From Perna viridis (lineage: Eukaryota): a stretch of DNA of 64,000 nt. The stretch lies in the NCBI GenBank assembly GCA_037379345.1, contig CM074523.1, forward strand, positions 30,767,678 to 30,831,677, written 5' to 3'. The notes below the pieces were generated by a model that was given only the letters and a program-made list of their open reading frames with translations, had not been told where the DNA came from and did not search any database. Below, one piece after another: positions 1-64,000 of the stretch. Positions within the stretch are counted from its first letter, which is position 1; each line of letters starts with the position of its first letter. The position numbers and the translations under genes were made by a program.

Positions 1-5
1 GTTGT

Positions 6-166
6 CTGGGGTAGATTTAGGTGGTTTTAGGTTGAAACTTTAATTTCTTGCTAATTTTACCACAAAAGATATCTACATTGCACCCACTCTGGAAGAATAT
101 TTCAAAATTTAGCCCAAAACATTTAATTTGTGTGCTCCCTAATCTAAAATCCTGGATCTGCCCCTG
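6..166. mobile_element. GC-ended palindromic MITE copy
   Basis: ctggggtagatttagg...cctggatctgcccctg. Confidence 0.55.
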
Positions 167-2069
167 AATAAAGCCTTTTATAAAACCCAAAGCTTAAAGC
201 AAAAGAGTACTTTCTAAAACTAAGTATCCAGTATAGACAGGTGTATCTGGCATTCTCAACATGACATCTACTATATATTTTGTTAACCATGCAACTGTTA
301 CTCTGTACAATACAATTCTATTGTTTCCTAGAGGGAAATGACAGGAAGTCATGTAATATGGTCTTCATATAACACTTATCTTATTTCATGATTGAAATTT
401 AAAGTTCAAATCAACCAGTCAAATTCAACTACTTCCTAAATTACAAGGCTTCTTTCAAATTTCACAATACTTTAGTCTGCATGGGTATTTAAAAATTACA
501 GTATTTTGAAACTGAAAAAATAGGAAGCATGATCTTTAAATAAAAAATTCCTGCTTCCTTTATATATAATTTAATTTTTGCCATATTTTTCCCCCAAAAA
601 CACAAAAATGGGGAGTTTTGGAAAGAAACAATTACAAAGAAAGAAAGAATGCACTGATACTAGTAACAAAGTTAGATTTTATCATTATGCTATTTTTAGA
701 CATTAGGAAATTTCAAGATCCAGTCATAGGTCTAAATATAAGGCTTCTAATGACTCTTGATTACTTTAACAAAATTTAACTACTTGTACACGTAGTGGGT
801 CAATTGTTTACTATTTAAAAACGATGAATCATAAGGACTTTGCAATATCTTAATCATGTGAAACTGACGATAAACCTTAATCTCAAAAACAGTATCCGCT
901 TACAGATAAACATGTCATCTTTAACATTTATTTCTTAGAAAAATGTTGGAAAAAGTTATTTCTGATAATGTATCATTTTTATTATGTAAGAGAAGCAGAT
1001 GCACATCAGAATATGATAAAAATATCCTATTCAAAGTTGGACTCAAAAAAAAAAAAAAAATTAAAGGTAACTTGAAATCAGACTTCAAATTTCAACAGGG
1101 TCATAACAGGGTCATTCTTTAGTGAATAGATTCTTACTACAGGAAAATTCAAGATGTTGGTCTTAATCCTCATTGATTAAAATCAAAACTTCTAAAATTG
1201 TTATAGTTTTTTGATATTCAAACCTGAATCAAACTCTATATTTCAATAAATGATATAAAACAAATGAGTTACTTAGCATTTTCTTATTAAAAGAAGTGAA
1301 TACGAATTTCCTACTTTTCTGTGTTTTCCTTGAAGAAAGAGAATTGTGTCCCTCCATTTTGTAAATCTCTCCACCACTGATAACTTGATTAAAAGACATT
1401 AGAAGTTGGTACAAATGTCAAGGGCTGCTTGTAAATAAGCAGTTTTAATTCAGAATGAGTGCAGTCACTATACAAGTGGTTAATGATTTAGGGTCCCTCT
1501 TTTGGCTCAATTTGAGCTTCCCCTTGTAAATGGCTTAAATACTGTAAATAAACTTTATAAAATGTAAATTTAATCTGATGTCATGTGGAACAGACAGACA
1601 GATGTTTTGTGTCAGACTCCCAATATGTAATTGTCCAATAAAAATGTTTTTAAGATATTATTAAAATTCCAAAAAAATACCAATAAAAGCATTTATTTCC
1701 ATAAAATGTAAATCTATATGAATGTAGACACATTTATTACTGTATAAAGCCCACAAAAACAAACATATGTTTTAAATGTCCATATTTTTCGCTCAAATTC
1801 TAATAATTTAAATTTGGAAATTGCATGTTGTCACAAAAATGTTACTCAAATGCAATTTAAAGCCCATTATAGGTAGAAAGATAAGGATAAAAGCAGTATT
1901 TTATTGTGACATCGCATTTATCTTGTTATATGGTTCATATTGTAAACTCTAGGTGTGAAATATATGTATAAGTGGTGATTTAAATGCAAGTCTTTTTGAA
2001 GAATCAGGCAGGCAGCAGTGATGGATGAAAATATGACAGTTTGAAATCCAAGGTTACCCATTGTTTGAC

Positions 2070-2270
2070 TTAAAGAATTAAACCTAGGGTAAGGAACATA
2101 ACTTTTGAAATCAGTGATATGTTTGTATCACATTCAATTTCACCATAGACTATCAAGCTTTCGTTTGAAACAGACTGAATTCAGTCCAAGTTACTTTGAT
2201 CCTTACATGAGATTGATGTAAAAAGCTGAATACAAACATTCCAATGATTTTTAGAGTAATGTCCCTGAGA
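2070..2270. mobile_element. MITE family A, degenerate copy
   Basis: cctagggtaaggaacataac...gaaatcagtgatatgtttgtatca...gagattgatgtaaaa. Confidence 0.7.
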
Positions 2271-4640
2271 GTATGACTTCACTAGTACTACTTATTGCCA
2301 TGAAATTTTAAAGGCACCAACAATATTGTTTTTAACATCAATGCATAGTAAATGAATTATTCAAGGGCAGATAACTATGGTAAATAAATAAAAAAAAAAC
2401 AAAAAAAAGAAAACAATATTCACATGTTGACAGTAATAGGTTCTTATGATTGTAGAAATTTTGCCTGAATTTTTTAAATACTTAAAATTCAATAGGAAAT
2501 TTCAAATGTTTAAAGATGAGACATTTTATGATTCATTCTCATTGCACCTCACTGATTTCTTAAGTAAACTGCACCTCAAGGGTTCATCACAAATCATTAT
2601 AGATTAAGATTCCTGTTAATGTAAAAATTGAAATTTAAAGATAACTGGTTGATAGTAGATAAGACCTTTGGTGCTCCCTGCTGGCTGTCGGAATTTGAAA
2701 AATTTTGATTTTAAATAACCATAATGTTTGAGTATTAAAAAGATATAAACTTTGCAAAATTATTTGCCATAAGAATTTTTCTGCCTATCGAGCAATATGT
2801 AAAATCATTAAAATATCTCAAATTTCAAATTAAAATTTTATGATAGTAACCCAAATGTATTTACTATTTATCTCACTATGGGGGACATGCCACTATTTAA
2901 CTTCTACTATAAATCCATTTTGTGGTTTTAAACCAGATTCATAAATTTCACTTTCAATTAACTTCAAATAAAAGTGCTACAAATTACATCTATTGTCCAT
3001 AAAATATCAATTTTTATGTGACATGTCTCCGATGGTTGTGACGGATCAAATTTCCATGAACTTTTACAGTTTTGGAAAAAATTTAGGATGGATCAGTTCA
3101 AGTAAATTGAGGTTTTGAATAACTTCTCCACATTTATTTGATGTGGTCAGTCAAACCCAATTCACTCCCTACCCTAATCTCCCCTAATAGATAAAATTTA
3201 AATTGTTTGCATAATTTTCTGACAAAAAGGAAAAATTTATACCGTAACCATTTTCAGTATGTCATACGACCCAGAAACCACAATTATGTCAGGATAACCT
3301 TTTTTTCAGTTAAAGGGGTACCAGTTATTCACAGTTTGACTGCATTAAGTCTGACAAAGTATGATTATAGTGACATCTATTTAAACCAAACCCATCTGGA
3401 CTTTATAAAACTGGTTCAGTTTAGACAGGTATTCAATTTACCAAGGTTTAAAATACATTACATTGATGTAAAGAGACTTTCAAAAATGTATGGTTTTGAC
3501 AGGTTTTCATTTTTTTTTCTGGGTTCAGTTAAGACAGATTTCACTGTATAATTATATGATAAATCACCTAATGATGGTAATTTGGAGATCAATTCAATTG
3601 TGGGAAGCAGGGATGATAAAAAAAAAAGATTTCCGTTCACTGCATGAGTCCGTCTTAAAAAGAGGAGGAGGGGATCGGAAAGACATTCGTATTTAATGTA
3701 CATTAAATTCTTCCTATAATAAATGTCTATGTAATCTTTAGTGAAAGTTAATATTAATTTGAACTAGAAAACAGACAATATTTCAAAATTCAAATTCATT
3801 TTTAATTTGACAGAACCCATTTCAGTGCAAACATATGACAGTTGTCACATATATAATTTATACATTTACATTAACTGTGGTAAAAAACAATAAAAACAAC
3901 AACAAAAATATTATTTACAATAGGTAGACAATTTCTGGAGCAGATGCTCTATTTCCAGTTAAAGTAAGACTTTCAGATTTTGTTTAGACAGATGCTTGTT
4001 TTACCAAGATTCAACATACATTCAAATTGATATATAGGGGCTTTTTAAAGTGTCTGGTTTAGACAGGTCTTCAGATTATTCAGGGTTCATTTCAGACAAT
4101 TTACACAGTATATTTTATCATTGTATAGATTAAGTGTAGGGAGAAAATGGGGAATATGTCCTGGCTATTATTTTCTCATTTTGCCAAAGTTTTACACAAA
4201 TTTAACAGTTTTCCGATAAATAAGGATTAGAATCCTAAAATTCCCCACAGGTGTGCACACATTTTGAATATTAAGGACACTTTTACACTATTGCAGGTAT
4301 AGAGAAAAAGTGGTTGATTTTTTTTGATAGAAGGAAAAAAATAGTGTTTATAATAATTATTTGGTTTTTTTCGTTGGGAATCAAATTTCATGGTTTACCA
4401 GACCAATGAAAACCACGAAAATTGGTACATCATGAACAATAGTACTTTCACAGTACTGAATTTGATCATTACTCTATTTTAATAAGCAGTTTCAAGAGAC
4501 AAAATAAATTAATATTTTGCCATATGTAAGTTCACGTAATAAATAAAGCCACCAGAAAAAAAACTGCATAGTCAATATCCTGTTCAATAAAGCCTTAGCT
4601 CTAACCATGACTTAAGGTCTGGTGTAAAATCATGTGCAAT

Positions 4641-4894
4641 TTAAGTGTAAGTGTTTGTAAGAATCAGGCAAAAATTGGAAAAATTAGAAACATGCATGTC
4701 AAAACCCCACTGAAATGTTCATTTTTAGTGTATTTCAATGAAAGAGTAACTCAAAGGTCCAGCATGATATGGAAAATCTTTCCTGCTTTCCTTGATTCTA
4801 ATGGTGCAAATAGTCAAATTACACTATCAAAATGATGTTTTTTTTCATACCATGTTCCACCCACAGCTTGATTCTTTCAGGGACTGACACTTAA
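4641..4894. mobile_element. TTAA-flanked MITE, family C (GTGT...ACAC)
   Basis: ttaagtgtaagtgtttgtaagaatcaggc...ctgacacttaa; inverted copies at 9773-10052 and 14385-14734. Confidence 0.8.
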
Positions 4895-5601
4895 TGCATC
4901 TGTTCTTAAAAAATCAAAATAAATATCAAGTTTACCATAAATTTAAAGACTTGACACATTAAATGGGACTTAGACAATTGTCTGCACCATAAAACTTAAA
5001 AATAAAATCCTTTCCAAATATAATTGTAGTTTTACAAACCATATGGCTTATGTTGCCATATTCATAAGTCATTAAATTAAAACAATAAATTTTCTTTAAA
5101 AAAAATTGTTGATGACCTGTTGAATGTTGACAAAATTTAGAAAAATATTCTACAAAATGTCATCCCATCCCAAACCGATTATCTTGACATTTTTACACTC
5201 TACCCACATGTCTTATATAACTATTAAAGTAAAAAGTGCCATTAATGGAAATTAAACAATAAATTTGAACAGTAAATTGGTTAATGACTTAACAAGTGTA
5301 TAATGACCTAACAAATAATGGCTTCACCTTCCTTAACAAGACTCCATTCATTGAAAGATATTGAAAACACATGACATTGGTAAAGAAAAAAAAAGGATGG
5401 TAAGGGTGGTTGACACATACTCTGATAAAATTTCTAAAATATGAAATATTTTTAATGGGTTTATGACACTCTGTTGCTGCTTTAAGACTTGATAATGCTT
5501 TGAGAAGTATTGCAAAAGTTAGGAAGTTTATCAACCAATTTTATTGTCAAATATAAAACTTAACTCAGAACATCATACTCTATATCTTGTACATGTATCA
5601 A

Positions 5602-6085
5602 AAGATATTGGGCAGAGGTCAAAGATCAAGCTCCTTAGCAGCAATGTCAAGGTGGTTTTGTTGTATGGGGCAGAAACATGGCGAATAACAGTCAGAACAT
5701 TGGCGAAGATACAGGCATTTATTAACACCTGTCTAAGACCTATCCTCCTTAAACACTGGCCAGAAACTATCAGCAAATCAGACCTGTGGGAGATGACAAA
5801 TCAGCTACCTGCAGACCAAGAACTTATGCAGAGACGCTGGAGATGGATAGGTCAAACACTGCGGAAACCATCAACCAGTATAACAAGGCAAGCCCTGACC
5901 TGGAATCCCACAGGAAAACTAAAAAGGGGTAGATCCAGAAACACCTGGAAAAGGGACTTAGAGGCAGATATGAAAGGGATGGGGAACAACTGGACAGAAA
6001 TAGAAAGAGCAGCCCAGGACAGAGATGGCTGGAGAAGACTTGTTGGTGGACAATGCCCCCGTAGGTTTAACAGGCGAAAGTAAAG
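5602..6085 (+). mobile_element. 5'-truncated non-LTR retrotransposon (RTE-clade-like), ORF C-terminus with short-repeat tail
   Basis: [20 protein letters not shown]...[12 protein letters not shown]...[22 protein letters not shown]; AAGTA-type tail; direct repeats at 5554-5601 and 6086-6134. Confidence 0.88.
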
Positions 6086-8415
6086 TAAAACTTAACACAG
6101 ATACACCATACTCTTTATCTTGTACATGTATCAATTTAATGATATTTTATATTCTTACCATAATTAAAAATTTGTAACTGCTACAGCTGTGAAGTTGTTG
6201 GTTGCAGTCTATCTGACATTCATCCCATCTCTTAATTATTTATGATGAAGCATTTAATTTCCAATGAAACATTAAAATATTTCACCAATTTTACCATAAT
6301 TGACAAATTAAAAAAAAAAATTAAGATATTCGATCAATTAAACTGTATTAATGGACAAAGTATTCCACCAATGTCACCCTATCCTATGACCAGGAAGGCT
6401 TTGGTACATTCATGTACATACTAATAACATGTTTATGATTTCACTGTCATTTTCGTCACCTTCACTGTTATAAACAACAATATAATCTGTCAGATCAGAT
6501 AGGTAAGGTGTCCTAATAAATAATGAGTTTAATACACTACCATAAGGACATGTTAAGTAATCCCTTTGATTTGTATACAGACAATACACACTGGTTACAT
6601 CAAGTTGGACAATTTGTTCAGGTATAGACAGTGATATTGTCTTGTTATATCACCTCTCAGCTGGACCTCAGACAAAACAAACACTCAAGAATTTATTAAG
6701 ATGTGTAGGTGGGGTTATGGTCAGAAATATTTTTACCTATAGTGTCTAACTTTGAGTTTCTTCTTTTGTTTTTATGTTCAATAAAAAAATTTAATTTCAT
6801 CACCATTTCACACCCCCTTAAATTGTGTCCCCTTATTCAAGCATTAAGGCATAAATAAGAGGGAATACAGACCCTATACAGTGATGAATCCAAATTGGGG
6901 TCAAGGTGTTGAAATGTCTCCCCTTGGAAAATTTTGTTAATTTTGTGCAGAACTTGAGCAAAATGAGGTGATAATACCCCAGAATCCCCCTTTTTAAAAC
7001 TTTTGGGACAGACCTACTGAATTGATTCATTGTTAGAATATATGGTAAAATTCCTCCTGTTTTATAGTGAACTACTCAGTATCCACTTAAAAAATTAAAA
7101 AAACAACTTTACTTAATCTGTTTCAATGGTGTAAATTGTAAATTTGTAAAAAAGATCTTGACACTTTGATCACAAATTTTTATAGCAAGAATAACCAGGT
7201 GTAAATACACATACTGCAATAAAATTATTTTTTTATAATTTTTTTTTTAATGCAGTACATCTCCATACCATATAAATACTTGTCAAGGTTTACTTGAAGG
7301 AAAAACAACTTCACAGATATTTATCAGCTAACTTTAAGTACCTTATGAAAATACTACTTGGGGCTAGATGTGATAAACACTTAAATCTGGAGACATCATG
7401 ATTTACAACACACTGAAAGTCTATTGTTAAACATTAATTTACAATGAGGTTTGCTGAGAACAAACTGGTTGTCTAACAGAAAATGAAACTCATTGTGACT
7501 TGCAGTACATAAAATAAAGAACAAAGTGTTGTCATTCAAACCCAGAGGACATAGCTAGCAATATGTATGCTAAGAGATATGTGGTAGTAATGGTATTCTG
7601 AAAGTCTCAGTTACAAAAAATTAGATCTTATTTTCAGACTTGTTTATGCTACTTTAACCAAAACATAGTTATAGTTGTAGAAAATGAGTAATAAAATCTT
7701 GAACTTTGTGTCATTTTATCATGGGTATAATGGAGAGTATAACAATTCGTAGAGTGTAATTTACAGTCAAAATCCATAGAAACTATCTGAAATTGTAGGG
7801 GTAAGCAGGTCTGGGTTTCTTATACTTTAATAAACAATTTCGAGGCTTTTGAAGAAATACCAGTAACATCCCCTTTTTTTTGTCACTCTCTCCTTTAAGT
7901 CAAAAAGTTTATCATGATTTTTTTGCTCACATATTATAACCTGGATTTAGCCACCCCCCTCTCTTTTTAAAATTTTTTTTTTTAAAAACAAAATTGATAT
8001 TATCTATGACCATAGTGTTGTACCCATGACATCTTCGGGCAGAGACCTTTGTCTCTAAACTATACCAACAACCTCAGAAAGCCCTATGTCATTAAACCAT
8101 ACAAATAAACTCTAAAAAATACATCTATAAAATGAAATATGTAAATTAGTCCTTATGTTAATGTAAAGAAGCTAACTATCTCACAAAATTCTTTGATCAT
8201 TGCTTTTACACGGGCAATTTGTACTAAAATAACTTTATAGATCTAAATTAGGTATTCAAACAGTGATGTAACCCAATCAGCTAATTTGCCTTGAAATCAC
8301 TTGGCATTCAAAACATTATTCAAGGACACCTTTACTTAAGGACCTTCCATTTTCCATTACTAAGAAATGTAATTTTTATAACTGAAATCTTTAACTTATG
8401 TATGATTTTTACATA

Positions 8416-8663
8416 TCAGGAAGGGTTGGAGTGGAAGTACTGGTTCTAGTCCTCGGAAAGGTCAGGAAGGGGTGGAGGGGAAGTACTGGTACTAGTCCTC
8501 GGGAATATCAGGAAGGGGTGGAGTGGAAGTACTGGTACTAGTCCTCGGGAATGTCAGGAAGGGGTGGAGTGGAAGTACTGGTATTAGTCCTAGAAGATGT
8601 CAGGAAGGGGTGGAGTGAAAGTACTGGTACTAGTCCTCGGAGATGTCAGGAAGGGGTGGAGTA
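8416..8663. repeat. 46-bp G-rich minisatellite, ~5.4 copies
   Basis: tcaggaaggggtggagtggaagtactggtactagtcctcgggaatg starting at 8416, 8462, 8508, 8554, 8600, 8646. Confidence 0.95.
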
Positions 8664-9473
8664 CTCATAAATGTCAAATATTTTAAAATTCATGACGACA
8701 AAAGAACAAAAATTTATGCAAGTATCTAAGATCTGTGTTGGGGTGGTTTCAGAAAATTATACAGTTACATGTATACAAAAAAGGGGGGATTTCTTATACA
8801 GAAATTTGTAAAAGGGAGGGGGTTGTTGTCCAGGCTATCATTTGCTGATTTCAGCTCATATTTTGCACAAGATTAACACAATTTTCCAACAAAAAAAGGG
8901 GGTCCAAACCTATGGATCCTCTATTGCATTACATTAGTCTTGCCAACTGCAAATTACTTATACCTTAAATTCACAATTTTTTACCAAAGTGTACTAAGGA
9001 TAAGCCAATACAAAGACTGTTAACAATTAAACAAAGCCAGAGTCTCACTAGAACATATTGTAATGGTAAAGGAAGGTTAAGAAATATGACAGTCTTCAAT
9101 TCTTTACTACACCTTCAGGGCATAAAATTCACAAAACTATTAGTCATGTTCACCTTACGCTCAGAAATATTGCAGGGTCATCACGTTTAACAAGCTTTAT
9201 GCAAATTTTGGTGAAAAAATAATTAATTTGTGTCACCTTCAGGCCGAAAGGTCTGGTAAAAAATACACTTCCTGACATCTTAGTTTGTTTTGGGGTCGTG
9301 GAGCATGTTGGTTGTTTTTTTATTGCTTATAATAACATGTTTAGATTAAATTTAGAATATTTATTTGTACATTTAATTACAATACCATGCAGATAATGAT
9401 TACTTCAAGTTCATGTCATATGCAAGATTTCAGAATGAGCCTTTTTTGAGGTTTTAGTTTTTAAAATTTTGAT

Positions 9474-9692
9474 TTAAGGTAGTAGACCTCAAGTAAGGGA
9501 CACAACTCTTACAAGTCATTTGAACATTTGCATTCACCATTTTACATCAATCTCATGGAAGCATCAAAGTTACTGGACTAATTTCATTCTGCTTCAAAGA
9601 GAAGCTTGAAAGGCTTTGGTGAAATTGAATATGATACAAACATATCACTGATATCAAGAGTTATGTCACTTACCCCAGGCCTACCTACTTAA
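9474..9692. mobile_element. MITE family A, full diverged copy
   Basis: ttaaggtagtagacc...ggcctacctacttaa. Confidence 0.8.
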
Positions 9693-9772
9693 CCCTAAAG
9701 CCACCTCTAGTATTTATCATAAATGAGTAAGGATCATAGAGCCTAACAGAAAAACTCAACTATGTTTCCAAA

Positions 9773-10052
9773 TTTAGTGTCAATCCCTGTAAGTATCAGG
9801 CAGTGGGTGAAACATGGTATGAAATAAACCCATCGTTTTGATATGTAATTTAACTATTTGCACCATCAGAATCAAGGCAAGATTTTCCATATCATGCTGG
9901 ACCATTGAGTTACCTTTTCATTGAAATGCACTGAATCCAGTGATGCAGAGAGTATCTTTTAGTGATAATTTATTGTCAGATTGGTTGGTTTTTGACATGC
10001 ATGTTTCTGATTTTTCCCATTTTGCCTGATTCTTATTAACACTTGCACTTAA
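9773..10052. mobile_element. MITE family C copy
   Basis: ends ttgcctgattctta...gcacttaa; internal match to 4641-4894. Confidence 0.75.
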
Positions 10053-10927
10053 ATGAATAATTTCCTTTTTTAGAAGATAGATGCAGTGGAGCCAGATTTA
10101 AAATCAGATTAAAAACATGGATACAAATAAAATGATTTGTAGGACGCAGATTGATAAAACTGCGGAGGTGGAACCATGAACAGTTGGGGGCAAATACAGC
10201 ACATCATTCCAGCTCTGAATTTAATTTGTGATTGCGATTAAATATTTGACACAGGAAAAGTATTTAACATTAGAATTGCATTGGTCCCTTTTGTGCCCTT
10301 TATCCCTTAATAAGCCTTTAGAGGTATGGCACCTTATAGTAAAATTTCAAAGAGATCCATTCACTTTCACTCAAGTTTATCTTTAGATTAGGATACCTTA
10401 CCATCTACTTCAAAATAAAAGTACAGTAAAAAAAAACTTTCCAAAAACTTGGCAATGTGCATATAGAATGCATTTGTTTGAAGCTTCTCCTTGACAAAGC
10501 TGAATCAGGTTAATGGACAGGCAATATTTATCTCTACCAAAAATCAAGCTTTGCTTTCAATAATTTATACAATTGCTTATTTTATGATTATGTAATAGTG
10601 CTGTTTAGGCATTTTAAAAGTATAAAATTATTTGCCAATTTTGAAAATTTCATAAGTGCACGAACAACAATCTGCATAACTTTAGAATGGACTTTGATCC
10701 ATAAAAACATAATTTGAGGAGATGGGGGAGGGATTTTTTTCACTACTGATCCTTTATTCATCAAAAATTCTGCCCTGACATTTTATTGGTCGTTTTATAG
10801 GTTTTAGTGATAACACCAATTATTTCTCAATTTTACTTTTATCACCAGTTCCAGAGCTTCCTCTTACCTCCCCTTAAAATGAAATACTTGATGGTATGTC
10901 TCATACTGGTTTACTATGACCGAAAGT

Positions 10928-11061
10928 AGTGGCAGATCTAGAGCGAGGGGATCTGGATAAAACTGTGATGATTTCAAGGGTTTTTATGGTCTTAACCCAA
11001 AATTTTTAAAAGAAAAGGGAGGGGTTCTAACCCCTTAGAATCTCCTCTGGATCCACCACTG
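10928..11061. mobile_element. GC-ended palindromic MITE copy
   Basis: agtggcagatctagag...ctctggatccaccactg. Confidence 0.6.
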
Positions 11062-13121
11062 GGAAGTGGTCGAACATACAACAGACATCTGTGTTTTATC
11101 TGCACTTATTGTATTGCACAAAAAAATCTATTTTTAACAAAATCATCCTTTTAATAGGTATATTCTTTTGACTATCATGTATGTACCTAGGCCTGGTATC
11201 AAAATTGTTCCTTAATGACTCATTTTTCTCTGTGATATGTAAATTCCTAAATTTAAAAATCTAATTTTAACATGTTGATCACTAGGATAACTATAAGATT
11301 TAGAAAACCACAAACATTCTATTGTTTAATGAGTATTAAAATTGTATATAACAACATTATCAGACTCTAGACAAATGGAACCAACCATTTATATCAACAA
11401 TGATATTTATGAAAGCACTGTGTGGGTCAGAGGAATGGCCATTTGGAATATTTCAGAAGTGTTTTGAAAATTTTGAATACATGTTTTTCTTCACTGAATA
11501 AGTAAATAATTTTAGTATTTCATACTGATACTGAATACACAGCAGTGAATGAAAATAAAAATAAAATTCATTGGTTTCAAACCTCAAATGTTTTGAAAAA
11601 GAACTGTTCGTGTTTAAATTTTTCGTCCTTGGAATGGAAGTGTTGACAATTTAAACCTATTCTATATCAAATAATATATTTCAATTCAATAAACAGAATT
11701 AAAAAAACACCTTTGTAAACAGCAGGTGCTAGGGTTTTTATACCTTATTAAAACACAAACACAACCTTCATTCAGAGGTTCCAGAGCACAAACAGTGGAT
11801 ATATTTTCAAATCATATTAGAATTCATTTGAAAGGTTCCACTAATTAACTAACTACAAAATATCACTAGACCATGTCTTGTTCCACAGACACTATTTTTT
11901 AGTGTATACCAGCAATAAACAAACATAAACTATTCTATTAAGGAAATGATTGTTGATAGTTGTGGGTGGATAAACACCCAGAAACAATAGAGATAAGTAC
12001 ACCAAAACAAAGGGAGATTAATCACGAGGCAATGACCCTTTCTGAGCTAATTAACTTTACATAGAAGGTGTTGCCCTGTTTATCAGTTAAGTGGAGTGTG
12101 GACCACCTAAATTAAGACATAAATCTTCCACTGCATGCTCAAATTTGTTGCTCCTAGACATTTTACTGATTTAATTTTATAGTTTAAGGAAGCAAAGAAG
12201 ATAATACACTGTTCAGTAAAGGTCTGGATAGGGCATTGAGCTTCTACAGACACTTTTATAGTACATAAAATGAAAGTTCTTTCATATTTTTATTTTTTAC
12301 CCCACTGCATGGTGGTCAAATTATATAACGTTTGAAGTCTAGGAACTCTTATTGTCTGACCTAAGAATTTTGGAATTTCATTTATCTATGTCTGGGGGCC
12401 TTCAATCATTGACACAAGTCAATCATTGATTTGAAACTTAGAAAAGTCCAGTTGTTGAAAATAAATTTGGGCCATAGTTCAACTGTTATAAATGGATTTT
12501 TTATGTACCGGTACAGAGAAATCCAACAATCACATATAATTGATATTAAGTGTCAGTTTCTGCTGAGATATTTCTAACAGTCTTACGGGAGAAACTATTT
12601 GATTTTTATGGGAGGGGGTGGGTGTGGGGGCTAAGATCAAAATTTTCGTCCTGGATATATTTTTGTGTGTTAAGACTATTCCAACTTTTTATTTTTGATT
12701 CAAGCCTGTCCTGGATTTTTTTTCATGATATATACAAATATGACAAATTAAAGTGTTTACAAAAACCATATCTTGATTTTTTTCAACAGTTGCAACCTGC
12801 CTTTTATCAAATTTAATACACATAAAATCAATTGGTCACTCTCTAGTTTAAATATTCTGAATTGCCTCATGAATAAATTTAGCCTTCATGATTTCCCGAT
12901 GGAAAACCCTGGACCAAGCTGGTCTGTAGCCACGTAACAAGTAAATATTGTGTAAGAAGATGTAAACTTCCATTTAACTTTGGACATTAAGTATCCAGTA
13001 GAAATTAAATGATAGCACTTTTCATATTTATTTTTTCAATGCCTCCCCAAAATGTAAACATGTAAGTTCATTTTCTAGGTCATCACCTTTACATAAAAAA
13101 ATCTGATACTACCACCTTAAG

Positions 13122-13258
13122 TATAGTGAAACCTGTCCGAAACAAACCCTGAATAAAACTGCCTAAACTTTTAAACTATTTTGAACCTGGGTAAACTGAA
13201 CAAATACTACATACCAACACACACAAAAAATGGGTTTGGTTAAGACAGATTTCACTGT
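13122..13258. mobile_element. Short CAGT/ACTG-type MITE
   Basis: tatagtgaaacctgtcc...gacagatttcactgt; same family as 59865-60178. Confidence 0.62.
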
Positions 13259-14384
13259 GGCAACAATTACGCCTAATGGGAATGATGCTTTGTTGTAGTA
13301 ATGCCTTTTTTCGACCCTTGAATGCCTTTCTTTTCACGAAGACAAGCCTCAATCACTAAGCAAGAGCTATTTATTGGAGATAGGAAGCTATGAAAACTAA
13401 GAGGGATTAACCTTTCAAATGTTGAAAGTTTAGATTTTGATAAAAACCGTTTGTCATGTTTGTATAAGATCAAAAAGATTTAACAGAAATTGTCTCCCTT
13501 TGTTTATTTTAGTTAAGAAATTTTCCAGTCTAAGTCTTTAGGGCTTATAGCTAAGGAGTCAGAATGACTAACAAATCGAAATTTTAAGGGTTCTTTCTTT
13601 TCGTGACATTATTAAGACTTTGTAAGAGTCATTCACAAAGTAAAAGTTGACTTTAAAATGTTTAAATATTGCAGTGCAAACAAAATTGTTAAAAAAACCT
13701 TGTCCTAAAATAATTAAGATGCAGAGTCACAGTGTCCTGTCATCTTATGTAAAAAAATTAATGTGTTAGGTCAAAATTTGAATTAAAAAGAAAACTTTTC
13801 AAAGGTGGTTATAGATGTCCTTGTTACCAAAAAGATAGATAAATGTACTAAATAAAAAGTTAAAAAAATTATCAATACCAGCCGTTATTCTCCATAGGGT
13901 ATTAAGAGGGGACGTTTGCCCCACAATTCTCCAACCCCAAAACTAAAATTAGAAAAAAATGTTAATTTTTTGCATGAATCCTTGATTATCCAAAAATATT
14001 ATACTTAAGCCTTCCCCAACCTGAACTTATATAAAACTTTATATGGGCATGTCTTTATTTGAAGTAAAGTTTGGAGGTCGATCCATAGAATTTGAAAAAG
14101 GGGAATTCCAGGCTAATATTTGCCCAAATTTTACACAAAATATTGTCATATTGGACATCAATAGCCATCATGCAAGGCTGGAATTCATCTTTATCAAACC
14201 TGAACAATTGTAAATGGCTGGCCAATTAAGTTTATAATATTTACACAAGTACCATGACAATTTTCTATTGTAATTTTTTAAATGCACAATAATTTTTATT
14301 TCAGATTATGCAGCTAGATGCAGATTTTTCTTTCAGTTTCAATTTACAATCAATACCAAAGGAAGGATGCATTCATTTAATCTT

Positions 14385-14734
14385 TTAAGTGTCTGCAGTC
14401 TCTGTAATAATCAGGCAGAGAGTGAAACACAGTATGAAAAAAACCCATCATTTTGATACTGTAATTTGACTATTTGCACCATCAGAATCAAGGAAGTAGG
14501 AGAATATATTCCTTAAAGACAAAATTTTCCATATCATTTTGATAAATTGAGTTATAATTTCATTGAAATGCATTGAAAATGAACATTTCAAGGGCAGATA
14601 ACTCTTTAAAAAAATCTTATTTTTCTAACATTCTGAACAAATCCAGTGATGCAAAGATCAAATAGTGGCCTTTTCATGTAGAGACATGCATGTTTTTCCC
14701 ATTTTGCCTGATTCTTACAAATACTTACACTTAA
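14385..14734. mobile_element. MITE family C copy
   Basis: ttaagtgtc...ttacacttaa; internal match. Confidence 0.78.
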
Positions 14735-16563
14735 TACAATTAATTTATGCTGCAAAATAAAATCCCTTTTAATAGTATATGAACAAATCAATATTATTAG
14801 CTGTCCACCTAAAAATCATGCAAAGTTAGAAGTGATTTATTCAAATAATGCCAGATATTTTCATTTGTGCTGTTATTTCTTTTTAGGCATTGATATATAT
14901 ATATATATATATATTTCATACAGAAGTAATAAAATTATGTGAGTTTTCCAGCAATAAATCCCCCCTGCATAGTTCTTAGGTGGCCATATACTCAATATTT
15001 TTAAGCATGCTGATTCTTTTTTTCACTCTATTTCTAACAATGAAAAAAATTTGCATTATTAAATGAAATACAAGCATAGAATCGGACATTGGATGCTGAC
15101 TTTATTTTGCTTTGTTAAAGATCGACATTTAATGATGCTATTAACAGTATGCATGCACATTGAATTTCATCTTTTGTTCTTGTTTTTTTCCTTTTGAATT
15201 AAGTTATACAATTAATAGAGGAATCATATTAAAGTAACTGGGGAAAATCATATCGGCTTTTCTATAATTCAAAGCTGATCTGTTTCAATTCAATTTTGCT
15301 AATGAGAAAATTTACATATTTAATAGATCACCAGTCCTTGTTGGTAGCTTAATAAATGAGAAATGATGAAAAAAAAATGAACCTAGTTTTCTTATTAATA
15401 TTCACATTTGAAATTCATTTTTTATTCAATTGATTTTTGTAATAAAATCAGTTGGTCACTGAACATTGAAATAATAAACTGACATGTAAAAAATATATCA
15501 AATTTATAGATTTAAATTCAATATTCGTATTTCACCTTTAAATTCACAATTTGTATATTTAAGTTTCATAACTGAGTCAGTTGGTGACAGAAATTGCAAA
15601 TCATATCATTTTTTTTTTCCAAATCAAGTATTTGTTTTCACGTGACAAATGAGATAGATTTACCTAAAGTGGACTTAGATCGATTCTAAGAGCGTTTGCA
15701 TTTCCTTAATTTATTATACACTAGTGACAAACAGCCCAATTTAATCACAGTTTTAAACAGTATCAATGAACAATTTATATCTAAAATCCAACATTTTTAC
15801 ATATCAAATTGGAATTAATTGAAGAAAATTGGAGATAAAACCAGGAATAAATTGAACTTGGCTAATATCCAGACTGAGTTTGGAATGGAATGGAAATTTA
15901 TAGCTTAAGAATTAGACCAAATATTTGTAAACTCTCATAAATGTGATAATTTAGACAAACATAGACAGATTAAATTGAATTAATTACTGTTTGATGTATT
16001 CTCAAATATCAAAGTTAAAATGGTATTTAAAATTATCTCCCTCTAATTTTCTGTAATAAGGACAACAGAGTTATATCCCATTGTTAAGTTGAAGAACATT
16101 TTACAGCATCTTGAAATTGAAGTCTAAATTGCAATTTCATTAATTTAAGCCATAATTTATTCTTATTTCAATTCATTCTTTTTGTAAAATTTAACAGTTG
16201 AAATGAGCAATTGATAAATAACATTGTGTTTTAAATAAAAATATTAAATTTTAGATGTACAAAAAAAAATTTCAATCAGATAGACAATACAAAATATCAT
16301 TTCAGCATTCAAGCTTAAACAACTTGCTGACATCTTCCTAATGAAAATAAATAACATAATTGGTTCAAACTATCCAATAATTCCTTTACTGTATCAGTAT
16401 TTTTGTGGGTGGGTATATTTTTTTGTGTTTCTTCAAAATTTGATTAGTTCATGTGACTTTCAATTCATAGGCTAAAATGTCAATAAAAAAATTTAAATTT
16501 GACCAAATTAAGAAAGCAATGAAAATGATTCACTAGGAACATGAGTTTTCCCATTGTTATCCC

Positions 16564-16569
16564 TTTATT
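16564..16569 (-). terminator. Candidate polyadenylation signal AATAAA
   Basis: tttatt on + strand ~100 bp past the stop; weak evidence in AT-rich DNA. Confidence 0.3.
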
Positions 16570-16670
16570 GCTCTACAAACATTATAGTTTTACATGCTAT
16601 CCATTATTTCTACATTTTTTTCTAGTCTACAAAACAGACGACATAACAGAAAGAAACTATGACAACACAT

Positions 16671-16765
16671 CTATGAAAACACAGTGACAACATGAACCTT
16701 ACCACGACTTGTGGTTGATGCTGCTGATGATACAGAGGCGGAGTCAAGGTAGAAAGAGGTTGGGT
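16671..16765 (-). CDS. Last visible exon: reads to TAG at 16671-16673, or splices out at internal donor after 16703
   Basis: DPTSFYLDSASVSSAASTTSRG|KVHVVTVFS*; acceptor ACAG; internal G|GTAAGG. Confidence 0.65.
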
Positions 16766-19700
16766 CTGTCAGAATGAAGCAAAATGATTGGTTAATATAA
16801 AATCATGTGATTGTTAATACAATGTCATGTGACAAGTTGGAAAACATTTGGAGAAGACATTGGAAAGAAGATAACAATGTAGAAGATGTGTGAACAACAC
16901 CATACATCGCAGAGTGAAGGGAGCAACCATTTTGAATTTTATGAGGGAAGAAAAAAGGAGGAGGGCTAGGAAAAAGTGTTTTATTGTACTTTTTGAACTA
17001 ACCTTTTTTTTTGATCATTTGCACATCCTATATTTTTTCTCAGTATTACTGGGTATCCTGTTATTTTTTTTAATTTCAAGTTCAATATAAGCCCCCCTCC
17101 CCTCCTCCCTCAAGAAAAAAATATAATTTTAAAAAAGATTCAATAGTTGCTCCCTAAATGAAAAAAATAAATTTACATGCAAATGAAAAATTGAATGAAA
17201 TAAATAAAGTAGACCTAAAGATTAGAATTTGTAAATGTGTTACTTACCTTCAACCAGAAGTTGACATGAGGTGGTTGTCTCCCCTTTCTCATTGACTGCT
17301 TTACACATGAAACGGCCTTCGTCTTCAGGGAATATTTCCATTATCAGCAGTTTACATTTATCACCAATGGTGCTGATTTGGAAATCCTAAATATAATAAT
17401 TATAATGATTGCTGATGCTGATTCTGATGATGTAATCACGATTGTAAAATTGGCCTGATTCTATGAGGGGAACTAACAACGGAGAAATTAACAAAACTGA
17501 AAGTAAATGTACACCAAAAAAGGGCAACTTAACAGTGAAATCCTGTAAAGCTGAAGATCATTAGGCCTGATATAATTGACCAAAATTAAGGGGCCACCTC
17601 CCCCTTTAAGATCTGCCTATGATATTTATATACCTGGCTATCCAGAATCTCCTTTCCTTCTCTATACCATGTGATCTGTGGGCGTGGCTGACCTTGAACT
17701 TCACATTCCAAGGTCACATTGTCTCCATCTTTACAGAAGATGTCTGCAAGTTTTTTGGTAAACTTTGGCTGAGAGGAGTCGCTAAAAAATAAATTATATC
17801 TATCAACTCTTTGTAAAACAGAATTAGATCTAATTAGGAAAATTTTTAAACTTTTTTACTTAAGAATTGTTTTTTAAGTATACCAGGTAGTTTTGTTTTA
17901 TTTCGAAATTCTGTTTCTCAACATTTCCCAAAAAAGATACTACCCCTATTGATATTTACCTGCTTGGAGTGGCTTCCATTGATTTGTCTGAAAAGATAGG
18001 TTTAGAGCTGTTAATAAATTTATCAAAGTAGAGAGACCGGGTGAAATATCTTCGTGTATTATAGGATTCATGGCTAATTAAAACATTAAAAATGGCTTTA
18101 TTCTGTGACTATTTTTCATGTGTTAAAATAAGTTGAAAACAATACAAAAACTTGCATTTATATAAAATTCAACCATTTTTAAATATTTGGAAAACAATCT
18201 TCAAGGCTTTCTGATTAAAATACATTGTTGATGTAATAAAATGACCAAATGACTGACCTTTAACGACGAGTTTGGCATCAGTTCTATGAATGTCTCCAGC
18301 CTTAGTTTTAGCCTTACATGTGTAAAGTCCAGCATCTTTAGGGTCAATGTTTCTCAGTTCAAGTTTTTGTGTACCATTTGATTCTTGTCTGACTTCAGAT
18401 TTGTCAGATTTGGGGAGCTGAAAAAAGTTAAGTTTAGTTGGAAACAAAAAATACTGTGAGTAAGCTCACAAAAAGAATACCCTTTTTAGCAGTATAGGGT
18501 GAGTAATACTTACTTTCGGGATCTCCTATCCATATTTACTAAAAATGAAAATGACCCTTACCAATTCAATGAACAAGATAAATAACTTGAATTTACTTCA
18601 GCACAATTAGTGTATATTGCAACAACTAAAAAAGATCTTTTCCATGAGCAATATTTCAATTTATTTCTATAGTTTGATATCAGATCTTAAACATACAAAA
18701 TAATTCTCACCTCTTTTCCGTCTTTTTCCCACCATACTTTCTCGAGGCTGTCATCAATGACACAGACAAACTGTATATCATCCGTAGGGTACACTTCTAC
18801 AACTGATTCTAACTCAACCACAAACTTAGGTGGGAATTTCCTAGAATTATACATATCATGTTTACATAAGTAAACATCTATATACACGGGTGGAAATTTC
18901 CTATAAAGCATTAATACCAGATTAGCAAACATAATGTAAATATGTAGAAACTTAGAAATTTTTTTTCAGAAAAGATCATTTTAAATGATGAGTAAAACTG
19001 TTTAACTGTTTCAGATAGTAAACTAAAGACTAGCGCAAGTATAAACAAAGCTTTTTGTCATAACAAAAGAAGTGGAAAACCAAAATTGCAAATGTACTGT
19101 ATAGTGTGAAATTAGTGGGGGTGCAAATTTAGGCGTATTTAAGCAGTCTGTCTTAAAACACCCAAATGAATTCCACGAAATATTTACTCTGGGCTTAGGT
19201 ACCTAGAGCAAAACAAAGCATCCGCCAAAATTTGAATCGCCAAAATTTTGGGATACTGGCAAAATTGCCAAATATGGTATTTCAGAAAGTGTGCAGATTT
19301 TAGAAAGGGAGGGTTCCAAACTATTATTGGTATTTTTTGCCATAACTAGTGGATGTAATTTACAAAACTTTCCAAGAAAACAGGAAAAGAGCGCACAGAA
19401 TCAACGCATTAAACTTACTTTTGTTTGCCTGGTTTATCTGTAGAGAGGGACACAAGTTCCGATTTTTCTGAAATTCAAAATACACCTGATAAAAAACCTT
19501 TCTAAATACATGTATATATGTTTACAAACGAAACATTTGCCATCAAATCAGATTATGGAATATGTATAAACTAAAACATAACTGAGTAAAACCAATGTGA
19601 ATTCATCAAATATATCAAAAAGAGCTCTAGAAATAATCTATATTTACTAGTAATCAACAAAGTATATTAAAATTCTACAAGTAAGGCACACTTTCACAAA

Positions 19701-22700
19701 AATAAGTCTTACGCTTTACACTAAGACACTATTGTGCTAATTATTATTGCAATTTTATCTTCTGCAATATTTCCAGAAAAATGCATTTTTCAAAATATGA
19801 TTTTTTTATTTATTGGGATTTTTACTCTTGCATTTTTTTGCAATGATAAAAGTATTGCAATAAAGCAGTGCAATAGTTTCCAAATTTAATCCATAGATAT
19901 GTATATTTTTCCCCTTTTATGTAGTTCAACATTAAACTTTGACTCTTGACCTTAAACAAACTTTATCTTAATGTAGCCTACCATAAGATAAATCATCGTC
20001 ATCTACATCTTCTGGTGCTAAAATAAAAATAAAATTATCTACATCATGCATTATTTTGACTAAATATAATTTTAAAAATGTGTTTTGGTGTCTACATAAG
20101 AATTAGTTAAATATTAATTTGTAAGTGTTACTGCTCCATGCAATTATTTGTGTTTTAATTAAAATTTAAAAAATATTCTAAAAATACTTATGAATATTCA
20201 TGTGCAAAATGAAGTCTATTCATGCTAAAAGTGATGTTATAAATATAATATTTAATATTAATAATATGGTTAAATATTCTAAACAATATAAATGTAAATG
20301 TTGAAAAAAGTAAATAAATATGAAATAAAAAGGAAATGAGCCAGAAAACCCCTGAATTGGCCCTGAAATTGAAAATGTTCAAATATCATGCAATCATACT
20401 ATTTTTCAGTCATTTGATAGTAATAAGTTGCTTTATAATTGAAGGAGACATGTTTCAAAAATCATGTATTAAAAATTAATCACAAAGATATTATTTGAAA
20501 TTTTTGTATTTCTAATTTATCAGGGCCAATTCAGGTAATTCTTGGCTCTACTTCCTTGTTGATTAGTTTCCATGGTTACCTCTGAGTGTAAGTTTACACT
20601 GAGTCTCTGCTGAGCCAACCTCATTGCTGGCAACACACTTGTATGTTCCTTTGTCTGATGGCTCAGTGTCGTAGATCTCAAGAACGTACTCTCCATCTTC
20701 ATAGAAGATTTCTACATGGTCTAGAATGGAAAATTTACAATTAGAAACTATTAAAAAAGCCATGACATTCAGTAAAAACATCATTGTATAATTTAAAGTT
20801 CTCTGAGATAAAAAGTTCACAATTTCAAAGTGCATTCTTATGAAAGATATTTGACAATTTTGAATCAAATCAAATTCGAATATCCATCTTCCCATGAAAT
20901 AAACCTTACAGAAAAAAATTGCAATGTACATAACTAGGTACCATTTTTAAGGATTTTTTTTTCAATTATCCTTATTTTGCAACAGTTATTACCTTAACAC
21001 TTCTTTTCCAATTTAATCCAATAAAAATAGGTGAGACATAAATGGCTGAATTTTGTTAAAATGGAAGTAGATGCCTGACAGGCCTGAAATCAGATCCCAT
21101 GATATGGGACTAGTACCTGATGTTGGATACCTAATATCAGGAGGCTACAATTAGTAGTTGATGGGAAAAGTGTCATGAAAATAATTTCCCGGCCTACCTG
21201 TAGCCCACCCACCCACTAGCCCAACATTCACCATACCATAACCAGATTTTCACATGTACAATTCAGCCAAAGATCTCTTTAAGAAATCTTACCAGAATTA
21301 ATCAATCTTTTGCCATCCTTGAACCATTGAATATGAGCCTCAGGTTGTGCCTCAATCACTACAGACAATGTTGCTATACTTCCTGTTCTACAGGTAATGT
21401 CCTCAAGTCCTTCAACAAATCTTGGGGATTTTTTTGCCTCCTTTTTACTTCTCTGTGGGGGAGCTGCTGCCCCACCCATCATTGGTGGGATTGACATCAT
21501 AGGAATATCCATTGAAGGAATTCCTTTGTATTTTCCCTCAAAGTCATGAGATTGGAATTTTTGTGTAACTTTTGTCATTTGTGATTGTTTTGTTTTTATG
21601 AGAGTTATGTCCCCTTCGACATAGCAGTCGTACTGGACATTCATTCCTTCCATTACGTCCATGGAGGCTGGCAAATGCTTGATGAAGAATGGAGCTGGAA
21701 TAAGAGAAAATAGTCATGTTAGCTCAAATGGTTTTTGTCTTAGGTTTTTATCCCTGAACTTTCTTACAAGTTTATATTTAGTTATCCATTAAAGAAAATT
21801 TACATCAATAATTTTACTAAAGCAGAGTTTAAAACTTGTCTGTTGTATTTTCTTCCTGAACAATAAAACATAGCAAAGAGTCAGCTAGGTAGAGCAACAA
21901 AAATACAAGAATGAAATTCCTGCAATATCAAAAATAGTCAATTTATACTTAGTTACCCCTTAAAGAAAATATGAAGAGAAAGATGGAGTAAATATTTGTA
22001 TTAAAAAAGATTTAAATAATTTAACATTTGATCTTCTTAACTTTTTCTGATTAAACAAAGAACGAAGAAAAAAATGGCTGCAAAACATTGGTTTCAATGT
22101 TACAAGTACTACATAAAAAGAACAAGTGAAGTTAATTTTATAAGCTACCTATGTGAATACATCCTAGCTATCCCGTTATTTTGATTTAAGCTATTATTCT
22201 AGAGTGTTTACTTTATTAAAGTTGGTAATCAGGGCTAGATCCAGACACTTTGAAAAGAGGGGGTTGCCATCCAAGGTTTCTTGGAAAAGGGGGGTGCTAG
22301 GATATCATTTCACAGTTTTTGCCAATTTAACAAATGAAAATGACAAATTTTTCAATAAAAAGGGGGGGGGGTTCCCACCTTCTGTACCCCTGTCTGGATC
22401 CACCACTGGTAATGTTTTACATGCAATACTTGTGAAGAGAATAGTGCCCTTTCAGTAGTAGCTACAGTTACTATTTGCCCTTTATTTACAATTACAGGAT
22501 ATTTTTCTACAAGCATGCAAGTTGAAGAAAATGTGTACCATAGCCTTGGTTTTCATGGAAATCTCCTGAAACAGAATTGTATTAAGACAAGATAAGTAAT
22601 ACAAACAAGATAAGAAATGTTAGTTCAATGAAAGAAATGAAATTTGTAATAGGAACAAAGAAAAATGTCACTGTTAGTTTGCTGACTCAAAAATATAAAA

Positions 22701-25700
22701 TACAAAAGGACATAAAATGGTTGAATGAAATAAGTAGATAAAAATTATATGAGATAAAACAAACTGGGTGAGAAATCAAAAGAAATAATATTAGGCCATT
22801 CAAAGTTAATTTCTTGACTCTTGGACTATTTTTCTTTGAATCAATGATGAAAAAATGGGAGGAGGCATTTTAGCCACTTTTCTATTGCAAAAATTTCCAT
22901 GTGGCAATGAAAATAAGCCATATACAACCTTTTAAGGAGTAAAGAGAGCCCAAGAATCAATAAATTACTTTCAGTTGGCCTGGATCACACAAGAAGGGGA
23001 GATAATTGTTTTTTAAACCCATAAAATATGGGGAGATAACTCACCTGCTGCTTTGAGTGCTTCATCTGTTGGTACTTCCTCTCTACAAATAACAATAAAT
23101 ATTTTTGAGCATACAGAAATTATAAAGTCCTCAAGGAGCTGACAGGCTAAATTTTATTTCATAAAAGGTCATTATTTTTTTCATATTCATTGGAAAACCA
23201 TATACAAGCACATAAATCTGACCAATTATTTGGTAAAATTCAAGTGAAAAATGATAAGATATGTTTGTTGGTAAAATTAGCCCTTCTTATTTCAGTGAAA
23301 ATTGAAGTTTAAAGATTTTGTGAGTTTATATTGCACAGGCATCACAATTTAAAAAAAAAAATAATGCATTCTAACAAACCCCAACATAATAAGCATAGAT
23401 TATCTTCAACACAAATTCAGCCTGTTTACACTAAACAACCATGTTTACAAATTCAGACCAGTATAGGACAAAAAATACCCATAAGTGTGCCTTATTCTTT
23501 AATTACAAAGATTGTGAATATGCATTACATTACATACATATGATGAATATTTATCTTCTGATGTTATTCTTCAATGTTTGACCTTTAACCTATACATACC
23601 TGGTGTATTTGGACTTCCTGTTGACCTTGACAACACATTTTGCCTCAGAAACACCTAGAGCATTAGATGCACGGGCAGTATACTCTCCTGAATCGGAGCT
23701 CATCACCTCCTGAAGTTCAAGGGTGTGGTTGCCTTGGAAGGACAAGGCTTTGTGTCTGTAATCATATTTCAGGTCCCTAACTCCTTTGTGCCAAGTTACT
23801 AAAAATTCAATAATGAAAATCAGTTTATAGAAACTGTATGATATACAATCCTATCAAAGTCATATTAGTGATTTCAAAGACACAATGATCCTTTAAGGTC
23901 AAAGGTCTCCAAAAAAACAAGATTTTTAAACCAAAATTTCTGAACATTATTGGTGTACATATTCCCTAATAGTGAAACTTCTACTTCTGCCAGTGATAAA
24001 AACAAGCTCCTTCAAAAAAAAAATAAATTGAAAGATTTTTTTTTAATTAAAAGCATTTTTTAGTATACTCACAGTATGGTTTAGGATATCCTTCTACAGA
24101 ACATTCAAGATGTAGCTTATCACTCTCATCAAGTTCAATGACCTTTGGAAGGGTCAAGGTGAAATGAGGTGGGCGACCTCCAGGGATATCTACTGGTTTC
24201 TTCCTGTCATAACTACGTTCCAGTCTGGTTGCCATGGAGAATTCCTCCTCTTCTGAGAAAGTTGGTGTTGATGGTGGTGATTTTGACTTGGATCGAGCTG
24301 AAAAGATGCCATGAAAATTGAAAACATCAACATTATCTCTGTTAAAAATTTACCATTATTAAAAAAGATCTTAAAACATGACTGGTAAAGCTGCATTTGG
24401 ATAGTTTATACTTAAATTTGAAAGAGAGAGACAGAAATTAAAAATCATTTTCAGTAAGGATGAATTTATACTGACCTTTGACCCTAAGGCTTGCAGAGCA
24501 CCTGGTGTGTCCCATTGAGTTTTGAGCTATACAGGTATAGAGTCCTGAGTCACTGACTCGTGGACTACGGATGACTAACTCAGCCCCACCATCACTGTCT
24601 GAACCAATGTACATACGTCTGGAGTCAAGGATTGTAGTTCCATCTTTTTGCCTGTAATTAAAAAAATTAAAAGTTAAATTTTCAAAAAAAATTTTTTTTT
24701 TTTTCATTCTTTACATTTGAATTGAAAACTAGAGTTTTTCCATTAAAAGCCATTTAACTGATAATAATAAATTCTTAAGGGATTTTCATTAAAGGATTGA
24801 ATGCTAGTATAAATATTGCCTTTGCTAGATATTTGTCACTTAAAATAAAAATATGTAGGTTTCCATCATAATAGAAAAAAGCTTTTCATTATTATGTGAA
24901 TTTTTTTTCTTTCACAAAAATCAAAATCTCATTTTGATAAATAATATTAAAATAGCAATTTTCAATGACTACAATAGTTTTGATCTTTTATTATGAAATA
25001 CATTTATTTTACCAGCCCTTTAAAAGCCTTTTTAAAACGTACCATCTGAAGGAAGGCATAGGTTTGCCAACAGCTTTACAGCTGAAGGTGACTTCATCTC
25101 CAGCCATTACAATAATGTCATGTAATGGCTCGACAAATTCAGGTCGCTTGCTGGCTGGTTCTATAGCAAGTTCCTTCTCAGCAGCTGTAATGAGTTTATA
25201 AAATGATTACAAGATTCTCAATGCATTTAGGCCTAAATAAAAAAAATGTAAATTCTGAAATGGCAGAAAAACCTAAAAAAAAATCTTACTTAATTTCATG
25301 TCCATTAGTATACTGTAAACTGAAAAAAAATTTCTGCGAGGGATTTTTATCAAAGTTTTCTGCACCATTCAAAATTTGCAGTGTTAAAATTGCAATCATC
25401 ATTCACATGACATCAAAACCTACTTTTATGAAAATATTTACTATTTTTTCTTCTTACAGAACTTGCCACTTATATAGTGAAAAAATAACTGCCAGGAATA
25501 TTTTCTGGTTTATAGTTAACATACATACCAACAACTTCAAGTGTTGCTGAGCAAGTAGCCTCCCCTTCACTATTGACAGCCTTACAGGTGAATGTTCCCA
25601 TGTCACGTTCGGTAACGTCTGGTATCTCCAAAGACAACAGACCATACTTGTTCTGTAACAAAAGAAGATGAATATCATTTAATTTCACACTTCTATTTAC

Positions 25701-28700
25701 TGTGAATTACTTGCTACTTCAATGTTGGCACTTGAAAGTAAAATTTAGAGGGGGCAGAGTATATCAGATCCTTAACTTCCAATCTATTATTTTTAAATTT
25801 TAAGCTCCCTTCGACAGTTTCAAACAGACTTGATAAAGAATACAGAAAAAACACCTACTCTGACAATGTAACGTGATTCCTTTGTAACATCACGCCCATC
25901 TCTGTACCATGTGATCTTTGGATTTGGTATTCCAGTCACAGTACAGGTAAAGGTCATACTCTTTCCAACTGGTATAGTCTTGTCTCTGAGTTTGGCAGTA
26001 AAATTAGGTTCAGTCTCAATTTTGAATCTTCTCACTGGTGCTTCAGTGGTATCAGCTATGGTAGGTCTGATTGGCTGGAATGTTGCTGGTAAGGGGAATG
26101 AGTCTGTCTCATCCTCCTTAGATGCAACTATAATATAGAAATGAGTAAATGAGTAATTTCCTTCTAATTTTGTCATTTGTGAAAGAGAAAAAATATTAAA
26201 TTAAAACTTTTCTACAAATACTTGAATTAAAGGACAGATAATTGAGCAGTGACTATCAGTGAAATCATTAACTGAAACTTGCAAAAAATGCACCATATTC
26301 AAGATCTGTGATCCTGAAGTTTTTTAAGACAAGGGAGTAACTAAAGTTTTCACCTTGAACTCTGAGGATGGCTTCAGTGGTGGTAGCTCCAACAACATTG
26401 ACAGCTCTACACATGTATCTTCCACTATCTTGGTGGTAAGTGTCATTAATGGTCAAAACATGGAGGTCACCTTCAGTAGTGACCTTGAAATGTCTGCCAG
26501 AGTACAAAGGTCTTCTTTCCTTGTACCATTCGATTTCTGGTTCAGGGAATCCTTTGACCTTGACCTCTAACCTGACAGAGCTGCCCTCTACAATTGTAGT
26601 GTCTTCCAGTCCTTTGATGAATTTTGGTGGTACTGCACCTTCTGGGATGGTTTCTAAACAAGATAAATGATCAATGTCTTAAGCTTGTGGAATATAATAT
26701 CTATTTGGGACAATAATTGTCAATATAAATGTAATAGCCCTATATTATTAAATCAAAACATTACAGTTTTCTTTTCTTAAAAATATGTTAGCAAAACATT
26801 CATTTAAGTGATTGCCTAAAAATGTTAAACCTGAATTTTCAGTGACATCTGCTCACTTACCTACAACCTTCACATCACATGAGCACATGGTACTGCCGTA
26901 GGGGTTGACAGCCTCACACTGCCATTGTCCGGCGTCTTGTGGTGCCACCTCATGGATAATGAGGCGGTATACACCCTTCATGTGCTCAAGGTCATACCTT
27001 TCTGATGATTTGATGACCTTACCATTGTGGTACCATGTGACTTCTGGTTCTGGGCGACATGTTACTAAAAATTGAAACATACTTTAACTAACAGTATCTA
27101 CAAGTATTTCATTTGAGAGTTTTGAAGTTTTTACTATCATAAATGGGAATGACAATGTTAGCAGACACCTTTTAAATTATTAGCCTATCCATTTATAACA
27201 ATTTCAATCTGAATCATACAATTTAGAATTCAAAATGTTGGTCAACTGTCACTCACTGTAAAGTGCTGTGTCTTAACTGTGACAGTCAGTTTCAGTGTTT
27301 CACCAACAGAAAGGAGGTAGACTCTGAAGAACTGTGTCTTACCTGTGACAGTCAGTTCCAGTGTTTCACCAACACGTTTGACTTGGTCAATCAGGGGTAA
27401 TGTGAATGCTGGAGGTACATTGCTATCCAACATAGCTGTGTCATAGTCATGTTTAGCATGCCTGAAAATAAGTGAACAAGTATAATACAAGATGTAAAAG
27501 GATTTAAAAAAGAGTTAAAACATAATTTTTCATCATTTATGAACAAGAGAAAGAAATTGAAAAACTGGTTACCAATTTCTGTGTTTTTTGGTCAAACAAT
27601 GAATTCACTTTACCCAGGAAATGTCAAATTTCAATTTTAGAAAGGAATGGTCTAATGAAATCCATAAATTCAGGAATTCACAAAAAAAAAAAAATAATAA
27701 CTTAACGATACATCAACCCTGTCAGTGTTAATCTGAGAAAATATTGTCTCTTATTGGACACTTATCCAACCGGTGCACCTGGTCCATGCTCCCAGTTTTC
27801 TGTTGAGTCTGATTGCTCATTTACTTATGTTTATTTGTTCATATCATTTTGATTATATCATGTTCCTTGTTGTGTGTGTCTGCTTTCCCTGTCTATCTTT
27901 ATCCTTAGATTATATTTTTTTTACTTCTGCTCGAATCTTGGTTCCCTTGATTATTCTATTGTTGTTGGTTCCCTTGATTACTCTTTTGTTGTTGGTTCCC
28001 TTGATTACTCTTTTGTTGTTGGTTCCCCTGATTACTCTTTTGTTGTTGGCTCCCTTGATTACTCTTTTGTGGTTGGTTCCCCTGATTACTCTTTTGTTGT
28101 TGGTTCCCTTGTTTACTCTTTTGTTGTTGGTGCCCTTGATTACTCTTTTGTTGTTAGTTTTCTTGATTACTCTTTTGTTGTTAGTTTCCTTGATTACTCT
28201 TTTGTTGTTAGTTTCCTTGATTACTCTTTTGTTGGTCATTAACTTATTCATATAATTTATGACAATTTGTCCTTAATGGAATATACACTTACTGTAATTT
28301 AGCCATAGCTTCATCAGCAAGTTTCTTTCTCCTTCTCCTGTGTTTCCTCTCTATAATAAGAAAAGCAAACATTATCAATAAGGATATGGAAATACAGTTC
28401 CCTCTTTTTTAATTTGTATCTATTTTTGTAAAACGGACAAACAGAAATGGACCTCACATATCTAACCACTTTTTTTAGCTATTCTAAGATCATTAATGGC
28501 GGCAAGGAAACAAAACATTTAAGCAAATAATAGAGATGGACTGATTGAATGACATCCCTCAGTTGCTTTTTTCAGCATTGGGACAATAATAGCAAAGACT
28601 TGACCATGTCCCTATATTGCTTCACTGTATGGAACAACAATAGTAAAGACTTACCATCAACAGTAAGCTTTCCAGTTGTTGACACATCACCAAATTCATT

Positions 28701-31700
28701 AACAGCCTTGCACCGATATTTTCCAGCATCCTCAACTTCAAGATCATTTATCAACAATGAGGCATAATTGTCTTTGTACAACATGTGATATTTCTTATCC
28801 TCTGTGATTTCCTCACCATTACAATACCATGTGATCTTTGGTGATGGCTTGCCACTGATCTTACAGGTCAGCTCAGTACGAGCACCTTCAAAACCTGCAA
28901 CGTCTTCCAGTGGTTCTTGAACAACTGGGGCATGTGGTGGCATTTCTGTAATGATTGGTGTTAAAGTTGTAGAAAAAAGGTGAAACAGAGAAAAATTTTA
29001 CTTTTTTTTCAGTAAATGGCTGTTTTGGAGTTCATAGTACCTATGTAAGGTCATGTGCACTCTACATTACCTGATCTTCAACTGGTATTTCATTGACAAC
29101 ACGTTACATATTACCCTGCACAACATATGATGTTTCATTAACGAGGTAGACCTAGGGTAAGGGATATAACTCTTACAAATCATTGGCATGTTTGTATTTG
29201 CCATTTTACATCAATCTCATGTAAGCATCAAAGTAACTTAGACTAATTTCATTCTGCCTTAAAGGAAAGTTTGAATGGCTTTGGTGAAATTGAAAATGAT
29301 ACAAACATATCACTGATTTCCAGAGTTATAGATAGATGACCTGTAAATCTTAATGTCTTTTGGATTTCACTTGGTGCATAAATGAAGAACAAGAAAATTT
29401 TGCATCTCTGCCAACTTTTCCTGTACTTCACTAAGAAAAAATGTAAATTTCAAAACCTTGTTGAAGATTTCCTAGTATTTATTTTGAACTCGTGTAAGAA
29501 CAATTGATAAAGGAAAGGACTAAGACAAACGTTAAATCTAAATAATCCTTTCTAGGGGAGATAATTAGGGAGGAGATGATCCATCTATGAGAAACCCTGA
29601 AAATGGGAATATAATGAAAATAAGAATAAACGCATTAAAGAGCGATAACTTACCGAGTACAAGACTTCTGCCAAACACACCATCATCACCTTCTTTCCTA
29701 AAGATGGCGCTGTCTCTTGAGATTTTACCGATAGGTAGAAGATCAAGGTCATCTTCTTTATGTCTGTGTTTGTCACGATAGTCCTTGTGATGGAGTTTAG
29801 ATAATTTTTTGCCAGTAAGTTTCTTCTCGGCTGCTCCCTTATTTAAATAATGGAAAAAAAAATATGAATTAAAGAATGTGGCAAAACGGAATTGGAATTT
29901 GCTGAAATCAAAGCTATGTTTTAGACATAGGCTGTCATTTTGATGGCTTTTAAAGTTTCAAATAAAAAATGTAATTGGCACAAAATTTAGAAAAAAAATT
30001 GATATTAAATTATATCAATACAAAATGTAGTTAATTTATTACTGAAGTGAGCCATTATCTTTTACACATAGTTCAATTAAATTTATGTATTTGCATTGAT
30101 AAAAATTCTATCAACAAATATATAACTCACAGTTTGTCACATTCCATGCAAAAATTATAACAATGGCATGATATGTGTATATGTATATATATATATATAT
30201 TGGTTGTTGAATGAAATGATACATAAAAAATAAAAAAGCTTTAAACGTGATTAAAAGTGATGTTCCATATAAAAAAAGAATACAATCTGTCATTATTAAG
30301 CATGGATTATCGATGAATGATAATGTTGAATTTGAATATCAATTTTTTTGTAATTTTAGTTTTTTTTTTTTTTTTCAAATATATAGGATGGATGTGGATA
30401 GCAAAAATACCAAAATGCAGTAACCTTGTCACTGAGATTTCATCAAAATGATGGCCACTTAATTTTTTATAAGTTGTATAGGCTAACTCTAAATTATATG
30501 CTTTGGAAATCTATGTTTAATTAACACAGATAAGTTGTAAAATATGATTAAGCGCAAAGATGGCGTACTTACTCTTGGCAAAGTCTTGGTATCATCGTTT
30601 GGTTCTCTGGGCTAAAAAAGCAGCATTATGCACAAATTATTGCATAAATCTAGCTTAATCTACCATGTATGGAATTATCATTGAGAACTAATTAACTACA
30701 CATACATAAAGCCATGATATGATGCTTTCCTTAAAGGGAAACAACTCTGATTTAACATATAAACATTGATCACAATTATAATAAATTTTTACCAGAAGAA
30801 AATTAATATTTTTTTAATTCTTTGTTCATTTTCATTGATAGCTCTACAATATAGAAAAAAAAATACATGACAAACCGCAACTCTTAGCCAATGGAGTCAC
30901 TCAAAAGAAATAAAAATGTAGAATCAGTAAATTTAAATAAGGCTAAATGCTGGGAATATAACAAAAATGTAAGACAAAAAAGAATTTAGAAAAAAAGAGA
31001 AAAGATTTTTTTCAGTAAAATATCAGGAAGAAATAACTGCAAAAGATTCTTAGCAAATGAAGGAAAAATGAGATGAAATGAAAATTAAAAGCAAAAGCAC
31101 ACAGGGAAAAGTATGAAATTCCTGTTTTATTTTCAAACAGACCCCCCCTCACCTCCCAAAAAAAAAAATGTGTAGCATCCTTTAACCTCATACTTAAAAT
31201 TGCTGATACCAATGTTTTTTTTATTTATATCCAGATAAAATTATATCTCAATCTTAAATTCCAAAGGTCATTAAACAATATTTTGTATTTTATTTATAAG
31301 AATTTATTCGATACATGTACTTGAATGAACTGAACTTTACAGACAAAATCAGGAATTTCATCAGAAGAGTAAACACATTAGTCACAACAAAAAAGGACAA
31401 AATCAGAAAGAAGAAAACAAAACAGAAAACAGACAAATCTTACATTGAGCCATGGGTGAGCAAGAGCTTCATCAATGGTCATTCGGCTCCCCTTCTCCTT
31501 CACCATAAGTTTCTTGATGAAGTCCTTGGCATCCTCGGATATGTTTTCCCAAACCTCATCCTCAAAGTCATAATCACCTTGTGTGATGTTGGCAAAGGTA
31601 TCTAAGTCATTCTCACCAGCAAATGGTGAGTATCCACTCAGACTGAAATAAAAAAAAATGGTGAGTATCCACGCAGATTGAAATAAAATATTTACAAGTT

Positions 31701-34700
31701 GAATGCAACCATTTGGTTGAGTTTGATAATAAGTCCAAGATTAAATTCCTGCATTTTTAATAAAATTTCTAAGAAAGAAATGGCACATTTTTCAAGTTCC
31801 AAACATAAAATTTCAGAGAGCTAGCATAGGTAGTTATTATATACAAATTAGTACCATATAAAATATCTATCAAATGAAATTCTGTGTATGAAAGCCTTTA
31901 TGAAACAAAAAGTATGGTTTGAAAACATCTGGGTAATGATTTTCCTCCCATATATCTTGTATTTAATGTAATATCCCCAAAAAATTCCAAGAATAGTAAT
32001 AAAAACCTTAATTTAACATTAACTACCCATTGTATAGTAATTGCTTATAGTTACTTAGGAATGTAATTATACAATAGTCACTGGCTACACTTACATGACA
32101 TATGACATTACACCAAGGGCCCACATGTCCGTGGAGAAGGACACAGGTTCAAATGAGATGATTTCTGGAGCACAGAACTCGGCTGTTCCGAACAAAACTT
32201 TGACAACTTTGCCTTCTTCGAGTCGTTGGGCAAGTCCAAAGTCTATGATCTTCAGGTTGTTGCTGTCTTTAGTGACAAACATTACATTCTCTGGCTATAA
32301 ATATATAGGAAAGAATATTCATTATAAAATAATATTCTAAATAGGTAAAGCCTAAAAACAGATATTAGAAGATATGTGTGTATTTCAAAGATATTTGCAG
32401 AATAACAATTATCAGAAACATTGGTCAAGTTGGATTATTTCTATTTTTAGTAACACTTACCTTGAGGTCAAGATGTAGGATGTTACTTCTGTGCATGTGT
32501 CTGACACCTTCACAGATCTGTCGCATGTAGGTTATACAGTCAGCTTCAGTAAAATCAAAGTCCGCTTGGACTAAACGATCGAACAGTTCACCTCCACTCA
32601 ACCTGCAGAAAAATTATTTCACCGTTTAATTAGTAAAAACATAGTAAGACTGATATGATTCAATTTAAGTCAACTCTAAGTTAACCTTGACAAGATGGTT
32701 AAACAGTTCAAGTTAACTCGTGAATTTTTTTCATTTTACAATGAAAACATCCTAAAAAAGTTGCCATCCTGTTTCTGCATGGGTTATTCCCCCTGTACTT
32801 ACCTTATAGGTTCCTACTATCATTCAAAAATATGCAACATAACATGTGTAAGGTATTTGTAAAATATGCTTTGACCATCTACATAACAATACATCAGCAT
32901 CATGAGCATAACTTACAATTCCAAGATGGTGACCATTTCACCTGCTTGATCAAATGCTTCATGGAGCTGTAGAAGTTTTGGATGATGGAGGTCATTCATA
33001 ATGTCAATTTCATGTCTTACTGCTTCCTTCTCGTGAGGCTTGCAGCGGATAAATTTGGCAGCCCAATTCTTGTTGGTGGATCTCTCAATAGCACGATGGA
33101 CAACTCCAAAGGCACCACTGAAAATAAGATATAATTTCAAAAAATAAAAAAAATATGCGAAATGAACCTTTATCATCTTTATAGCCATTTTTTGTAACAT
33201 TACAATGTAAATGAAATGAATAATGAAAATAAATAAAGACTTTTAAAAATAAACAAGTTTAATGTAATTGTCATACCGTCCAATTTCTTCACAGATGATG
33301 TATTTTCCGAGGACATCACCCTTGATTCTGTCAGGATTAACATTATCACCTCTGAAGCTGGCATCATCTAAAATTATAAAAGATATTCAAAAGTCTATAA
33401 TCTTACAATTACCAAATATTTTTAAGTCATGGCTTTTTAGATTTGAGTTCATAGAAATGAAAGAAACAATTGATCAAACCAGTTATAAAAGTAATGGAAA
33501 CTTTAATACTGGTGTTAGAACTTTTTTACCCCATTTCTATGTTTTTTTTTAACTTACACATGCTATCATAGTCAACATCAGGTACTTGTTCCCGAGTCAG
33601 TACAATATCTGATTCTGGTCCTGGTTCACTGATTCCGATCAAATTCTCTGACAAGACACGGAATTTATACTCCTTGAACTCTTCAAGACAATCAACTGCA
33701 GCAAATGGCGTCTTCGTAGAAGTTGCACGTCTCCATGCTTTGGTTTGTAGGTCACATTTCTCAACAATATAACCTGTGATGGGGGTGCCACCATTGTCTT
33801 CTGGTTCCTTCCATGTCATTTTGATGGCAAATTTGTTGGTACCAGTAATAACTGGTTTCTCCTCTGGTGGTCCAGGACGATCTGTTTAAATTAAAAGCAA
33901 AATAAAATTAAAGCAATTTCAAAAGGTCTACTGTAACATTGAAAATACCATTTTTTTTGGTGAAAGAAACCAAAAATTAAAATATATATCTTGAGTAAGT
34001 CCCTTTCCATAACTTAAAACCTAACTAATTCAAATTCACTTTTGCATTGCACATTTTAAAGACTTCAAAACTCACCAATGACCCTGATTGGAATACTAAG
34101 AGAGTCACTTCCAAGCCTGTTCTCGACATTGATCTTGTATGTTCTACTGTCAGTTCTCTCTGAGTCATTGATAGTCAGGGTAGTGTGTCTGGCAGTAACA
34201 CTAATATCAACACGCTTCTTACGATCGATAACTTTACCCTCGACAGACCATGTGACCTTGGCTTCAGGTTTGGCACGGAACTGAATCCTAACTTGCAGTA
34301 TGTCTCCCTTGCAGATGTAGAGTCCATCAAGATATCTTGGTGGAACTTCAACAATCTTTGGTGGAACTGTAACACAAGATATAAAAGATTAAGATATAAT
34401 AAAATTAATTCACTTACATGTAAATAATCTTTCCCTGTTCTGAGAAAAAAAATTCAAAATTGATAATAAATCTCAAGAGCAAATTCAGAAATTTAACTGT
34501 GCCGATCCATACCATGACTTTCATCTATCAGAACTGTGAAATAATTGACTGTGATTTTTATGACAAGCCGTCTTCAGTTTAATTCCATATTTTAGATAAT
34601 CAGGTATCTTATTCATTAATAAGATATCTGAAATATGAAAACAACTTGCCATAGATTTTTTTCTTTTCTTTAGAAAAATCCACTGATTGTAATGTTAAGT

Positions 34701-37700
34701 CTGCCTGCCGACATTCGCCATTCTATAAAAAGATTTGGCACAACTGTAACCCAGCAAAAATTTATTCTGATTTCAAATCAAAATTTTTGTTTCATAGATT
34801 CCTGTTCAATTTCTGAATGATGAAAATAACCTACTTAAAAATAACAAGAGAATTTTATTTTTATCATTTTTAATTAGCCCATACCTAAGACTTCCATCTT
34901 AGCCTTTGAGTTGGCAGATCCCATGCGGTTCTTTGCCACACATTCAATGGTTGAATCTCCACCTTCTACTAAGTCCTTAATGATCAAACTGTGAACCCCA
35001 TTTTCACTCTTCATGGTGTAATGTCTGCTGGGAAAAATCTCACGGTAATTTCTGTACCTGTTAAGAGATGAGACATTTAGATGTTTCAATAAGAAATTAT
35101 TTTTGTATCACAAATTATGATACAGATAGATGTAGATTATTGAATGTTCCATGTAAAATAGGGACGGAGCATCTGCTATTCTCTGTCGAAACATTAATAA
35201 TTCAATTTCTTTCTGTTGGAACTGATATATTCATTTGAACTTTTATCACAGATACACATAATATGTTACCATTGGGTATATAACAACATTATGGTGCATT
35301 ATCAATAAAGTTATATGTAAAGCTCCGTCCCTTACAGACAAAACCTTGATGCATACTAAATTTTGATAATTCACATGTAAAAAAAATTCTGTATTTTCAT
35401 TCTCTGACACTATCCTGTCAAATTTTACAACTTTTTTCTCTTGTGATGTTAGAAAACTTTTATGTTGAAATATTTCCAAAAATATTTTTAGGACCTTGAA
35501 GTCTTAAGCAAATTTCGCAGATTTAAAGTTTAAAAGATATGCAAATATTAACTTGCTTGACCTAGGGTAAGGGACATAACTCTTGCAATCAGTGATATGC
35601 TTTAATCAATCCCAGATACTCTGATGCTTACATGAGATTGAAATAAAACGCTGAATACAAACGTTTCAATGATTTGAAAGAGTTGTGTCCCTTACCTTGG
35701 GTCTACCTCCTTAATTATAACAAACTTGATGAGGCCTGTTTGTTTATAATGTTAAATTTTTAATTGATATTTTGCTATATTCAACTTTCACTCATCATGT
35801 AATGAACATTTTAAATGGCTACCTAAAAAAAAATAAAAAATATCGTTTTAAGTATCTCATAAAGTATATCGCTTTAAACATACCATGTGACACTAGGTGT
35901 TGGCATTCCAGTTACTTCAGCTGTAAATTTAGCTTCTTGTCCTTCAATACCAATCAGGTCTTCAATCACTTTAGTGAATTTAGGTGCTTCCATTACTAGA
36001 ATAACAAGATGATAGATCAAAATATCATATTTTGAAGTAAGCTACAAAAAATTCTCATACACTAGAAATCACAATAATAAAAATCTTCTTAGTGTCACGT
36101 AACTCATCTGGGTTTCCCCCTTCAGAGAATTTCAAACTTGCTTCTTTTGTGATCCTTGTTTATTATTAATTTTTTAACAAACTGATATGTTTCTTCTTGA
36201 ATGAAGCTAGAAGAAAACATTACACTCACTTTTGTTTTGTTTCTGACTTGTTGGGTCTATTCAATTCATTTAATTTTGTTCCTTGATATAAAAAAGATGC
36301 ACACAGACTAAGGGACAGACTGACACTAAATAACTTCCACTTTGAAAGCAATGGGTATAGGGAAATTTTTTATAATGATTTTTCCTACCTTTTTGTTCTC
36401 TACAGTAGAATTGTTCAGTCTCAGGAGATGGTTCCCCGATACCCTCATCGTTCACTGCTCTGACACGGATACGATACGGTATATCTTCAAACAGGTTGTT
36501 GACCTTAAACTTTGTGTCAGAGATGGGTACTTTGTTGATTGGCATCCATGTGCGACCAGCCACATCCATGCGTTCAAGAATGTAACCAATGATTGGTGAA
36601 CCTCCATCGTGTTCTGGTGGCTGCCATGACAACTCAACAAATTTAGGACCAATTGCTTCTATTTCTGGTGCAAGTGGTGGGGCTCCTGGCTTGTCTGCAA
36701 TATTAGAGATCATTAAAGGTGACAGTTATTTATAAACACTGTACCAAAAACCACAAACAAACAAAACAACCTGAAGACTCAGTTTTATTTTGATGGTCTT
36801 AAGACTAATCACCAGAAACAAAGCTATATTTTCAATTATATGATTTTCATATAATTTAAAAAAAAAAATCAATTTTACTACAAAATCCTAAAACCTTGTA
36901 CTGTATACCTTTTCTGCCCTTAAGTTCAACTGGTTTCTTTAGTTCAGCAGGGCTACTCTGACCAGTAGAGTTCTCAGCAAAGACACGGAAATAGAATGTT
37001 CCTCCCTCCGGTAAATCACTCATGTGTTGACTCTTGACAAGTGGTGGTACCCTACATACTCTCTCCCAGTGCTCACTATCAGGTGTACGTCTCTCTATCA
37101 GGTAACCAGTCAGTCCTTTCTGACCTGAATCTGGAGCTTCCCAGGTCAAGGTCAAAGAGTCCTTAGTTACATCCTTCACCCTCAATGATGTTGGGGGTGA
37201 TGGCAATTCTGAAAATGAGAACAAGGAAACTTATTTTTTTGTTATTTAATAAATTGAAAAATGGAATTTCAATGCAAGTATTTGAAGTATAATCTTGTGA
37301 AGTACTTTTTAGCTTGAGAATATGAAAATTGCATTTCACATGTTTGTTCAGTTCCTTTGAAATAAATTAAAAAATGACAATGAACTATCTGTAAATTGAA
37401 GGTCATAATAATGCAATTATTGAAACAAAAACCCTTCTTTTCAACATCCATCAAGTTTATACTGGGTATAAGATAAATCATTGAAGATTTTCCTTTTAAG
37501 ATTTTTTCAAGTACGTTATCATTTTGTGTATGGTCCCTTTTCATTAGAATCAGATCTGATTTACTGTTTGTTTTTAACATCCTATGGCTGACATTTCATG
37601 CATATTAATAAGGAACATTTGATTAATCAAACAGACCCTACTCTGTATTACTTTGACTTAACCCTATGTAATGAAGCATGTAACCCCAAATCAGACACAT

Positions 37701-40700
37701 TATTCAAAGTTCAACCTAACCAGTTGTCACTTTATCTCTGATATCCCACATGTTTCTCAAGGATGCAATCACTACCAATTTTCTTTTACCCAGTTCAGGA
37801 TCATTATCAATATTGTACATACCCTGTACTTTCTTTGGAGCAACCGTTAGGTCCGACTCTAATGGTTTACTCCTGCCATAACGATTCTCAGCATACACTC
37901 TGAAAGCATAGTTCCTGCCCTCAGTCAATCCAGTCACGGTGAATTCATTCGCGGTACCACGAGTGGTAGTCACATGGAACCAACTGTGTCTGGTTCCCTC
38001 TTTCTTTTCAACGGTGTATGATGTTATTGGAGAGCCACCATCAGATACAGGAGGTTTCCAGTCTAAGGTCACACTGTCCTTGGTAAGAGGTTTGACCTTC
38101 AGAGGTCCTTGAGGTGGGCCAGGAGGTCCTATAGAAAACACAAGAATAAAAATTATTTCAAAGCAATAAATTAAAAATTTTAAGTACTTCACTGTCTAAG
38201 AATCAGGATAATGTGTATAAATTGTGGCACATGAAGGAAAAAACCCAGAAATTTTATTGCATTAACCTAGTATTTATACCTGATAACTTCCAGAAATAAC
38301 CATCAAAGTGTTTTTAAAATCTGCTTTTTTAAGATATTGATAGGTCAAATTTAGTTGAATGCACTATGGAGAAATGGTGGGGACATTTTCCTGCACTTTT
38401 TCCTTTTATAATCAGTCAAAAAAAATATCTATATCACAGATGCTTCAGCATAAATTTAAATAACTTTTCAGTTGTTTTCTAGATGTTTTGAATATACTTT
38501 AGGAAAAAGACCAAACTGAGAAATATGATGTGCCACCCATTGCCTGATTCTTACAAAGAATGGTACTTAAAGTAGCATACAGAAACATCAACAGCTTTAT
38601 CATTAAAAATTTCTAGCCATGGTACATGTGCTAAAAAAATAAATTAAGTGAAAACTTTTGTAAGAAGTAAGTAAAAGCAATAAAAATGTTCTGTAGTTTT
38701 CATGTAATGAGTTTTTCTAATGTAAAATATTGTAATTAAAATCTGTACAACAGACACCTGTAATTTGCTTTTTATATGTTAATATATTTATCCTTGTGAA
38801 CTTTTCCCATCTCAAAACATAAGGAGTGAAATGACATTTCATGAATGACAGATAATCAAACTAGGGAAATAAAGTTAGCATTACTCCTAATACATTTATA
38901 CATTTTTTTGTCCAATAATGCATAAAATAAACAAAATCTTCAACAAAGGGGTGGGGGTGGGGATGGAGGGATTGCAAACCTCAGATACTGCCAATGGCTC
39001 TTTGAAAGATAATCCAATACTTACCATATTTACTCTTAGGAGTAACAGCCTTGTCTGTTTCGAGAGCTGGACCAACACCAGCCTCATTTTCAGCCATGAC
39101 ACGGAAATAGTAGTCCTTATTTTCAATCAAATTGTCAACTTCAACAGACAATGTGTCTGGTGGTAACCTAGCAACACGGAGCCAGCGTGGACGCTGAGCT
39201 TCACTCTTTTCAACAATATAAGCAGTGATATTTGATCCGCCATCTTTTTCTGGTGGTTGCCATGACAACTTGACATGGTCCTCTGTGATGTCAGTTGCAT
39301 TGAGTGGAGCTTTTGGTTTGGATGGTTTTTCTACAAAATGAAAATATCAACATTCATTATTGAGAAAAAATTAGCTTGCATTTTCAAATTTATAAATCTA
39401 TGGCTTCAAAACAATAAAAACATACAGTTTTTCCAATTGTGAAAAACTTAAGGAGGTAGACCTAAGGGAAGGGACATAACTCTTGAAATCAGTGATATGT
39501 TTGTAACATATTCAACTTCACCAAGGCCTATCAAGCTTTCATTTGAAACAAAATGAAATCACTCCAAGTTACTTTGATGCTTATATGAGATTGATGTAAA
39601 ATGCTGACTACAAACGTTCCAATGATTTGTAAGAGTTGTGTTCCACACCTTAGGTTTACCTCCTTAAATCATCAAAGTTTTTATTTTCATGTAATTTAAT
39701 TTCAAGATCACTATATAGCTCTGATACAACAATGATGGAATTAGAAGATTATAACTTTTTAGCCTTGACTTAAAAAAAATAAACATAAGGCAGTGTGTTT
39801 TTGATGAATAGTTAATCATAAAATTACAGAACATCTGAATAAACTTTCTCATTATTTTGTTCACTTACCAATAACCTTCTTTGGCTGAATAACAGCCTTG
39901 ATTTCTGCAGGTTCACCAACACCGACAGAGTTCTTCGCCTTGACTCTGAATGTGTACTCATTGTCCGTTCTCAGATGTTTGGCAGAATATGTATGGACAG
40001 CTCCTGAAACATCCTTCATTTTGATAAAGTCGCCAAATTTACCATCCTTTACTTCAACAATATAGCCGGTTACTATGGCGCCACCGTCAGATTTTGGTTT
40101 CTTCCATCGGATGGTTATGGAGTCTTTGTCCATTGTCATTATCTCCAGATTTTCTGGTGGTGATGGTTTTTCTAGAATAGAATAGTCTGAATTTTGATAC
40201 AGTTTCACTAATGATGATGAAGAGAATATTTTCATGAAAAAGATGTCAGCAGTCATTAGAACTCAGTGAGTGCACAAAGGCAAAATTTTGCTTCAGAAAT
40301 AATTCTCTTCAATTTTCGTTGCATACTTTAAAAAGATAAATTTCAGCAATTAAAAAGAATGATGAGTGTTTCTATGTGTAAATTATCAAATTAGCAGGTC
40401 CTGTTTTTTGTGCTTATCTGTCCAATGTGAAAACAGCAAAAATTTATATGTTTACAGAATTCAATTAGTATTGAATATTCACCTTCCCTTTTGTAAGAAG
40501 TCACTACATGCAATTAAAACATAAAATTTCTGCCAAATACATAGTTATGTAACATTTTCATAATTATGGAAGATAAGTAAAAAAAAAACCAGTTGTTTTT
40601 ACCAAGTGGTCTTTGTGGCACTGCAGCTTTGTCTATGACAGCAGGTTCACTGAGTCCTTCAGCATTCTCAGCAAAGACACGGAAAATGTACCCACGTCCT

Positions 40701-43700
40701 TCTAACAAATTCTTTACTGTGTGCCATGTGACATCTGGTTCCACTCGAGTGACTCTGATCCATTGTGATCTACCTGGTTCCTTCCTTTCTACTGGGTACC
40801 CAATGATGGGAGTGCCACCATTAGATTCAGGGGGCGACCACTCTAGTGTGACACTATCTTCTGTGACATCAGTTACCTCAAGATCCTTTGGAATTGAAGG
40901 TACATCTAAAAAGGAAGAAAGTAAAACTACATGTATAATATAAATGTAAACTGGGAAATATTCATGTTCTTTATTTTCGCAGCCTTTACAATCAATCTAC
41001 TTTCATATTCAGTTTTCAATTTTCATTTGTTAGATTTCTGTGAAGAAATGCATGTATTTACAGTAATTTCTGTGTTAAAAGGTCTTATGTAAAGTACCAA
41101 AAAATAATTCAGCTGCAAAATTTCACAGTTTACAATATATAACCCTAAAAACATGGTGAGATAATTTCTGTTAAGTACAGCCCCAAAACCTTTTTTGTGC
41201 ACAATTAGACAGGAAATATAAAGTTTTAACTACAGTACTACAATACTTTGTTTTGCCGATTCTGTCTCTGTATATATTTCCTCCTTAAAATACCATGTTC
41301 CCATAAAGATTACCTTTTTCCCATTTATATGTATTGTGACAATTTAGAAATTATATGTACTGTGAAAAATGACATGCACATTGGATGGCCAACTTACCAA
41401 CAGCACTTTTAGCTGTAACAGGTTCTGGTAACTCAATTGGCTCACTAGCACCAAGCTTATTCTCAGCATAGACTCTGAAGTTGTATGCTCGTCCACGGGT
41501 CAAACCACCAACTTTGTAGTCAGTGACATCTGGTGTCAGACGAGTTGCTCTCATCCATCCACCAACCTTGGTGTCAAATTTCTCAATGATGTATCCTGTC
41601 AGAGGACTTCCGCCATCACATTCTGGTGGTTGCCATGACAGCGAGATGGAGTCCTTCTTGATGTCAAAGGCTTTCAATGGTCCTCTTGGTGCATCTGGTG
41701 TTTCTGTAAATAAAAATATTGATGTCAATAAAAATGAAATTAATAAGAAGCTGTAGTATTTTTCAGTAAAAAATCTTTTTGAAGGATAATATTTTAAAGT
41801 CATGGGCTTAGAATTTGAAATAAAACAATTAAGAAATTGATGGCTACAATCATTTAGCTATTCTAGTTAAAAAAAAATCAAATGAATCCCTAGTTGTCAA
41901 AATATGTGTAAAACAGTGAAATCTGACTTAACCACCAAGCTCTGAATAAATTGTAAACCTGTGTAAAGTCCTTTTGTGTAGCTATTTTAAGTAGCACTCC
42001 AGTTCAGAATCATGCAAAATGTGATTCATGGGTGAAAAGCCTACATATTTTTATTTTTGATATTTTGTTTAAATTGCCATAGTAAACAGAAATTAGCATT
42101 TGGTTTTTCATATAACCTGTGTTCTTAGGAGATAAAAATTATATAGAATGCACAGCCAAAATTAAGGGAGATAACTATCTAAATAACACTAAAATACAAT
42201 GGAATCTATTGGATTTTCAGTGTTGATTATCCACTAAGAGAAGACAGACTGGAATGCATAATTACACATTTCATAACATAGACCCATAAGACAACTTAAT
42301 TACACAAATAAAAATATGTAGCCTTTTTTCAGATTTTGCATGATTCTTACAAACACAGCTACTTAACTGTTTTACATGCCTACACCAAACATCGATTGTT
42401 GGGGTTTAACGTCCTCCTACACCAAACAAAATTGCCAAAACCAAACAAAATTGGTTCAATTTAGACAGGTTTTACTGTAGAACTTCTGATTTTAATTTCA
42501 ATACAAACCTAGTGGTCTCATTGGTTTGATAGATTTGTCAAGGTTTGTTGGGCGACCTTGACCTATTTCGTTGACAGCACTGATACGGAACATGTAATCA
42601 ACACCTTCGTCCAAGTCATCAATAGTTTTCTGATTGATCTTGGATGGAACAGTGGCAACCTCTTTCCATTCACCAGTTCTGCCATCCTTGGCCTCGATGA
42701 GGTATTTCTTGATTGGAGAACCTCCATCATCACTGGGAGGAGTCCATGTCAAGGTCACAGAGTTAGGTGTTATGTTACTGTCCTTGATCTTTCCTGGGCT
42801 GCCTGGTTTAACTGTAAATTGAGGAATTGTAAATTTTGATAACAAAATACAAAAAACATCCATTGCCTAACTATAAAACATTAATTTAAAAGATTGATCA
42901 GAGATTCCTTCAGATCATTGTCATGTACAAAATTACTTTTTTTTCAATATCCTGTACAATTTCCTGATTCCATGGTAAGAACAAGAGAAGGCATATCTAA
43001 TGCCATTTTTTTATCAATTATAACTATCTTTTAAGAATAATAATAATGATATTCATTAACTTCAGTTCCATAAAATATTTTTTCTTCTATAAAGTTACCT
43101 GGTGCCCTTCTAGGTGTAACTGGTTCAGATGTTTCTAAGGGTTGGCTCCTGCCTTCGTCATTCTCAGCAATTACACGGAACATGTAATCATTGCCCTCAG
43201 CCAATCTGTCGAGTGTGAGGGTGTGTGTATTGGGACGCGTTGTGTCAACCTGGTACCAATTGTTACGCTTCATATCACGCTGTTCTACAATGTAACGTTT
43301 AATTGGTTTACCACCATCATTTTTGGGTGGTTTCCAACCAAGTTCAGCCGATTTGGCAGTCACATTGGACACCTTGATTGGTCCTTCTGGGGTATCCGGT
43401 GAATCTAAAAATGGAAATATAAGTATAGAATGTAAAGATATTAATTTTTGCAGTGGACAGGTAAGCATGAAAATCAATTCCTGTAAAATTCATTTTTTAA
43501 CACTACAAAATGCTAATCCTATTTTGATACTGCAAAAAAGATATGCCAATATGTTTACATGACAGAATCTGTGAAAAATAGCCACCACATTAAAATTAAT
43601 ATGTTCACATTTATAAGAACAATACTGCGAATATGTATGTGTACAAATAATGGCAATAAGAATTAAGCTTAGCATTACTTCCAACATGAAAAAATCCAAG

Positions 43701-46700
43701 GGTGATAACTCTACCAAAACTGTCAGACCATAACAAAATTAAATGCTAATTTGTTACATGTCAGGGAAATAAAAAAAAAAAAAAAAAACATCAAGATAGT
43801 CAAAAAAAAGTACGACTGCATAGATTTACAATGCATAAACATAGTACCCAATGCACTTCATCTGCTTAGTACTAAAAAAAAACTCACTGTATGGACTCTT
43901 TGGAATGACTGATTCCTCTCCCTCAAGGGGTTCAGAAACTCCAGCCTTGTTCTCAGCCTTGACCCTAACATAGTACTCTGTCTTCTCCACCAATTTTGTC
44001 ATGGTGTATTTAGTTGTTGTTGATTTAATTCTGTCTAAGTAGCTCCAAGAGACTTTGGATTTCTCACGTTTTTCCAACACATAGTGTGTGATTGGTGAGC
44101 CACCATCATCTTCACTTGGTTGCCAAGCAACAGTGACTGATGACCTCTGAATGTCCTTGAACTCTAGTGGTCCAACTGGTGGTGAGGGTGGTTCTGTAAG
44201 GGAAAATGACTTGTTTTAGATTTTCCATGATTCAAAAATAAAAAAAGGTGCAGAAAATTATAAAAAGGGGAAAGGGATTTTGATCTAAAATATGACAGGT
44301 GACATAAAGTCTTTATACTAAACTAAGGCCATTCAAAGTATATTTCTTAGTTCTCAGGCTATGAAACCTATTGGTAAGGCCATTCAAAGTTATTTGCTTG
44401 GTTCTCAGGCAAAGAAACCGATTGGTAAGGTCATCCTTAGTTCATCTCTTGGTTCTCAGGCTAAAGAACTTATTGGTAAGGCCACTCAAAGTTAACCTCC
44501 TGGTTCTCAGGCTAAAGAACTTATTGGTAAGGCCACTCAAAGTTAATCTCCTGGTACTCAGGCTAAAGAACTTATTGGTAAGGCCACTCAAAGTTAACCT
44601 CCTGGTTCTCAGGCTAAAGAACTTATTGCTAAGGCCACCCAAAAATAATTTCTTCATTCTCAGGCTATTTTTTACTGTTTTCATTGTTTCTGAAAAGTGC
44701 TGAGGATGCTTTTGATATTATATATCACCAGATGGAGTAAAAAATAGTTCTTTTGCTGTTACATGTATTTTACTGAAATGGCAATATCAATGGGTTAATC
44801 AACACTTTAAAAGAAAAAGATGGATGGCCTGAGAAACAAAGGTTGGTTCTTGTTGGCCTTAGCATAATAAAGTATCATAATTTCTAATCTCCAGAAAAGT
44901 TAATGAAATGCCTCTTAAAACAGCAAAAAATTCACATTAAAAAAAAAACATACTAATTGGCTGCTTAGGTGAGTAAGTCCTGTCTGTTTCCGCCTTTTCA
45001 CCCTTTCCAACCTCATTTTCTGCACAGACACCAATATAATATTTCTCCTTGGGGTTCAACTTCGTTATGGCAAAGTAAGTCTTGAATGAGTCGACAGATG
45101 TAATCTCAAACCATTTATCATCACTAGATTCTGATTTGATGTAAATATAGTATTTCTTGACTCTGGCCCCGCCATCTTTTGTTGGTGGTCGCCATTCGAT
45201 GGTGATTTCTGTTTCCGTGATGTTGGTTACCTTAAGGTTGTTTGGTGGTCCCGGGGCACCTGTTAAAAGTACACCTTTATTATAGAAAACAAAACTTTTC
45301 AACTAAAAAAATAAAAATACAAAACTTTTCAACTAAAAACAATCATAAAATACTATATAGATAGATATATATAGATTTAGAAAGGTCTGAAAAATTTCCA
45401 ACAATGTTAGAACTGTCAAATTTGGAACTGAAACTTGTACCACTTTGACATCTATGGCAAAACCGTCTGCACAAAGTCTAGTGCTCAAGACCACTAGGCC
45501 AGCTAGGCTATATAAAAATATAGCTTTCGCTGGCAAGGTCATTCCTCCTTGTAGGATATATTTAGGGTTGTAACTTAGTACTTGATGTATGGTAGTACAG
45601 GACAGCTCATCTAGGTGTTGTTATGTAGGATAGAGGATCAAATTAATGATACATGTCACAGCACAGAGGACCTCTTTGAGTGAAATAGTTGGTTTTTTTT
45701 TTTTAACTTTGCCTGATTCTTAAACAGACTTGTACATAACCTGTCCCTACTTACTTAGTTTCTTCTTTGGAGTAACAGATTCAGCTCCCTCTAGTGGCTG
45801 ACTTTCTCCCTCCGAGTTGACAGCCTTAATTCTGAAGATGTACTCATTATCCACGACAAGTTTCTTAGCAATGAACTTTGTTGTCTGTCCATCAACAGAA
45901 CCTGCCTTACCCCACATGCTGCGGCGAGATTCACGGACCTCGATGTTGTAGTTTGTAATAGGAGTTCCTCCATCAGATTTGGATGGTTTCCATGACAACT
46001 CGACAGAGTTTTCTGTCAGGTCTGAGAATTTCAGTGGTCCTTCTGGTGCTGAGGGTTTATCTGTCAATATATCAAAAAAATGTTTACCAATTCTTTTCTC
46101 AATATAATTATGGGAGACAATTCTACATTGAAGTAAGGAACTGGGAGTAGAGGAAGTTACATATAACATATCAGTATTAATATGAACAGCATGTTAACAA
46201 AATTTCAATTTATCTGCCAAACAATAAAAACTCCATTAAAATTTAGCATAAGCCAAGCCCTAATTAAAAAAAATAACACATAAGAAAAAAAAAAGATTTT
46301 TTTTTATACTGGCAAATCATTTAATTACATAATAATAAAAAATATAAGTAGACCTTTGAGTTGTAAAATCACCAAAAAAAAAATAAAAAACACGAAAAAT
46401 TCATCCAGACAACATTATTTATTCTTTTGAAAAACCATATAACATTGATTTTTGACAACCTATATTTTGGAAAATTTAAAACATTGCAAAAAAAAAAAGC
46501 TAACCAAATGGACTCTTCATTAGTATTGGTTTTGGCATTTCAAGGTTATCGCCCTGGCCATGTTTGTTGACAGCTGATACACGGAAATAAAACTCTTTCC
46601 CGATGTCAAGGTTTTTGACTGTGAGTTTCAAGGTGCTGCCATCAGTTTTCTCAACTCTAGACCACATAGATTTCTGGACGTCACGTTTCTCAATGACATA

Positions 46701-49700
46701 ACCTGTGATTGGTGATCCTCCATCTTCTTCTGGTGGTTGCCATGACAACTCAACTGTGTCACGTGACAAGACTTTGCCAATGAATGGGTGAGTTGGTGCA
46801 CTTGGTGGTCCTGAAATAGGAAGTTCATAGTGAAGTATATATTTTCACAAAATTTAAACAAAAATTAACTATATCAATTTAAAATTTGCCATTATTGTGC
46901 CAAAATCCATTATTACACGAATATTAAACTGTCATGAATATTTTCTTCGAAGAACATAACGGTACAATTTGATGAACTGTCGCAAATTTAAAACTAGGTG
47001 AAAGCAGATATATAGCAGAAACTGAAAAAAAAAAAATGGTGCAAAAATTTCACGGTTTACAGTATATAATGAAAAGTAAACTGAATCTAAATAATTCAAA
47101 AACTTGGCTTTACTTTACATCAGTATTCTAAACCTTGGTAAACCAAACATCTGTCTAATCTGAACATTTCCAAGTCCAAAAGAGACTTGAATCCCATTAT
47201 AATAGTTTCCTATCATGTTGCAGTCAATGGCTAATTGAATTGATTAGAATGCTATTCTATATTAATAAGCTCAATTCCTGAATTGGCAATACTTGCATTT
47301 TTTTTTATTTCTCTTTATGCAAACCTGTTGGGACAGTGCATGTAGGAAGTTATCCCTCATTGAGTGTATCTTGTTGGAGATTTTTTACATAAAAGCAAAC
47401 TTCTAATGTTAAAATTCAATTAATTAGAATTTTTCACAGAAAATATAGTAAATTTAACCAAACCCTCCAAAAAATCTCACTTTTTAGTGGGAGATTTTAA
47501 TTTTTTTTATTTATTTTGTAAATGTGGGATGATTAACAGGTATGTTATTAAGCCCCCTTACCAGTTGGTTTGGTAGGAGTGACCTCCCCTGATTCCAGTG
47601 GTTTGCTTTCTCCAGCCTTATTTACTGCAAATACTCTGAACTTGTATGTTTTTCCAGTAATTAGGTCACTGGCCTTGATTTTTGTAGTCTGACCATCACA
47701 GATTGTGACCTCTGTCCAGACCTTACTGTCCAAGGTCAACTCTACTCTGTAGCTTGTGATTGGAGCACCACCATCTTTTCTGGGTGGTGACCATTCAAGT
47801 GTTACCCCTGTCTCAAGAATGTGAGAGAATCTGATTGGTCCAATTGGAATCTCAGGTGCAGCTAAAAATAGAAAGACAGGTGAATCAAAAAAATAGTTAT
47901 CTATTCATACATTAACTTTATGATAAAACTAAATAAATTTTATTTCATAAAATTTTATACTTAAAAACAAAATTGTATTTCTCAAAGAAAGATGTATTTT
48001 TTTTTCAAAAAATGCATAGCCATTTTTTTCTGGGGGTAATTTTCATCCAGATTAATTGTTTTCCTTTGGTTATAAAAAAAACATTTTGAGAATTTTTTTC
48101 ATACAGTCAAAATTTGGGCACAAAGCACACAGTAATCAATTAATTTTGAATTAATTGACTTTATAGATACATACTGGCTTCCTTGACAAGTTGTATGGCT
48201 TGTGTTGTTTCTACTGGCTTAGATAATCCTTCATCATTCTCAGCTAAGAGTTTGAAGAAATAGTCAACTCCTTCTTTAAGACCTTCAACTGTGAACTCTG
48301 TAGATGGTGCTCTGATTTTTCTCTCCTTGACCCAGGACCCAAATTTCTTATCTTTCCTTTCCAGAAGATAGATCTTGATTGGTAAACCTCCATCTGATTC
48401 AGGTTCCTTCCAGGTTAAGGTCACTGTTGTAGGGGTTGTGTCCTTGACACCAAAGTTTTTGGGTGGTGATGGCACAGCTATTAAGTAGAAGAATAAGGCA
48501 TTAAATAAACTTGACTAACTTTTAATTTGATATTCATTACAAATTGTAATCATAATACTAGTTCCTAAATTCAGAATCAATATTTTAGAAAATATTAAAC
48601 AGAAGAATTGGATAATTAAAAATGTCATACTGTGAAAGTACTTCTTGGATACCAATTTTTGTGGATTACCTAAGAAACACAAATTCATTGATTCTTGAAT
48701 TTGTGGTTTTGAGGTTTTCAGGACACACATCAAGGGGAATCTGCTTTTCATTGGGAACCAAGTTTCTTGGTCTGGTTCATCCAGGAAAATTGGTACCCCA
48801 TGAACAATGGTATTTTCACAGTATTCATTTAATTGGGCTTTCTCTATATTTTGAAAACCCACCTTTAAAGCAACTGAAACACTACACTCATTTCTGAATT
48901 TATCAATATCAGTGGTTTTCATAGCCTTTTTTCAGAAATACTAAGTGCAAACTCACAAAGAGAATACCCTTCACTACAAATGGATTAAATGCTAAATGTA
49001 AAAACCCTAAAGTGGGATTATCTCCCTTTGTAGTCTTCCTATAATATATAATCATATTCCTTCAAGAACATTGAAATATGATGTTCAACATTCCTATAAA
49101 ATTTCATCCAAATCCATAATATGGTTTAGGAGGAGTTGTTCTAACAAGAAATGATAACAGACAGACAGACAGGTTGAGTCCTATGTACCTCAAACTTTCA
49201 TGGTATAAAAGACAGTTAGATAGACATGAGAATTACCATACACAATTTTATTACTTACAGTATGGACTCTTGGCTGTAAAGGAAGCTTCAGCATTCAATG
49301 GTGAAGATGGTCCTACATCATTTACAGCTCTGACCTGGACAAAATATTCCTGTCCTTCCTTCAATCCAGAAAGGTCAAAGTTTGTGACATTAGGCTTGGT
49401 CTTTCCAGCCTCCACAAATGAAGACTTCCATCCTTCTCTTTTCTCTATAATGTAGCCTGTGATTGGTGATCCACCATCTTTTTCACTTGGTTGCCATGAC
49501 AATTTGGCAGATGTTTTGTTGATGTCTAAGATTTCCAATGGTCCAACTGGTGCAGATGGAACTTCTATAAAAGTAAAAACAAAAAGTCTTCTTTGACAAA
49601 ATCAAAAAAATAAAAAGCAGAGTAATGCATGATATGATTGAGGTGGTATACTGGACAGAATAGGTAAGTATGAACACAAAATTCATCTTTGTTAGTAGCT

Positions 49701-52700
49701 CTTAAAATGGATTGTGATTAATTAATGGCGAAAAACATCTTCTGGCCAAAATGAAATAATATAATTAATATTGGTATTAGAGCTAAAATTATATCATTTA
49801 CTGGTAGCTTTTCAATTTTTCTACAGGACTCTTTACATTTTTATAAAATATATTTCTTAGTCTTGTATCATTGATTTTTGAGTAATGCCTGAAAAGTTCC
49901 AAAACTTCTTTTAATCCCATCTTATTTTTGAGCTTACCCTTTGGTTTTTCAACGTTGACTCCCGAATCAGTGACACCCTTATCACTGACCCCAACATCAT
50001 TCTCTGCAGTGACCCCAAAAATGTAGGCCACACCAAAGTCAAGGTTAGGAATGGTAAAGTTGGTCTTGTAAGTTTCTACATTTGCAACCTTGATCCAGTC
50101 ATCAGTCATTTCAACTCTCTTCCAAATAGTATAACGTCTGATCTTTGAACCTCCATCACTGACAGGTAGTGACCATTCTAGGTGGGCAGAGTTTTTGATG
50201 ACCTTGGCAACCTTGACATTTTGAGGTGGTGAAGGTGCAGCTGTAAATAATGGAACCAAATTTTCTTTATCCACATTCTAGGATTTTAAGCAAGTAATAT
50301 TAAGCAACTTATGGAAAAGTGGATTACATTTGAACTCAAAATATATTTATATACCTACATGTATTTACTATTGAAAATTGTTACTTAGTTTCCTCTATTA
50401 CACTGATGTATTTTCATCATATAAATTTTATGGGGTCACAGCCACATGGACATTGGTTAAAATTTTACTTCACCATTTCAAAGCACACACAAAAAATCTT
50501 TTCACTTGATTTATGTCCATCAATGTAAAATAAACAAGGCAATGCTTAAAATTCCATTATGGTCTTAAGAATATTTCAATAATATTCAAATTGGGTAAAT
50601 AAATAATGTGAAGACTTACTGAGTTTCTTTGTTGGCTTGGCAGATTTATCAGAGGTCAATGGTTCACCATGACCTTCAGCATTAACAGCTGACACACGGA
50701 ACAGATATTCATTGTTCAGAAGAAGTTTTCCTACAGTAAAGGTGGTGACCTCTGGTTTGACCTCTCCAACCTTTGACCAGTGTGCCCTGCGAACATCTCT
50801 TGATTCAAGGATATACTTTGTGAGCGGTGTGCCTCCATCACTCTTTGGTGGTTTCCATGACAATGTTGCAGAGTCAAGGGTAACATTGGAAATATCAAGT
50901 GGGCCCTGTGGTGCTGATGGTTTGTCTAAAAAGACACATATGAAAGATTAGCAAGATATTTAAGGCTGAACACATTTAAGCAATGTAAGATAAATGATAA
51001 TGTGTTCAAATTAAAAAAAGAATTTGGAAAAATCTACCAATAAAAAGTACATAAATGTAAATGTTTTCAAGTTATTGTACTTAATTTTGCATTTTGTAAA
51101 CTATGAACACATTGTCATCAACGGTATAAATTCATGCAAGAGTTTGATTAAATTTAATGTCAGACTTGACATACAATTTAAGGAGGTAGACCTAAGGTAA
51201 GGGACACAACTTATTGTCAAATCATTGAAATGTTTGTATTCAGCATTTTATATCAATCTCATATAAGAATCACAGTAACTTGGAATGATTTCAATCAGTT
51301 TTAAATGATAGCTTGAAAGGCTTTGGTGAAATTGAATTTGATACAAACATATCACTGATTTCAAGAGTTATGTCCCTTCTCCTAGGTCTACATCCTTAAC
51401 TGAATACAGAGCAAAACCAATCTTACCATATGGACTCTTGATTGTGACAGTCTTCTCTGTCTCCAGTGGTTCACTGACACCAACTTTGTTCTCAGCCATG
51501 ACACGGAACATATAATCAACATTTTCCATCAATTTCTGTACACAGTAAGAAGTTATACTTGGCTCTACCATAGCAACCTTCTTCCAGATGTTACGCTTGG
51601 CTTCCCTAACTTCTATGATGTAGCTTGTCAGTGGTGTGCCTCCATCATTTTCTGGTGCTTGCCATTCAATCTTGGCGGAGTCCCTCTGGATGTCAGAGAC
51701 GTTCAGTGGACCAACTGGTTTGGATGGTTTGCCTACAAATGGAATATTGACACAATATTTTGAGCTATTCAAATTTAAATTCCAATTAGACGAGGAAAAA
51801 AAGTGTCAATTGATATTAATGCTTCAGCAATTTTTTTTAGCATTCCCTGGTATAATTTTAATCATGAGAATAACTTTAATTTCACGAGATATCCAATCAA
51901 TATTTTACCTGCTGGTTTCTTAGGAGTAACTGGTCCTGATTCTAATGGTTTGCTATCACCCACTTTGTTGACAGCAATAATCCTGAAGGTGTAGATGTGT
52001 CCCTCCTCTAAATTCTTTGCAGTATATTTCTTGTCAAATTTGTCAACCTTAGATATTTCTAACCAATCACCATCATCCTTAGATTGTAGGATTCTGTAAG
52101 CAGTGACTGGACTTCCTCCATCTTCTTTGGGAGGTGACCAATCAAATGTGGCAGAATCTGCTGTTACCATGGTGAAGTGGACTGGTCCTACTGGTGCAGA
52201 TGGTGGAACTGGGAGTAGAGGAAGTTATATATAACATACAGACTTTTACCAGTTGAAAACAATTGAATTAAATTTGTTTATAGGTTAATTATTTTTAGAA
52301 AAAAAGTTAAGAAATTACTATGAGATTACATGTTCTGTTGCAATTCTTAGCTTATATTAAGCTGCCATATTTAACCTTTTTTGTGAAATATCATAGATAT
52401 AAAATGAAAGATGTTGAAAAATAAACACTGAGTGTGAGTTTGATTGCATAAAGTTAAATACACCTGTAAAAAATGTAAACAAACAATATCACAACAAACA
52501 AAACACATAATTATCCAAACTTTAGTAAAATGCAAAAGTCAAACAAAAATAAGCACCTGCATCCCGACAAACCAACACAGCTTCAGCAGATTGGAGTGGC
52601 TCACTCATTCCCTTCTTGTTCTCAGCAAACACACGGAACAAGTACTCAGAGCCTTCCTTTAAGTTCTGCACACAATACGTTCTAATTTTAGGCTTCAATT

Positions 52701-55700
52701 TTTCTACTTTCTTCCATGATTTTTGTTTAATGTCCAGTTTTTCAACGTGGTATGCTGTTAGTTCAAGTCCTCCATTGTTTTTCGGTGGTCGCCATGAGAT
52801 AGTTACACTCTTGTGAGTAACATCCATGATGGTCATTGGTCCCTCCGGCGCTGATGGCACAGCTAAATCACAGCAAATAGGCAAAGATCATAAGCAACAC
52901 AAAAATGCAAACCACACAATAACAACTTATAATTATAACTCTATTTCCATTATCATTATTAAAAAAACTGTTGAGAATATTGGAAAAAAAATACCCAAAG
53001 TGTTAATAATAGAAAATTCTAAGTACATGGCCTAAATATGGAAACATAATCAATAACCTAACAGCAGTAATTTGTGGATGCCAAATTTTGTGATTAATGC
53101 TCGGTGAATAGAGGTATTAAGTAGCTGTCTATGTAAGAATCATGCAAAATCTGAAAAATGTGATACACCCCAAAAAAGACTACATATTTTTATTTTTGTT
53201 TTATGCGTCTATACCATGGAATGTGTAATTATTCATTCAAATCTGCCTGCTCTTAGGAGATAATCAACATTGATAATCCAGTAGATTATATTGTATTTGA
53301 GCGTCATTTACAGAGTTATCTCCCTTAATTTTGAAATCTACAATGCATTCTATATAATTTTTATCTGATATGAGCACAGGCTTTATGAAAAACTACATGT
53401 TAATTTCTGTTTACTATGACATTTAAAACAAAATATCGAAAACAAAAATATGTAGGCCTTTTAACCATAAACCATATTTTGCATGATCCTTAGCTGGAGT
53501 GCTACTTCAATTTTTGTGGTCTTTATTTATTTTTTGTCTTCAGATTTAAAAGATTGAAATTCATATATAAAATATCTGGGCTTAAATTAAGTGAATTTTT
53601 ATTTTGACGATTCCCCAAACCTCATAAATATATATTGAAAATTACAATCTCAAGAACATTTTCCGATAAACAGTATTCAGGTTAAAAACAGACTTCAAGA
53701 GAATAGCATTTTACTTTTAATTTGAAAGTTAATTAGTAAAATAGAAAACAAATTTAAAAAAAAACAACCTTTTTTTCACTGCACCACTGCAAAATTACAT
53801 GCAAAAAATTTTCTGAGTAAAATCTGAAAACTCTTACCTGTAGGACTCTTAGGAGTAACACCTTTTGGAGTATCAATGTAGTCAGATTTCCCTACGGCAT
53901 TCTCTGCACAGACACGGAAATAGTAATCTTTTCCTTCCTTTAATTTGTCAACTGTCAGTTTACATGTCTCTCCATCAGTTTTACCACATGGTGAATATTT
54001 GGCCCTGATGCCTTCACGACTTTCAATGATGTAGTTGGTAATAGGTGATCCACCATCTTTAGGACTTGGTTTCCATGACAATGTGACCTTGTCCTTAGAG
54101 ATGTCAGAGACCTCTAGTGGGCCTTCTGGTGCTGCCGGTTTTTCTAAAAGGAAGTTTATTCTTGGTTGTATATAACATTCAATGATTTAAAAAAATACAT
54201 TGGGACTTCCATCCTTACACAATGGACTGTGAATCAAGTGAAAAACCATTATAAATGTTTTATGAAAAATGAATTATGGAGTTTTATATCATGACAAAAT
54301 TTCAGACTTTCCCACTTAAATAGCTGTCTATGCAAGAATCATGCAAAATCTGAAAAATGTGATACACCCCAAAAAAGGCTACATATTTTTATTTTTGTAA
54401 TTAAGTTGTTTTATGGTTCTATACTATGAAATGTGTAATTATTCATTCAAATCTGCCAGCTCTTAGGAGATAATCAACATTGAAAATCCAATAGATTCTT
54501 TCGTATGAGAGAGTCATTTACAGAGTAATCTCCCTTAATTTTGAAATCTACAGTGCATTCTATATAATTTTTATCTCCTAAGAACACTGGTTATATGAAA
54601 AACTGAATGTTAATTTTTGTTTCCTAAGGCAAATCAAACAAGATATCAAAAATAAAAAATATGTAGATTTTTACCCATGAATCACATTTTGCATGAATAT
54701 TAGCTGGAGTGCTACTTAAATCAAAGCTGCTCTTCTCCTAAAAGCTGTTAGTACATGATGTGATTTTTTGTAAAAAATGACTTGACCGAAAAAAGTTACT
54801 CCTGAAACTAAACCAAACAGAAAATGTATTTGACAAATCAACTCACCCTTAGGTTTCATTGGTTTTACAGCCTCCTCAGTCACAGCTTGTGGACCGATTC
54901 CAGCCTCATTTTCAGCAGCTACAGCAAAATAGTACTCCATTCCTTCCTCTAGATTATTTACAGTGTAATTTTCCTCATAGTTCTTGACCTTGGCAATATC
55001 TGTCCAGTCATGAGGTTGATCTTTAGCCATTCTGATGTGATAAGCAGTGACCTTGGAGTTGCCATCTGATTTGGGTTTACCCCATTTTAGGTCAGCAAAC
55101 TTAGGTGTAGACTTGGCGATCTTCAGTCCTGTTGGTGCACTTGGTTTGCCTAAGAAAAAAGTGACATTTTTAAAAACTTTTTTTATGATGTTATGATGTT
55201 ATGTTCACTGGTAGCAGACGGTTGGAATTCACCTTTCAATGGAAAACTTTTAAAATTGTGTACAAAATTTGGGCAAAAAAGAACAATGATAACCTGTATC
55301 CCCTCTTCTATAATTTTCACAATCAGTTTTCAACAGCATTCCTCCTTTACTCAGATAGGATCTTCTTCATAAGTAGTGTTTAAAAAATTGATTTAATTTT
55401 TTCCTGGTTTATATATCAAGTAACACAATGGATGTTATAAATTCTTGAATAATTTAGTTTACTGAATTATCTCCCTTTAACAATTATTCTTATACAACTC
55501 ACTAATTTCCTTTGTAGGTTTGACCTTGTCTGTTATCACTAATGGTGAACTTTGACCTTCTTTGTTGACAGCAATAACCTGGTAGACATATTCATTGCCG
55601 ACCAACAAATCTCGGATGGTGAATTCATTGGATGTTGGTTGAACTTCCCCAACCTTTTTGAATGTGGCTCTCTTTGTGTCACGGCCTTCAATGATGTATT

Positions 55701-58700
55701 TGGTCAGCGGGGTGCCACCATCACTCTTTGGTGGTTTCCATGACAACACTGCAGTCTTTTCTGTGACATCAGATGCAAGCAGCGGTCCTTGTGGTGCAGA
55801 TGGTTTGTCTGAAATTTGAGAGAATTTTGTTTCTATAAAGTAGCCTCTTTTAAAAGTAGAAAAAACATGTACCTCTGCCAATAGTATAGGTAATCATAGT
55901 ATGATTTCAATGTTAAAAAAATAAATAAATATAAGAAAAAATCAGGTATCTCCAGTGATACGGGAAGGTCAATTATCATTTTACAGGTTTTTTTTGCTTT
56001 TTAAGACAGATGAAAAAAAATTAAATTGCAGAGGATTCATCAGTACTCAAGATTAAAATTGTCTGTATAATTTTACTACACTATCTTACCATAAGGACTC
56101 TTGGCCTTGTATTTATTTTCAGACTCCAATGGTTTACTAGGTCCAACTTTGTTTTCTGCTGTTACTCTATATATGTATTCTTTGTTCTCTGTCAACTTCT
56201 CCGCCAAACAGGAAGTGACATCAGGTCCTACCTTAGCAACAGGAGTCCACATATTCCTGTTTGCTTCACGTTTCTCAATAGTGTAGCCAGTGACAGGTGA
56301 GCCTCCATCTGATTTAGGTGGTTGCCATGACAATGACATTGATTCCTTTTGAATGTTCTTGACCTCAAGTGGTCCTTCAGGCATTTCTGGAGCAGATTTT
56401 GCTTTTTCAATCTTTATTTCCTCAGATGTCAGAGGTTTGCTAGGTCCAGCTTTGTTGACAGCAGTTACACGGAATGTATATTGCTTTCCATCTTGTAAGT
56501 CCTTGACCTTGAAACTGTTTGTAAATTTGTCAACTTTCCCAAGAGGGATCCATTTTTCTCCATCAGTGGAGGACTCAATGATGTACTCAGTGATGGGTGA
56601 TCCACCATCTTGGTCAGGTGACTTCCATGAGAGATCACATGACTTGGGTGTGATGTTTGATACCTTGAGAGGTCCTCTTGGTATATCTGGTACAGCTGAA
56701 AAAAAAGTAAATATTTCAAATAATATCAGAAAAGAAGATTTATTTATATATTTTCATACTGTAGGTTTGCCAAAATTTTATTCCTGGAATTTTTAAATTT
56801 TGTATTTAAAATTCACAATTTGGACTTTGTGTCATTATTTTACTTTTTAGTTTAATTTGAAGCAGGCATGATTTTATGAGGTCTACAAACAAAGTGGAAA
56901 TTAGCAAAATCAGAATTAAATATACAGTAAAAAAAGAATCATAATGGTAAAATCAGGATTTGAAATAGCAGAATTTTGCTAAAACGGAAAAAAAATCATG
57001 TCTGTTGAAGAAGTGTCATTGTTGTGACCATGGATTTTATTACTTATGTTGTCTGTGCCTTTCAGGGCCTTCCTTAAGGAGGTAGAACTAGGATAAGGGA
57101 CATAACTCATGAAATCAGTGATATGTTTGTATCATATTCAATTTCACCAAAGCCTCTCAAGCTTTTGTTTGAAGCAGAATAAAATGAATCCAAGTTAATT
57201 AGATGCTTACATAAGATTGATGTAAAATGCTGAATACAAACATTCCAATAATTTGACAAAGAGTTGTGTCCCTTACTCTAGGTCTACCTCCTTAAAGGTG
57301 TAAGGGGAGGATTGTCGTGGTTTTTTTTTATATTCATTGTTATTCATTTTAGGGTTTTTTTTCCTATAGATAAGGTTGATTTTCATCTTTTATGAATAGT
57401 TTCACTTCATTTATTTTGGGCCTTTTACAGTTTTATGGTAAGGGTTTTACCCATCATTAAAGACCATGTGGTTGGATGACTGTCTCATTGGCAATCATAC
57501 CACATCTATTTTTTTATATTGAGTAGTATATGTTCTTAAAAGAGTTGCAATTATGCATGTTCGTATCAAAGTCTGATGTAAAACTTACCAATTTCTTTCT
57601 GTGGTTTGACCTTGTCCTTGCCTTGAAGTGGTGAACTTTGACCTTCTTTGTTAACAGCAATGACCTGGAACTGATACTCTGTACCAACAGCCAGATCCCT
57701 AGCTGTGAACTCATTGTCAGTGGGTTTGACATCTCCAACCTTTCTCCATGTTGATTTTCTGGTATCCCTGGCCTCAATGATGTAACCGGTCAATGGAAGG
57801 CCTCCATCACTCTTTGGTGGTTTCCATGACAACTTTGCAGATTTGTCAGTAACATCTGTGATTTCAAGTGGACCTTCTGGTGAAGATGGTTTGTCTAAAA
57901 GTATAAATTACACAAAGCCATCAGATCACTCAGTATTAAATATGTAATGAATGGTCTGTTTTTTTTCTTTTATTTGTCCTGTTGACCCTCCCACATTAAG
58001 GGGGACTACCAAAAAAACAGAAATAAAGAATCTACCACATAAAAATGTAAGACCTATGGGAGATTTTTGGTAAAAATTACAATATTTTTTATTAAAAATT
58101 CTATTGAACTTTTACAGAAAAAATTTTTTAAAATGCTTTAATGTAAAAATCTCCCACAGGAGACACTTGTCAATGGAGAGAATTGTTCCAAAGGTTAAGA
58201 GGAATGCATTGACATATGACTATTTTATTTTCTATATCGTACTTTGTTGAATATCAATCAGTAGTATTACTGAAAGGAAATCAATCAAACAAAACAACTA
58301 ATGGAATTTCTCTATTTCTTAGTAGCAAACTCACCATAAGGACTCTTGGCTGTATGAGCCTTGTCTGTTTCCAGTGGTTTACTGGATCCTTTTTTGTTCT
58401 CAGCTACAACTCTGAACAGGTAGTCCTTTCCATCCAGGAGTTTGTCTGCCACACAGGAAGTGACATCACCATTTAGTCTCTGTACTGGTGTCCACATGTT
58501 CCTGTTGGGTTCACGTTTCTCAACAGTATAACCTGTAATTGGTGAGCCTCCATCTGATTTAGGTGGTTGCCATGACAATGACATTGAGTCTTTTTGAATG
58601 TCCTTGACTTCTAGTGGTCCTTCAGGCATGTCAGGAGCAGTTGGTTCTTTCCCAACCTTAACGGTGTCAGAGGTCAAAGGTTTACTTGGTCCAACCTTGT

Positions 58701-61700
58701 TGACTGCAATAACCCTGAAGGTATACTGTTTGTCTTCTTCAAGTTCTTTGACATGGAAAGTATTGCTGAATTTGTCGACTTTTCCGAGAAGGATCCATTC
58801 TTCTCCATCAGTGGAGGACTCAATGATATACTCAATGACTGGTGATCCACCATCTTTGTCAGGTGACTTCCAAGAGAGGTCACATGATTTGGGTGATAGA
58901 TTTGACACTTTGAGTGGACCTTTAGGCGTGTTTGGAATAGCTTTAAGTATAGAAAAAAATTATTCGATACATTTTTATTCAAATTACACATATTTCAACA
59001 AAATTATAATTTAAAGAAAAAAAAACTGATAAATTCATTATTAGCATAACCAAGGGTTGGGAATGAAATTTTAAGAAGGGCCCATTTCAGGTTTATTTCA
59101 AAGATATTCAAAATTTAATAGCTATTTTTTAACGAAACATATAGATTTCTTTTATGTGAAGGAGCCATTTCCTTGCAAAAGGCCTATAGCCCCTTGCCTT
59201 CCCAACTCCTGAGCATAACATATTGTAAACATTACTTTGCAGTACTGAAATTCTTAATAAAGAAAAAAGAAAAATACACTTTTGTCCTACAGAAAATAAA
59301 GGACTTTCCCCCTATATAATGGTATTTAAAGTACAAGAATGAAAAACAAAAGTGATGTTCATTGCATTAAGATCAATATTATTCAAAGAAATTTTTCAAA
59401 GCAACTGAGATGGAAGGATCAAAAGGTAGACAAACAGTGGTTACCAAAACAAGAGGTGTAAAAATTACTCTCCCTAAATTTATAAATTTCTACTCACTGG
59501 CTTGTTTGACAGGCCTGACTGGTTCTTTGGACTCCAGAGCAGGACTGCTTCCCTCCTCATTCTCAGCCAGTACACGGAAGTTGTATGTGTTTCCTTCAAA
59601 CATATTATTCACTTTGAATGATGTGGTATCTGGCAAGATCTTGTCCAGTTTTGTCCAGTTCGGACGTTTGTCTTCACGTCTTTCTATGATGTACCCAGTT
59701 AGAGGCTTACCTCCATCTGATTTTGGTGGTTTCCATGACAACACTGCAGACTTGTCAGTTACATCTGAGATGTCAAGTGGTCCTTCTGGTGCACTTGGTT
59801 TGTCTAAAGAGAAATAAACCTGAAGTTGCACACACTGTATACCCTCATTTGTACAGGAAGTCAATACAGTAAAACCTCTCTACACCGAACCCCTTTCTGA
59901 CTGTAGAATTTGGTCAGTTTGGACAGGTGTACATTTTATCCAGATTCAAAATACATTTAAATTGACACAATGGAACTTCAAAACTTGCCTGGTTTAGGCA
60001 GGTTTTGGATTAATTCAGGGTTCGGTTTAGACAGGTTTTCGATTAATTAAGGGTTTGGTTTAGACAGGTTTTCAGTTAATTCAGGGTTTGTGTTTAGACA
60101 GGCTCTTGGTTAATTCAGGGTTCAGTTTAGACAGGTTCTCGGTTAATTCAGGGTTCAGTTTAGACAGGCCACACTGTATTTGACAGCAACAAAAACCAAA
60201 AGCTACATATCACTGGCAGCCCAAATAATTGTGATAAAAAATCAACAGATTGACAGAATGACACACTGAATGAATGAAAAACAGAAAAGACAAAGTTGAG
60301 GTAGTGTATAATAATTCATGAAACAAACTAAAACATTAACTTTGCTTTTTGAAGTTAATTTTACAGTTTGTCTGCTTGTTCTTTTTCTTTTTTTTTTTTT
60401 TTTAGATCTGACAATAAATTCACAGAATTCACTATTAGTTTTATTTAACTCACCAAATTCATCCTAATGTACATTAAAGTTACCAAATTCATTCTCAGGT
60501 ACATTAAACTCACCAAATTCTCTCTTAGGTACAATTAACTCACCAAATTCTCTCTAAGGTACATTAAACTCACCAAATTTGTTCTTAAGTACAATAAACT
60601 CACTAAATTCACTACTGAGTACAATTATCTCACCAAATTCACTACTGAGTACAATTATCTCACCAAATTTATTTTTAAGTACAATTAACTCACCAAATTC
60701 ACTCTTGGGTACAATAGCCTTGTCAGTATCCAGGAAGTCAGATCTTCCAATGGCATTCTCTGCACAGACACGGAAGTAGTAATCTTTTCCTTCTTTCAGT
60801 TTCTCAACTGTCAGTTTACATGTCTCTCCATCAGTTTTACCAGCAGGTACGTATTTGGCTCTGGCACTGTCTCTGCTTTCTACAATGTAGGCAGTGATAG
60901 GTGATCCGCCATCTTTGGGACTTGGTTTCCATGACAATGTGACTCTATCTTTGGAGATGCTTGTGGCCTCAAGTGGTGCCTCTGGTTTGGCTGGTTTTTC
61001 TAGGGAGACAAATTTAATGGTGTTGAAAATGCAACTTTAAAAGACAATTGCCCCTACTTGGAAAATGAATTCATGCTTTTTTAAAGATTTGTTAAAATTT
61101 TTGATCGCATATCCTAAGAATAAAATAGCATGCATTCATTTAAATTATCTTAGAAAAATGGTAACCATGAGAAGAAAGGGGGCTGAAATAAAATGTGTTG
61201 TCCCTTTTAAAATTCTGCTGAAAGGCCTTGTATTTCTTAACTACAACTTTTTAATGAGATCAACAGCTTGTCCAGCCAAACTTTTCATCAAAGAACTGAA
61301 CTGGACTTTTATCATTTTATTTCAAATCTAATTCTTTACACATGTATTTGACCTACCTTTTGGTTTGCTAGGTTTAACAGAAGATTCTGTCTCAATCTGT
61401 TTACCAACACCAGCTTCGTTCTCAGCAGCCACAGCAAAGAAATAGTCCACTCCCTCCTCTAGATTCTTCACCTTGTAGTGATTATCAAAGCTCTTGACCT
61501 TGGTGACCTCTGTCCAGTCATCTGGTTGACCTTTGGCCATTCTGATGTGATAGGCTGTGACCTTTGAGTTGCCATCTGATTTGGGTTTGCCCCATTCAAG
61601 TTCAGCAAAGTCTGGACCAGTTTTGTTGACCTTGATGTAGCTTGGTGCTCCTGGTGGTACTGGAAATGAATATTCATACATTACTTTCATGAATATTCAT

Positions 61701-64000
61701 GAACAAAATTATATTTGATAACTCATTTATCAATTTCAGTTATTTAAATTCTAAATAGTTTTTCAGCCAGGTTGCTTTAAAAGTGCATATCATTAAGCAT
61801 AGCAATGATAAACATTCATTAATTAAGAAAAGATGTATGTTTGTTTGAATTTGATCACACTTACTAATTTTCTTGGAAGGTTTGACCTTCTGTTTTGTCT
61901 CAAGTGGTGAACTTTGACCTTCTTTGTTGACAGCAATGACTTGGAATACATATTCATTTCCAAGGGCAAGATCAGGTACAGTGAACTCAGTGATATCTCC
62001 TGGTACTTCTCCCACCTTTTTGAACATTGACCTTCTAGTGTCACGACCTTCAATGATGTATTTGGTCAGTGGAGTGCCTCCATCACTCTTTGGTGGTTTC
62101 CATGACAAAAGGGCAGATTTCTCTGTAATGTCAGAAACCTCGAGTGGTCCTTCTGGTGCAGATGGTTTATCTGTTAAAGAAAGAGTATAACTTATAAATT
62201 GTTATTATAAATAAGTTTTTCCTTCTGTAACATGCACTGGTTTTCACAATTTTGTCATTTTTAGAAATAGTTATAATCACAAGTGCCAAAGAACACCTTA
62301 TTATGGGCACAAGTTAAATCTTTTATATGTTCTTGGCATTAGTGATCATATTTTGGTTATTCACAACAATCTATTGATAATATAGATAATTTGTTGTTAT
62401 TTTCGACATAAATTTTCAATTTTGTGAACGGCAGTTTATTTTTGTGATATGGAAAGAATTCATGCTTCAGCATTGTTACAGATATCAGACGAGCACTAAG
62501 AATTGCAAATCAAATGAATGTCATATTTTTTTGACAATGTTTAGGCATTATTTATAAATATGAAAATGTTTAAAACTTGTACAATGTTCCATGAGAATTC
62601 TACCAGAGATACTGCAAAAACTGACATATGAAAATATGTTAACCTGATACAGTCCACGAAAAATTAGCAAATGTGAAAATGGAAAATAATGTGAAAGTAC
62701 TTTAATTTGTGAATACCAATTTTCGTGGTTTGTGATGATACACAAGTTCGTGAATTCGTGGTTTTGAGGTTTTCAGTATACACATCAATGGAAATCTCCT
62801 TTTGGTTGGTAACCAAGTTTCATGGTTTTGCCTGCCCATGAAAACCGTGAAAATTGGTATCCCAGGAACAATAATACTTTTACAGTAGGTCTACAGTAGT
62901 TTCTACACCTACCATAAGGACTCTTAGCCTTGTAAGATTGTTCAGATTCCAGAGGTTTACTCTGGCCATGTTTATTCTCAGCAATTACTCTATAGATGTA
63001 GTCCTTTCCTTCTATTAGCTTGTCAGCAACACAGGAAGTGACATCACCTTTGACCTTTTGAACTGGTGTCCACAGATTTCTTGATGGTTCACGTTTTTCA
63101 ATGACATAATTAGTAATTGGTGATCCTCCATCTGATTTTGGTGATTGCCAGGACAATGTCATTGAGTCTTTGTTGATGTCCTTGACCTCTAAAGGTCCTT
63201 CTGGTTTTTCAGGGGCAGATGGGCCTTTCTCGGCCTTGATGGAGTCTGAGGTCAGAGGTTTACTTGGGCCAACCTTATTCACGGCAGACACACGGAAGGT
63301 ATATTTCTTTCCTTCCTCCATGTCCTTGACCTTGTATGTGTTACTAAATTTATCAACTGTTCCAAGTGGAACCCAAGTCTCTCCATCTGCGGATGCCTCT
63401 ATCAGAAACTCTGAAATAGGTGCACCACCATCTTGGTCAGGTGACTTCCATGTGAGGTCACATGATTGTGGTGTGATATTCGAGATTTTGAGTGGTCCTC
63501 TTGGTGATTCTGGTACAGCTGATAAGTACAAAATCATACAATGATTGATTAATTATGATTTACCATCTTTTTTTCAGGTACCTTTGACTTGAAAGTTTAA
63601 TCAATTGAGTAAATAACTATCAAATTTGAATCTCCATTACCTTTGATTACAGTCAACAGACAAAACAAAAGCATGGCATCTTTAGTGAATTATAAATATA
63701 GTAATCAGTATGAAAGAAAGACTGAAATAAACATCATTATTTACTGAAACTTTTGCTTAAAGATCACACATAAATTGTATTTAAATTTCTCATAACTGTT
63801 CTTCTAAAAATCCCTTTATAAGAATTTAAATGTATTTTGAACCTAGTTAAACTGCCACCTGTCTTTACAGTTCAAAAGAGGTTTAGTTAGGCCAGGTTTC
63901 ACTGTAATAAAAAATTACCTGTTGGTTTAGTTGGTTTAATGGTCTCCATGGTTTCCAGTCCAGGACTGGTTCCTTCAGCATTCTCAGCCAAGACTCTGTA
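16671..64000 (-). CDS. Giant titin/twitchin-family muscle protein kinase gene, 3' portion (66 exons; >=36 FN3, Ig-Ig-FN3, kinase, 9 Ig + 1 partial Ig); 5' end outside window
   Basis: Exons bounded by GT/AG with compatible phases; FN3 motif W.PP..DGG..I..Y.....Y.FRV.A.N..G; I-set Ig motifs; kinase motifs GRGAFG, AAK, HLDLKPEN, DFG, APE. Confidence 0.95.
17248..17386 (-). CDS. Ig9 C-part
   Basis: DFQISTIG...EIFPEDEGRFMCKAVNEKG; phase 0-1. Confidence 0.92.
17634..17781 (-). CDS. Ig9 N-part
   Basis: QPKFTKKLAD...LECEVQGQPRPQITWYREG; phase 2-0. Confidence 0.9.
17960..17987 (-). CDS. 28-bp linker microexon
   Basis: DKSMEATPS; phase 1-2 required by next exon. Confidence 0.78.
18258..18417 (-). 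CDS. Ig8 C-part
   Basis: LPKSDK...DAGLYTCKA; phase 0-1. Confidence 0.92.
18711..18840 (-). CDS. Ig8 N-part (alternative acceptor possible at 18900)
   Basis: KFPPKFVVEL...KVWWEKDGKE; phase 2-0. Confidence 0.85.
19419..19467 (-). CDS. 49-bp linker microexon
   Basis: EKSELVSLSTDKPGKQK; phase 1-2 required; donor GTAAGT. Confidence 0.78.
19982..20017 (-). CDS. 36-bp acidic symmetric microexon
   Basis: APEDVDDDDLSY; TTTTAG/GTAGGC; phase 1-1. Confidence 0.68.
20580..20720 (-). CDS. Ig7 C-part
   Basis: DHVEIFYEDG...DKGTYKCVASN. Confidence 0.92.
21293..21694 (-). CDS. Truncated Ig, M/P-rich linker and Ig7 N-part
   Basis: APFFIKHLP...DCYVEG / IPMMSIPPMMGG / SPRFVEGLED...IQWFKDG. Confidence 0.88.
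22230..22408. mobile_element. GC-ended palindromic MITE (CAG.GG..GATCCAG...CTGGATCC.CC.CTG)
   Basis: Inverted ends; related copies at 6-166 and 10928-11061. Confidence 0.62.
23045..23082 (-). CDS. 38-bp linker microexon
   Basis: EEVPTDEALKAA; phase 2-1 needed to restore frame; donor GTGAGT. Confidence 0.82.
23600..23798 (-). CDS. Ig6 C-part
   Basis: TWHKG...DSGEYTARASNALG; phase 1-2. Confidence 0.9.
24073..24297 (-). CDS. S/P-rich linker plus Ig6 N-part
   Basis: ARSKSKSPPSTPTFSEEEEF...PPHFTLTLP...CSVEGYPKPY. Confidence 0.9.
24476..24651 (-). CDS. Ig5 C-part
   Basis: QKDG...DSGLYTCIAQN; phase 2-1. Confidence 0.92.
25043..25184 (-). CDS. Ig5 N-part
   Basis: RPEFVEPLHD...FSCKAVGKPMPSFRW; phase 1-2. 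Confidence 0.9.
25529..25652 (-). CDS. Ig4 C-part
   Basis: NKYGLLSLEI...DMGTFTCKAVN; phase 0-1. Confidence 0.92.
25859..26127 (-). CDS. Linker plus Ig4 N-part
   Basis: ASKEDETDS...PNFTAKL...GIPNPKITWYRDG; phase 1-0. Confidence 0.9.
26354..26653 (-). CDS. Post-kinase Ig3
   Basis: PPKFIKGLED...GFPEPEIEWYK...DSGRYMCRAVN. Confidence 0.92.
26861..27064 (-). CDS. Post-kinase Ig2, C-part
   Basis: TCRPEPEVTWYHNG...DAGQWQCEAVN. Confidence 0.92.
27343..27461 (-). CDS. Post-kinase Ig2, N-part
   Basis: HAKHDYD...PPAFTLPLIDQVKRVGETLELTVT; phase 2-1. Confidence 0.9.
27938..28236. repeat. 27-bp minisatellite, ~11 copies, intronic
   Basis: ttggttcccttgattactcttttgttg unit. Confidence 0.95.
28293..28350 (-). 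CDS. 58-bp basic linker exon
   Basis: ERKHRRRRKKLADEAMAKLQ; phase 1-2 is required to join the flanking exons. Confidence 0.82.
28655..28945 (-). CDS. Post-kinase Ig1
   Basis: MPPHAPVVQEPLED...GKPSPKITWY...DAGKYRCKAVN. Confidence 0.92.
29138..29329. mobile_element. MITE family A, truncated copy
   Basis: ttaacgaggtagacctagggtaaggg; second TIR missing. Confidence 0.72.
29654..29837 (-). CDS. Kinase C-terminal regulatory (autoinhibitory/CaM-binding-like) tail
   Basis: KKLSKLHHKDYRDKHRHKEDDLDLLPIGKISRDSAIFRK, like the twitchin tail IGRI..S.LRK; phase 0-1. Confidence 0.82.
30573..30611 (-). CDS. 39-bp symmetric microexon after kinase
   Basis: TTTTTTAG|CCCAGA...CCAAGA|GTAAGT; PREPNDDTKTLPR; phase 0-0 fits neighbours. 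Confidence 0.65.
31444..31642 (-). CDS. Kinase exon 5
   Basis: LSGYSPFAGENDLDTFANI...DAKDFIKKL...RMTIDEALAHPWLN. Confidence 0.95.
32095..32294 (-). CDS. Kinase exon 4
   Basis: PENVMF...KIIDFGLA...FGTAEFCAPE...DMWALGV. Confidence 0.95.
32461..32602 (-). CDS. Kinase exon 3
   Basis: LSGGELFDRL...YMRQICEGVRHMHRSNILHLDLK. Confidence 0.95.
32917..33117 (-). CDS. Kinase exon 2
   Basis: GAFGVVHR...WAAKFI...HEIDIMNDLHHPKLLQLHEAF. Confidence 0.95.
33277..33367 (-). CDS. Kinase exon 1 (linker, subdomain I start)
   Basis: YDASFRGDNVNPDRIKGDVLGKYIICEEIGR; phase 1-2. Confidence 0.88.
33558..33881 (-). CDS. Pre-kinase FN3 plus start of N-terminal linker
   Basis: DRPGPPEEKP...WKEPEDNGG...DVDYDSM. Confidence 0.92.
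34076..34366 (-). CDS. Pre-kinase Ig B
   Basis: PPKIVEVPPRYLDGLY...KPEAKVTW...YKINVENRLGSDSLSIPIRVI; phase 1-1. Confidence 0.9.
34885..35057 (-). CDS. Pre-kinase Ig A, C-terminal half
   Basis: YRNYREIF...ECVAKNRMGSANSKAKMEVL; phase 2-1. Confidence 0.9.
35559..35714. mobile_element. MITE family A, internally deleted copy
   Basis: gacctagggtaagggacataac...gtctacctccttaa. Confidence 0.75.
35884..35995 (-). CDS. Pre-kinase Ig A, N-terminal half
   Basis: MEAPKFTKVIEDLIGIEGQEAKFTAEVTGMPTPSVTW; phase 1-2. Confidence 0.88.
36389..36694 (-). CDS. FN3 exon, 306 bp (last of the run)
   Basis: DKPGAPPLAP...CREQK; AG/GT. Confidence 0.92.
36909..37208 (-). CDS. FN3 exon, 300 bp
   Basis: ELPSPPTSL...LKGRK; AG/GT. 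Confidence 0.92.
37823..38128 (-). CDS. FN3 exon, 306 bp (class 6)
   Basis: GPPGPPQGPL...PKKVQ; AG/GT. Confidence 0.92.
38180..38570. mobile_element. TTAA-flanked MITE related to families B/C
   Basis: ttaagtac...aagaatcagg / cctgattctt...gtacttaa inverted ends. Confidence 0.65.
39025..39330 (-). CDS. FN3 exon, 306 bp (class 5)
   Basis: EKPSKPKAPL...PKSKY; AG/GT. Confidence 0.92.
39448..39667. mobile_element. ~213-bp TTAA-flanked MITE, family A (TIR GGAGGTAGACCTA.GGTAAGGGACA; Kolobok-like termini)
   Basis: ~30-bp TIRs, TTAA on both sides, 7 copies in window. Confidence 0.85.
39869..40171 (-). CDS. FN3 exon, 303 bp (class 4)
   Basis: EKPSPPENL...PKKVI; AG/GT. Confidence 0.92.
40603..40905 (-). 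CDS. FN3 exon, 303 bp (class 3)
   Basis: DVPSIPKDL...PQRPL; AG/GT. Confidence 0.92.
41398..41703 (-). CDS. FN3 exon, 306 bp (class 2)
   Basis: ETPDAPRGPL...AKSAV; AG/GT. Confidence 0.92.
41987..42366. mobile_element. MITE family B copy (inverted), apparently nested in a CAGT-type MITE
   Basis: ttaagtagcactccag...cagctacttaa. Confidence 0.85.
42509..42811 (-). CDS. FN3 exon, 303 bp (class 1)
   Basis: KPGSPGKIK...PMRPL; donor GTTTGT. Confidence 0.9.
43099..43404 (-). CDS. FN3 exon, 306 bp (class 6)
   Basis: SPDTPEGPI...PRRAP; AG/GT. Confidence 0.92.
43888..44193 (-). CDS. FN3 exon, 306 bp (class 5)
   Basis: PPSPPVGPL...IPKSPY; AG/GT. Confidence 0.92.
44324..44862. mobile_element. MITE-like element (TAAGGCCA...TGGCCTTA) with its left end amplified as a 51-bp array (~7 copies, 44324-44667)
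   Basis: 51-bp period; the inverted right end ggcctgagaa...ttggccttag matches the unit; related single-copy element at 22791-22981. Confidence 0.8.
44954..45259 (-). CDS. FN3 exon, 306 bp (class 4)
   Basis: APGPPNNLKV...PKQPI; AG/GT. Confidence 0.92.
45755..46060 (-). CDS. FN3 exon, 306 bp (class 3)
   Basis: DKPSAPEGPL...PKKKL; AG/GT. Confidence 0.92.
46505..46810 (-). CDS. FN3 exon, 306 bp (class 2)
   Basis: GPPSAPTHPF...MKSPF; donor GTTAGC. Confidence 0.9.
47562..47861 (-). CDS. FN3 exon, 300 bp (class 1)
   Basis: APEIPIGPI...PTKPT; AG/GT. Confidence 0.9.
48175..48477 (-). CDS. FN3 exon, 303 bp (class 6)
   Basis: VPSPPKNFGV...VKEA; AG/GT. Confidence 0.92.
48628..48823. mobile_element. 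TA-flanked MITE (CTGTGAAAGTA...TACTTTCACAG type)
   Basis: Inverted ends; related copies at ~62687-62887 and ~4340-4454. Confidence 0.68.
49259..49564 (-). CDS. FN3 exon, 306 bp (class 5)
   Basis: VPSAPVGPL...AKSPY; AG/GT. Confidence 0.92.
49938..50240 (-). CDS. FN3 exon, 303 bp (class 4)
   Basis: APSPPQNVKV...VEKPK; AG/GT. Confidence 0.92.
50620..50925 (-). CDS. FN3 exon, 306 bp (class 3)
   Basis: DKPSAPQGPL...PTKKL; AG/GT. Confidence 0.92.
51178..51399. mobile_element. MITE family A, full copy in opposite orientation
   Basis: ttaaggaggtagacc...ggtctacatccttaa. Confidence 0.85.
51427..51732 (-). CDS. FN3 exon, 306 bp (class 2)
   Basis: GKPSKPVGPL...IKSPY; AG/GT. Confidence 0.92.
51909..52208 (-). 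CDS. FN3 exon, 300 bp (class 1)
   Basis: PPSAPVGPV...PKKPA; AG/GT. Confidence 0.9.
52557..52862 (-). CDS. FN3 exon, 306 bp (class 6)
   Basis: AVPSAPEGPM...VCRDA; donor GTGCTT. Confidence 0.88.
53117..53509. mobile_element. ~390-bp TTAA-flanked MITE, family B (GTAGC...GCTAC)
   Basis: Colinear with 54316-54719 and, inverted, with 41987-42366. Confidence 0.85.
53838..54143 (-). CDS. FN3 exon, 306 bp (class 5)
   Basis: KPAAPEGPL...TPKSPT; AG/GT. Confidence 0.92.
54316..54719. mobile_element. MITE family B copy
   Basis: ttaaatagctgtc...ggagtgctacttaa. Confidence 0.85.
54847..55149 (-). CDS. FN3 exon, 303 bp (class 4)
   Basis: KPSAPTGLKI...PMKPK; AG/GT. Confidence 0.92.
55503..55808 (-). CDS. 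FN3 exon, 306 bp (class 3)
   Basis: DKPSAPQGPL...PTKEI; AG/GT. Confidence 0.92.
56090..56695 (-). CDS. Double-FN3 exon, 606 bp (class 1+2)
   Basis: AVPDIPRGPL...KAKSPY; AG/GT. Confidence 0.92.
57074..57295. mobile_element. MITE family A, full copy
   Basis: ttaaggaggtag...ctacctccttaa. Confidence 0.85.
57589..57894 (-). CDS. FN3 exon, 306 bp (class 3)
   Basis: DKPSSPEGPL...PQKEI; AG/GT. Confidence 0.92.
58335..58940 (-). CDS. Double-FN3 exon, 606 bp (class 1+2)
   Basis: AIPNTPKGPL...AKSPY; AAG acceptor, GTGAGT donor. Confidence 0.9.
59498..59803 (-). CDS. FN3 exon, 306 bp (class 6)
   Basis: DKPSAPEGPL...VKQA; AG/GT. Confidence 0.92.
59865..60178. mobile_element. TA-flanked MITE (CAGT...ACTG) with its right end amplified as a 33-bp array (~5.5 copies, 59991-60168)
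   Basis: Left tacagtaaaacctctctacaccgaaccc is the inverted complement of the right end gggttcagtttagacagg..cactgta. Confidence 0.82.
60445..60715. repeat. 30-bp tandem array (9 copies) of an exon 3' end plus splice donor
   Basis: caccaaattc.....gtacaattaact every 30 bp from 60451 to 60691. Confidence 0.95.
60694..60999 (-). CDS. FN3 exon, 306 bp (class 5)
   Basis: KPAKPEAPL...VPKSEF; first of several tandem donors gives the canonical 306-bp length. Confidence 0.9.
61357..61659 (-). CDS. FN3 exon, 303 bp (class 4)
   Basis: PPGAPSYIKV...KPSKPK; AG/GT. Confidence 0.92.
61865..62170 (-). CDS. FN3 exon, 306 bp (class 3)
   Basis: DKPSAPEGPL...KPSKKI; AG/GT, phase 1-1. Confidence 0.92.
62687..62887. 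mobile_element. Same family as 48628-48823
   Basis: tgtgaaagtac...ataccaattttcgtgg...aaattggtatcc...tacttttacagta. Confidence 0.62.
62913..63518 (-). CDS. Double-FN3 exon, 606 bp (class 1+2)
   Basis: AVPESPRGPL...KAKSPY; AG/GT, phase 1-1. Confidence 0.92.
63919..64000 (-). CDS. FN3 exon, partial at window edge (class 6)
   Basis: YRVLAENAEGTSPGLETMETIKPTKPT; donor GTAATT. Confidence 0.85.

Follow-up and report, generated by a model that had tools for sequence, protein, structure and literature searches.

A probable mollusc titin/connectin gene with an uninterrupted rod of FN3 domains

Introduction

Which member of the titin family is encoded by a Perna viridis locus that combines a long series of FN3 domains with a protein kinase and Ig domains? 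The locus lies in the 64,000-nucleotide stretch C13:30767678-30831677, which we will call the window. A preliminary description, made from the letters of the window only, proposed that the gene is neither twitchin nor titin and that it represents a separate lineage. We followed up these proposals with domain searches, comparisons to other loci and species, and published alignments.

We conclude that the gene is very probably the mollusc orthologue of the lophotrochozoan titin/connectin. In our model, the protein would begin with glutamate-rich disordered "spring" exons that are interspersed with tandem I-set Ig domains. A short transition (three FN3 domains, Ig-Ig, three FN3 domains, Ig-Ig) would lead into a rod of 46 FN3 domains without interruption. 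The rod would be followed by Ig-Ig-FN3 and a kinase of the MLCK/twitchin type, with nine Ig domains C-terminal of the kinase.

Results

The locus and how we searched it

The genome (723 Mb) is AT-rich, with about 33% GC. The gene is on the minus strand, and the window covers its 3' half. We also analyzed 120 kb of upstream DNA, for which we continue the numbering of the window ("extended coordinates"). Across both, the gene spans over 165 kb, and its 5' end lies beyond. We translated all stop-free frames and searched Pfam exon by exon. We also built local FN3 and Ig profiles from the gene's own exons and ran them against frames of at least 25 amino acids, on both strands, in the window and the upstream DNA.

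Downstream of the gene, positions 1-16600 of the window contain nothing else of note besides a 186-codon open frame on the plus strand (5523-6080), whose only Pfam match is a sub-threshold hit to DUF6451.

A rod of 46 FN3 domains

The preliminary description counted at least 36 FN3 domains in 33 exons at 36389-64000, and Pfam agrees. The fn3 family (PF00041) matches all of the large minus-strand frames from 36273 to 63552, with E values from 1e-11 to 1e-34. These hits correspond to 35 whole domains in 32 exons, and a 36th FN3 exon (63908-64234 in extended coordinates) is cut by the end of the window. According to the local profile scan, the run continues in the upstream DNA to 76006 (extended coordinates) and comprises 46 domains. 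So, the proposed Ig-free FN3 rod is borne out and is longer than was claimed. The part within the window (36389..64000, minus strand) is delimited by Pfam fn3, the local profiles, phase-1 splice sites, and RNA joints.

Three of the exons hold two FN3 domains each, and each of these shows two Pfam fn3 stretches. They are at 56082..56714 (within the open frame 56079-56753), 58324-58950 (frame 58315-58959), and 62905-63534 (frame 62788-63552), all on the minus strand. The first of them consists of a third-position domain of the deletion type (see below) and the next domain. The two-FN3 exons are 75% identical to each other in DNA and 66-74% identical in protein.

With the profile from this gene's own Ig domains, we found no Ig domain from 36381 to 76006 in the frames of at least 25 amino acids of both strands. 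The largest intron of the rod within the window is 954 bp and contains no open frame of 50 amino acids or more. The other long frames in the rod (37272-37595, 44445-44717, and 48518-48931) have no fn3 or Ig match in Pfam: two of them have no Pfam match at all, and one has a sub-threshold match to DUF3961.

According to a scan for splice sites, every FN3 exon is flanked by AG and GT sites in intron phase 1, so these exons are symmetric modules. After the FN3 exon at 60683-61009 (F22), we noticed six in-frame phase-1 GT donors in the region 60445-60715 (at 60703, 60694, 60664, 60646, 60643, and 60634). Separately, a 1.5-kb intron of the rod contains a 243-codon minus-strand frame with reverse-transcriptase-like motifs (67877-68605 in extended coordinates), which looks like a retroelement fragment.

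Could the length of the rod have been inflated by collapsed or duplicated repeats in the assembly, so that there is no real array of 46 domains? The block F17-F31 does contain copies that are 63-74% identical in protein and about 75% identical in DNA. However, copies with 75% DNA identity are far too diverged to be mis-assembled, and domains outside of this block average just 36-39% mutual identity. Also, the open frame, the splice sites, and the phase are kept in every exon, the genome and the RNA contigs agree, and an independent assembly, from another species, contains 59 consecutive FN3 domains. We consider an assembly error to be extremely improbable.

The rod has a period of three domains

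Among the 46 domains, the mean identity between FN3 domains is 0.42-0.45 at lags of 3, 6, and 9 domains, versus 0.36-0.37 at other lags. This excess for domains in the same phase was reached in none of 5,000 shuffles, and the result was the same with the recent duplicates (F17-F31) removed. The period is also visible as insertions and deletions: an indel signature is present in all 15 domains at every third position, versus 3 of the 31 others. The signature has two types. In one, a single residue is missing from the N-terminal PxGP motif; in the other, there are two single-residue deletions.

Alternation of the two types is limited to the middle part of the rod. We considered a six-domain super-repeat and rejected it: with pairs within the recently duplicated block set aside, the identity is 0.404 at lag 6 and 0.404 at lag 3. 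Only the three-domain period is solid; the six-domain level is not.

The rod and the kinase are in one mRNA

We used contigs of 10-11 kb from four runs of four studies; the label of these contigs as RNA is a guess. About 0.30 of the sampled words from 32900-38899 are present in many small runs, which is approximately the exonic share of this region. The contigs join the exons 38128-37823, 37208-36909, 36694-36389, 35995-35881, 35054-34885, 34366-34076, 33881-33558, 33367-33277, and 33117-32915. The joints have GT..AG ends on the minus strand, and the domains are in the order FN3-FN3-FN3-Ig-Ig-FN3, leading into the kinase. Joints into the kinase exons are present in all four runs, and in three of them long pieces are listed that extend as far as the last kinase exon. 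Only spliced forms explain these joints, so the rod and the kinase belong to one mRNA.

Three exons of the rod are verified in this way (36389-36694, 36909-37208, and 37823-38128), and an RNA-supported splice site falls exactly at 36389. Altogether, the transcript contigs extend over the kinase, part of the tail, and no more than about 14 of the FN3 exons.

For most of two intron stretches (35500-35899 and 38100-38699), all four runs show contig depths of hundreds to thousands and many loose ends. These stretches are interspersed repeats that are expressed or present elsewhere, and not exons of this gene.

The kinase module and the Ig tail

The preliminary description placed Ig-Ig-FN3-kinase and nine Ig domains after the FN3 run, and Pfam matches to fn3, I-set, and Pkinase recover this order. 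All of the features of this section are on the minus strand. The first Ig domain is split (34885..35995; exons 35995-35881 and 35054-34885), with Pfam I-set matches to positions 1-35 and 37-90 and an RNA joint at 35881/35054. The second is an I-set domain in a single exon (34076..34366) that is covered by the RNA contigs. The FN3 domain immediately before the kinase is at 33558..33881; it matches Pfam fn3, and its exon ends are from the RNA contigs.

The kinase is of the MLCK type and is encoded by four to five exons. A 91-bp exon (33277..33367), with GT..AG ends in the spliced contigs, encodes the linker and the first part of the kinase (…GKYIICEEIG). The N-lobe exon (32915..33117; GAFGVVHRAIERSTNKNWAAKF…) matches Pfam Pkinase, has its ends defined by spliced contigs from three of the four runs, and has 1KOB as its best match in the PDB. 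It is followed by an exon at 32428..32613 (GGELFDRL … HLDLK; Pkinase 81-126) and by the exon with the end of the catalytic loop, the DFG motif, and the APE motif (32094..32294; PENVMF…IIDFGLAQRLEEGK…FGTAEFCAPE; Pkinase 126-190). The best PDB matches of this last exon are the twitchins of Aplysia and C. elegans, and it has a motif in common with Cg_CON_A1, a kinase of oyster connectin. The C-lobe exon lies within the frame 31381..31740, matches Pkinase 181-263, and ends in …HPWL.

Downstream of the kinase, the frame 29568..29957 (…LLPIGKISRDSAIFRK…) encodes a presumed autoinhibitory tail, which we identified from the translation. It matches no Pfam family, and BLAST aligns it weakly to the orthologue in a second species. 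We take this frame to resemble the regulatory tail of twitchin.

The translated kinase keeps the lysine of AAK as well as HLDLKPEN, IIDFG, and CAPE. Because the catalytic lysine and the HLDLKPEN, DFG, and APE motifs are kept, and because of the presumed autoinhibitory tail, the protein should be a regulated active kinase, unlike the pseudokinase of vertebrate titin.

The nine Ig domains after the kinase (17243..28997) match Pfam I-set or Ig_3; their coordinates are those of the open frames that contain the exons. Two of them are in single exons: the first (A, 28575-28997) and the third (C, 26271-26678). The other seven are split, and the two halves match complementary ranges of the Pfam profile: B at 27245-27514 and 26856-27083 (its N-terminal half was detected by the local profile only), D at 25823-26200 and 25473-25706, E at 25012-25206 and 24441-24710, F at 24050-24349 and 23593-23850, G at 21282-21713 and 20566-20946, H at 18690-18965 and 18172-18465, and I at 17589-17855 and 17243-17386.

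Two other features of the tail deserve mention. The frame 21282-21713, which encodes the N-terminal half of the seventh tail Ig, starts with a second stretch that resembles the beginning of an Ig domain (PFFIKHLPASMDVMEGMNVQYDCYVEG), together with a Pro/Met-rich linker of about 60 amino acids. This stretch could be the remnant of a tenth Ig domain, an insertion sequence, or an alternative exon. The intron between tail Ig exons at 27737-28272 contains a tandem 30-bp minisatellite, which several frames on both strands read through without a stop (repeats of …NNKRVIKGT…). The minisatellite is probably non-coding.

The kinase is probably orthologous to oyster connectin, and twitchin is encoded elsewhere

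Is this gene simply twitchin, the regulator of catch muscle, with a lineage-specific loss of its Ig domains? In the PDB, the kinase exons match best to the twitchins of Aplysia and C. elegans, and twitchin has the Ig-Ig-FN3-kinase module as well. However, the genome contains three close paralogues of the kinase exon at 32094-32294, and one of these, on C8, is closer to twitchin: by eye, the exon in the window is about 60% identical to residues 177-243 of Aplysia twitchin (1KOB), and for the C8 exon the figure is about 85%.

A separate twitchin locus, which the preliminary description had proposed to look for, is indeed present around this exon. In a scan of 110 kb, we found it at C8:~2,826,000-2,866,000, on the plus strand. 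It has the Fn-Fn-Ig order and 15 FN3 domains, most of which are encoded by two exons each. Ig-Ig-FN3-kinase is present as well, and about five Ig domains come C-terminal of the kinase. The ~85%-identical kinase together with this architecture refutes the idea that the gene in the window is twitchin.

A published alignment of kinases includes the oyster connectin/titin kinase Cg_CON_A1 (XP_034304307.1) (Hanashima et al. 2025, PMC12198301, Supplementary file 3). This alignment splits Cg_twitchin from Cg_CON_A1, and the kinase from the window matches Cg_CON_A1. In the N-lobe block of 64 positions, we counted by eye 58 identities to Cg_CON_A1 (~91%), 52 to Os_CON, 39 to Ce_titin, 37 to Cg_twitchin, and 36 to Ce_twitchin. 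At the level of sequence, the kinase is one-to-one with Cg_CON_A1 and Os_CON and not with Cg_twitchin. Overall, we see next to no chance that this gene is a twitchin that lost its Ig domains.

Because the kinase is nearly residue-for-residue Cg_CON_A1, we identify the gene as an orthologue of lophotrochozoan titin/connectin. This means that the preliminary claim of "neither twitchin nor titin" was half right. The gene is not twitchin: twitchin is encoded separately on C8, and the kinases are not one-to-one. The titin part of the claim fails, except for the layout of the A-band portion. The idea of a separate lineage is not supported as it was worded, given the one-to-one relationship with Cg_CON_A1 and the tandem Ig domains and PEVK/PEVT-like exons upstream (see below). 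That the lineage is poorly characterised does hold.

When we compared the kinase exon to 1.84 billion representative proteins, the only matches above 63% identity were two short exon fragments, and no full-length orthologue was found. The two fragments are from other assemblies and share the signature GLAQ(R/K)LEEGK…FGTAEFCAPE. The next matches were projectin, UNC-89, MLCK, and stretchin, all at 60% identity or less.

The position of this clade within the family is less clear. Both the identity matrix of Hanashima et al. (2025, PMC12198301), with a value of 0.55 for this kinase to both Ce_titin and Cg_twitchin, and the discussion in that paper reflect this. Kinase identity does not robustly place the clade with TTN-1 rather than with twitchin.

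Elsewhere on C13, at 25156508-25156708 on the plus strand, is a kinase exon that is very similar to oyster Cg_CON_A2. The titin gene is on the other strand, 5.6 Mb away. The oyster model has this second kinase (A2) and A1 in a single protein (Hanashima et al. 2025, PMC12198301).

The region upstream of the rod

Going upstream from the rod, we found Ig-Ig, three FN3 domains, Ig-Ig, three more FN3 domains, and then about 28 tandem Ig domains (83-110 kb in extended coordinates), with more Ig domains beyond. In all, about 35 tandem Ig domains lie upstream of the rod. The Ig blocks are separated by long stop-free frames on the minus strand (615, 2685, 3929, and at least 685 codons), which are in part tandem repeats. 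Glutamate makes up 15-28% of these frames, followed by T, V, I, K, and P. The two largest, at 143827-151881 (2685 codons) and 155552-167338 (3929 codons; both in extended coordinates and on the minus strand), are about 26-28% glutamate and are candidates for springs on the basis of their composition. The 2685-codon frame consists of tandem units of about 119 and 167 amino acids, and its opposite strand is also open. For the giant glutamate-rich exons, Pfam gives no meaningful family. Two further glutamate-rich frames (of at least 685 codons and of 305 codons) continue in frame into I-set Ig domains, so they are coding parts of an Ig protein. Judging from sequence and composition, the combination of Ig domains and glutamate-rich exons is the make-up of a titin-type elastic region.

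The tandem Ig domains and the disordered PEVK-like sequence (76-184 kb in extended coordinates) are on the same strand as the rod and directly upstream of it; they are linked to the rod by position, and none of the transcript contigs joins them to it. So, does the locus contain one gene or two? The FN3 rod, the kinase, and the tail could form an "A-band" giant, with the Ig domains and glutamate-rich exons in an adjacent "I-band" gene on the same strand. The two genes would then share the work much as sallimus and projectin do in insects. The transcript contigs extend just ~4.2-4.5 kb upstream of 38129, there are large domain-free gaps at 109.6-119.8 kb and 140-169 kb (extended coordinates), and titin-family loci have internal promoters and ends, all of which would fit with two genes. 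However, short-read assemblers break at FN3 repeats with 70% similarity, so the ends of the contigs are not informative. Also, everything is on one strand, with dense arrays of exons and no reverse-strand gene in between, and the transition zone (Ig, three FN3, Ig-Ig, three FN3, Ig-Ig) grades into the rod with introns of ordinary size. Finally, the oyster and scallop models in Loreau et al. are single "mixed" proteins. We think that two genes are unlikely, and we favour a single gene.

In human and fly, SEC14-spectrin genes (similar to SESTD1/CCDC141) lie upstream of titin/sallimus, which has been described as "connectitin" synteny (Hanashima et al. 2025, PMC12198301). In an insensitive exon-wise search for such neighbors, we found no match to CRAL_TRIO_2 on C13, and the nearest spectrin was 1.1 Mb away.

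The rod is conserved in other species

Using words from a two-FN3 exon as queries, we found long contigs in other assemblies. For contig ctg2169 of ENA ERZ25069870, we merged five overlapping loci, with consistent overlaps, into 57 kb. This contig encodes, in order, Ig, 59 FN3 domains without an Ig, a split Ig, Ig, FN3, and the kinase, and precomputed Pfam calls concur. Compared to those in the window, its kinase exons have identities of 88% and 76%, and the CON motifs are present. The three-domain period is visible here as well (FN3 identity of 0.61 at lag 3 versus 0.35). In much of this rod, a two-FN3 exon paired with a single-FN3 exon is repeated in tandem, and each such pair is a three-domain unit. 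A third assembly has 17 consecutive FN3 domains. The Ig-free rod of 59 FN3 domains and the run of 17 imply that the Ig-free rod is an inherited feature whose length changes by three-domain units.

Discussion

Comparison to other titin-like proteins

The closest relatives are the lophotrochozoan CON proteins. Their kinases are nearly identical to this one in the published alignment blocks, and they also coexist with a separate twitchin. Accessions are available for Crassostrea gigas (XP_034304307.1 and XP_034304301.1), Octopus sinensis (XP_036371388.1), and Mizuhopecten yessoensis (XP_021365920.1) (PMC12198301, PMC12063666). "Mixed" mollusc titins have already been drawn, with the oyster and scallop accessions listed (Loreau et al. 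2025, PMC12063666). One difference is that oyster CON has the A2 kinase in the same protein, while the A2-like exon here is 5.6 Mb away. The texts of PMC12198301 and PMC12063666 do not mention an Ig-free FN3 rod, its length, or a three-domain period. Thus, gene models of this family are public and were drawn in a 2025 figure, and what is under-described is the conserved all-FN3 rod.

Like twitchin, UNC-22, and projectin, the protein has Ig-Ig-FN3-kinase with an autoinhibitory tail (presumed here), intact catalytic motifs, and a period of three domains in the presumed thick-filament part. The combination of Ig-Ig-FN3-kinase, regulatory tail, and Ig domains is found throughout the titin family and thus cannot tell its members apart. 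In contrast to the Fn-Fn-Ig repeats of twitchin, the rod has Fn-Fn-Fn with a distinct type of FN3 at every third place. Also, twitchin has about five Ig domains after the kinase instead of nine, and it lacks the giant spring exons and the ~35 tandem Ig domains that lie upstream here. To see if the third class of FN3 replaced the Ig domain of twitchin, we compared the three classes of the rod to the FN3 domains before and after the Ig in the twitchin on C8, and no clear correspondence emerged. Most of the FN3 pieces of twitchin are nearest to class A or B of the rod, by small margins.

TTN-1 from C. elegans is also a protostome titin with a kinase and with long disordered repeats that are rich in E, T, V, and P, and the composition here is PEVT-like. 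The Ce_titin kinase is 61% identical in the N-lobe block, which is marginally above the twitchins. To our knowledge, no long FN3-only rod has been described for TTN-1. In 2002, Flaherty et al. reportedly found 56 Ig domains and only 11 FN3 domains in it.

Vertebrate titin resembles the mollusc protein in having a spring of Ig domains and PEVK-like sequence, an FN3-rich rod, Ig-Ig-FN3-kinase, and a final run of Ig domains (M1-M10 versus nine here; this is a likeness in count only). However, the A-band part of vertebrate titin is built from Ig/FN3 super-repeats of 7 and 11 domains, while the rod described here has no Ig and a period of 3. Vertebrate titin has a pseudokinase with an altered DFG, which is intact here, and its rod has about 170 domains, versus about 60 (~250 nm) here. 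Sallimus from Drosophila has tandem Ig domains, a PEVK-type spring, and a few FN3 domains towards the C-terminus, but it has neither a kinase nor a long FN3 rod.

Proposed function

By analogy to titin, twitchin, and projectin, the FN3 rod would lie along the thick filament of myosin and paramyosin. A three-domain unit would be about 12-14 nm long and might be matched to the axial repeat of about 14.5 nm, as is thought for the Fn-Fn-Ig unit of twitchin and projectin. The glutamate-rich exons and the tandem Ig domains may form an extensible link, with this N-terminal spring directed towards the Z-line or a dense body. At the other end, the autoinhibited kinase and the Ig tail may act as a strain-sensing or mechanosensing module. 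About 60 domains correspond to about 250 nm. Because the thick filaments of molluscs are far longer than this, the protein would mark a single zone of the filament and not its whole length. During evolution, the length of the rod could be tuned by the gain or loss of three-domain units, and possibly also by the skipping of symmetric exons.

More speculatively, the Ig-free rod with its strict three-domain unit might be a distinct and conserved way to decorate the thick filaments of molluscs, and perhaps of all lophotrochozoans. A specialised FN3 would stand where twitchin and projectin have an Ig, and the length would be set by the gain or loss of three domains at a time (46 versus 59), and possibly also by the skipping of phase 1-1 exons. 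We offer this as a tentative proposal that may well turn out to be wrong.

Implications

The rod is a natural experiment: a long FN3-only chain with a period of 3 can take the place that alternating Ig and FN3 domains have in other proteins of the titin family. Because the copy number differs between species by whole three-domain units, the idea of a ruler that is matched to the ~14.5 nm repeat can be tested in animals with very long paramyosin-cored filaments.

The relation of the one chordate titin to the two protostome proteins (I-band titin and twitchin/projectin) has been stated to be unresolved (Hanashima et al. 2025, PMC12198301). A mollusc locus that apparently joins a spring, a rod, a catalytically intact kinase, and an Ig tail, besides a true twitchin elsewhere in the genome, bears directly on this question. 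If a single gene does encode the spring, the rod, and an active kinase, alongside twitchin, then the bilaterian ancestor would already have had a full-length, kinase-bearing titin as well as a twitchin.

Follow-up and report, generated by a model that had tools for sequence, protein, structure and literature searches.

A connectin/titin gene of the mollusc Perna viridis contains a run of 46 FN3 domains (F01–F46) that is expressed, has no Ig and follows a strict period of three, and this run is probably a multivalent anchor at the tip of the thick filament. The period of three is real and robust, and it is conserved across gastropods and bivalves. The anchor function is a likely prediction for the run that draws on homology, since Sallimus (Sls) and TTN-1 are reported to reach the edge of the thick filament.

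The window, which is the whole stretch of 64,000 nucleotides that was analysed (C13:30767678–30831677), encodes 35 of these domains on its minus strand in 32 phase-1 AG/GT exons between 36389 and 63518, and three of the 32 exons hold two FN3 domains each. The sequence-only reading had counted 36 FN3 domains, which agrees with the 35 complete domains and the last 82 nt of the exon of a 36th at the window edge. When the run was followed upstream in adjoining stretches beyond the window, ten further domains were found ahead of the window portion (F11–F46), and no Ig domain is present in the full run. The joined exons of the 46 domains give an open, stop-free frame of 4664 aa, and every exon of the run is of phase 1-1. 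RNA reads from four runs in two studies cover 44100–64000 and are stranded to the minus strand, which demonstrates that the run is expressed. At least 15 of the 23 introns predicted in 44100–64000 were spliced, and the joints listed in Table 1 (15 of 92) are all consecutive predicted GT-AG exon joints; the RNA evidence is confined to this interval.

The positions of the repeat were named A for the domain with the KSPY tail, then B and then C. It had been claimed from the sequence that every third domain ends in such a tail, and this was borne out, as KSPY, KSEF, KSPT, KSPF, KSAV or KSKY is present on 11/11 every-third domains of the window; over F01–F44, a tail of KS followed by P, E, A or K is carried by 15/15 every-third domains and by 0/29 others. 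The identity between domains is 43, 45 and 46% at lags of 3, 6 and 9, respectively, against ∼37% at other lags, and the z value of 14.4 for period 3 was not reached in any of 2000 shuffles. Clustering of the domains by position mod 3, which had been predicted, was also found in a tree, with 3 label changes against 21.1 for shuffled labels (0/200). The triplet is 302–306 aa in length here and mostly 299–309 aa in relatives. Furthermore, the charge of the C–C′ loop in mollusc domains is +1.0 for A (n = 87), +1.2 for B (n = 88) and −1.15 for C (n = 79), and this pattern of basic A and B with acidic C was found in 5/5 molluscs tallied and, in a weaker form, in Owenia and rotifers.

Table 1. Features of the run and of the downstream part of the gene in the order of transcription; positions are those of the window unless stated otherwise.
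Feature	Position	Strand	Remarks
F01–F10	75993 down to 64652 (extended window coordinates)	−	Upstream; come after Ig-Ig pair
F11 exon 3′ end (82 nt)	63919–64000	−	Type B; full exon 64224–63919, extends past window
F12	63219–63518	−	Type C (subtype 1); 5′ half of intron-less C+A double exon
F13 (A, KSPY), F14 (B), F15 (C, subtype 4)	61357–63218	−	Recent duplicate block; F13/14 and F14/15 joints in RNA
F16 (A, KSEF), F17 (B), F18 (C, subtype 1)	58641–60999	−	F18 shares double exon with F19; F15/16 joint in RNA
F19 (A, KSPY), F20 (B), F21 (C, subtype 1)	56396–58640	−	F21+F22 double exon; extra triplet breaks six-period; F19/20 joint in RNA
F22 (A, KSPY), F23 (B), F24 (C, subtype 4)	54847–56395	−	66–75% identity to F13–F15; F23/24 joint in RNA
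F25 (A, KSPT), F26 (B), F27 (C, subtype 1)	51909–54143	−	F24/25 joint in RNA
F28 (A, KSPY), F29 (B), F30 (C, subtype 4)	49938–51732	−	F27/28 and F28/29 joints in RNA
F31 (A, KSPY), F32 (B), F33 (C, subtype 1)	47562–49564	−	F30/31, F31/32 and F32/33 joints in RNA
F34 (A, KSPF), F35 (B), F36 (C, subtype 4)	44954–46810	−	F33/34, F34/35, F35/36 and F36/37 joints in RNA
F37 (A, KSPY), F38 (B), F39 (C, no subtype assigned)	42509–44193	−	Exon calls and tree
F40 (A, KSAV), F41 (B), F42 (C, no subtype assigned)	39869–41703	−	Exon calls and tree
F43 (A, KSKY), F44 (B)	37823–39330	−	Periodic part ends here
F45–F46	36389–37208	−	Two terminal FN3, outside period
Ig-Ig-FN3 before kinase	33592–35987	−	Domain calls
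Titin-family Ser/Thr kinase, four exon blocks	31444–33122	−	Motifs AAK, HLDLKPEN, DFG
Nine Ig domains at the C-terminus, several of them encoded by two exons	17246–28928	−	Domain calls

The gene that carries the run extends over more than 230 kb and is assigned, on its layout and kinase, to the mollusc connectin/titins of the Sallimus/TTN-1 group. It comprises Ig exons, which begin at least as far out as C13:31,022,000, then PEVK-rich exons, further Ig, a block of tandem Ig and FFF-II-FFF-II-F46-II-F-kinase-Ig9 (F, FN3; I, Ig), and the protein is estimated to exceed 20,000 residues, provided that every exon is used. Six open frames of 584–3929 aa contain 39–57% PEVK, and long PEVK-type segments together with tandem Ig are the mark of a non-chordate connectin. 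Membership of the titin/connectin family is also indicated by Ig domains alongside FN3 domains with the motifs PxPP, PxxDGG and AxNxxG, as described for intracellular titin FN3 (PMC10665226, excerpts), and by the C-terminal Ig-Ig-FN3-kinase order. The best PDB matches of the FN3 domains of the run are from the titin A-band, and database entries name the homologues 'titin' or 'titin-like'.

The kinase in the window is 74% identical to that of the FN3-run protein of Elysia (P0378) and 58% identical to the twitchin kinase of the same genome. In a quick kinase tree, computed without TTN-1 and without oyster Cg_CON, it was placed with Elysia P0378 (SH-aLRT 99) and outside the twitchins, including that of its own genome on contig C8. 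At its start, the kinase agrees with oyster Cg_CON_A1 at 50/55 positions, counted by eye (supplement of Hanashima, 2025; PMC12198301, excerpts); in the same source, non-chordate I-connectin, D-titin as well as Ce-titin are placed apart from projectin/twitchin. One kinase was found in the Perna viridis gene, whereas the oyster Cg_CON entry has two. The run gene resembles twitchin/projectin, which has an Ig-FN3-FN3 repeat, in its titin-family kinase after Ig-Ig-FN3 and in the KSPY domain, which is of the first-after-Ig type (see below). However, the twitchin of the same genome is a separate gene on C8, with 15 FN3 in IFF/IFFF units and the layout of oyster twitchin, and its kinase, which is 86% identical to the oyster twitchin kinase, belongs to a different clade from that of the run gene. 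A twitchin identity of the run gene was rejected on these grounds and for the lack of Ig within the run. With respect to the synteny with SESTD1/CCDC141 (zormin) that would be expected upstream, the nearest spectrin-repeat match on C13 is located at 31.96 Mb, on the opposite strand and at a distance of 0.9 Mb, in a search that divergent repeats could escape.

The PEVK-rich exons and tandem Ig are shared with Sallimus/I-connectin and TTN-1, including oyster Cg_CON (XP_034304307.1), which the start of the kinase also resembles by eye. A further likeness to Sallimus, a terminal FN3 cluster that comes after an Ig pair, is seen via Nezara P0099, which contains SH3 by Pfam and ends in F-II-FFFF. Among 103 pairs, the Ig pair of P0099 is matched best by the one that precedes the run in molluscs (top 2), and the four FN3 domains with which P0099 ends are of the first type, as in the run; P0099 is probably the Sallimus orthologue, judging from its SH3/Ig/five-FN3 layout. 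In Drosophila, Sls carries five FN domains at its C-terminus, and its Ig51-Fn2 epitope is located where the myosin filament starts (PMC9886281, excerpts). TTN-1 is reported to extend as far as the A-band edge, where it forms a bridge, and to bind myosin via C-terminal Ig domains (PMC9886278, excerpts, citing Forbes, 2010). By homology, the run would correspond to the FN3 cluster at the C-terminus of insect Sallimus, expanded approximately tenfold. The terminal cluster differs in that it has 46 domains here against 4 in Nezara, has a period of three, and is preceded by FFF-II units and followed by Ig-Ig-FN3-kinase.

Relatives were obtained from homologue and representative protein searches, in which the proteins did not exceed ∼7,600 aa, so that full-length bivalve and cephalopod orthologues were absent from the results. 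Ig-free runs of 41 domains in Plakobranchus, 43 in Pinctada, 36 in Elysia (with gaps), 39 in Haliotis (truncated) and 40 in Bulinus (partial) were found in molluscs, and runs of 14 in Owenia, 14 in rotifers, 13 in Helobdella, 14 in Lingula (partial) and 12 in Macrostomum outside them; among the spiralians retrieved, runs of ∼40 domains occur only in molluscs, and the longest annelid and rotifer runs have 13–14. The II-FFF-II-run layout is common to Plakobranchus, Pinctada, Elysia, Haliotis, Owenia, rotifers and Helobdella. The z value for period 3 is 5.3–16.3 in 6/6 molluscs (Perna viridis included), 3.6 in Owenia and 2.3–3.9 in two rotifers; the period does not reach significance in Lingula, in Helobdella, in Macrostomum and in two of four further runs, or in the Lottia run of 10 domains, from which exons are apparently missing. 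A leave-one-species-out classifier, trained on four molluscs and tested on the fifth with tails excluded and five domains of less than 92 aa dropped, gave the correct position mod 3 for 198/200 mollusc domains, a result that is helped by orthologous training domains. The same classifier was correct for 75/106 domains of non-mollusc runs, and the A/B/C classes were not recovered by it in Nezara, Helobdella and Macrostomum. Anchored run lengths of 44, 41, 41 and 14 are all of the form 3n+2, the exceptions being 13 (Helobdella), 12 (Macrostomum), 4 (Nezara) and the Elysia model, in which 7 domains are missing. The mod-3 offsets of between-species domain alignments are partly circular, because the same similarity defines the classes, and alignments to Owenia failed.

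FN3 domains were also classified as the first, middle or last FN3 of Ig-flanked units by a classifier that was calibrated across families to an accuracy of 0.71–0.73; on held-out domains, it called 439/512 true first domains, 52/512 true last domains and 0/225 true middle domains first. A was classed as the first-after-Ig type in 84/87 cases and B in 87/88, and C was classed as first in 57/79 and last in 22/79, and carries the acidic loop of the last type. The proposal of the sequence-only reading that an FN3 occupies the Ig position of the twitchin triplet fails in the register C-A-B = Ig-FN1-FN2, because B should then be last-type but is classed first-type. The other register, with A (the KSPY domain) in the Ig slot, may apply, and is partly in line with the last-type calls (22/79) and the acidic loop of C. 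An origin of the triplet from titin A-B-C with loss of the Ig is unsupported, as 0/88 B domains were classed as middle type.

Long Ig-free FN3 runs, of 15–40 domains in the retrieved fragments, also occur in ambulacrarian titin-like proteins (Patiria P0122, Saccoglossus P0001, P0123, P0131 and P0148, and Diadema P0002). In contrast to the mollusc run, these runs, which come from sea star, sea urchin and acorn worm, lack a period of three (z of −0.3 to 1.2), which indicates that an Ig-free run does not need the period, and they are built from middle-type domains (108/142), which suggests that they are probably a separate expansion, useful here as a control.

As an anchor, the run would extend alongside the myosin/paramyosin thick filament at its tip, with the PEVK and tandem-Ig part serving as the I-band spring. 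The basic C–C′ loops of A and B may contact the acidic rods of myosin or paramyosin, and the loop of C is acidic; with this charge pattern, each triplet would form one binding unit of ∼12–13 nm, and duplications would survive when whole triplet units are added. Within proteins, 121/121 domain pairs at 60% identity or more are at offsets divisible by 3 and 48/121 at offsets divisible by 6, these pairs being non-independent and read as roughly six events, which occurred at differing positions along the run. Since all exons are of phase 1-1, a duplicated unit of any size would keep the frame, and the register of the 121 recent pairs therefore weighs against the main alternative, in which unequal crossing-over multiplied an ancestral block of three exons into a generic sticky or spacer chain whose period has no role. 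The tails and loop charges specific to each class, which have been kept across bivalves and gastropods, lineages that split more than 500 My ago, also weigh against this alternative, which is possible but considerably less probable than the anchor. It is consistent with the lineage-specific expansions at differing places, with the copying together of three intron-less C+A exons, with the aperiodic, middle-type ambulacrarian runs and with the view that the titin FN3 types, being alike in fold and arraying, may be evolutionary remnants (Fleming, 2023; PMC10665226, excerpts). An existing period might itself bias crossing-over towards in-register events.

The sequence-only reading had nested the triplet in a six-domain super-repeat, of which a part remains. 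On the tree, the domains group by their six labels (9 changes against 22.6 for shuffled labels), and the exon lengths fit the six proposed classes with 4 exceptions among 34, the 606-nt double exons being assigned as 300+306 by assumption; however, the six-period is not significant over the whole run and is broken twice. Much of the clustering is supplied by F11–F25, which are near-copies of 64–76% identity at offsets of 9, 6 and 3, and with this recent block three intron-less C+A exons were copied along. Within F26–F44, classes 2 and 5 are inseparable (42.6% identity within and 45.3% between classes), and the nearest neighbour is of the same six-class for 9/19 domains and of the same position mod 3 for 14/19. 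Alternation at the triplet level was equalled in 4016/5000 shuffles for F12–F44 and in 4113/5000 for F01–F42, and is thus not significant; it appears only in the sub-range F21–F44 (84/5000 shuffles), which was one of five ranges tried. Position C has two subtypes (support 89/76 and 94/80) in the order 1,4,4,1,4,1,1,4,1,4,1,4,?,?, with two breaks in the alternation. A strict six-period was rejected for the whole run here and for 4/4 other molluscs in the triplet-level test (Plakobranchus, Pinctada, Haliotis and Bulinus; 2757–4529 of 5000 shuffles as high); the other molluscs grew their runs by pure triplets, and the last 18 domains of two gastropods alternate marginally (404 and 492 of 5000 shuffles). 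Because of the breaks, the lack of significance and the classes that are inseparable outside the duplicates, the six-period is read as a vestige of past duplications, accompanied by some alternation in the half towards the C-terminus, and as no conserved ruler period, the hexamer being incidental.

The triplet had further been read as a thick-filament ruler of 14.5 nm. A periodic thick-filament-binding segment in a titin-family protein is a plausible part of that reading; the twitchin triplet and the 14.5 nm rise are unsupported, and three domains are estimated at ∼12–13 nm from residue counts and the published titin pitch. Titin domains are ∼42 Å in length when straight and 39 Å on the filament, with 11 domains per 430 Å and 7 for two crowns in the D-zone (PMC12694897, excerpts), and the 11-domain unit spans ∼43 nm (PMC10665226, excerpts). 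This unit has 1080–1097 aa (18 units measured), or ∼361 aa per crown, and 304/1082 × 43 nm gives ∼12.1 nm per triplet, the titin pitch giving 11.7–12.6 nm. The junctions of the run are of full length in 45/45 cases, with 43–44 residues between the Asn of the FG hairpin and the Trp of the following strand B, compared with 40–43 in titin, and an upper estimate that allows for slightly longer junctions would be ∼13.5 nm. The range of 12–15 nm expected for a ruler would include nearly any three Ig/FN3 domains.

A crown-matching ruler, with a repeat equal to a whole number of myosin crowns, is unlikely. In the form proposed from the sequence, one triplet equals one 14.5 nm myosin/paramyosin crown and an FN3 replaces the twitchin Ig in a filament ruler; the strict and conserved period, the full-length junctions, the invertebrate crown spacing of 145 Å (PMC10573858, excerpts) and the 14.5 nm repeat of paramyosin cores, which have a period of 72.5 nm (PMC12040844, excerpts), fit this form, but it is highly unlikely. 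It would need 4.8 nm per domain, against 3.9–4.2 nm in titin, and its triplet has 302–306 aa against ∼361 aa per crown; moreover, the domain after KSPY is of the first and not the last type (87/88), and the gene is not twitchin. The whole run is estimated at ∼180–200 nm and would therefore be too short to set filament length, ∼190 nm being far below half a thick filament. Mollusc thick filaments are equal to or much longer than those of vertebrates. The vertebrate thick filament measures 1.6 µm as a whole (PMC10665226, excerpts). It is likewise very improbable that the run reads the paramyosin core by a match of six triplets of ∼12.1 nm to the 72.5 nm period (304/1082 × 43 nm, times six; PMC12040844, excerpts): this would suit the confinement of ∼40-domain runs to molluscs among the spiralians retrieved, with an annelid and rotifer maximum of 13–14, but the arithmetic uses an estimate that is uncertain by ∼1 nm, the run amounts to 14 2/3 triplets, and paramyosin sits in the filament core beneath myosin.

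The run has the FN3 subfamily and the position-specific classes in common with the A-band super-repeats of vertebrate titin (7- and 11-domain, types A/B/C), as well as similar linkers (SPY/SPF here, NPF in titin), an array that grew through duplications in its middle and basic/basic/acidic loops, the titin triplet having loop charges of +0.2/+1.3/−1.1. In contrast to the titin A-band, its repeat contains no Ig and consists mostly of first-type domains, its unit is 304 aa against ∼361 aa per crown, and it would extend over ∼190 nm and not over a whole half filament. Positional super-repeats of the titin family are well known, and the principle is therefore not new; the run is a variant of them that was not found described before, and its triplet is robust and conserved. 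No description of the mollusc FN3 run or its period was found in the literature searched, the scope of which excluded most subscription journals, including older work on invertebrate connectin, and a term search of the main text of PMC12198301, figures aside, likewise returned no description of the run.

In recent papers on bivalve muscle, twitchin is the titin-family thick-filament protein, and the linking and templating of the contractile apparatus are left open (PMC12040844 and PMC13762225, excerpts). The run gene is a concrete candidate for thick-filament tethering in paramyosin-rich muscle; far larger than twitchin, it is expressed and has a conserved periodic segment at the place that corresponds to the contact of insect Sallimus with myosin, and it offers a defined unit in the form of the triplet, a surface that is predicted to be charged and natural length variants (14, 41 and 44). 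A more far-reaching reading, which is rather unlikely, is that in a mollusc titin of more than 20,000 residues the Ig-free triplet would be a third thick-filament template, beside the 7/11-domain template of titin and the three-domain template of twitchin, that reads the lattice of the paramyosin core with six triplets per 72.5 nm and in which lineage-specific expansions by triplets tune the extent to which the elastic filament overlaps the tip of the thick filament. If true, it would be an unrecognised link in the striated and catch muscle of molluscs.

AlphaFold2 modelled the F12–F13 double exon, without an alignment, as two FN3 folds (pLDDT 72.9, pTM 0.44) joined by a linker of low confidence, and the top Foldseek match of this model was titin A84–A86, with a TM of only 0.42. 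A search between F44 and F45 for a Sallimus-like terminal exon gave no match, whether the stretch was translated, searched with tblastn or compared with a profile built from 11 tails. In several spiralian gene models, a short tail ends the protein after the domain equivalent to F44.

As modelled, the end of the connectin gene after the periodic FN3 run differs among relatives. In Bulinus, Owenia, rotifers, leech and Nezara (proteins P0121, P0380, P0381, P0196, P0175 and P0099), the gene models contain only 53-101 amino acids after the last periodic domain, a short tail that in Nezara and Bulinus looks like the latter half of an FN3 domain, and continuation past the run into Ig-Ig(-FN3-kinase) is found in Elysia, Lingula and the Perna viridis gene. 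The gene may have alternative kinase-less and kinase-bearing ends. No exon matching such short tails was found in the intron between F44, the last periodic domain, and F45 (window 37823-37209) by translation, tblastn or a profile of 11 tails; read-through past the F44 donor would give a 35-amino-acid open tail. Only one kinase was found in this part of the Perna viridis gene and the 20 kb beyond the window (window 17246-33122 and L015-L016), whereas the oyster connectin entry has two, A1 and A2 (Hanashima 2025; PMC12198301).

In Owenia, one further relative and Lineus (P0380, P0381 and P0206), the II-FFF unit of five domains, repeated up to ten times in the same gene, is what has expanded in place of the FN3 run, and the copies apparently alternate in subtype. 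The twitchin gene of Perna viridis lies on a separate contig (see the table); its kinase is 86% identical to that of oyster twitchin, and its FN3 domains are mostly split across two exons, whereas those of the connectin run are one-exon domains. Runs of six FN3 domains are also present in annelid-type twitchins (P0459 of Helobdella and P0454). These look like two FFF units joined through loss of an Ig, seemingly a separate route to Ig-free runs, unlike that of the connectin run.

Features in and around the connectin gene, and the twitchin gene
Feature	Location	Strand	Remarks
Twitchin gene	C8:2771597-2865849 (L017-L026)		Ig at the N terminus; IFF/IFFF units with 15 FN3; kinase
Single open frames of 2685, 3498 and 3929 aa	C13:30,911,504-30,970,307 (L008-L014)		E/K/P/V/T-rich tandem repeats
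Intronic tandem repeats	window 44365-44717		unit ~50 nt
Intronic tandem repeats	window 27737-28272		unit ~33 nt
Intronic RNA read pile-ups	window 51177-51211, 53116-53500, 54330-54700, 57080-57296, 45336-45660	both	heavy, many differences, loose ends
Open frame	window 5523-6080	+	Pfam: weak DUF6451 match only
Open frame	around C13:30,835,554-30,836,282 (L001)		inside F06-F07 intron

The long repetitive open frames are putative elastic exons. The intronic tandem repeats give rise to spurious open frames, and the stretches with read pile-ups are likely to be dispersed repeats or pieces of transposons whose transcription takes place elsewhere. The last two open frames in the table resemble remnants of retroelement reverse transcriptases.

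Follow-up and report, generated by a model that had tools for sequence, protein, structure and literature searches.

Tandem repeats that duplicate an exon-intron boundary, and a splice site with it, are already known from human and amphioxus genes. In human F7, a 37-bp VNTR of intron 7 contains identical donors; splicing selects the intact one that lies furthest upstream and can turn to the copies once that donor has been destroyed (Borensztajn et al., 2006; PMC1557585). The same paper adds that stronger copies, with a consensus value of up to 91, do not compete, and that structure, NMD and intronic elements fail to explain the choice (PMC1557585). It also lists a reiterated donor behind the true one in CBS intron 13, interferon-inducible 6-16 intron 2, lamin B2 and PDGF intron 4. 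A 25-bp VNTR in ABCA7 intron 18 likewise reiterates a donor, and nearby copies are used there (PMC5954066). In amphioxus, the 'mirage' minisatellites of Adh3 and of the globins BflGb6 and BflGb9 are tandem boundary duplications on the donor or the acceptor side and recur in the genome. The BflGb6 units are 81-100% identical, and regular splicing is described as undisturbed (PMC3087553).

A minisatellite found in 64,000 nucleotides of Perna viridis DNA (the whole stretch analyzed, hereafter the window) is a further case of this architecture. As in F7, the first unit spans the boundary, identical donors follow downstream and only the most upstream one is used, here in the reads of run X21. The exonic share of the unit differs, at 4/37 nt in F7 and 22/30 here. 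In contrast to F7 as reported, the period here keeps the reading frame, copy similarity is 81% and three contig sets showed no change in copy number. With the amphioxus mirages the locus shares an invertebrate boundary duplication and undisturbed splicing, although the phylum differs and the length instability described for mirages (PMC3087553) was not seen in the three contig sets. The reports on CBS, 6-16 (PMC1557585) and ABCA7 (PMC5954066) describe splicing at one or two nearby copies, whereas none was seen used here; in lamin B2 and PDGF the extra donors are listed as unused, as they are here (PMC1557585). Boundary-spanning minisatellites of the F7 or mirage type combine a local origin, a terminal unit with the authentic junction and intronic copies that keep splice signals, and all three are found at this locus. 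A literature search by listings returned no paper on bivalve boundary arrays, which is weak evidence of absence. The best explanation, given a probability of about 0.87, is that a 30-bp exon-intron boundary was duplicated locally, that only its first donor is used in the RNA examined and that its further copies are probably neutral repeats within the intron.

The host gene and the structure of the array

The array begins at the end of an FN3 exon, which is followed by another FN3 exon and, further downstream, by a kinase exon (Pfam). A tblastn search of the window plus 200 kb upstream gave 125 exon-like blocks, every one of them on the minus strand; the gene also has Ig-like and Glu-rich repeat exons and spans more than 230 kb. 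Its best named protein match, in a search that covered proteins up to 2000 aa, is a twitchin-like protein of the brachiopod Lingula anatina (48% identity). Judged by its predicted domains, the host is a giant muscle-protein gene of the titin/twitchin family, an assignment at family level only; FN3, kinase, Ig-like and Glu-rich repeat exons are common to this family and the host gene. At about 30.91-30.97 Mb (G000:C13), the same gene holds very large Glu-rich tandem repeats whose periods (147, 357, 327 and 135 bp) are each divisible by three and which resemble PEVK-like spring segments. The features of the locus are as follows (a slash in a motif marks the exon-intron boundary).

60694..60999, minus strand: FN3 coding exon of 306 nt, its last 22 nt being the exonic part of unit 1 (Pfam fn3, E 1.7e-13; RNA joints 60999-61357 and 59803-60694)
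60688..60696, minus strand: donor 1, the authentic 5' splice site, TTG/GTGAGT, G at 60693 (junction reads; conserved FN3 intron position)
60416..60715, minus strand: boundary-spanning 30-bp minisatellite, nine copies and a decayed tenth at 60416-60445 (TRF and register; single genome locus)
60568..60666, minus strand: decoy donors 2-5 (60663, 60633, 60603, 60573), unused in reads (motif scoring; sense depth 0 in X21)
60418..60546, minus strand: decoy donors 6-10 (60543, 60513, 60483, 60453 and a weak 60423), stop-including, unused in reads (motif scoring; depth)
60554..60556, minus strand: in-frame TAG of unit 6 (reading frame)
60464..60466, minus strand: in-frame TAG of unit 9 (reading frame; absent from the initial annotation)
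59804..60693, minus strand: intron of 890 nt, GT-AG, phase 1, holding copies 2-10 (RNA joint skipping 890)
59498..59803, minus strand: following FN3 exon, acceptor 59803 (Pfam fn3, E 1.5e-15; RNA joint)

At 60445-60715, TRF calls a 30-bp unit in 9.0 copies with 81% matches, 0% indels and a score of 281, that is, head-to-tail units of minisatellite size; this bears out the nine copies of exon end plus donor described in the initial annotation. Read in register on the minus strand, each unit combines 22 exon nt with 8 intron nt. A GT is present in 10/10 units, including the decayed tenth (TCT/GTGAAT at 60423). The G of each donor GT lies at 60693 minus 30k (60693, 60663 ... 60453), so the 30-bp spacing first annotated stands, while the coordinates given with it were those of the T, one base below the G. 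Most donors had been said to read TTTG/GTGAG, and 7/9 do; donor 4 is TTTA/GTGAG and donor 8 is TTTG/GTAAC. From -3 to +6, the 9-mers of four decoys are identical to that of donor 1. The reading frame agrees with the earlier description of what each donor would produce: donors 2-5 would add 10, 20, 30 or 40 aa in frame, with no stop in these four extensions, and donors 6 onwards take in the TAG at 60554-60556. A further TAG, at 60464-60466, would be included by donors 9-10.

All seven minus-strand TTTGGTGAG of the 64-kb window fall inside the array, and the clustering of donors therefore goes beyond chance. The first 300 nt of this intron contain four sites that score within 1 bit of donor 1, and the corresponding stretch contains none in 34/34 paralogous introns. 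The array is not an assembly artefact, because assembled contigs cross most or all of it in X1 (60108-60672), X3 (60255-60640) and X18 (60413-60723). Other repeats occur nearby. The same intron holds a 33-bp repeat in 5.4 copies (window 59991-60168) that belongs to a dispersed family and to which many unrelated reads and contigs map; an array similar to it lies about 25 kb upstream. At 27938-28234 of the window, a 27-bp repeat in 11 copies (93% matches) has one open minus-strand frame just past an exon donor and appears intronic. On the plus strand, a 186-aa frame at 5523-6083 of the window resembles a non-LTR retrotransposon reverse transcriptase at its C-terminal end, and is a candidate remnant of one.

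The position of donor 1 is shared with the other FN3 exons of the gene. A phase-1 GT lies 20 (31 cases) or 19 (4 cases) residues past a conserved Asn in 35/35 scorable FN3 exon blocks (42 examined, 7 without a scorable motif), and donor 1 lies at 20. This homology of position marks donor 1 as the ancestral site. No array is present in a paralog with the same PKSEF end or in the closest paralogous exon (80% identical). A search of the genome with the array DNA gave one match, and a pattern search placed 4/4 matches in the array, although diverged copies could escape both. An ancestral donor 1 and an array confined to one locus suggest that the copies derive in place from the boundary. An origin as a dispersed repeat or mobile element was rejected, as neither genome search found a second locus. 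The boundary segment may have been multiplied by slippage or unequal crossover, and the copies would have drifted afterwards, gaining the two in-frame stops.

Donor use in RNA

The RNA evidence comes from 7 of the 24 listed runs, from 6 studies: the raw reads of X21 and six contig sets (X1, X3, X5, X13, X18, X19). X21, the only raw-read library, is stranded, had 19% of its reads sampled and has no tissue on record. Contig sets drop rare forms and their RNA origin is presumed; X18 shares its sample with the best-matching DNA runs. In X21, 107/107 listed junction reads (52 starts) lie at the joint 59803-60694, and thus use donor 1, with 114 at the upstream joint (60999-61357); no joint from any other donor was found among the 15 strongest of 21 joints. 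Sense depth in 30-bp bins set on the units is 0 in 16/16 bins from 60214 to 60693 versus 165.9 in 60694-60723, and 115 loose read ends at 60694 match the next exon. Since the use of any of donors 2-10 requires cover of 60664-60693, where depth is 0, the result holds beyond the joints listed. The 95% upper bound on other-donor use is 2.6% (from 115 reads) or 5.6% (from 52 starts).

All six contig runs hold the donor-1 junction, with no other junction among those listed, and regular splicing at the authentic donor prevails in the X21 reads and in 6/6 contig runs. Counting junction reads from each donor to 59803, the check proposed in the initial annotation, has thus returned donor 1 alone in one library (tissue unrecorded, 19% sampled) and six contig sets. 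The annotation had spoken of nine copies of a live donor; 'live' is accurate for donor 1 only, and the others are intact in sequence with no use seen.

Intronic contigs do occur, in X1 also in the upstream intron, and are consistent with unspliced RNA or DNA. X13 has two fully aligned intronic contigs confined to 60524-60664, at a depth of 4-4.7 versus 12 for the junction contig and without a junction; two of their ends coincide with an exact 35-bp internal repeat. Contigs of X13 stop at position -1 of donors 2 and 3. This was considered as a sign of donor use and rejected, as there is no junction; the ends are consistent with graph breaks at the exact 35-mer, although the two contigs count against the preferred reading.

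Choice of the first donor

What distinguishes donor 1 from its copies? A matrix of 34 paralogous donors, picked by homology position rather than by RNA, scores donors 1, 5, 6, 7 and 9 at 11.0 bits, donors 2 and 3 at 9.5, donor 4 at 8.4, donor 8 at 8.2 and donor 10 at 3.1. A score of 11.0 exceeds 30/34 paralogous donors, whose median is 7.2. Strength does not single out donor 1, because donors 5, 6, 7 and 9 score 11.0 bits too. NMD cannot hide or explain the silence of donors 2-5, because their forms are in frame. An exon size limit was rejected as the sole cause, since two-domain exons of about 600 nt occur in the host gene. Donors of equal strength, no masking, unused in-frame options and decoys nearer the acceptor together make the present array fit the F7 rule. 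By analogy with F7, the spliceosome would commit to the most upstream intact donor beside the exon, through exon-side cues or first-come loading of U1. Position, and not strength or RNA structure, would then silence the decoys, and these would be fall-backs only upon loss of donor 1, donor 2 first.

Some low, unregulated use of donor 2, perhaps also of donor 3, would be compatible with the preferred reading and would give rare, functionless +10 or +20 aa forms. This leakage is plausible, though less likely than not: the decoys, at 8.2-11.0 bits, are within the range of the gene's real donors, and nearby copies are reported as used in 6-16 and CBS (PMC1557585) and in ABCA7 (PMC5954066), yet X21 has a depth of 0 in the bin 60664-60693 and donors 2 and 3 score below donor 1 (9.5 vs 11.0 bits). 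The bound from X21 leaves room for such use below about 3-6%.

The pattern of change among the copies bears on whether the decoys are kept. Differences between units concentrate at -15 to -7, and -6 to +2 is near invariant. Selective conservation of the donor columns was nevertheless rejected: none of four tests was significant (p 0.26, 0.06, 0.50 and 0.09), in an array that was ascertained for its intact donors. Donor 3 carries a G>C change at +3 in X1 and X3 (two studies), and donor 2 reads AT for GT (60663) in one X18 contig at a depth of 2.06, possibly an error. Contig and genome lengths across the array are 567 nt on 565 in X1, 387 on 386 in X3 and 311 on 311 in X18, with no unit gained or lost in the parts crossed, in three samples.

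U1 has roles in speeding splicing and in shielding introns from premature cleavage. Decoys that are never cut might act in the same way, downstream U1 hastening donor-1 splicing or protecting the intron, and their cores would be kept intact as a result. The almost invariant columns -6 to +2, next to a variable mid-unit, are in keeping with such a role, but that conservation is non-significant and comes from an array noticed for intact donors. This role is improbable, as 34 paralogous introns manage without an array, copies in a 48-51-bp donor array of the same gene lost GT, and deletion or addition of F7 monomers is reported to leave splicing unchanged (PMC1557585).

The initial annotation had weighed a splice dial against a neutral minisatellite. 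In such a dial, some muscle type or stage would switch to donors 2-5 and insert 10-40 aa between the two FN3 domains, or would send the transcript to NMD through donors 6-9. The dial is very improbable. The period of 30 preserves the frame and the first four extensions lack a stop, but a period of 3n has a one-in-three chance, and linker length is fixed in 35/35 paralogous exons. In the 40-aa extension, 50% of the residues are hydrophobic and Pfam gives no match; a read-through query was covered to no more than 70% by any of 16 homologues, a weak test in proteins of 259-2000 aa only. The donor cores vary little by eye, yet donor-weakening variants segregate. Tissue coverage is incomplete; regulated alternative donor use would involve at least two donors measurably used in a condition-dependent way, and X21, one library, uses one. 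No X21 read and no listed contig in the six further runs uses donors 2-10, and NMD could conceal donors 6-9 only, as the in-frame forms escape it. The neutral minisatellite, by contrast, is supported by the X21 junctions, the depth of 0, the ancestral donor position and the non-significant conservation. Sequestration of the decoys by RNA structure, with donor 1 left free, is the most implausible reading: the array region is unusually stable against dinucleotide shuffles (z -2.64, 0/100 as stable) but not against a column-permuted, repeat-preserving null (MFE z -0.04, 131/300 as stable), and donors 5, 7, 8 and 9 are predicted to be more open than donor 1.

Boundary arrays in the gene and the genome

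Three further boundary arrays were found in the host gene, with boundaries set by homology. Two are on the donor side, a 48-51-bp array and a duplication of 60 bp, and one, 48 bp x 9, is on the acceptor side. The four arrays found in this gene thus have periods of 30, 48-51, 60 and 48. The acceptor array (G000:C13:31017803-31018235, minus strand, upstream of the window; 95% matches) spans a splice acceptor, and each upstream copy would bring its own TAG in frame, leaving only the last productive. The same exon also ends in the 60-bp x 2.3 donor duplication (31017550-31017690). The 48-51-bp array (G000:C13:30839367-30839608) starts at an FN3 exon end and donor, and its later copies lost GT. A similar 51-bp array in the window (44324-44667) is intronic and in the opposite orientation, and 30-bp arrays with a core similar to that of the 48-51-bp array lie further upstream. 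The 48-51-bp and similar-core arrays may belong to one dispersed minisatellite family, which would overlap that FN3 exon end or derive from it.

Genome-wide, a pattern of three GGTRAGT at 24-54-bp spacing has 1,687 matches. The first 100 of these amount to 28 arrays, which extrapolates to about 470-480 arrays. Spacing is divisible by three in 9/28 donor-motif arrays, so a period of 3n is not favoured over its one-in-three chance. Among exon-end arrays the figures are 0/5 on C1 and 4/4 in the host gene (4/9 together), and a frame-preserving bias is not claimed. Eight arrays were inspected, six with a Pfam scan: two lie at Pfam-confirmed exon ends, three show an acceptor plus open frame by eye, one is doubtful and two are without an exon. 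A donor array of 34 bp x 21 lies at the end of an exon of an NRF1 DNA-binding domain gene (L031:1470-2152, G000:C1 near 1.86 Mb), and one of 50 bp x 13 follows an ILEI-domain exon (L039, G000:C1 near 3.24 Mb); neither period is divisible by three. In a further case, an exon-like frame with no named domain precedes a 53-bp x 24 donor array (L042:1465-2737). The count of 1,687 against 1,021 for the pattern in reverse is not taken as genome-wide enrichment of donor-motif arrays, because the spread of control motifs, about fourfold, exceeds the effect (158 vs 667 for an unrelated 7-mer and its reverse). The acceptor-motif pattern (913 vs 959 reversed) gave mostly chance matches and is uninformative.

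The locus itself is ordinary. It provides one read-level invertebrate case of the F7 first-donor rule, and the rule holds here against four equally strong donors nearer the acceptor, with in-frame options open. Combined with annotation and RNA-seq, the approximately 470-480 arrays extrapolated for this genome would form a natural panel on the parts played by position, strength and spacing among identical donors, and on intron gain from repeats.
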